The position numbers were made by a program, and so were the translations under genes. 20,000 nucleotides of DNA from an uncultured virus (IMG/VR IMGVR_UViG_3300042342_001499) (Duplodnaviria > Heunggongvirae > Uroviricota > Caudoviricetes), in IMG/VR virus record IMGVR_UViG_3300042342_001499. The stretch is one strand, 5' to 3'. This document shows positions 1-20,000 of this stretch, piece by piece. The notes beneath the pieces were generated by a model. The model was given only the letters and a program-made list of their open reading frames with translations. It did not search any database and had not been told where the DNA came from. Numbering within the stretch: the stretch's first letter is position 1; each line of letters opens with the position of its first letter.

Positions 1-314
1 CTCGATCCCTTTCCTGCTACCATGCCTTTCATGTCCTCCAACATTTTGAGCATCAGCAATTTTTGTTTAGCTTCAGATGAAGCACGCATACACCCCATTA
101 CGAAACCAGCAAGGATTAGTTTTTTCTCGTAAGCGGTGATTTTAATATCAACCTCACCAAGCTCACCATCTCTGACCTCAGCTGCTGTTGCTGCTAAAGC
201 ATCCGATATGGTATCGTACTTTTCAAGGTTTTGTTTTACGATTCCTTCAGCCTCTTCGAAGAAATCATTTTTAAGGCCTAAGCCTTCTGTAACTGTTTCT
301 GTTTTTCCTGACAT
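1..314 (-). CDS. hypothetical protein, runs off the window edge (MSGKTETVTEGLGLKNDFFEEAEGIVK...)
   Basis: Manual translation gives an open frame from ATG at 314 to the edge; promoter repeat 326-379 lies directly upstream. Confidence 0.8.
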   Translation of the reverse strand, partial: MSGKTETVTEGLGLKNDFFEEAEGIVKQNLEKYDTISDALAATAAEVRDGELGEVDIKITAYEKKLILAGFVMGCMRASSEAKQKLLMLKMLEDMKGMVAGKGS

Positions 315-325
315 AAGTTAATTAT

Positions 326-379
326 TTAATTGGTTTACTTAGCTAATATAGAAATTTCTAATTGATATAAAAAATGATT
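326..379 (-). promoter_or_regulatory. early promoter/leader repeat, TTAG subtype
   Basis: Minus strand AATCATTTTT...TAGAAATTTCTATATTAGCTAAGTAAACCAATTAAA. Confidence 0.75.
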
Positions 380-410
380 CTAGGAAATTATAGAAAAAAA
401 TTAAGATGAT

Positions 411-434
411 AAAAAAAGCCCCGAAGGGCTTTTC
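411..434 (-). terminator. intrinsic terminator
   Basis: Minus strand AAAAGCCC-TTCG-GGGCTTTTTTT. Confidence 0.85.
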
Positions 435-451
435 TTGCTAACCAACCAAAC

Positions 452-700
452 TTAATCTACCCAAATCTCTTGGGTTTTCGAAACCGATCTCCATTCGCCA
501 ACTTCCAAATCGAAGTAAGCTGTTTGAGCATCGGATATTTTACCACCCTTAGGGTGTTTTAGAATAGGAACACGTTCAAGGTCCAATGTTCCTAATGCAA
601 TGCGTAATGATCCGCCAACCTTTCTGTAATAGAATTTGTACGAACCCGTTTTGAGACCTTTCTTAAGATCATCATGTGTAATTTTTTTAAAGTCTGCCAT
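452..700 (-). CDS. WYL_2 / Sm-like SH3 beta-barrel protein (DUF2693-like), paralog 1
   Basis: Motifs FYYRKVGGSLRIALGTL and YFDLEVGEWRS; start moved to MADFKK (700) because the upstream in-frame part overlaps the promoter repeat. Confidence 0.75.
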   Translation of the reverse strand: MADFKKITHDDLKKGLKTGSYKFYYRKVGGSLRIALGTLDLERVPILKHPKGGKISDAQTAYFDLEVGEWRSVSKTQEIWVD

Positions 701-715
701 GTTTTTTTTTATTAT

Positions 716-765
716 TTGATTAACTCTATAAATATAAGACAAATCAATTGATTAAAAAAATGATT
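716..765 (-). promoter_or_regulatory. early promoter repeat, variant
   Basis: AATCATTTTTTT upstream block and TATATTTA box at matching spacing. Confidence 0.6.
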
Positions 766-786
766 CCGTGGAATTTTCTAAAAAAA

Positions 787-916
787 TAGTCAGGACAGGA
801 TTCGAACCTGTATAATAACTTATGAGCAGGACTTTCACCGGGTTTTTCAAGGTTACTCCGCGTTATCTTTACTATTAACCTTTATTCATAGCGTCTACCA
901 ATTCCGCCACCTGACT
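787..916 (-). ncRNA. tRNA-like RNA (Leu-type D arm) with ~60-nt insertion in the anticodon arm
   Basis: Acceptor stem AGTCAGG/CCTGACT, D arm TGGCGGAATTGGTAGACGC, T arm ACAGG-TTCGAAT-CCTGT, stem TATGA/TCATA enclosing 60 nt instead of a 7-nt loop; no encoded CCA. Confidence 0.75.
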
Positions 917-1181
917 ATTTTATTAAAGTTATTACGATTACTGTTCCTGTTATGTATCCTGCACTCAGTGCCACTGCATTGAATATTCTCTCACTCCAAT
1001 TAGTAGCCTCGATCATGTATCCTAGGAATGGTAGACCAAGGAATGGACTAATTGCTGCAAAGAATATCATACCTGGTGCATTACCCTCAGACACAAATCT
1101 GATATAAAAAGTTGAGCATATCTCAATGACTAATGCTGATATGAAAATTATCAGGTATCTTATGTTATATTTAATTTTCAC
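915..1181 (-). CDS. small membrane protein, about 3 TM segments
   Basis: Three hydrophobic stretches; probable GTG start at 1181 overlapping the end of the upstream ORF (ORF track start 1211). Confidence 0.7.
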   Translation of the reverse strand: MKIKYNIRYLIIFISALVIEICSTFYIRFVSEGNAPGMIFFAAISPFLGLPFLGYMIEATNWSERIFNAVALSAGYITGTVIVITLIK

Positions 1182-1431
1182 AGATTTCTTTTTCTTCAAA
1201 ATGTTCAGCAACTGTTCTATTACCAGTTAACATTCGTAACTCATTTAAGAAGTTCTCAATATGATAAGCCATTAATTCTGCGTGGTCTGCATCGTTACCA
1301 GCTAATAATACAACCTTCATCGTCTCAGCAATGAAGTTTATCTGAGAGTCATTGTTTACTTCACCCAAATCAGCAAGATCACTAATATCTTTCATTACTT
1401 TTTTAAGTGCATTTAATTTGATTGGGTCCAT
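1171..1431 (-). CDS. hypothetical protein
   Basis: 86-aa ORF directly after promoter repeat 1441-1492. Confidence 0.8.
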   Translation of the reverse strand: MDPIKLNALKKVMKDISDLADLGEVNNDSQINFIAETMKVVLLAGNDADHAELMAYHIENFLNELRMLTGNRTVAEHFEEKEICEN

Positions 1432-1440
1432 TTCCTATGT

Positions 1441-1492
1441 TTTAATTGGTTAAGACAAATATATAGATTTTTCTACAATTAAAAAAATGATT
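1441..1492 (-). promoter_or_regulatory. early promoter/leader repeat, canonical
   Basis: Minus strand AATCATTTTTTTAATTGTAGAAAAATCTATATATTTGTCTTAACCAATTAAA, containing the Bacteroidota -7 box TAnnTTTG. Confidence 0.85.
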
Positions 1493-2052
1493 TATACAAA
1501 AGCTCCAAACCGAGCTAGCATACTAACTCCAGGTCGAATAGCCTCCGGAATATTAGTAGTAATCAATTTCCATTCTTCCTCACTCATTTTGTTTCTTAAA
1601 CTCGCTGCTGCTGACAAAAAAGAATGACCCTTCCGCATTTTATCAAATATTGCATCTAATGTTTTCACGGAGACTGGATTGGCGTCACACCATAACTCCC
1701 CGCCAACCTTGAGTGGTGCTCCCTCAAGTGAGGTGAGACGATTGTTGTAACAAAAGAAATACCCACCAACCTTCTGTGGTGCTCCCACAAGTGATGTGAG
1801 TGAATTGTAGCCACAATTGAAATCATTACCAACCTTCTGTGGTGCTCCCTCAAGTGAGGTGAGCTGATTGCCATAACAATAGAAACTCTCACTAACTATT
1901 CCGAACTTAACACCTTTAAAATCTTTAAGTCTCTGGTGGTAACAATCGAAACCCGCACAAACATCAACAAGTCCAGTCTTAGGGTTTAGAGTCCATCTGC
2001 CATTAGCACACTTATCGAGCCAATTGATTTGTTTTTTGGTTAGAGTGGTCAT
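1492..2052 (-). CDS. 22-aa leucine-rich-repeat protein, paralog 1 (3 full repeats)
   Basis: Repeats of NxLTSLxGAPxKVGxxFxC; N- and C-terminal caps shared with 12642..13328. Confidence 0.85.
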   Translation of the reverse strand: MTTLTKKQINWLDKCANGRWTLNPKTGLVDVCAGFDCYHQRLKDFKGVKFGIVSESFYCYGNQLTSLEGAPQKVGNDFNCGYNSLTSLVGAPQKVGGYFFCYNNRLTSLEGAPLKVGGELWCDANPVSVKTLDAIFDKMRKGHSFLSAAASLRNKMSEEEWKLITTNIPEAIRPGVSMLARFGAFV

Positions 2053-2060
2053 TAGTAGAT

Positions 2061-2112
2061 TTTAATTGGTTAAGACAAATATAGAAAATTCTACAGGAAG
2101 AAAAAAATGATT
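2061..2112 (-). promoter_or_regulatory. early promoter/leader repeat, canonical
   Basis: TATATTTGTCTTAACCAATTAAA plus AATCATTTTTTT block. Confidence 0.85.
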
Positions 2113-2120
2113 CCTGGAAA

Positions 2121-2420
2121 TTATCTTATGATAAACTTCTTTATATCTACGACGGTGCCTTCTGACTTAAGTAGCAATACATAAGTTCCTTTCTCGTTTG
2201 TGTTAATGTGTATAGATTTAGCACCATTAGAAGGAATATCAGTTACGTAATCCTCATCATTCTTTAGCACTGAGATAGTATCTGCGTTTACTTCCCAATT
2301 AATAGTACCGTAAGCATCACAATTAGAGTTCTTTTTTGTCTTACATGCAAGTAATATTGATAATAAGCAACAACAAGCTAGTATAATAATGAGTCTTGTG
2401 TTTAATGTTAGGTTTTTCAT
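2121..2420 (-). CDS. putative lipoprotein with T9SS-CTD-like C-terminus
   Basis: Basic N-terminus, hydrophobic stretch, lipobox-like LLA-C; ends KGTYVLLLKSEGTVVDIKKFIIR. Confidence 0.65.
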   Translation of the reverse strand: MKNLTLNTRLIIILACCCLLSILLACKTKKNSNCDAYGTINWEVNADTISVLKNDEDYVTDIPSNGAKSIHINTNEKGTYVLLLKSEGTVVDIKKFIIR

Positions 2421-2479
2421 ACTTAATTTTAATTGTGATTTATAGTGAAATCTCCGTGAATGTTTCGGGGGTACCTCAT

Positions 2480-2881
2480 TTAGAAGAAAGTAACACCATG
2501 TTTATTACGATTCATCATAGCATCTATAATTTCTTGAACTTTAGTGTATCTTCTTGTCTCAATTATAGTACGGGAATCAATTTTTAACTTGAGAGTACCG
2601 GAATTCTGTACAATAGTCCAGTATTCTTTCTCGTGTTCATCATCACAAAAGCCTAGTTTAGTTGAGAGTTCTATGGAGGAACCACAGAAGTTACACCATC
2701 TTAATTTAGCACCACTTTCTTTTGGTATATTTACTATAGGAAACTTAACTGTGTCTCTCTTAACCAACGGAGGAGCATCAGCACTTCCCTTCTTTCTTTC
2801 TCTGTATGCTTTGTCAGTACATTTCTTTGAACAATAAGTTCCTTTTCTTTCATGTTCAGTAGAACATATTGGGCATGTCAT
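2480..2881 (-). CDS. double zinc-finger protein
   Basis: CPIC...YCSKKC and CNFC...FCDDEH motifs. Confidence 0.7.
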   Translation of the reverse strand: MTCPICSTEHERKGTYCSKKCTDKAYRERKKGSADAPPLVKRDTVKFPIVNIPKESGAKLRWCNFCGSSIELSTKLGFCDDEHEKEYWTIVQNSGTLKLKIDSRTIIETRRYTKVQEIIDAMMNRNKHGVTFF

Positions 2882-2893
2882 AGTATTCTTTAT

Positions 2894-2925
2894 TTGTTAT
2901 AGAGCAAATATAATGAAAGATTCCT
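2894..2925 (-). promoter_or_regulatory. divergent early promoter copy
   Basis: TATATTTG box about 25 nt upstream of the 2881 ATG. Confidence 0.55.
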
Positions 2926-2935
2926 GGATTTAGCC

Positions 2936-2949
2936 CTGGGGTTCCTCAG
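2936..2949. repeat. palindromic element CTGRGG-NN-CCYCAG
   Basis: CTGGGGTTCCTCAG; other copies at 2466, 4903, 4948, 8587, 11776, 16884, 16951. Confidence 0.7.
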
Positions 2950-2984
2950 GAAATTTCTAGGGAACCTATGAAAAACCCTTGAAC

Positions 2985-3013
2985 AAAAGAAAAGCTCGAT
3001 AAATCGAGCTTTT
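2985..3013 (-). terminator. intrinsic terminator
   Basis: AAAAGCTCGA stem paired with TCGAGCTTTT, followed by a T-rich tail on the minus strand. Confidence 0.8.
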
Positions 3014-3080
3014 CGGGTTGGCAGATTGGAACTGAGATAATGGCAGTAATCTCAGAGCATTCAAGACGACAGCATCTTGA

Positions 3081-3293
3081 TTATACTTCCTCTAGTATAT
3101 AATAGTTTCGTGTGTTTTTACGTAAGCGAAGTACTTTACAATCTTTTCCTTCTTGATTAGTGTGTATTTTTCCTGTTTCTTCGAAAGTAACTGTTTCACC
3201 CTCTTTTAAACGTGTTATCCCTTTTTCTTCAAATTTCAAGCTAGCGTATAATTTTACGGTATGGCTTAAAGTAACTGTGAGTTTTCTGTTCAT
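3081..3293 (-). CDS. small basic hypothetical protein, resembles the C-terminal domain of 7774..8112
   Basis: VKLY...EGETVTFE...VLRLRKNTRNYY versus VRLF...AGTQLSFE...IYRVRRGKRNFY. Confidence 0.7.
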   Translation of the reverse strand: MNRKLTVTLSHTVKLYASLKFEEKGITRLKEGETVTFEETGKIHTNQEGKDCKVLRLRKNTRNYYILEEV

Positions 3294-3309
3294 TTTTTTA
3301 TTTTTTAAA

Positions 3310-3543
3310 TTAAACTATTCTTCTGTAACTATTAAATTCGTTCATAACATAAACAAGCGAATTTCCGTAACTGTCTGTGCCTCTTATTAGAAGGTTATCT
3401 CCTTGCCATATAGCGTTTTCGATAATTAAGAAGTTAGGGCTTCCTGCAATTTTATAACAGTAAGGACTATAGTACAAATGGATCGTGTTGTTATTTGGAT
3501 CAATTTGTATTAAGCCGAAGTTTTTGCATTGTTGCCAGTTCAT
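3310..3543 (-). CDS. hypothetical protein
   Basis: 77-aa ORF downstream of a variant promoter (TAAATTTG) at about 3561-3610. Confidence 0.75.
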   Translation of the reverse strand: MNWQQCKNFGLIQIDPNNNTIHLYYSPYCYKIAGSPNFLIIENAIWQGDNLLIRGTDSYGNSLVYVMNEFNSYRRIV

Positions 3544-3634
3544 ATCTTTAACGTTTATTAGTTTATTATATTACAAATTTACGGAGTATTTTCTATTAAA
3601 AAAAATCTTTTAGCGACTTTTTAACATTTAGTTG

Positions 3635-4060
3635 TTAATTACTAAATATCAACGTCATTATCCTCTCCTCTCTATCGGAGGCTTCTCCTTTTTCGTCTAT
3701 TAGAACTCCTTTTATTGTGATAAAGATCGAATCTTCTAATACTGTTTCAGAGCTGATATCCATACGTGTTAGCAAATATTCATTATCTAACATTTCTATT
3801 ATATCTAGGAAGAAAGCTCCATCTTCTCTTTTCTCGTATAATACTGATCCGAAGAACTTCTTCTTAAAATCCGTGGTTACAATATCTTTCATATCAGGAT
3901 TGAAGTGCTCTGGCATTATATGATTACATAAGCTAACTATTTTAATATTCCTAGTCTTTGCTAATTTTATTAAATCAATTAATTTATATTTCTCGTTACG
4001 ACTTAACCCTATCTGATTTAAAATATTATCCGTTATCTCGTTTTTCTTCATGTGATCCAT
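3635..4060 (-). CDS. hypothetical protein, start uncertain (4051, 4060 or 4141)
   Basis: ORF track gives 3635..4141, but the 5' part overlaps a small promoter-proximal ORF, so a later ATG is more likely. Confidence 0.65.
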   Translation of the reverse strand: MDHMKKNEITDNILNQIGLSRNEKYKLIDLIKLAKTRNIKIVSLCNHIMPEHFNPDMKDIVTTDFKKKFFGSVLYEKREDGAFFLDIIEMLDNEYLLTRMDISSETVLEDSIFITIKGVLIDEKGEASDREERIMTLIFSN

Positions 4061-4097
4061 ATCGATTATAGATAATGAATCCAAAGAAGTTACTTGA

Positions 4098-4181
4098 TTA
4101 TTTTGGTCTATTAATAGGCTTTGTGCCTTGTGCGATTTCATAATAATATGGTTTTGGTTTTGGTTTGTTCGTCTTACTCAT
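4098..4181 (-). CDS. 27-aa Pro/Lys-rich peptide MSKTNKPKPKPYYYEIAQGTKPINRPK
   Basis: First ATG after promoter repeat 4190-4239, at the spacing seen for other genes. Confidence 0.5.
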   Translation of the reverse strand: MSKTNKPKPKPYYYEIAQGTKPINRPK

Positions 4182-4189
4182 ATTTGTCC

Positions 4190-4239
4190 GTTTTGTATAA
4201 AGTAAATGTAGACGATTCTACTTGATATAAAAAATGATT
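4190..4239 (-). promoter_or_regulatory. early promoter repeat, variant
   Basis: AATCATTTTT block, TAGAATCGTCTA dyad, TACATTTA box. Confidence 0.6.
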
Positions 4240-4291
4240 TTATATAAAATTTATTCGAGGAAAAAAATGATTTCTTAGAAAAGTCTCGAAT

Positions 4292-4317
4292 AAAAAAAAG
4301 CCGAGTCTCCCCGGCTT
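4292..4317 (-). terminator. intrinsic terminator
   Basis: Minus strand AAGCCGGG-GAGA-CTCGGCTTTTTTTT. Confidence 0.85.
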
Positions 4318-4345
4318 ATTCTAAACACTTAATAGAACCTACTGG

Positions 4346-4798
4346 TTAAACAATACCCACTCGGAAGAAGTGAGCATCTTTCTCTTGTAACTTGTGTGTC
4401 ATCTGAAGTACATTAAGTATCTCTTTGCGACCATCAGCAATATTCTTTACCTCTACTGGAGTATTTTCTGCTTCCTTAATCAAATCTTCAGGTAGCACCA
4501 TCAATCTAGGTGAGAGTCCTGTATCAGTCCAAATCTTAAATACAAGCTCAATAAGATTACTAGGGGTCTTACCCTCTTTAATCTCTTCAGCAAGCTTAAG
4601 CTGAAACTCTGGCTCCATCTCTATAGCTTGCTCATCAATTGAATTCATTATGTCTTCTGCTTGTGCATTAGTTAAAATGAAATTAAGCCCTCTTAGAGGT
4701 CCATACATTTGATGTACCATGCCCATAAACACTTTGCCTTTGGTTTGATCAATCATTTCATTTAACTGTGCTAAGACTTGAATTTTTTCTTGATTCAT
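4346..4798 (-). CDS. hypothetical protein
   Basis: 150-aa ORF between promoter repeat 4800-4852 and a terminator. Confidence 0.85.
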   Translation of the reverse strand: MNQEKIQVLAQLNEMIDQTKGKVFMGMVHQMYGPLRGLNFILTNAQAEDIMNSIDEQAIEMEPEFQLKLAEEIKEGKTPSNLIELVFKIWTDTGLSPRLMVLPEDLIKEAENTPVEVKNIADGRKEILNVLQMTHKLQEKDAHFFRVGIV

Positions 4799-4799
4799 T

Positions 4800-4852
4800 T
4801 GATTTATTTATGTCTCAAATATAATAACACATTACTAATTAAAAAAATGATT
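4800..4852 (-). promoter_or_regulatory. early promoter repeat
   Basis: AATCATTTTTTTAATT...TATATTTG. Confidence 0.7.
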
Positions 4853-4902
4853 TCCAGAATTTTCCAAAAAATCAACCTATAGGTTTAGTTAGGTTTAGTT
4901 TT

Positions 4903-4961
4903 CTGAGGTTCCCCAGTGATTAATGCTGATGCATCATGATCTATTTCCGGAGGTTCCCCAG
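4903..4961. repeat. two copies of the CTGRGG-NN-CCYCAG palindrome
   Basis: CTGAGGTTCCCCAG at 4903 and CGGAGGTTCCCCAG at 4948, both followed by TGA. Confidence 0.7.
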
Positions 4962-5000
4962 TGAATTCTGCGGATGCTGCGTGGCAAAACCAGAGGCCAC

Positions 5001-5025
5001 AAAAAAAGGAGACCGAAGTCTCCTT
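5001..5025 (-). terminator. intrinsic terminator
   Basis: Minus strand AAGGAGAC-TTCG-GTCTCCTTTTTTT. Confidence 0.9.
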
Positions 5026-5043
5026 GATTTTGGATATTAGACG

Positions 5044-6537
5044 TTATTGAAATTCTGCTCGAACAACTTGATTGATAATTGACGATACCTCTTTCGGTAA
5101 AAGCTTCAAATCGTTAACCACTTTCGAATACGTGTAAAGCTCTTTGACGTGGTCTGCTTGAATACCAATTCCGACCGTGACAAATTCGTCTCTTCTTGCT
5201 CGTTCAAGGATTCGTTTAAGTTCTTCGTTATGCTCTTGACCTCCATAATTGTTTCCTGAAGGTTCACCGTCGGATAGAGAGATGAAGATTATTCTGTCGT
5301 CATTAGTCTCTCGTACCTTCTTGTGAATAGCTTCGATAACTGGTCCGTCGTAATTCTGACACCAATGTACGTTATGGTAAAATTTGATATTCTTTTCGTA
5401 ATCGGTGTCGTACGGAGAATAGAAAGTGAAAATCTCAGGAGTGTAATCTCCGCTATGTCCGTAGATGTATAATTTATCCGGAGGTAGAATTTGACTCATT
5501 GCGAGATAAAGCGTATTCATAATATGACGTTGAGACTGAACACGATTTCCGTGTCCCATGCTACCTGACATATCGGCTAATATACATACGGAGAAAGGCT
5601 TCGTATCTTGTTCCTCTACCCTCTGTTTGTATATCGATAGATTTCCTGCAGGGACCTCGGCTATTTTAGATGTGTCAAGTTTTCCGAGTTTAAGGTTCTT
5701 AACCTCATCGCTCTTAGGATCGAAATTGATATCCAATAGTTTGATTAAAAGTTCCGAATCTCTCTTCTCCTCCGCGTTGAATTGATAGCTAGCTCCTGAG
5801 TCTTTTTTATCGAAGGCAGTGAATTTAGGCTTTTCGGAGAATGCAGTTAAACTTCTCTCGGCTACACTCCATGGCTTACTCTCGTTAATCTCCCCCATTA
5901 AACCTTGTATCGACTTACCGCTTTTTCCTTTAGGAGCTTCTTTACCTTCGGCCGGACTTCCACTTTCGCTTTCTTTCTCGTCTTCGCCATCACCTTCACC
6001 ATCTCCTTGACCTTCACCATCACCTTCGCCTTCTTCTTCTTTCTCTCCCTGTGGTTGACCTTCGCCTTCTCCCTCACCTTCTTTCTTTCCTTTGCCTTCC
6101 TCTGGCTTAGGTTCTTGAATTTCCATTTCGATTGTACTTGATAAGATCGAATCCTTATAGTGTTCGAACATAGGCGCCATCTCAGGATAGGATGAGCAAA
6201 TCGTACTTAAGATAGCTAGGTTATTCAAAGACACTACCGAATACTTCTTAACGGTCGTTCCGAAGAAAGAAGGTCTTTCGATAACCTTTGAAGTGAATTT
6301 GTCAATTAGACCTTTCTCTTTCGCCTTAAGAATGTAAAGCTTAATAAGCTTCTCCGCTTGCCATGTTCCTAATTCCCTAGCTGCTTCTCCGCTTGCTTTA
6401 ATATCCAAATCGAAGTCGATTTTAATATACGGATAATCATTAAGAACTCGAGTAAATCCACCGAAGTGAGAATTTTCCCATCCTGAAGTTGATTTGTAAC
6501 CTCCGCCCCAGCCACCCCATTGTTTGTATCCTGCCAT
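5044..6537 (-). CDS. vWA (MIDAS) domain protein, CobT/NorD-like partner of the AAA+ ATPase
   Basis: MIDAS DMSGSM and later LSDGEP; Glu/Gly-rich linker; adjacent to a MoxR-type ATPase. Confidence 0.85.
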   Translation of the reverse strand: MAGYKQWGGWGGGYKSTSGWENSHFGGFTRVLNDYPYIKIDFDLDIKASGEAARELGTWQAEKLIKLYILKAKEKGLIDKFTSKVIERPSFFGTTVKKYSVVSLNNLAILSTICSSYPEMAPMFEHYKDSILSSTIEMEIQEPKPEEGKGKKEGEGEGEGQPQGEKEEEGEGDGEGQGDGEGDGEDEKESESGSPAEGKEAPKGKSGKSIQGLMGEINESKPWSVAERSLTAFSEKPKFTAFDKKDSGASYQFNAEEKRDSELLIKLLDINFDPKSDEVKNLKLGKLDTSKIAEVPAGNLSIYKQRVEEQDTKPFSVCILADMSGSMGHGNRVQSQRHIMNTLYLAMSQILPPDKLYIYGHSGDYTPEIFTFYSPYDTDYEKNIKFYHNVHWCQNYDGPVIEAIHKKVRETNDDRIIFISLSDGEPSGNNYGGQEHNEELKRILERARRDEFVTVGIGIQADHVKELYTYSKVVNDLKLLPKEVSSIINQVVRAEFQ

Positions 6538-6547
6538 ATCTCTTTTG

Positions 6548-6599
6548 TTTAATTGGTTAAGACAAATATATAGATTTTTCTACAATATAAAAAATGATT
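6548..6599 (-). promoter_or_regulatory. early promoter/leader repeat, canonical
   Basis: Nearly identical to 1441-1492. Confidence 0.85.
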
Positions 6600-6601
6600 T
6601 C

Positions 6602-6634
6602 AAAAAAAGGACTGACGAATTTAATCGCCAGTCC
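6602..6634 (-). terminator. intrinsic terminator between the ATPase and vWA genes
   Basis: Minus strand GGACTGGCGA...TCGTCAGTCC followed by T7. Confidence 0.75.
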
Positions 6635-6644
6635 AGTTGAGTTA

Positions 6645-7685
6645 CTACTTAGCAGATTCGTCTAAGATAGATTTGATACTTTTAAGACCTTCTTGACTTC
6701 CGAGACCTTTGCAGAGTACGACGAAACCGTCATAGATTGTAAAGCCGTTAGAAACCAATTTCGTAATTGTCTTAAGGTGACGAAGAGAAAGGTTGAACGA
6801 GATTTTGAACTCGTCATGCTCCTTATTGATTTGATTGAAGACGGAAACCAATTTTTTGATTTTATCTGCGGCCACTGTCGGAAACTCAGATTTTAGAGTT
6901 GACTCGATATCTTTTGTGTTAATCGAATCAACCTCAATTAGCATGAATCGGTCAAGTAATGCACGGTCTAACTTGTGCGTTCCTGTGTATTGACTACCCA
7001 TGTTAGCCGTCGAGAAGAACACGCAGTTAGGGTGTATTTTTACTGGTGTCGTATCGTGGAACGAATACTCCATCGGTAATTCTCTTCGGAAGTCGAGACA
7101 AGGAAATAACAGGTTGTTTGCCATCGCTCCAGCTCTGGAGATTTCGTCTAAGAGTACGATACCAGGTTTTTGAATAACCTCGGAGAAACGAGAACGTTTG
7201 AATTCCGATTTTGTTACTCCGTCTTCCACTGAGATAACGTGATTTCCCACAAGACCCATTATGGGATCGGTCATTGTACCCATGTCGAAGATAGTCAGTG
7301 GCAGGTCGAACACTTTTGCAAGATTCGCAACAACTTCTGTTTTGCCCGTTCCTGTTGCCCCGATAAGCATAGTACTAACTCCGAACTCGATATTGTGTTT
7401 AGCAATCTCAAATGTGCCCGCTTCCATTTTGAAGTACCCATTCAATGTGACCGTGGTACCAGCCAGTACAGCCAACTTAGGATCCGCTTTCAAACGAGGT
7501 GTATCGTTTATCGCCTCCACAGCTTCCGATAGTATCGTTTTTCTTCTCCTAAGAGATTCGGAGATCTTTGCCTTAGCTTCATCGCTCATAGGCTTTCTTA
7601 CCTTCGGGCTAGCTTCTGATGCCGCTGCCAAATCTAGGATTTCTAACGTTTCCGTTTTTACTTCTGCTTTTTTTGTTCTTGCCAT
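6645..7685 (-). CDS. MoxR/CobS/CbbQ-type AAA+ ATPase (AAA_5) with basic N-terminal extension
   Basis: Walker A GATGTGKT, Walker B VLLDEISR, sensor TAN, LDRALLDRF, SLRHL. Confidence 0.9.
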   Translation of the reverse strand: MARTKKAEVKTETLEILDLAAASEASPKVRKPMSDEAKAKISESLRRRKTILSEAVEAINDTPRLKADPKLAVLAGTTVTLNGYFKMEAGTFEIAKHNIEFGVSTMLIGATGTGKTEVVANLAKVFDLPLTIFDMGTMTDPIMGLVGNHVISVEDGVTKSEFKRSRFSEVIQKPGIVLLDEISRAGAMANNLLFPCLDFRRELPMEYSFHDTTPVKIHPNCVFFSTANMGSQYTGTHKLDRALLDRFMLIEVDSINTKDIESTLKSEFPTVAADKIKKLVSVFNQINKEHDEFKISFNLSLRHLKTITKLVSNGFTIYDGFVVLCKGLGSQEGLKSIKSILDESAK

Positions 7686-7696
7686 TTTTATATAGT

Positions 7697-7751
7697 TTTA
7701 ATTGGTTTACTTAGCTAATGTAGAATAATCTACTTGATAAAAAAAATGATT
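7697..7751 (-). promoter_or_regulatory. early promoter repeat, TTAG subtype
   Basis: TACATTAGCTAAGTAAACCAATTAAA. Confidence 0.75.
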
Positions 7752-7773
7752 TTGGGATTCTTTTGGACTTTTT

Positions 7774-8112
7774 TTATTCTTTAATTTCACTGTCCGAAGT
7801 GTAGAAGTTACGTTTACCCCGACGCACTCTGTAGATCACACGACCACCTCGATTTGTGATTTGTTCGAAGCTTAACTGTGTGCCTGCTTTGGCGCAAGAC
7901 GAATTGACAGCTTCTAATCGACGGTTCCAAAATAACCTAACAGGGAATCCGAATTTCTTCGTAAACGTTGCTACTACTACCTCAGGATCAGTACGAGATC
8001 CTCCAACTGGCTCTAGTGCTACAATAGCTCCAGCAGCTTTCTTTCTTTCGCGGTAGGCCTTGTCATAAGCTGCCTTCTTCGCTTTTTGTTCATCTGACAA
8101 TTGTTTTTTCAT
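7774..8112 (-). CDS. basic hypothetical protein, possibly nucleic-acid binding
   Basis: N-terminal LSDEQKAKKAAYDKAYRERKK; C-terminal domain resembles 3081..3293. Confidence 0.8.
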   Translation of the reverse strand: MKKQLSDEQKAKKAAYDKAYRERKKAAGAIVALEPVGGSRTDPEVVVATFTKKFGFPVRLFWNRRLEAVNSSCAKAGTQLSFEQITNRGGRVIYRVRRGKRNFYTSDSEIKE

Positions 8113-8121
8113 TTTTATTTG

Positions 8122-8176
8122 TTTAATTGATTTACTTAGCTAAAGTAGAAATTTCTACTGAGATAAAAAAATGATT
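8122..8176 (-). promoter_or_regulatory. early promoter repeat, TTAG subtype
   Basis: TAGAAATTTCTACTTTAGCTAAGTAAATCAATTAAA. Confidence 0.75.
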
Positions 8177-8184
8177 TTGAGAAT

Positions 8185-8490
8185 TTAATAGAAAAATCTT
8201 TTGATCGTGGTGTCACTATAACCTTGAAACTTCCAGTCAAGAGAGATACGTTCACAACCTACACTCTCGCAAAAGAACGTAAATAGAATGTTCCCGTTAT
8301 CCTTAGGGTTAAGAAAGAAGATCACATCGACATCGCCAGTCTTTTCTTTAAATGCCTCTCCAGCATATTCGATCTCGCATGAGAAACTCTTATTGACGAA
8401 TTGTTCAAATGCTTCTATAGAAGCTATCGGACCTGCTTTAGGCCAGATAAACATTTGTCTCCGAGTTGCCCATGGGTGTTTTCCTTTCAT
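8185..8490 (-). CDS. hypothetical protein
   Basis: 101-aa ORF between two promoter repeats. Confidence 0.8.
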   Translation of the reverse strand: MKGKHPWATRRQMFIWPKAGPIASIEAFEQFVNKSFSCEIEYAGEAFKEKTGDVDVIFFLNPKDNGNILFTFFCESVGCERISLDWKFQGYSDTTIKRFFY

Positions 8491-8496
8491 ATAGAG

Positions 8497-8547
8497 TTAA
8501 TTGGTTAAGACAAATATATGGATTTTTCTACATTATAAAAAATGATT
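8497..8547 (-). promoter_or_regulatory. early promoter/leader repeat, canonical
   Basis: TATATTTGTCTTAACCAATTAA. Confidence 0.85.
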
Positions 8548-8586
8548 TCCAAAAAAATCTAGTCCGCATTTTTCACCGCAGTGCGC

Positions 8587-8600
8587 CTGAGGAGCCCCAG
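8587..8600. repeat. palindromic element CTGAGG-AG-CCCCAG
   Basis: Matches the dispersed palindrome; lies between a terminator and the next promoter. Confidence 0.65.
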
Positions 8601-8631
8601 GGAATTTAGGATGGCCTAAAAAGTTTGTGGC

Positions 8632-8662
8632 AAAAGAAAGGGCCCAGATTTCTCTGAGCCCC
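8632..8662 (-). terminator. intrinsic terminator
   Basis: Minus strand GGGCTCAGA-GAAA-TCTGGGCCC-TTTCTTTT. Confidence 0.8.
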
Positions 8663-8695
8663 GCGTTTAAACCAACTAAACACTAAACGTCTTTC

Positions 8696-9172
8696 TTACT
8701 CTTGCGAACTACATCCATAAACATCAGCAACTGATTCAAACTTATCTCCATCAACAACTTTCCATTCATTATTCAGGGTGAACACATATCCGTATTGTTC
8801 ATAATCAGATTGTTGGTATTCTCCAATAGAGGCGTCAATTCTAGCTTCTTGTAGATCTTCGCCTCTGTCCCTATGATAAGCAACGGTCACGTCTTTTTGT
8901 GGTTCATCAAAAGTGTGTACAGATTTAGGTAACACTTTAAATTCTTTTAACATCCTAACTCCAATAAGGTGTTCCATAGGTTCAGAAGGTGCAATATTCT
9001 TACATAAAGAGCTGATTGCTCCTAAAGCGATTAGCTCTTTCACCTTCTCACGGTCTGAGTAATACTCAACTAACATTCTTCCGTTTCCTGTTGGATATCC
9101 GTCCCAGTGACAATAAATCGAAGAGACTGTGCCATCTTCGTTTTCTATTCCTATCCTAGATCTTGTTGCCAT
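8696..9172 (-). CDS. conserved phage hypothetical protein (YCHWDGYP family)
   Basis: N-terminus MATRSRIG...SIYCHWDGYP, a motif I recall from phage hypotheticals; function unknown. Confidence 0.8.
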   Translation of the reverse strand: MATRSRIGIENEDGTVSSIYCHWDGYPTGNGRMLVEYYSDREKVKELIALGAISSLCKNIAPSEPMEHLIGVRMLKEFKVLPKSVHTFDEPQKDVTVAYHRDRGEDLQEARIDASIGEYQQSDYEQYGYVFTLNNEWKVVDGDKFESVADVYGCSSQE

Positions 9173-9177
9173 ATCAG

Positions 9178-9324
9178 TTAATTATTAATTTCGATTGTAA
9201 TTGTAAAGCCTGAACCGAATGCCATTCTATACTCTGCTGCTAAATATTCTGCAGAACTAAGGGAGTCAGCGGTATCTATTACTTCCCTTCCGTAACGCGA
9301 TATTGATATGATTTTGTATTTCAT
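9178..9324 (-). CDS. 48-aa hypothetical protein (MKYKIISISRYGREVIDTADSLSSAEYLAAEYRMAFGSGF...)
   Basis: Manual translation, below the ORF-track cutoff; fills the gap between promoter 9333-9384 and the next gene. Confidence 0.75.
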   Translation of the reverse strand: MKYKIISISRYGREVIDTADSLSSAEYLAAEYRMAFGSGFTITIEINN

Positions 9325-9332
9325 TAGTGTGT

Positions 9333-9384
9333 TTTAATTGGTTAAGACAAATATAGAAAAATCTATTTGATTAAAAAAATGATT
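9333..9384 (-). promoter_or_regulatory. early promoter/leader repeat, canonical
   Basis: TATATTTGTCTTAACCAATTAAA. Confidence 0.85.
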
Positions 9385-9394
9385 CAAAGAAAAG

Positions 9395-9610
9395 TTACTC
9401 GCTTATTTTTTCAATCCATTCTCTATCAATGAAACTAACGGAACCATTCCCAAATTGAATTTGAATACTTTCATCTCTAACATCATCATCTAATATGTCT
9501 ACATCAAATACTTCATCTTGTAATACTTTCTCCACTTCCATTATTTGTTCTCCATCTTCATCAAACCCAAAACATTCAATAAATTGATCTTTTAAAAATT
9601 TAATTTTCAT
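9395..9610 (-). CDS. small acidic hypothetical protein
   Basis: 71-aa D/E-rich ORF between two promoter repeats. Confidence 0.8.
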   Translation of the reverse strand: MKIKFLKDQFIECFGFDEDGEQIMEVEKVLQDEVFDVDILDDDVRDESIQIQFGNGSVSFIDREWIEKISE

Positions 9611-9620
9611 AATTTCTTTT

Positions 9621-9669
9621 TTTTGGTTAAGACAAATATAGAAAATTCTATTTAATTAAAAAAATGATT
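9621..9669 (-). promoter_or_regulatory. early promoter/leader repeat, canonical
   Basis: TAGAATTTTCTATATTTGTCTTAACCAA; overlaps the stop codon of 9669..9893. Confidence 0.85.
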
Positions 9670-9893
9670 TAATCAACCATGAACCAATTTTCTTCCAACA
9701 AAGATACCTCAGATTCATTAAACACATTATCAGAGTTGTCCACACAACAATCGACCTTACCAAAGTCAGTATCTTCAATTGCTAGATCAGCTTTTTTCAT
9801 AAAGTCATCCAAAGTATCAAATTCGATAGTCTTTGTTATAGTGGGATATCCTTGGATTTTTCTACCACTAATTTTAATATCTACTCGTCTCAT
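9669..9893 (-). CDS. small acidic hypothetical protein
   Basis: 74-aa ORF. Confidence 0.75.
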   Translation of the reverse strand: MRRVDIKISGRKIQGYPTITKTIEFDTLDDFMKKADLAIEDTDFGKVDCCVDNSDNVFNESEVSLLEENWFMVD

Positions 9894-9929
9894 AATTTTT
9901 AGTTGTTAGTTAATTTTTAGTTGTTAGTT

Positions 9930-10232
9930 TTATTCCCACTCATCCCATTCGCTTTCTTCTTCCTCTTCTTCCTCTCCGTCATCAGCATCAAAAATGTTAT
10001 TTACACCATCAATCTTTTCCTCAGTAAGCAATTGTGCTGTACACCATCTCTGTGCCCACACCGCAATATACTCTTCCTTGTAATAATTAATTGCATCCTC
10101 TTCTGTCTCGTCATCCTCCTCACTTAAGTATTCATTAATTTCATCCTGAGTGATTTCAAAGCTCTCAACCAAAACACCTCCAGGTAAATACTCATTCGGT
10201 CCAGTAATAATTGCTTTATATTTTCTTTCCAT
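9930..10232 (-). CDS. highly acidic hypothetical protein
   Basis: 100 aa, ends DADDGEEEEEEESEWDEWE. Confidence 0.8.
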   Translation of the reverse strand: MERKYKAIITGPNEYLPGGVLVESFEITQDEINEYLSEEDDETEEDAINYYKEEYIAVWAQRWCTAQLLTEEKIDGVNNIFDADDGEEEEEEESEWDEWE

Positions 10233-10235
10233 GTG

Positions 10236-10287
10236 AATTGGTTTACTTAGCTAATGTAGAAAATTCTATTTAATTAAAAAAATGATT
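10236..10287 (-). promoter_or_regulatory. early promoter repeat, TTAG subtype
   Basis: TAGAATTTTCTACATTAGCTAAGTAAACCAATT. Confidence 0.8.
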
Positions 10288-10310
10288 TATTAAATAACAC
10301 CAAATTATAC

Positions 10311-10784
10311 TTATTTTTTAAGAGATTCTAAAGCTTTGATTAAAGAATCTAATTGATCATTATCCAAATTCTTAAATGGTTCTATTAGGGATTTAGCATC
10401 GAATAATAATTTGTTATATTTAGATTCATCAAATCCATAAATTTCAAAATCATCAATGGAAAGATCTTCTAATGGTGTTTCAACATTTTCTTCAAAATCT
10501 CCAAGATCTATTCCTAAAGATTCTAATTCATCAGGAGTTAATTCTAAAGTTGTTCTCAATTCCCATTTATCAAATCCGCCATCCCCATCTATCCTTTCAA
10601 ATTCTTTAAAATTTCCCCAAGAACTTCCCCAATTGCCTTCAAATGTTTTTAAGATAGATGTCATGAAATTGCGATTTGGAGCAATGAATGCCACGATGTC
10701 ATTTCTAGTGTAATGACCCATCCCAGTTCTTGAAGATACATGATCATAAACATAAAGTGTTGGAACTCCTTTTGATTTTTTCAT
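10311..10784 (-). CDS. hypothetical protein, acidic C-terminal half
   Basis: 157-aa ORF with its own promoter repeat. Confidence 0.85.
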   Translation of the reverse strand: MKKSKGVPTLYVYDHVSSRTGMGHYTRNDIVAFIAPNRNFMTSILKTFEGNWGSSWGNFKEFERIDGDGGFDKWELRTTLELTPDELESLGIDLGDFEENVETPLEDLSIDDFEIYGFDESKYNKLLFDAKSLIEPFKNLDNDQLDSLIKALESLKK

Positions 10785-10795
10785 TTTTTATATGT

Positions 10796-10847
10796 TTTAA
10801 TTGGTTAGGACAAATATAGAAAATTCTATTTAATTAAAAAAATGATT
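10796..10847 (-). promoter_or_regulatory. early promoter/leader repeat, canonical
   Basis: TATATTTGTCCTAACCAATTAAA. Confidence 0.85.
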
Positions 10848-10849
10848 TA

Positions 10850-11272
10850 TTAAATAACACCAAATCGGCCTAACATATTAGCTCCTTTGATAATTTTGGT
10901 ATCTATGTGGGGTAGTAATAATGCCCAATCTTTTTTCGGTAATTCATTCTTTAAACTAGCTATTGCTATTTCGAGTTTTATTCCCTTTTTAATTTTTTCG
11001 AATATTAGCTCGGTTGCTTTAGGACTCACACAATTTGAGTAGTCTATTCTTATACCCATCTCATGTTTGTAAAAATCAGGTTTAGTCTTAGAGGGAGTAG
11101 GAATGATTCTTTTTCCTAATAAACTAGCCACCTTTGATATATGCCTGGTTGTGGTTCTTGAGAATTTACCTCTCTCATTAATAGAGTCGCCATCTATAGA
11201 AGCCACTTCGGTTTCATAACTAATGATCCGATCATCTACTACAAAAAGATTATTGCTCACTTTGAAAATCAT
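10850..11272 (-). CDS. hypothetical protein sharing the C-terminal module of the LRR proteins
   Basis: N-terminal ISYETEVA...SRTTTRH; C-terminal ...SLKNEL..DWALLLPHI...GANMLGRFGVI. Confidence 0.8.
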   Translation of the reverse strand: MIFKVSNNLFVVDDRIISYETEVASIDGDSINERGKFSRTTTRHISKVASLLGKRIIPTPSKTKPDFYKHEMGIRIDYSNCVSPKATELIFEKIKKGIKLEIAIASLKNELPKKDWALLLPHIDTKIIKGANMLGRFGVI

Positions 11273-11274
11273 GA

Positions 11275-11442
11275 TTATTTGTTTTTAGTGTCTAACGCGC
11301 CTTGCTTATCAAGAAAATATGTTAATGATTTAGTAGCTTTATCCGCTTTATCAATGTCTTGGCTTTCAACTGCAGTCAGTAAAACCTGTGTGTGGTATTG
11401 GATCTTGTCCCAATATCCGTTAGGGTATTTTTCTGTTTTCAT
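11275..11442 (-). CDS. 55-aa hypothetical protein (MKTEKYPNGYWDKIQYHTQVLLTAVESQ...)
   Basis: Manual translation; fills the gap between neighbours with 2-4 nt spacing. Confidence 0.75.
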   Translation of the reverse strand: MKTEKYPNGYWDKIQYHTQVLLTAVESQDIDKADKATKSLTYFLDKQGALDTKNK

Positions 11443-11446
11443 ATCT

Positions 11447-11668
11447 TTATTCTTTAGGTAACAAATGACAGAAAGTTGCTCTTCCTGTGCGCTTAACTAC
11501 ATCACCATCAAATGAATTGTACTCCATCTCGGTGGCTTTCTTAAAAGGTAACTCTTGATCTAGGAAAGAATTAACAATCATCAACTCCTCATCTGATCCT
11601 CTATCAACCGCTATAACCCCTATAATCTTACCTCTTGCGTTTTCGATCTTTATGAAATTGATTTCCAT
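11447..11668 (-). CDS. hypothetical protein
   Basis: 73-aa ORF after promoter 11678-11729. Confidence 0.8.
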   Translation of the reverse strand: MEINFIKIENARGKIIGVIAVDRGSDEELMIVNSFLDQELPFKKATEMEYNSFDGDVVKRTGRATFCHLLPKE

Positions 11669-11677
11669 AATGCTCTG

Positions 11678-11729
11678 TTTAATTGGTTATATCAAATATA
11701 TAGAATATTCCACAAAAATAAAAATGATT
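11678..11729 (-). promoter_or_regulatory. early promoter/leader repeat
   Basis: TATATTTGATATAACCAATTAAA. Confidence 0.8.
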
Positions 11730-11775
11730 TCCAAGAAAGTTTTAAACTGAAGGTTTCTAGGATCCCTATGAATCC

Positions 11776-11789
11776 CTGGGGTTCCTCAG
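11776..11789. repeat. palindromic element CTGGGG-TT-CCTCAG
   Basis: CCCTGGGGTTCCTCAGGAA identical to 2934-2952. Confidence 0.75.
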
Positions 11790-11822
11790 GAAGTTTACTG
11801 AAGTGCTGAAAAAAAGCCCAAC

Positions 11823-11855
11823 AAAAAAGCCCGAGTATAAACTCAGGCTTTTTTT
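11823..11855. terminator. intrinsic terminator, possibly bidirectional
   Basis: A6-GCCCGAGT...ACTCAGGC-T7. Confidence 0.8.
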
Positions 11856-11870
11856 ATATAGTGGAAGTTG

Positions 11871-12302
11871 CTATTGAATAGTCTCCTTCTCTTTGATTTC
11901 TGTGATATCTTCCATAATAGAACTAAGTGTGCGAGAGCTTTTTGCTCTAATTCTTTTTTCAACTTTAGCTATTCTTCCCTCAAGTACATTGTAAACACGT
12001 GTTTTTAATCTCATACGTATAGTGTCTCCGTAATGTAAATTGTACTGGAACTTACCATTAATAATCTGTAGGTCGTTACCATCAAGAATAATGTAAATGT
12101 CATTAACCTCTATATAGATTATGTCATTTAAGGGAGATAAGTGAATCTCAGCGTCTTTAAGAGACAATGTTTTTTCAAATATACTAATCCCCATTTTTTG
12201 CTGATCTGATAAATCGGGGGTTTTTATTATCATCATTCCTAAATTATTACTTCTTCTTAATAATCTAAGCCATTGAACTCTGATGCCTCTCTTAATGTTC
12301 AT
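11871..12302 (-). CDS. hypothetical protein
   Basis: 143-aa ORF. Confidence 0.8.
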   Translation of the reverse strand: MNIKRGIRVQWLRLLRRSNNLGMMIIKTPDLSDQQKMGISIFEKTLSLKDAEIHLSPLNDIIYIEVNDIYIILDGNDLQIINGKFQYNLHYGDTIRMRLKTRVYNVLEGRIAKVEKRIRAKSSRTLSSIMEDITEIKEKETIQ

Positions 12303-12319
12303 ATATTTGTGTTTAGTGG

Positions 12320-12565
12320 TTACTTAATTATTTTAACCTTCTCTACCGACTCCGCAATCGCTCTCCACTCCTTAAGATCCAAATCAAAATAGGGTGTTCC
12401 TAAGTGAGCCTTGTTACCTCCCTTTGGATGCCATTCTTCTGGTATTAAATCTAAACGTGTAGTACCATATGCCGCTCTCTTTGAACCATCAACTTTTTCG
12501 AACTCAAATCTGACTTCTCCTTTAGCTAAACGTTTTTCTAAGACACTTCTTTTAATCTTTCCCAT
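12320..12565 (-). CDS. WYL_2 / Sm-like SH3 beta-barrel protein (DUF2693-like), paralog 2
   Basis: FEFEKVDGSKRAAYGTT...HPKGG...YFDLDLKEWRA. Confidence 0.8.
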   Translation of the reverse strand: MGKIKRSVLEKRLAKGEVRFEFEKVDGSKRAAYGTTRLDLIPEEWHPKGGNKAHLGTPYFDLDLKEWRAIAESVEKVKIIK

Positions 12566-12586
12566 ATGATATTATAGTCGTTTTTA

Positions 12587-12642
12587 CTGGTTTTGTTTCT
12601 TAATACAAATATATGTAGATTTTTCTAATTAAAAAAATGATT
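12587..12642 (-). promoter_or_regulatory. early promoter repeat
   Basis: AATCATTTTTTTAATTAGAAAAATCTACATATATTTG. Confidence 0.75.
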
Positions 12643-13328
12643 TAATTAAAAAGTCCAAACCGACCTAACATACTAACTCCTGGTCGTATAGCCTCAGGAA
12701 TATGAGGAGCAATCAATTTCCATTCTTCCTCACTCATTTCGTTTCTTAAACTCGCTGCTGCTGACAAAAAAGAATCACCCTCTTTCATTTTATCAAATAT
12801 TGTCACTAATGTTTTCGCGGAGACTGGATTGACGTCACACCAGAACTTCCCTAAATGAACATTGAGTGTTGCTCCCTCAAGTGAGGCGAGACGATTTCTG
12901 TCACACCAGAAACCCCTGCCAACACTCTGTGGTGCTCCCACAAGTGAGATGAGCTGATTGTTGCTACAAGAGAACTCACTACCAACCTTGAGTGGTGCTC
13001 CCACAAGTGAGGTGAGGCGATTGCCGTCACAATGGAAAAGCCCTTTAACCTTATGTGGTGCTCCCACAAGTGAGGTGAGCTGATTGTTTGTACAAGAGAA
13101 ACTCCCTCTAACCTTCTGTGGTGCTCCCACAAGTGAGGCGAGTGAATTGTTGTCACACAAGAAATCCCCCGTAACCTTTCCGAACTTAACACCTTTAAAA
13201 TCTGAAAGTCCCTGAAATGAACAAATGAAATCCCCAAACACATCAACAAGTCCAGTCTGGAGGTTTAGAGTACATCCTTTAGCACATTTGTCGAGCCAAT
13301 TGATTTGTTCTTGGGTTAGAGAGGTCAT
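12642..13328 (-). CDS. 22-aa leucine-rich-repeat protein, paralog 2 (5 repeats)
   Basis: Repeats of NxLxSLVGAPxKVxxxFxC; 66-bp nucleotide periodicity. Confidence 0.85.
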   Translation of the reverse strand: MTSLTQEQINWLDKCAKGCTLNLQTGLVDVFGDFICSFQGLSDFKGVKFGKVTGDFLCDNNSLASLVGAPQKVRGSFSCTNNQLTSLVGAPHKVKGLFHCDGNRLTSLVGAPLKVGSEFSCSNNQLISLVGAPQSVGRGFWCDRNRLASLEGATLNVHLGKFWCDVNPVSAKTLVTIFDKMKEGDSFLSAAASLRNEMSEEEWKLIAPHIPEAIRPGVSMLGRFGLFN

Positions 13329-13336
13329 TAGAGGGT

Positions 13337-13388
13337 TTTAATTGGTTAACTCAAATATAGAAAAATCTACCCAATTAAAAAAATGATT
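13337..13388 (-). promoter_or_regulatory. early promoter/leader repeat, canonical
   Basis: TATATTTGAGTTAACCAATTAAA. Confidence 0.85.
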
Positions 13389-13393
13389 CCTAA

Positions 13394-14350
13394 TTATCCC
13401 TTCTTCGGGATTCTAAACAGAGTGTCAAGTATTTCCATTCGTCTCACTAAATCCGAGTCATCTAAAGGAAGTACATCTGAAGGGGATTGTGTGTCCTCGT
13501 CTTCTCCTTCCAAATCGTATTTGACATCACCCGTTGCTGAAAGGTCGAATTGCATTTTTATATTAACCTCGCCTCTTCGGTTCTTAGTGAACATCACATA
13601 GCGAGTACCGTCCTTATCAAACCTAAGCTCCATCATACCTGTCGTATTATGCTTAAGCTTATTTGATCCGAGAAACACTCCCTCTTTTGTGACCTGTTGG
13701 ATACACAAGAAACTCGTCCACTTCTTAGAGTCATTATTCGACATGTTGTGGTGACGCATAAGATCGATTAACCATTTCTCCGTCTTCTTAGCTGTCATAC
13801 CGCTGGCTTCCGCAACCGTGTCCTGAACCTCGACAAATGAATCGATAAGTACCACATCGTAACCTCGGTTCAACATAGTCTCAATAATTGATTTGGGATT
13901 TTCGTCTATGTACTCGCCAAGGAATAGAATGTCGAGATCTCCAAACTTAGGATATCGTTGTACGTATCTGTAAAGATCCACTCGGTCCATTTCACCAGAT
14001 ATGAAAAGTACTGAAGCTCCGTTATTCTGTAAGTCGGCTAGAATATCCATCGACACTGTGCTCTTACCGACACCAGGGTCTCCAACCAACATAAAGTTGG
14101 TAGCCCTAGGAAAACCACCTTCGGAACTTAGAAGGGTGTCGATTGGCTTATGCGTCTTAAGGCACTTAAATAAATCGGGGTCAAATGAGAGTTCGCTCAT
14201 CTTCACACTCTCTGGAGAAATCCCTATTGCCTTAGCCGCTTCCGAGATCGTGTCGCCTTTAGCTAATCTCTTAGCTTCAAAACTCTTCCGAACACTCTCA
14301 GCGATTTTCGCTTTAGCTTCATCTGACATGGGTTTTCTTGGTGCATTCAT
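13394..14350 (-). CDS. RadA/Sms-like RecA-superfamily ATPase lacking the Zn finger and Lon-like domain
   Basis: Walker A GDPGVGKST, LFISGE, Walker B VLIDS, QVTKEG..GSNKLKH, KNRRG (RadA signature is KNRFG). Confidence 0.85.
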   Translation of the reverse strand: MNAPRKPMSDEAKAKIAESVRKSFEAKRLAKGDTISEAAKAIGISPESVKMSELSFDPDLFKCLKTHKPIDTLLSSEGGFPRATNFMLVGDPGVGKSTVSMDILADLQNNGASVLFISGEMDRVDLYRYVQRYPKFGDLDILFLGEYIDENPKSIIETMLNRGYDVVLIDSFVEVQDTVAEASGMTAKKTEKWLIDLMRHHNMSNNDSKKWTSFLCIQQVTKEGVFLGSNKLKHNTTGMMELRFDKDGTRYVMFTKNRRGEVNIKMQFDLSATGDVKYDLEGEDEDTQSPSDVLPLDDSDLVRRMEILDTLFRIPKKG

Positions 14351-14401
14351 TTTATGAGATTTGAGATAAAAATAATCAATCGATTCCGAAATAAAAAATG
14401 A

Positions 14402-15277
14402 TTATTCTTCGTTTACCGCAATGGTGTTTTTAATGCGCTCAGCAAATTCGTAATTCTCGTCTTGAACTGCCATCTGCTCCATAACCTCTAGAACCACTTT
14501 CGGAAATTCATCAAGTACGCCTTTATCATACACATAGCGTATTGAATTAATCTCGTAATCTTCTAACTCGTCAGCAGTCTCAGCTTCAATCTCATATAAA
14601 CGGTCAAGGAACCATTCAGGAGAGCCTTGAATATCTGCGGCTAATTCATGAGCTTCATTTGAACCACCCTCCGGTGTGTACTCTTCGACTAAATCTCCTG
14701 CTTGAAATGTGTACTCGCCGCAATTGTGACCAAAGTCCTCATCCGCATATCTCATACTAATAACTGCTTCCGGATACTTACGGCTTAAAGCCTCTATTAC
14801 TGGATAAGGTGTACTCCACGCGGTTTCAAATGCGATCTCGTTACTTCCTTCGTCTGACGACTGAGAGTAAGCGTTCCATTTAGTACCCCAGTTAGCATTA
14901 CTCCATGAGTACCAATCTTGGTGTCCGTATAATCTCACGTTATCCAAAGCCTTCTGAGCCTCTTCTAAATTAGCAAGCCCCTTATCACACATATGCGTGA
15001 TTAAATCATCCTCTGTCGCAAACTCAGTCGCCCAATTGAACTCCATTATCTTTCTGATATCGGAAGGGTCACCTGCACGCCACTTTAAAATAGCAATGCC
15101 ATTACTTGTGGAACTACCACTTGTGATATTTAATGTGTCCGGACGAGGTACGATTTTATTGAAATCAATAAACCTAGGCTCTCCGTCTTCATATTCACCA
15201 GCGATCTCTGATTTAATTCTAGCGACTAATTCTTCTGGTCCTGTGATTGTTAAAATGTTCGTTACGTGATTTGGCAT
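14402..15277 (-). CDS. YubB/DUF1281-like ferredoxin-fold protein with C-terminal UVR-like motif
   Basis: MPNHVTNILTITG, DFNKIVPRP, WYSWSNANWGTKWNA, FETAWSTP; ends MAVQDENYEFAERIKNTI. Confidence 0.8.
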   Translation of the reverse strand: MPNHVTNILTITGPEELVARIKSEIAGEYEDGEPRFIDFNKIVPRPDTLNITSGSSTSNGIAILKWRAGDPSDIRKIMEFNWATEFATEDDLITHMCDKGLANLEEAQKALDNVRLYGHQDWYSWSNANWGTKWNAYSQSSDEGSNEIAFETAWSTPYPVIEALSRKYPEAVISMRYADEDFGHNCGEYTFQAGDLVEEYTPEGGSNEAHELAADIQGSPEWFLDRLYEIEAETADELEDYEINSIRYVYDKGVLDEFPKVVLEVMEQMAVQDENYEFAERIKNTIAVNEE

Positions 15278-16229
15278 ATTCCTTTGTTTAATTGGTTAAG
15301 ACAAATATATAGAATTTTCTACAAAGAAAAAAATGATTCCTTAAATTTTTAATTCTTTTTCAAGCCACATAAATAAATGATTTAATTCATCCCTTCCTAT
15401 CCCATTAATAATCGGTATAACTTGTTTTCCTATTCTTGAAGCATTGAAGAATAACTTTCTGTAGGAGTCGTCACTTATAGAATACAATTGGGGAGTATAG
15501 AGATGAAACAGAAAACTTGGTTTTATTAATTCAGCAAGTCTTTCAGAAGTGATTACTTTACTTTCGACCAAAGAATAAGTATATGTAAATTCACCATTGT
15601 CATCTGTGGCTTCTTTAGAAAATTCAAATTTATTTTTTTTAATCTTCCTTAATTTCTTAATTCTATCTTTTCCGTAATCATCATTATATTCTCTTTCCCA
15701 TTCAGTTTCTTTTTCTAAAAGACCTTTGAGCTGCTTTTCGTCAACCACATCTTTGGAAACAATAATGAAATAATTAACCACTTCTTCGTCTATATCTCTA
15801 TAATCGTCCTCCTCTTTTCTGCATTCTTCAACCAAAGAGATAATTAGCTCCTTGTTTTCATCCTTTAAAGCTTGTAGCTTTACTTGGAGCTCTTTTTGGT
15901 CAGCCTTCTTACTTGATAGCTTTAGACTCTCAATAGCTTTAATAGCTTTAGTCTCTATATCGACGTCTAATATATCTGCCATTTCTAAAAGATTAATACC
16001 TAAAGAAACACAAAGATCATCTAATATAGCCATTGGTATAGAAGTAGGACTGGTCTTTAGCGAATCTAAAAGATCTTCATTTATAGAAATTTGATCTCTC
16101 TCGATGTTTGCTAAAGCAATTTTAGAAATCCCTTTTTTTAATGCTTTAATTTTTTCGTATTTTTCCATATTCCTTTGTTTAATTGGTTAACTCAAATATA
16201 TGGAATTTTCTACAAAGAAAAAAATGATT
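15275..16229. repeat. 64-bp direct repeat (15275-15338 and 16166-16229, 3 mismatches) flanking gene 15341..16168; each copy is promoter, leader and ATG
   Basis: CATATTCCTTTGTTTAATTGGTTAA(GA/CT)CAAATATAT(A/G)GAATTTTCTACAAAGAAAAAAATGATT. Confidence 0.9.
15341..16168 (-). CDS. hypothetical protein, possible N-terminal XRE-like HTH plus coiled coil
   Basis: IPMAILDDLCVSLGINLLEM resembles the C-terminal helices of XRE; K/E-rich central helix. Confidence 0.7.
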   Translation of the reverse strand: MEKYEKIKALKKGISKIALANIERDQISINEDLLDSLKTSPTSIPMAILDDLCVSLGINLLEMADILDVDIETKAIKAIESLKLSSKKADQKELQVKLQALKDENKELIISLVEECRKEEDDYRDIDEEVVNYFIIVSKDVVDEKQLKGLLEKETEWEREYNDDYGKDRIKKLRKIKKNKFEFSKEATDDNGEFTYTYSLVESKVITSERLAELIKPSFLFHLYTPQLYSISDDSYRKLFFNASRIGKQVIPIINGIGRDELNHLFMWLEKELKI

Positions 16230-16753
16230 TATGACATTTTTGTATCATAACGATTAATCAATTTCAGAATCGTCTCCTGGTGTTTGTACTCGTACACACT
16301 CATAAGGGCTAACCAATAGATATGTTCCACCTTGCCTAATACGATAACATCAGGTGTAGCGAAAGGTGTTCGATCTGCTGCCACTTGTTGTAGGCTTCGT
16401 AATTGACCGATACCAACTTGAAGTTTCATATGACCTTCGGGATCCACACCGTCTAAAATACGATCCAAAGCAATTCCTGTTTTTGATTCGACCTCTTCAA
16501 CATCCACTCCGAAGAATTCGCCAGATCCTAATTGACCTCCTAAATCCTGATACATCTTATTGTGAATCCGAGACATGTCCCCATACACATTCTGAACATC
16601 GTTCCAGAATAAATCGAACCTCTTCTCACTGCGGTCTAACATATCACCTGCACCATCGAGTATACGTGCCATACGCTTACTCTTATCATTACCACGTGCA
16701 AGGTCATCAACGATACCTCTTAAAGACGCAATTAAAATAGTTTTTGATTCCAT
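16229..16753 (-). CDS. hypothetical protein
   Basis: 174-aa ORF between promoter repeats. Confidence 0.85.
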   Translation of the reverse strand: MESKTILIASLRGIVDDLARGNDKSKRMARILDGAGDMLDRSEKRFDLFWNDVQNVYGDMSRIHNKMYQDLGGQLGSGEFFGVDVEEVESKTGIALDRILDGVDPEGHMKLQVGIGQLRSLQQVAADRTPFATPDVIVLGKVEHIYWLALMSVYEYKHQETILKLINRYDTKMS

Positions 16754-16763
16754 AGTTTCCCCT

Positions 16764-16810
16764 TTTGTTTAAACAAATATAAGAGATTATTCTAAATAAA
16801 AAAAATGATT
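16764..16810 (-). promoter_or_regulatory. early promoter repeat
   Basis: AATCATTTTTTTT...TATATTTG. Confidence 0.75.
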
Positions 16811-16872
16811 CATAGAAATTTCTATAAATTTATCGCGGAATCCGAGCGGCTCGCACTACGGAATCCGACTGC

Positions 16873-16964
16873 CGGATTACACCCTGGGGTTCCCCAAGAA
16901 TTCTGCGGATGCAACGCAGAGAAAATCCGGATGTGGCTGCGGATTACCCACGGGGGTTCCTCAG
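16873..16964. repeat. two CTGRGG-NN-CCYCAG-type palindromes, each preceded by CGGATTAC
   Basis: CTGGGGTTCCCCAA at 16884 and CGGGGGTTCCTCAG at 16951; GAATTCTGCGGATGC follows both the 16884 and 4948 copies. Confidence 0.65.
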
Positions 16965-17005
16965 TCGTCATCGATTCGGTTAGAAATTTCTAAATAAACC
17001 CCCAC

Positions 17006-17033
17006 AAAAAAACCGAGACGAATCTCGGTTTTT
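17006..17033. terminator. intrinsic terminator
   Basis: Minus strand AAAAACCGAGA-TTCG-TCTCGGTTTTTTT. Confidence 0.85.
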
Positions 17034-17088
17034 ACTAACCAATATAAACCTAAACAATATATAAGCGAAACCTGAGTGTGATTTCACA
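17006..17088 (-). ncRNA. candidate ~80-nt small RNA
   Basis: TATATTTG box at 17092-17099 and terminator at 17006-17033, with no ORF between them. Confidence 0.5.
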
Positions 17089-17144
17089 TTGCAAATATAA
17101 CACATTCTTTGCGGATAAAAAAATTTATCTCGGATAAATACAGT

Positions 17145-17576
17145 ATGCGGACAATTAAACTATACGAAAATTTCGGACAAGATCGCCTCGCCTTCTCTAG
17201 CAAGGTGGGTAGGGAAGACACACACCTCACTCTCTATGACGAACCAATGGATATGAGAAATGCATTGATCAATGGCGGAGTGGTTAATTGGGATATTGCT
17301 TTCTCCAAGAAATCATGGGGAATCGCACTAGGTGACACACCCACCACTATCACATCTATGAGATTTGATTACGAAGTGGAAGACGAAGACAATGAGGACG
17401 GAGATTACGTAGAGAAAGAGTGGGAAATCCCAGAAGGTGTCTTCTCTCCTGAGCAATTCACCACAGAGCTTAACAAGTTCCCTCTTTACCTTGAAGCTGT
17501 TGATATCAATATGAGACACACAATGGATCCTAAGTTCTGGAAGATCACTCTCTATTTAGGCGGAGACCAGCATTAA
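17145..17576 (+). CDS. acidic hypothetical protein starting MRTIKLYENF, possibly late or virion-associated
   Basis: Likely ATG at 17145 preceded by GATAAATA (17133-17140); the only complete plus-strand gene I accept. Confidence 0.8.
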   Translation: MRTIKLYENFGQDRLAFSSKVGREDTHLTLYDEPMDMRNALINGGVVNWDIAFSKKSWGIALGDTPTTITSMRFDYEVEDEDNEDGDYVEKEWEIPEGVFSPEQFTTELNKFPLYLEAVDINMRHTMDPKFWKITLYLGGDQH

Positions 17577-17650
17577 TTCTTAGAAATTTCTACAAACATT
17601 ACCCCTTCGCACACGTATCCGCGCGGGGTCCCCACCAGGTCGGTCCTCAC

Positions 17651-17678
17651 AAAAAACCCCAGATCGAAATCCGGGGTT
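17651..17678 (-). terminator. intrinsic terminator
   Basis: Minus strand AACCCCGGAT-TTCG-ATCTGGGGTTTTTT. Confidence 0.85.
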
Positions 17679-17688
17679 AATCAAATAG

Positions 17689-18327
17689 TTATTTACTCAT
17701 CTTAACCTCAGTGCCTTCAGACGTCACACTCACGGTGATGTTAACACCGAACTCTTTAACGATCTGAGCAAGCTGTGTCAATTCTATAGCGTTGCTAGAG
17801 TGGGAAGGCACACTCACATGTGTCTTTACCGATTCCACAATTGCTTCGATAGCTGGAGCAGAGATCGCATTCTCCATTGGCTTACGTACTCGAGTGATGC
17901 CAGTAGGAGTTACAAATCTTGTCTCCGGATCAACAATGAATCCCTCATCGATCAATTGACTCTTATGACAGTAGATAGCTGCAGCACTACGACCTAATAA
18001 ATCAACAGTCTCTTCCACTGTCATCTTACTAAGCACTGCTTCTCTTAACATCTCATCTTCAGCCTGCGTCCATCTTCGATTTGAATTAGGAGTTATTTTA
18101 TTCTGACTAGATTTACGTATCTTACGTCCATTCTTAGTGGTAGGGGTTTTAATAGTGCCATCTGGTAAGTAACGTGTACCTCTCGGTCTCACTTTGTTAC
18201 CTAAGATTCTTCGTAGAGTCTCAGGATTAATGTTATGTGTTAACGCCACTTCTTTCAAAGTTCTGTTACCAGTCACATAGTCTCTGGTTGCTGCAGTCTT
18301 AACTGCCTTGGTGATAATTCTCGCCAT
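17689..18327 (-). CDS. DNA-binding protein with N-terminal HTH and Myb/GcrA-like HTH
   Basis: TLKEVALTHNINPETLRRIL; RWTQAEDEMLREA...ETVDLLGRSAAAI. Confidence 0.75.
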   Translation of the reverse strand: MARIITKAVKTAATRDYVTGNRTLKEVALTHNINPETLRRILGNKVRPRGTRYLPDGTIKTPTTKNGRKIRKSSQNKITPNSNRRWTQAEDEMLREAVLSKMTVEETVDLLGRSAAAIYCHKSQLIDEGFIVDPETRFVTPTGITRVRKPMENAISAPAIEAIVESVKTHVSVPSHSSNAIELTQLAQIVKEFGVNITVSVTSEGTEVKMSK

Positions 18328-18348
18328 TGTTTATTTAGATTTAAAAAG

Positions 18349-18717
18349 TTACATTTCTTCAACAAAGAACATAGCCATAGTGATACGCTTACCATTAGCT
18401 CGTGCTATCTGACGAGCTGCAGATGTCATATCCTTAGCTTGCTCTCTGGTTATTGTTTGCGGTGTATCCGCATGTGAAACCCCAGTAGGGATTTTAACCT
18501 CTTTACCACTTGAGGTCTTCACCTTAGGTGATTTAGTCTTGAACTTGATCTTCTGTGGCTTAACCAATCCCATTTGCGATTTCTGCCATGTCACAGCAGC
18601 TGGTGTGCGTCCTAACTCAGTAGAGATCTCTTCAATAGACTTTCCCTCTTTACTCATCGTCTTTAAAGTCTTACGATCTGACTTGGTCCAAACTGTCCCT
18701 TTCTTATTTGTAATCAT
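18349..18717 (-). CDS. Myb/GcrA-like HTH protein
   Basis: WTKSDRKTLKTM...SIEEISTELGRTPAAVTWQKSQMGL, similar to the second domain of the neighbouring gene. Confidence 0.75.
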   Translation of the reverse strand: MITNKKGTVWTKSDRKTLKTMSKEGKSIEEISTELGRTPAAVTWQKSQMGLVKPQKIKFKTKSPKVKTSSGKEVKIPTGVSHADTPQTITREQAKDMTSAARQIARANGKRITMAMFFVEEM

Positions 18718-18738
18718 ATCTTCTTTTGTGAGTTTGTT

Positions 18739-18790
18739 TTTAATTTGTTATTGCAAATATAGAGACTTCTTATAAAAGAAAAAAAGGATT
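18739..18790 (-). promoter_or_regulatory. first (rightmost) early promoter copy
   Basis: AATCCTTTTTTT...TATATTTGCAATAACAAATTAAA. Confidence 0.7.
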
Positions 18791-19895
18791 CCTAGAAATA
18801 ACTCTCTCACACGAACGCGGGCACGTCACGCGTTTATATAAGAACACAAAGGAAACAAAAGACACTCGGACAAATTCCCGAGAACACCTTCGGGGTTCCC
18901 TGAGTCTCCCCGGGTTTCCCAGAGAATCCCAGATTCTCTAGGTATATCCTCGTGGAGGAGACTCAGGGATTCACACAGAAAAGGAGGTAACCAAAACAAT
19001 CCAGGAACTTCCCAGAAATTCTCTGACAATCCCTGGGATCCACTCGCAGAAAATCTAAGAGAATCCCGGATAGCGAACCAAAAAATTATTCGGGGAGACT
19101 CCGAAGATCCTTTGTAATTCCCCTAGTGAAAAAATAAAAGAAGATCTTGGATTAGATTGGATTCTCACGTGCACGTACACGCAAGGGGACCTGGGGAGGT
19201 CCCACGGGGACACACGTGGAAAGAGGGTTTAACCTTGCGCACTTTGTAGTATATTCTATATTCTTTCCACAAAGTTCCAGGGATCTCCACTAGTCTCCAC
19301 AAATCCCCACTTTCTCTCTCTAATTTCCAGGGAATTTCCAGGAGGGTTCAGAGGGGTTAAGAGGTGGAGATTTACCCTTGCCTGTGGGTCTCTACTATAA
19401 GGGACTTCTCTCATGTACTCTGTATAGAGAGAGGTGTGTGCTTATGTGAGTTCTCTATGTGGGTACTCTCTAGTAGGATGTGCACTTTATTATGTGAATT
19501 ATTTGTTTTGATTAGTTCTGATAAGGTTTCGGGTTATGTGTGTGATATAGTAATGTGTGAGTTCTCTATATAGTGATTGTGTGTCTTCTCTATGTAGGTG
19601 TTGATGTTCTTTACTCTAGTAGAGTTGTTTGTGTTATTAAAGAGCGAGGGCGTGTTTGGGGTTTTCTTTGTGTTTTGTCCCCCCTTCGAAAGGTGAGATT
19701 TTTCTCTGATTTAAGTGTGTGTTTTCCGAGTGTTTTCTGGTGGTTAAATAGAGATTTTTCTATTCCGCGCTTTGTTGAGATTTAGGATAGGTATTCGGGG
19801 CGAACTAGGTATTTCTTATAAATGAGGCGAAAAACCGGGGCAAAACGAGGCAAGTTTATAGGTGCCTGCCTCGGGGTAATGAGGCGATGTGAATA
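18791..19895. other. ~1.1 kb non-coding strand-switch region
   Basis: No credible ORF; palindrome-rich left half and G/T-skewed right half; lies between divergent genes. Confidence 0.65.
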
Positions 19896-19910
19896 ACGAT
19901 ATATAGTGTA

Positions 19911-20000
19911 ATGACACAAGAAGAATTTATCAAGATATTAGACAAGAAAGGTTACTCCTACAAGATAGAAGGAGATAGGATAGTTGTTACTTACGAAGGG
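19911..20000 (+). CDS. partial hypothetical protein (MTQEEFIKILDKKGYSYKIEGDRIVVTYEG...)
   Basis: Open frame to the window edge; GATATATA at 19898-19905 upstream. Confidence 0.7.
   Translation, partial: MTQEEFIKILDKKGYSYKIEGDRIVVTYEG

Follow-up and report, generated by a model that had tools for sequence, protein, structure and literature searches.

A probable PeSL-like array of promoter-led gene cassettes in an uncultured freshwater T4-type jumbo phage

Integrons are built from an integrase gene (intI), the site attI and promoterless cassettes, each of which ends in a 3′ attC hairpin (an imperfect inverted repeat). Lambdoid phages carry 'morons' and show modular exchange at boundary sequences. 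T4-type phages possess promoter-early stem-loops, or PeSLs (Arbiol et al., 2010, PMC2839356; Comeau et al., 2014, PMC4122927). The PeSL is a host-type early promoter repeated before most orphan genes of the T4-type hyperplastic region. It takes in the stop codon of the upstream gene, and its two promoter boxes enclose a dyad. Where close relatives differ by an indel, one genome has motif-gene-motif and the other a single chimeric motif, and homologous recombination is the proposed driver (PMC2839356). All of these features recur in the locus described here, a stretch of 20,000 nt (the window) from an uncultured freshwater (lake-water) T4-type jumbo phage whose host probably belongs to the Bacteroidota. 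It is a PeSL-like promoter-cassette array and not integron-like capture, and its promoter-repeat cassette swapping is largely as already described for T4-type phages.

The window contains about 25 copies of a ∼ 60 nt element, 22 recognized by a profile and about three degenerate ones (14403, about 2940 and about 3600). Every copy lies on the minus strand, in the orientation of the genes, with an ATG downstream. The preliminary description had reported ∼ 25 copies, each ahead of an ATG, and both the number and the arrangement are borne out. The profile was built from the window's own copies, so the count it returns there (21–22, minus strand only) holds by construction; applied to related loci it found 14–31 copies per 20 kb, a result independent of the window. 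With up to three mismatches allowed, a 15-mer of the element's 3′ part matched 14 times, versus 2.21 ± 1.46 times in shuffled sequence, and at least 14 matches occurred in none of 200 shuffles. A regular expression for the 5′ part gave 25 sites, 23 intergenic and two by chance, which fall within two LRR-like paralogues (at 1625 and 12775). The repeated element is real.

Its edges are sharply placed between genes. From AATCA, where the element begins, to the ATG is 54–77 nt in 19 of 21 window copies, the ATG following the element end by about 2–25 nt. The upstream stop codon adjoins five to seven of the window copies: as noted earlier, the closing A of TAA doubles as the opening A of AATCA at 1492, 9669, 12642 and 16229. 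At the weak copy at 14402 the two overlap by 2 nt, and at 10850 and 15341 a gap of 2 nt separates the stop from the element. In five genomes, stop codons fall within −2 to +2 of the element edge in 30 of 134 copies, and coding sequence reaches 3 nt or more into the element in none of the 134.

Read along the minus strand, on which all of the following lie, the array opens with c18790 (18718..18790), a variant with AATCC...TATATTTG, ahead of an HTH gene (18349–18717). Copy c16810 (16754..16810) precedes gene W06 (16229–16753), whose TAA overlaps the first base of c16229 (16169..16229). The latter stands ahead of W07 (15341..16168), a 275-residue orphan and lineage-specific cassette. Copy c15338 (15278..15338), ahead of the DUF1281-type gene W08 (14402–15277), is reduced to its leader part in four relatives. 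The weak copy c14403 (14351..14403), at whose 5′ edge five relatives have a 259 nt promoter-less gene, precedes a gene for a RecA/RadA-like ATPase (13394..14350), which may supply a recombination function from within the array. There follow c13388 (13329..13388) ahead of the LRR-like gene W10, c12642 (12566..12642) ahead of a WYL_2 gene, c11729 (11669..11729; terminator near it at about 11823–11860) ahead of a three-gene unit (11447–11668, 11275–11442 and 10850–11272), and c10847 (10785..10847) ahead of W16 (10311..10784), an orphan cassette of 157 residues. Beyond these lie the type-B copy c10287 (10233..10287), c9669 (9611..9669), c9384 (9325..9384), c8547 (8491..8547; terminator upstream at 8639–8662) and two further type-B copies, c8176 (8113..8176) and c7751 (7686..7751), the second ahead of a MoxR-type AAA gene (6645–7685). 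Copy c6599 (6538..6599; terminator directly upstream at 6609–6634) precedes a VWA gene; then come c4852 (4799..4852; terminator upstream at 5006–5025) and a tandem pair at 4142..4272, the partial c4272 and the fuller c4239, with a terminator upstream at 4298–4317. Copy c2112 (2053..2112) precedes an LRR-like paralogue (1492–2052) whose TAA overlaps the first base of c1492 (1432..1492). The last two are c765 (701..765), with a degenerate 3′ half and ahead of a WYL_2 gene with its ATG at 700, and the type-B copy c379 (315..379), ahead of a gene that leaves the window at its left end.

The array belongs to a larger block. Contigs of two of four relatives contain a Gp23 capsid match above cut-off, and we therefore assign the relatives to the T4 type. 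In the relatives the element is confined to one block of 35–45 kb per contig, on one strand: forward and reverse pattern matches number 39/4, 36/0, 0/22 and 0/20 in G001 to G004, concentrated at about 85–120, 144–190, 0–45 and 104–130 kb, respectively, and a reversed-pattern control gave no match in these four. Judged on the relatives' contigs, this is a hyperplastic T4-type region with the repeat ahead of orphan genes, as for PeSLs. In the window, 24 of 33 proteins lack a Pfam match at E up to 0.01 and 22 of 35 lack a PHROG match at E up to 0.001. A profile search of 27 loci left 14 without a match, two of them with a 79%-identical AAA gene, which counts against the reading favoured below. 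Lake metagenomes from 2018 to 2024 contain this same phage together with numerous cassette variants.

The geometry of the copies is that of a promoter. In 129 of 133 copies from five phages, a −7 box of Bacteroidota type (TAyATTwG) follows AATCATTTTTTT at exactly 29 nt, counted from AATCA; TAnnTTwR is present in 133 of 134, and a conserved leader, AACCAATTAAA, lies downstream of the box. At the level of sequence, this agrees with PeSLs, in which an early promoter of host type recurs with its boxes at a fixed spacing. The flavobacterial sigma-A −7 box, TAnnTTTG, is placed at −12 to −5 with the start 5 nt downstream (PMC9723704), and the −7 box of type-A copies matches it. With the box so placed, AATCATTTTTTT would cover the −33 region (about −41 to −30), a palindrome-like 12 bp spacer, TAGAAnnTTCTA, at −24 to −13, and TAyATTwG would serve as the −7 box. 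With transcription starting at the first A of AACCAATTAAA, all early mRNAs would share one short leader that lacks a Shine-Dalgarno (SD) sequence, and in some relatives a leaderless variant would start at the A of the ATG. Across five genomes the distance from AATCA to ATG is either 41–42 nt (seven copies) or at least 52 nt, with no copy between; in the seven, the ATG stands exactly at the predicted +1. The earlier reading of the element as a promoter, here extended to promoter plus leader, is thus well supported by sequence geometry (29 nt spacing, −7 box, co-orientation with the genes). We infer that host RNA polymerase reads it, early in infection and from this start.

The likeness to Bacteroidota sigma-A promoters covers the −7 box, how far it lies from the predicted start (PMC9723704), short A-rich predicted leaders and a minority of predicted leaderless mRNAs; SD-less initiation of translation is described for this phylum (PMC6847099). 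Specific to the phage are the fixed-distance AATCATTTTTTT block, the palindrome in the spacer and the leader AACCAATTAAA, and type-B copies (TACATTAGCTAAGTAAACC) differ in having TAnnTTAG, one off the −7 consensus. At three independent junctions, units start exactly at the predicted transcription start, with the leader only and without the promoter. These junctions suggest that the leader holds a translation signal independent of the promoter.

At −33 the copies show a T-run preceded by AATCA; the Bacteroidota consensus there is TTTG. The relatives encode one to three sigma-70-family proteins with region 4, the genes lying in the contigs of three of the four, one of them in the array region of G001 (112.7 kb). 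In L021, AAACA replaces AATCA in almost all copies, nearly all of which share AAACA and GCGTCAT, states unseen in the other genomes. Because of these sigma proteins and the L021 spelling, a phage-encoded reader of the element is possible. Together with the T-run, they would also fit a stronger version, in which a phage sigma factor or appropriator, not host sigma-A alone, reads the element as a delayed-early or middle class and the genome-specific spelling reflects co-evolution. We consider this version improbable. The type-A −7 box is the host sigma-A consensus, and a sigma gene inside the array also fits sigma being an early product itself. It is established T4 biology that a T4-type phage packages no RNA polymerase; at least one class of promoter must then be read by the host enzyme, and the element is the only abundant clustered class seen. 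In favour of a phage reader, cultured Flavobacterium jumbo phages are reported to have two sigma variants (PMC13573597).

The palindrome TAGANNNNTCTA was counted 17 times, where 0.67 would be expected. A stable stem-loop, the namesake of the PeSL, was not found in the element: nine copies (minimum free energy −2.4 to −9.8 kcal/mol) fold like their shuffles (z −1.57 to +0.88), whereas separate terminators do fold (z −5.5 and −4.8). The array departs from the PeSL in four respects: the grammar is Bacteroidota −33/−7 instead of sigma-70 −35/−10; the dyad is a 4–5 bp A+T-rich palindrome without a stable stem-loop; terminator-like hairpins are separate and lie upstream of only about a third of copies (about 8 of 22); and a conserved transcribed leader, of which a leaderless variant exists, takes the place of the Shine-Dalgarno site. 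Three perfect palindromes lie outside promoter copies. One (16813–16824) is just upstream of c16810, and the other two, TAGAAATTTCTA at 16981..16992 (no strand assigned) and its counterpart at 17581–17592, bracket an opposite-strand gene (17109–17576). The palindrome may be a protein-binding operator. We regard it as very doubtful, though conceivable, that TAGAAATTTCTA in the spacer binds a phage-encoded dimer that both shuts the early promoters and nicks or pairs the DNA there, making each copy a stimulated recombination hotspot; if true, this would be a dedicated cassette-shuffling device instead of passive homology.

Gene content was compared with 15 close relatives (75–97% nucleotide identity), the alignment for presence/absence breakpoints that had been proposed earlier. 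The comparison yielded 14 distinct changes at the level of cassettes, each a gain, a loss or a replacement. Of their 23 breakpoints, none falls within a gene (chance 1e-13); 16 lie at element-bearing junctions and seven at element-less ones (loss of W14, loss of W18–20, a replacement in L043 and the left end of the W14–16 loss in L039). Intergenic DNA is almost entirely element, and breakpoints 'at the element' are therefore confounded with selection for intact genes. Junctions without an element were broken as often as those with one (4 of 6 versus 8 of 16, p = 0.65).

Five of the 14 events nevertheless show the marks that homologous recombination between copies of the element would leave, 39–97 nt of element being duplicated or overlapping, so that one element aligns to both flanking elements of the other genome or an insert comes with a duplication, a single or chimeric motif as in PeSL indels. 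They are W07, W16, two inserts in L033, one at c12642 (866 nt, duplicating the element's first 39 nt) and one at c10847, and an insert in L039 at c6599 (1629 nt, 83 nt duplicated). W07 is missing from nine close relatives; L051 has another gene instead, and L033 has a 28%-identical homologue in another slot. W16 is missing from L030, L039 and contig B; in contig B its flanking genes lie next to each other. The flanks of W16 share a 49 nt identical run that includes an 18 nt relic of the upstream gene's end, fused to the element in the downstream flank. In contigs B and C the AAA-VWA block is found transposed. Elsewhere, five relatives lack the cassette of c13388 and W10 and have a terminator instead, and in two replacements W14 stands against a 16 nt leader relic and W18–20 against a complete element.

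Similarity between copies adds to this picture. The preliminary description held that neighbouring copies resemble each other most. This is true of the W07 flanks, c16229 and c15338, which are reciprocal best matches (59 of 62 positions identical, 95%; top 0.4% of window pairs), but the pairs 8176/7751, 10847/10287 and 9669/9384 rank second to third. Over all window copies, adjacency has no effect on global identity (p = 0.25; a neighbour is the best match for 3 of 22 copies, about two expected), nor is neighbour identity raised in C and D. What does hold is the length of the longest identical in-register run, for which there is an adjacency effect in the window (p = 0.005) and longer runs between adjacent copies in all five genomes (p = 0.005, 0.019, 0.0004, 0.021 and 0.039), 17 of 129 adjacent pairs exceeding the 95th percentile. 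Elements on the two sides of ten lineage-specific inserts resemble each other more than random pairs do (Fisher combined p = 0.007, rising to 0.06 without W07), although most of these pairs are unremarkable (7 of 10 at percentile 0.15 or above).

Our favoured reading, which we think probable, is that the element is the standard early promoter and 5′ leader of this T4-type jumbo phage, and that its copies recombine homologously and so move promoter-plus-gene units. Almost every gene, or every two- to three-gene unit, of the 35–45 kb hyperplastic block has its own copy. Since dozens of copies share 30–60 nt, they would be substrates for homologous recombination during replication or co-infection; crossovers between them would insert, delete, duplicate or swap promoter-plus-gene units and leave duplicated or chimeric elements behind. 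Geometry, clustering, cassette flux and duplication signatures are observed directly, whereas the recombination enzymes are inferred. It is unlikely, in our judgement, that the element is a promoter only, without a causal role in flux, and that illegitimate recombination and selection for intact genes made the changes, tandem duplication and local gene conversion accounting for similar neighbours and duplicated elements. The equal breakage of element-less junctions and the seven breakpoints located there would fit such a course, as would the pile-up of stop codons at the element edge (genome compaction against a functional boundary), and the W14 and W18–20 replacements cannot be simple element-element crossovers. 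The duplicated or overlapping stretches in the five events are, however, exactly what a repeat crossover gives, and the 18 nt relic at W16 and the likeness of insert-flanking elements point the same way. The element thus eases gene flux, yet is not required, because other gains and losses in the block fall at gene borders without it. The claim that it is also a recombination or insertion site is supported only as ordinary homologous recombination between repeated promoters (the five events, and the longer identical runs of adjacent copies).

The integron comparison was made in the preliminary description, which saw an integron-like expandable array and no integrase in the window. The second point is correct: no tyrosine recombinase (PF00589) was found in 33 window proteins, nor in the 130–248 kb contigs (47–85% complete) of any of four relatives, against 14 of 14 control genomes. 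The locus does resemble an integron as a row of mostly single-gene, co-oriented units whose content varies between relatives. It differs in that no integrase was found, the repeat is a promoter 5′ of each gene whereas attC is the 3′ hairpin of a promoterless cassette, the repeat has no stable fold, and breakpoints are not at one fixed site. With element-less junctions breaking equally as well, the integron-like array is not supported. A broader proposal, that the AATCA edge or the TAGAAnnTTCTA palindrome is the site of an unseen recombinase or endonuclease in a dedicated capture system, is in our opinion extremely unlikely. It could draw on several independent events with a boundary at element offsets 30–41 or exactly at the AATCA edge, on the stand-alone palindromes and on the RecA/RadA-like ATPase. 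The offsets 30–41 coincide, however, with the end of a conserved block and with variable positions, promoter spacing is fixed, and the absence of an integrase domain from the proteins and contigs searched, the lack of a stable hairpin in nine copies and the events at element-less junctions also count against it. The array shares with the morons and exchanged modules of lambdoid phages that self-contained promoter-gene(-terminator) units are inserted between genes and break at gene borders. It differs from them in that a single block draws on one promoter family dozens of times.

Genes of this phage are thus gained, lost and swapped at their borders partly through ordinary recombination between promoter copies. 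Modular shuffling of the PeSL type, described for T4-like phages that infect Proteobacteria, is thereby extended to freshwater Bacteroidota T4-type jumbo phages, in which the promoters follow another grammar and have an SD-less leader in common.

Nearly all genes of the window lie on the minus strand, G+C content is 30–43%, and small orphan products predominate: 24 of 33 window proteins lacked a Pfam match (E ≤0.01) and 22 of 35 a PHROG match (E ≤0.001). The exceptions include a MoxR-type AAA ATPase (6645–7685, minus strand), a CobT/VWA protein (5044–6537), a RecA/RadA-like ATPase (13394–14350, minus), a DUF1281-type protein (gene W08, 14402–15277, minus), two WYL_2 proteins and two HTH proteins (17689–18327 and 18349–18717). 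The AAA and RecA/RadA-like ATPases are 35% identical across 107 aa in an N-terminal segment (…RKPMSDEAKAKI…), which suggests that a 5′ gene module may have been exchanged. Three LRR-like paralogues (1492–2052, 12642–13328 and 10850–11272, minus) consist of 63-nt repeats and end in a common C-terminal tail (…MLGRFG…); repeat number in this family differs among close relatives (locus L033), and more paralogues occupy variable slots of L034 and L051. Among GenBank phages, neither megablast of the whole window nor blastn of the AAA–VWA genes gave a match, and tblastn gave distant matches only (≤40%). Scanning viral contigs for exact 21-mers returned only two loci. The IMG/VR relatives show ∼74% protein identity on contigs of 130–248 kb, and a T4-type Gp23 capsid gene scores above the Pfam cut-off in two of four of these. 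The window DNA, or a near-identical form of it, is present in 20 lake/freshwater metagenome runs dated 2018–2024.

Some features of the window stand apart. At 787–916 (minus) a tRNA-like gene scores 38.1 bits against the Rfam tRNA model, above the gathering score, with normal acceptor, D and T arms and 62 nt around the anticodon (11 in the model). ARAGORN, which called no tRNA, did not call this one, no counterpart was found in seven related loci, and tRNAs of other organisms in the runs match its two ends only. A lone opposite-strand gene (17109–17576, plus, 155 aa; 33–41% conserved in five related loci) sits within the minus-strand array between two terminators and two perfect stand-alone TAGAAATTTCTA palindromes (16981–16992 and 17581–17592). 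Upstream of the first element, 1.1 kb (18791–19910) without a conserved ORF contain many CACA, GAGA and GGAAATTCC-like words, are conserved at nucleotide level (72% over 320 nt in L023, 66% over 683 nt in L002) and have no Rfam match; this stretch may serve as a control region or an origin. At the right end (19911–20000, plus) a divergently transcribed gene begins, whose family has ∼8 tandem paralogues in relatives (L023 1200–4800), each made of 60-nt (20-aa) internal repeats.

The array is built on a ∼60-nt promoter-plus-leader element. A 15-mer from its 3′ part has 14 matches in the window (2.2 expected), TAGANNNNTCTA occurs 17 times (0.67 expected), and a regular expression finds 23 intergenic sites. 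The ∼25 copies of the preliminary description are accounted for by the 21–22 that a profile search recovers, all on the minus strand, together with three degenerate ones, and the overlaps of stop codons with the element's edge are exactly as it reported. Two spellings exist, type A (TATATTTG-TCTT-AACCAATTAAA) and type B (TACATTAGCTAAGTA-AACCAATTAAA, at 379, 7751, 8176 and 10287). The same profile finds 14–31 copies per 20 kb, always on the coding strand, in loci of five related contigs; elsewhere among 27 related loci matches are few or none, 14 lacking any. On the relatives' whole contigs the element is limited to one 35–45 kb block on one strand (forward + reverse pattern matches 39+4, 36+0, 0+22 and 0+20; reversed-pattern control 0). 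It has no Rfam match.

Geometry marks the element as a probable promoter. TAnnTTwR is present in 133 of 134 copies from the window and four relatives, 29 nt from the AATCA edge in 129 of the 133, and this fixed spacing of two conserved blocks fits the demands of RNA polymerase contact. The box is the flavobacterial sigma-A −7 box, which the available text of PMC9723704 places at −12 to −5; AATCATTTTTTT then falls at −41 to −30 and the predicted start on the initial A of AACCAATTAAA. AATCA and ATG are separated either by 41–42 nt (seven copies, most of them from contig A) or by 52 nt and more, with no intermediate values. The shorter class puts the ATG at the predicted +1 and would yield leaderless mRNA, which supports the predicted start. 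Such copies in L003/L023 (contig A; e.g. L003 7539, 8425, 9566 and 19589) carry the ATG 4 nt past the −7 box (TACATTTACAATATG). In none of the 134 copies does an ORF extend 3 nt or more into the element, and 30 have a stop codon within 2 nt of the edge, which we read as compaction against a functional boundary. No stable fold was detected in nine copies tested (z −1.57 to +0.88); separate terminators of the window fold stably (z −5.5 and −4.8), and about 8 of 22 copies have a terminator-like hairpin upstream. The leader can also stand alone. At three independent junctions, ahead of W08 (L031, L034, L036, L053), W15 (L030, L037) and W17 (L039), the upstream stop codon is fused to a promoter-less leader starting approximately at the predicted +1. 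Its retention is most simply explained by a role of the leader in translation in an SD-poor host (PMC6847099, in the excerpt available).

Host sigma-A is the simplest candidate for the factor that reads the element. Three observations cast doubt on it as the only reader: a T-run occupies the −33 position; relatives carry one to three genes for sigma-70-family proteins (285–299 aa, region 4 present), one lying within the promoter array (112720–112878, 149383–149538 and 173186–173347 of contig G001 and 217272–217430 of G002); and in L021 almost all copies read AAACATTTTTTT…TTAGCGTCATAACC (AAACA...GCGTCAT) versus AATCA…TTAGCTAAGTAAACC elsewhere. This concerted change over about 20 copies points either to homogenization among them or to a trans-acting factor with which they co-evolved.

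Gene content in the array is fluid. Distant relatives (50–56% protein identity) keep a backbone collinear with contig A in which many single genes differ, and the AAA–VWA block lies elsewhere in contigs B and C. A metagenome scan gave one contig that is 99.4% identical and has the same cassettes throughout 15.5 kb, together with 15 close loci of 75–97% identity to the window. Chained alignments with junctions read define 14 distinct cassette-level events among the close relatives. W07 (15341–16168) is missing from nine loci, W14 from three, W16 (10311–10784) from L030, and W14–16 as well as W18–20 (one complete element standing there) from L039; in five loci a terminator takes the place of the cassette of element copy c13388 and the LRR-like gene W10. 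L033 has inserts of 866 nt at copy c12642, 706 nt at c10847 and 1083 nt directly before the W17 ATG, L039 has 1629 nt at c6599, and five loci carry a 259-nt promoter-less gene between W08 and W09. In L051 a different 1172-nt gene fills the W07 slot, in L043 426 nt replace W14–20, and in the four loci with a leader-only W08 junction unrelated upstream DNA is fused to that leader. An apparent simple insertion of W26 relative to contig A was a gene-calling miss and was dropped.

On the window map none of 23 breakpoint ends falls inside a gene (chance about 1e-13); 16 lie at element-bearing junctions (one with a weak copy) and seven at element-less ones. Counted per junction, close relatives show no enrichment, with 4/6 element-less versus 8/16 element-bearing junctions broken (p = 0.65). 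Since intergenic DNA is almost all element, breakpoints at the element are inseparable from selection for intact genes. Among distant relatives element-bearing junctions are broken more often (odds ratios 1.4–13.7, p < 0.05 in 4 of 12 comparisons), a weak trend given non-independent comparisons and crude ORF calls.

Some events bear the mark of the repeats. In 5 of the 14 (W07 loss, W16 loss, the L033 inserts at c12642 and c10847 and the L039 insert at c6599) 39–97 nt of element are duplicated or overlapping, at sequence level the footprint expected of crossover between repeats. The elements flanking W07 match at 59 of 62 positions, counted from AATCA through ATG, and a W07 homologue (28% identical) lies in a different slot, inside the L033 insert at c12642. 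Those flanking W16 share a 49-nt identical run, which includes the upstream gene's final 18 nt, a remnant that is now non-coding behind W16. Elements flanking 10 lineage-specific inserts exceed random pairs in likeness (combined p = 0.007; 0.06 without W07). That neighbouring copies are often most alike, as the preliminary description had it, is true of identical in-register runs, which in each of the five genomes are longer in adjacent pairs than in random ones (p = 0.005–0.039; 17 of 129 adjacent pairs lie beyond the 95th percentile), but not of global identity, for which the resemblance is seen only in A and B and fails to reach significance in the window (p = 0.25). Orthologous promoters rise clearly above background only in the closest pair, B–C (93% versus 67.5%), with a smaller excess in A–B and A–C (p = 0.015 and 0.011); in the other seven genome pairs (∼50–56% protein identity) the excess is not significant, and a tree of copies would thus be uninformative at that depth.

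The W14 loss, the L039 W18–20 loss and the L043 W14–20 replacement cannot be element–element crossovers. No tyrosine recombinase was found in the window or in the four relatives' contigs. Metagenome runs were examined as assembled contigs, which break at repeats. Joints such as 1494>15275, 6606>1456 and 8140>6583 have short sides (35–39 nt) inside repeated elements; they probably stem from additional copies beyond the window and so carry no information on circles. A low-depth joint in two runs (15341>16883, +9 nt, sides undocumented) may be a relative without W06–W07. The proposed recombination site is therefore supported only as a substrate of homology-driven crossover, and the integron-like expandable array is not supported: with element-less borders hit as often, some events that cannot be element–element crossovers and no tyrosine recombinase found, the element is a helper that assists an ordinary homology-driven share of gene flux.

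The closest known system, from the portions of PMC2839356 and PMC4122927 available to us, is the promoter-early stem-loop (PeSL) cassettes of T4-type phages. On that partial basis both systems have a repeated host-type early promoter ahead of orphan genes of a hyperplastic region, an upstream stop codon that falls within the motif, a dyad lying between the promoter boxes, and indels after which one chimeric motif remains. The element differs in that the stable stem-loop that defines PeSL was not found in it, its promoter grammar is of Bacteroidota type and its repeat contains a conserved transcribed leader. In the accessible parts of the literature on TAnnTTTG and on freshwater/Flavobacterium jumbo-phage promoters, we found no arrays of this type described for phages of Bacteroidota. 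As far as these sources describe PeSL, the array is not a strict member of that class but works like a PeSL array.

Follow-up and report, generated by a model that had tools for sequence, protein, structure and literature searches.

The window, by which we mean the whole 20,000-nt stretch of DNA that was analysed, comes from an uncultured freshwater (lake) phage of Bacteroidota. It is gene-dense, and nearly all of its genes lie on the minus strand. The octamer TAnnTTTG, described as the -7 element of the housekeeping sigma factor in Bacteroidota (PMC6847099), has 27 copies on the minus strand and four on the plus strand; promoters of the E. coli type show no enrichment (43 found vs. 60 expected). 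We found 20 cassettes on the gene strand in which a T-run is followed 15–21 nt on by a TAnnTTTG box. The typical cassette reads AATCATTTTTTT, 17 nt (often with the palindrome TAGAAAATTCTA), TATATTTG, 4 nt, AACCAATTAAA(A/C), 5–10 nt and then ATG.

The sequence behind the -7 box is a shared tag: the exact 11-mer AACCAATTAAA has 11 copies on the gene strand and none on the other strand, relative to 0.02 expected, and all 10 gene-strand TAACCAAT sites lie 4 nt behind a -7 box. In the account of Flavobacterium johnsoniae promoters that we follow, the G of the box lies at -5 (PMC6847099), which places +1 of the cassettes on the first A of AACCAAU. By this rule AACCAAUUAAA(C) would be the first 11–12 nt of at least 11 mRNAs of the window. 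In the predicted cassette leaders, the tag takes in the 5' end of the mRNA and extends over positions from about -20 to -9 relative to the AUG.

The tags lie on the minus strand in front of genes and ORFs, and are listed here with their cofold ddG (kcal/mol) with the small RNA described below. The tag AACCAATTAAA is found at 16178–16188 (predicted +1 of the mRNA of gene 15341–16168, the neighbour of gene 16229–16753; -14.8), 15287–15297 (gene 14402–15277; -14.1, with 21 of the 23 leader nt through the AUG paired), 13337–13347 (gene 12642–13328; -12.4), 11678–11688 (gene 11447–11668; -13.9), 10796–10806 (gene 10311–10784; -9.5), 9333–9343 (ORF 9178–9324; -10.0), 6548–6558 (gene 5044–6537; -13.5), 2061–2071 (gene 1492–2052; -12.4) and 1441–1451 (gene 1171–1431; -11.2). 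Two further tags stand behind other boxes, at 7697–7707 (gene 6645–7685, TACATTAG-type box; -11.3) and at 325–335 (ORF 3–314, TATATTAG-type box; -11.5). The motif is therefore wider than the four sites at 6548, 11678, 15287 and 16178 from which a preliminary description of this DNA had worked.

A second promoter class has TA(C/T)(A/T)TTAG instead of TATATTTG, followed by ctaa-GTAAACCAATTAAA, with boxes at 343, 7715, 8140 and 10251 on the minus strand and many more in the loci L033–L036. Since ctaa precedes GTAAACCAATTAAA in this class, the tag would start 3 nt into the mRNA. Separately, the paralogous genes 1492–2052 and 12642–13328 contain tandem 63-nt (21-aa) repeats, at 1705–1889 and 12858–13168, respectively, and their upstream regions are 85% alike.

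One transcription unit of this kind encodes no protein. On the minus strand, a TTATCC element (17132–17137), present in all five sequence types described below, occupies the place of the cassette AATCA and is followed by a seven-T run (17117–17123), 17 nt upstream of the -7 box, the same spacing as in the gene cassettes. The box itself, TATATTTG (17092–17099), is of the Bacteroidota sigma-A type, TAnnTTTG, and both the box and the C that follows it are invariant in all eight distinct sequences. Behind it lie a 5' hairpin (GUGAAAUC/GGUUUCGC, 17065–17087), whose loop contains an invariant ACUCAG, and a single-stranded G/U-rich linker of 31 nt (17034–17064), which both the MFE and the centroid structure leave unpaired and which includes the proposed seed GUUUAUAUUGGUUA (17049–17036). 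The unit ends in an intrinsic terminator (17006–17033; A5, CCGAGA, UUCG, UCUCGG, U7), with the stem-loop and U7 at 17028–17006. Hence, the preliminary description was right that a TATATTTG promoter faces a strong terminator with nothing but ATG-TGA (minus strand, 17089–17084) between them and no ORF; the distance from box to terminator stem is ~57 nt.

With the same -5 rule, +1 is predicted at G17087, where the hairpin begins and the ATG ends, and the rule places +1 on the first hairpin base in all three clades compared below; the rule was worked out in another organism, F. johnsoniae. Because the predicted +1 is the G of that ATG, the ATG at 17089 is probably not transcribed at all.

The promoter of the unit differs from the cassette promoters in that TTATCC replaces AATCA, and in that it has neither the TAGAAAATTCTA spacer palindrome nor the leader tag. 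Among the 20 cassette-type promoters of the window, it alone has no ORF behind it. It had been called an early-type promoter; the promoter, with its sigma-A-type -7 box, stands, and it resembles the host sigma-A type, but 'early' is an assumption, and the unit departs from the cassette promoters in the ways just given.

The 83-nt stretch 17088–17006 (the predicted RNA itself is 82 nt) folds into the 5' hairpin, 31 open nt and the terminator. We found a folding energy of -20.6 kcal/mol (z -3.67), which was equalled by 1 of 200 shuffles. In the window, the 5' hairpin, which has two G-U pairs, reaches -7.7 kcal/mol on the minus strand vs. -0.9 kcal/mol on the opposite strand; this asymmetry is smaller in one of the related phages introduced next (G001) and absent in the other (G002).

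Two large phage contigs with the cassette type of the window, G001 (248 kb) and G002 (130 kb), emerged when viral contigs were scanned for the cassette sequence. When their DNA was searched with 16760–17660 of the window, the small-RNA region was matched at 72% and 71% identity, respectively, over ~125–138 nt, and so was the neighbouring reverse-oriented ORF. All three share a gene order of HTH-like gene, reverse ORF, RNA unit and next cassette. A search with the reverse-ORF protein then gave 2 viral and 20 metagenome loci. These 22 loci were fetched, and the small-RNA unit adjoins the reverse ORF in 21 of the 21 that have at least 200 nt of flank (L023, with only 18 nt, was left out); among them, L012 and L028 are one contig filed twice, and L022 is identical to the window. 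Judged by one conserved ATPase, the nearest cultured relative is a Bacteroides phage, at 39% identity.

Across these loci the unit occurs as eight distinct sequences of five types (W, B, C, the G002 type and G001), and each type starts from a promoter and stops at an intrinsic terminator, and no ORF lies in between. Invariant in all eight are the -7 box with its C, the loop ACUCAG, UUUAG, AUUG and U7-GUG, and the spacing of the T-run is kept as well. The window, G001 and G002 have one copy of the unit each, with strong model scores of 106.5, 83.9 and 73.3 bits, one per record, and a next best score of at most 25.1 bits. Promoter, 5' hairpin, linker and terminator are thus kept between clades whose neighbouring protein is only 41–43% identical.

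The stems are maintained while their letters change. All seven consensus pairs of the 5' hairpin are held in the eight sequences, two of them with changes on both sides, and 4 of the 13 terminator pairs have changed on both sides, the distant clades rebuilding the stem with other letters. Over all stems, pairing holds in 98.7% of cells, with compensatory changes in 6 of 20 pairs (two in the hairpin and four in the terminator). The covariation score was reached by none of 500 shuffles, and slid controls pair at 64% or less; the alignment behind these values was fitted to the structure model and hence leans towards it, and it holds effectively three independent clades. The unit therefore combines a structure conserved by covariation with an open, accessible linker. 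Cross-clade conservation and compensatory stem changes both support the small non-coding transcription unit that had been proposed, and we consider it likely that the phage has a real gene for a ~82-nt non-coding RNA on the minus strand at 17087–17006, a new phage small RNA.

These data also bear on whether the unit is an empty regulatory cassette, functionless since its gene was lost by recombination between repeated promoter-terminator cassettes, as could happen with the PeSL cassettes of T4-type phages. In favour of this, repeated promoter-leader cassettes make up the window, often with a terminator in front, and PeSL recombination is described as deleting and swapping genes (PMC2839356). 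However, the unit is retained in 21/21 loci and across clades at 41–43% protein identity, with the compensatory changes noted above. Furthermore, its promoter does not reproduce the repeated cassette promoter, as that of a PeSL-like module would, and this argues against a mere PeSL-type empty cassette. Hence, we judge this explanation very improbable.

Known RNA families and wider sequence collections gave no further relatives. With gathering thresholds, no Rfam 15 family matched the unit, and the sole match in the window was a tRNA model at 787–916; with E values up to 10, the best match in 16700–17300 was rseX at 29.4 bits, below its threshold of 50. The small-RNA pattern found nothing in viral contigs beyond G001 and G002. 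Four matches to the pattern in the genome contigs of 185,579 species were all without hairpin or terminator, lay in surroundings that on reading did not resemble the unit, and were taken as chance. Near and distant DNA searches with 16000–18000 against 50,697 phage records gave no match, the flanking proteins 16229–16753 and 17689–18327 have no close relatives in the viral contigs, and the 174-aa flanking protein is absent from G001 and G002.

The tRNA match is on the minus strand and covers the full model (1–71) at 38.1 bits over 130 nt; ARAGORN finds no tRNA there, and 787–916 may be a tRNA interrupted by an insertion or intron.

Metatranscriptome assemblies touch the locus. In one (X1), contigs cover 27 of 30 bins of 16200–17700, flanks included; such contigs are blind to ends, strand and level, and may derive from DNA. 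Contigs of three others (X2–X4) cover only parts of the neighbouring gene. An assembled contig of 81 nt in X1 spans 17004–17086, nearly coinciding with the predicted RNA. Its left end (17004) is an assembly-graph branch, because it overlaps the adjoining contig by 29 nt and the other contigs overlap by ~30 nt; its right end (17086) overlaps no listed contig. We give these contigs no weight as evidence of expression.

Always beside the unit is the reverse-oriented ORF of 143 aa on the plus strand (17145–17576). Its protein is 41–43% identical to those of the G001 and G002 clades and 78–83% identical to those of types B and C. It matched no Pfam or PHROG family and had no usable Atlas match, and its AlphaFold model (pLDDT 38.7) is unusable. 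No other reverse-strand gene of the window is clearly conserved, and the ORF is without an upstream TAnnTTTG box. Its ATG is preceded at ~25 nt by a GGGGGTTCC motif in G001 and G002. A candidate plus-strand promoter reading into TAACCAATATAAAC was rejected: its box, TCGGTTTT, fits four of six positions, includes G residues, which are disfavoured, and is conserved in neither G001 nor G002.

This arrangement raises the question of whether the RNA is a cis-antisense regulator of the ORF, which would require the ORF mRNA to start left of or inside the small-RNA gene. Unit and ORF always lie side by side in divergent orientation, the gap between the ORF ATG and the -7 box is only 45 nt in the window's clade, and no TAnnTTTG box for the ORF was found reading the plus strand. 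On the other hand, no ORF promoter was identified anywhere, and G001 and G002 carry ~95 extra nt between the ORF start and the small-RNA promoter, so the overlap is not conserved. We consider this the least probable of the explanations weighed here.

On the other side, between the small-RNA terminator and the next cassette promoter, lies a GC-rich block of 150 nt (16826–16975). It is flanked by TAGAAATTTCTA palindromes (16974–16985 and 16813–16824) and contains about six ATCCG/CGGAT repeats and two GGAACCCC motifs. On the gene strand, GGAACCCC (GGGGTTCC on the plus strand) recurs between terminators and next promoters of the window; the sites are 2926–2949, 11766–11789, 16874–16897 and 16941–16964. 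At the corresponding position, G001 and G002 have three to four TGTCCGA repeats. Because the block folds no better than shuffles (z -1.4 and -1.8), its repeats are probably binding sites at the level of DNA.

The RNA could also be a cis-acting element, that is, a leader or attenuator with conditional read-through of its terminator, a put-like polymerase-modifying RNA, or a primer or activating transcript for the repeat block 16826–16975, which would then serve in replication or control. A short-repeat array precedes the next promoter in all clades, and the hairpin begins at +1, as in promoter-proximal RNA elements. Against such a role, the terminator is strong, with seven U in every type; the next gene owns a full cassette promoter; the same folding values (z -1.4 and -1.8) give the block no RNA structure beyond that of shuffles; and the turn in GC skew is ~2 kb off. 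Hence, we regard a cis-acting element as improbable.

The turn in cumulative GC skew falls in a 600-nt non-coding region (18800–19400) with many related TCCCAG/GGGTTCC motifs, which may be a control or origin region. Two neighbouring genes, 17689–18327 and 18349–18717 (minus strand), give weak helix-turn-helix matches (PHROG 323, 'D5-like transcriptional regulator', and sub-threshold Pfam HTH and GcrA); their products are candidates for binding the repeated DNA motifs nearby.

The remaining readings concern partners in trans, and the first candidate is the shared leader. The leaders at 6548, 11678, 15287 and 16178 read UAACCAAUUAAAC, and each allows 8 + 5 bp with one bulged U in the small RNA, which bears out the 12–13 bp with a one-base bulge that had been reported for these four. 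The seed block GGUUUAUAUUGGUUAG (17050–17035) is 13/16 G/U as counted by eye. We found a mean linker-leader duplex energy of -10.75 kcal/mol for the 19 leaders of the window; reversed leaders gave -8.17 kcal/mol with the same linker. Full-length cofolding of small RNA and leader gave a mean ddG of -11.4 kcal/mol, with values of -5 kcal/mol or lower for 19/19 leaders, and two leaders had 21 of 23 nt paired through the AUG. The antisense 8-mer occurs three times in the window vs. 0.66 expected.

A mean as low as -10.75 kcal/mol came from 1 of 300 dinucleotide shuffles, from 3 of 1499 genomic 31-mers of the same strand and from none of 254 AT-matched 31-mers. Hence, in the window's clade the linker is more complementary to the shared leader than chance would make it. 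The preliminary description had warned that AT richness makes chance pairing possible; the observed pairing beats that expectation in the window, as the shuffles and the AT-matched 31-mers show, but many sites outside leaders reach equal energy. In a scan of both strands, the leaders, at -15.5 to -17.3 kcal/mol, lie around the first percentile (-15.7 kcal/mol), and many non-leader sites equal them. A-rich leaders without the tag also pair well with the small RNA (ddG -15.0 and -11.9 kcal/mol).

Comparison between clades gave a different picture. Types W, B and C share one and the same 20-nt block, TTTAGGTTTATATTGGTTAG, next to a stretch of linker on its upstream side that varies; since the whole intergenic region is well conserved among these types, this identity says little. 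G001 and G002 keep the leader tag of the window, but the seed block differs from that of the window at 7/20 and 5/20 positions, respectively, so seed conservation in related phages, which had been named beforehand as a check, fails outside types W, B and C. The seed is thus neither conserved nor co-varying with its target in these two phages; this comparison covers three clades, all sharing one tag. Their linker-leader energies are weak, with means of -6.1 kcal/mol in G001 and -7.1 kcal/mol in G002.

Relative to shuffles, the linkers of G001 and G002 still stand out (3/300 each), and genomic 25-mers do as well in 124/1500 and 26/1500 cases, respectively, by which measure G001 is unremarkable. 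However, a window-like block that accumulates random substitutions still pairs as well in 268 of 400 simulations for G001 and 167 of 400 for G002. Hence, the significance against shuffles in these two phages is explained by shared ancestry. In the reverse simulation, derivatives of the two distant seed blocks matched the complementarity of the window in only 5/400 and 1/400 cases, which indicates that the window's clade sharpened the match or that the other clades lost it.

These results suggest how the RNA might act. Host sigma-A RNA polymerase would transcribe it from the TAnnTTTG promoter, and the intrinsic terminator would end it. Its open, G/U-rich linker would then pair in trans with the A/C-rich tag AACCAAUUAAA(C), 5–10 nt before the AUG of short-leadered mRNAs. 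In F. johnsoniae, adenines at -12 and -13 and an A-rich stretch from -14 to -11 are described as promoting initiation without Shine-Dalgarno pairing (PMC6847099). Since this host group dispenses with Shine-Dalgarno pairing and uses A-rich leaders, the duplex would cover both the mRNA 5' end and the A-rich determinant; the 30S subunit would be kept off, and a whole class of phage messages would be turned down together.

We tentatively regard such trans pairing with the leaders, repressing initiation of the phage's own mRNAs, as the best single mechanism that the sequence comparisons suggest, with the chances somewhat against it. Further points weigh against it: a single RNA would need to titrate dozens of mRNAs made from strong promoters, and a U-rich linker pairs with any A-rich leader. 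Hence, the earlier interpretation is supported in part: there is a small non-coding unit, and its pairing is above chance in the window's clade, but tuning of the whole regulon by one RNA stays a proposal, as the seed has diverged in G001 and G002 and non-leader sites pair equally well. In its broadest form, one small RNA would serve as an 'anti-leader' in a lytic jumbo-type phage of Hfq-less Bacteroidota, pairing with an 11-nt tag that begins dozens of mRNAs and shutting off a whole temporal class at ribosome loading; the window's clade would have sharpened its seed to 13 bp, reaching the AUG in some leaders. We think this possible but doubtful.

A real small RNA with a conserved job other than leader pairing is a serious competitor, and one that we also hold to be on the unlikely side. 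Its partners would be host mRNAs with A-rich initiation regions, or a protein that binds the invariant parts, and the 13-bp tag match of the window's clade would be a lineage-specific extra or a coincidence. What is invariant across the five types is the loop ACUCAG and UUUAG-R-UUU rather than the seed; the drift simulation gives no maintained complementarity in the distant clades; and the linker pairs about equally well with tagless A-rich leaders. In contrast, the complement of the loop (CTGAGT..) has no site common to all three phages, and the seed of the window's clade lies beyond random derivatives of the distant seeds (the 5/400 and 1/400 above), so drift alone would not yield it. The cis-acting, empty-cassette and antisense explanations are less likely than both this reading and the anti-leader one.

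Whatever its partner, the unit is a clean, testable candidate: its promoter is defined, its start and end are predicted, its structure is conserved, and a concrete tag is its proposed target. Should the anti-leader mechanism prove true, one RNA would silence the phage's own regulon in a host group that uses neither Shine-Dalgarno pairing nor Hfq, and the strikingly conserved 5' tag of these phages' mRNAs would have a function. If it fails, the unit would still be a new structured phage RNA, marked by its invariant loop ACUCAG.

Functions are known for few of the small RNAs that phages encode. We know of none for phages of Bacteroidota, and a narrow literature search found none described for them. 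Among phage RNAs, the immunity RNAs of the P1/P7 c4 and P4 CI types have their target sites within the same transcript from which they are processed. The c4 RNA is processed from the operon it controls, acts on that single operon (ant) and serves temperate-phage immunity. It is described as ~77 nt long and as blocking protein synthesis by trans base pairing on phage mRNA (PMC8546580), and the likeness lies in a phage small RNA that represses phage mRNA in trans, as proposed for the unit here. In contrast, the unit is transcribed apart from its proposed targets, between a promoter and a terminator of its own, and would affect many mRNAs; these targets are separate cassettes across the window, rather than parts of an operon from which the RNA is processed.

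Type I toxin-antitoxin systems consist of a small hydrophobic toxin ORF overlapped by an antisense RNA. The ORF beside the unit encodes 143 aa, is acidic-rich and lies ~95 nt from the RNA promoter in G001 and G002, and thus does not fit this class.

Among host RNAs, GibS of Bacteroides thetaiotaomicron is described as pairing a long single-stranded seed with initiation regions that have no Shine-Dalgarno sequence, in a phylum without Hfq or ProQ (PMC7366714). By that account, the two share a trans-encoded, AT-rich design, a long single-stranded seed, an intrinsic terminator and targets without Shine-Dalgarno sequences. GibS differs in being chromosomal and 145 nt long, with a seed at the 5' end and two validated targets (PMC7366714); as described, it is set apart from the unit, which is phage-borne, ~82 nt long, has its seed between two hairpins and is proposed to read a tag on many mRNAs. 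A second parallel is the R1 region of GcvB in enterobacteria, reported to be single-stranded, 88% G/U and paired with C/A-rich enhancers (PMC7769764). There, too, a G/U-rich seed meets C/A-rich stretches upstream of the start codons of many mRNAs, but GcvB is described as an Hfq-dependent host RNA that acts on amino-acid transporter mRNAs, and the site proposed for the unit is the 5' end of the phage's own mRNAs.

The surroundings of the unit also have a counterpart. PeSL cassettes of T4-type phages, as described, surround small genes with repeated strong promoters and terminator stem-loops, which matches the cassette architecture of the window (PMC2839356); they are sigma-70-type recombination modules and not RNA genes, unlike the conserved structured RNA found here. 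Large aquatic phages of Bacteroidota without RNA polymerase genes have been described as 'moraphages' (PMC12619734).

The small-RNA unit belongs to none of GibS, GcvB and c4. In the breadth of its proposed action it resembles a protein instead. RegA of T4 turns down many early mRNAs by binding near their start codons; the likeness is one phage factor acting on many messages, and here the factor would be an RNA that reads a common 5' tag.
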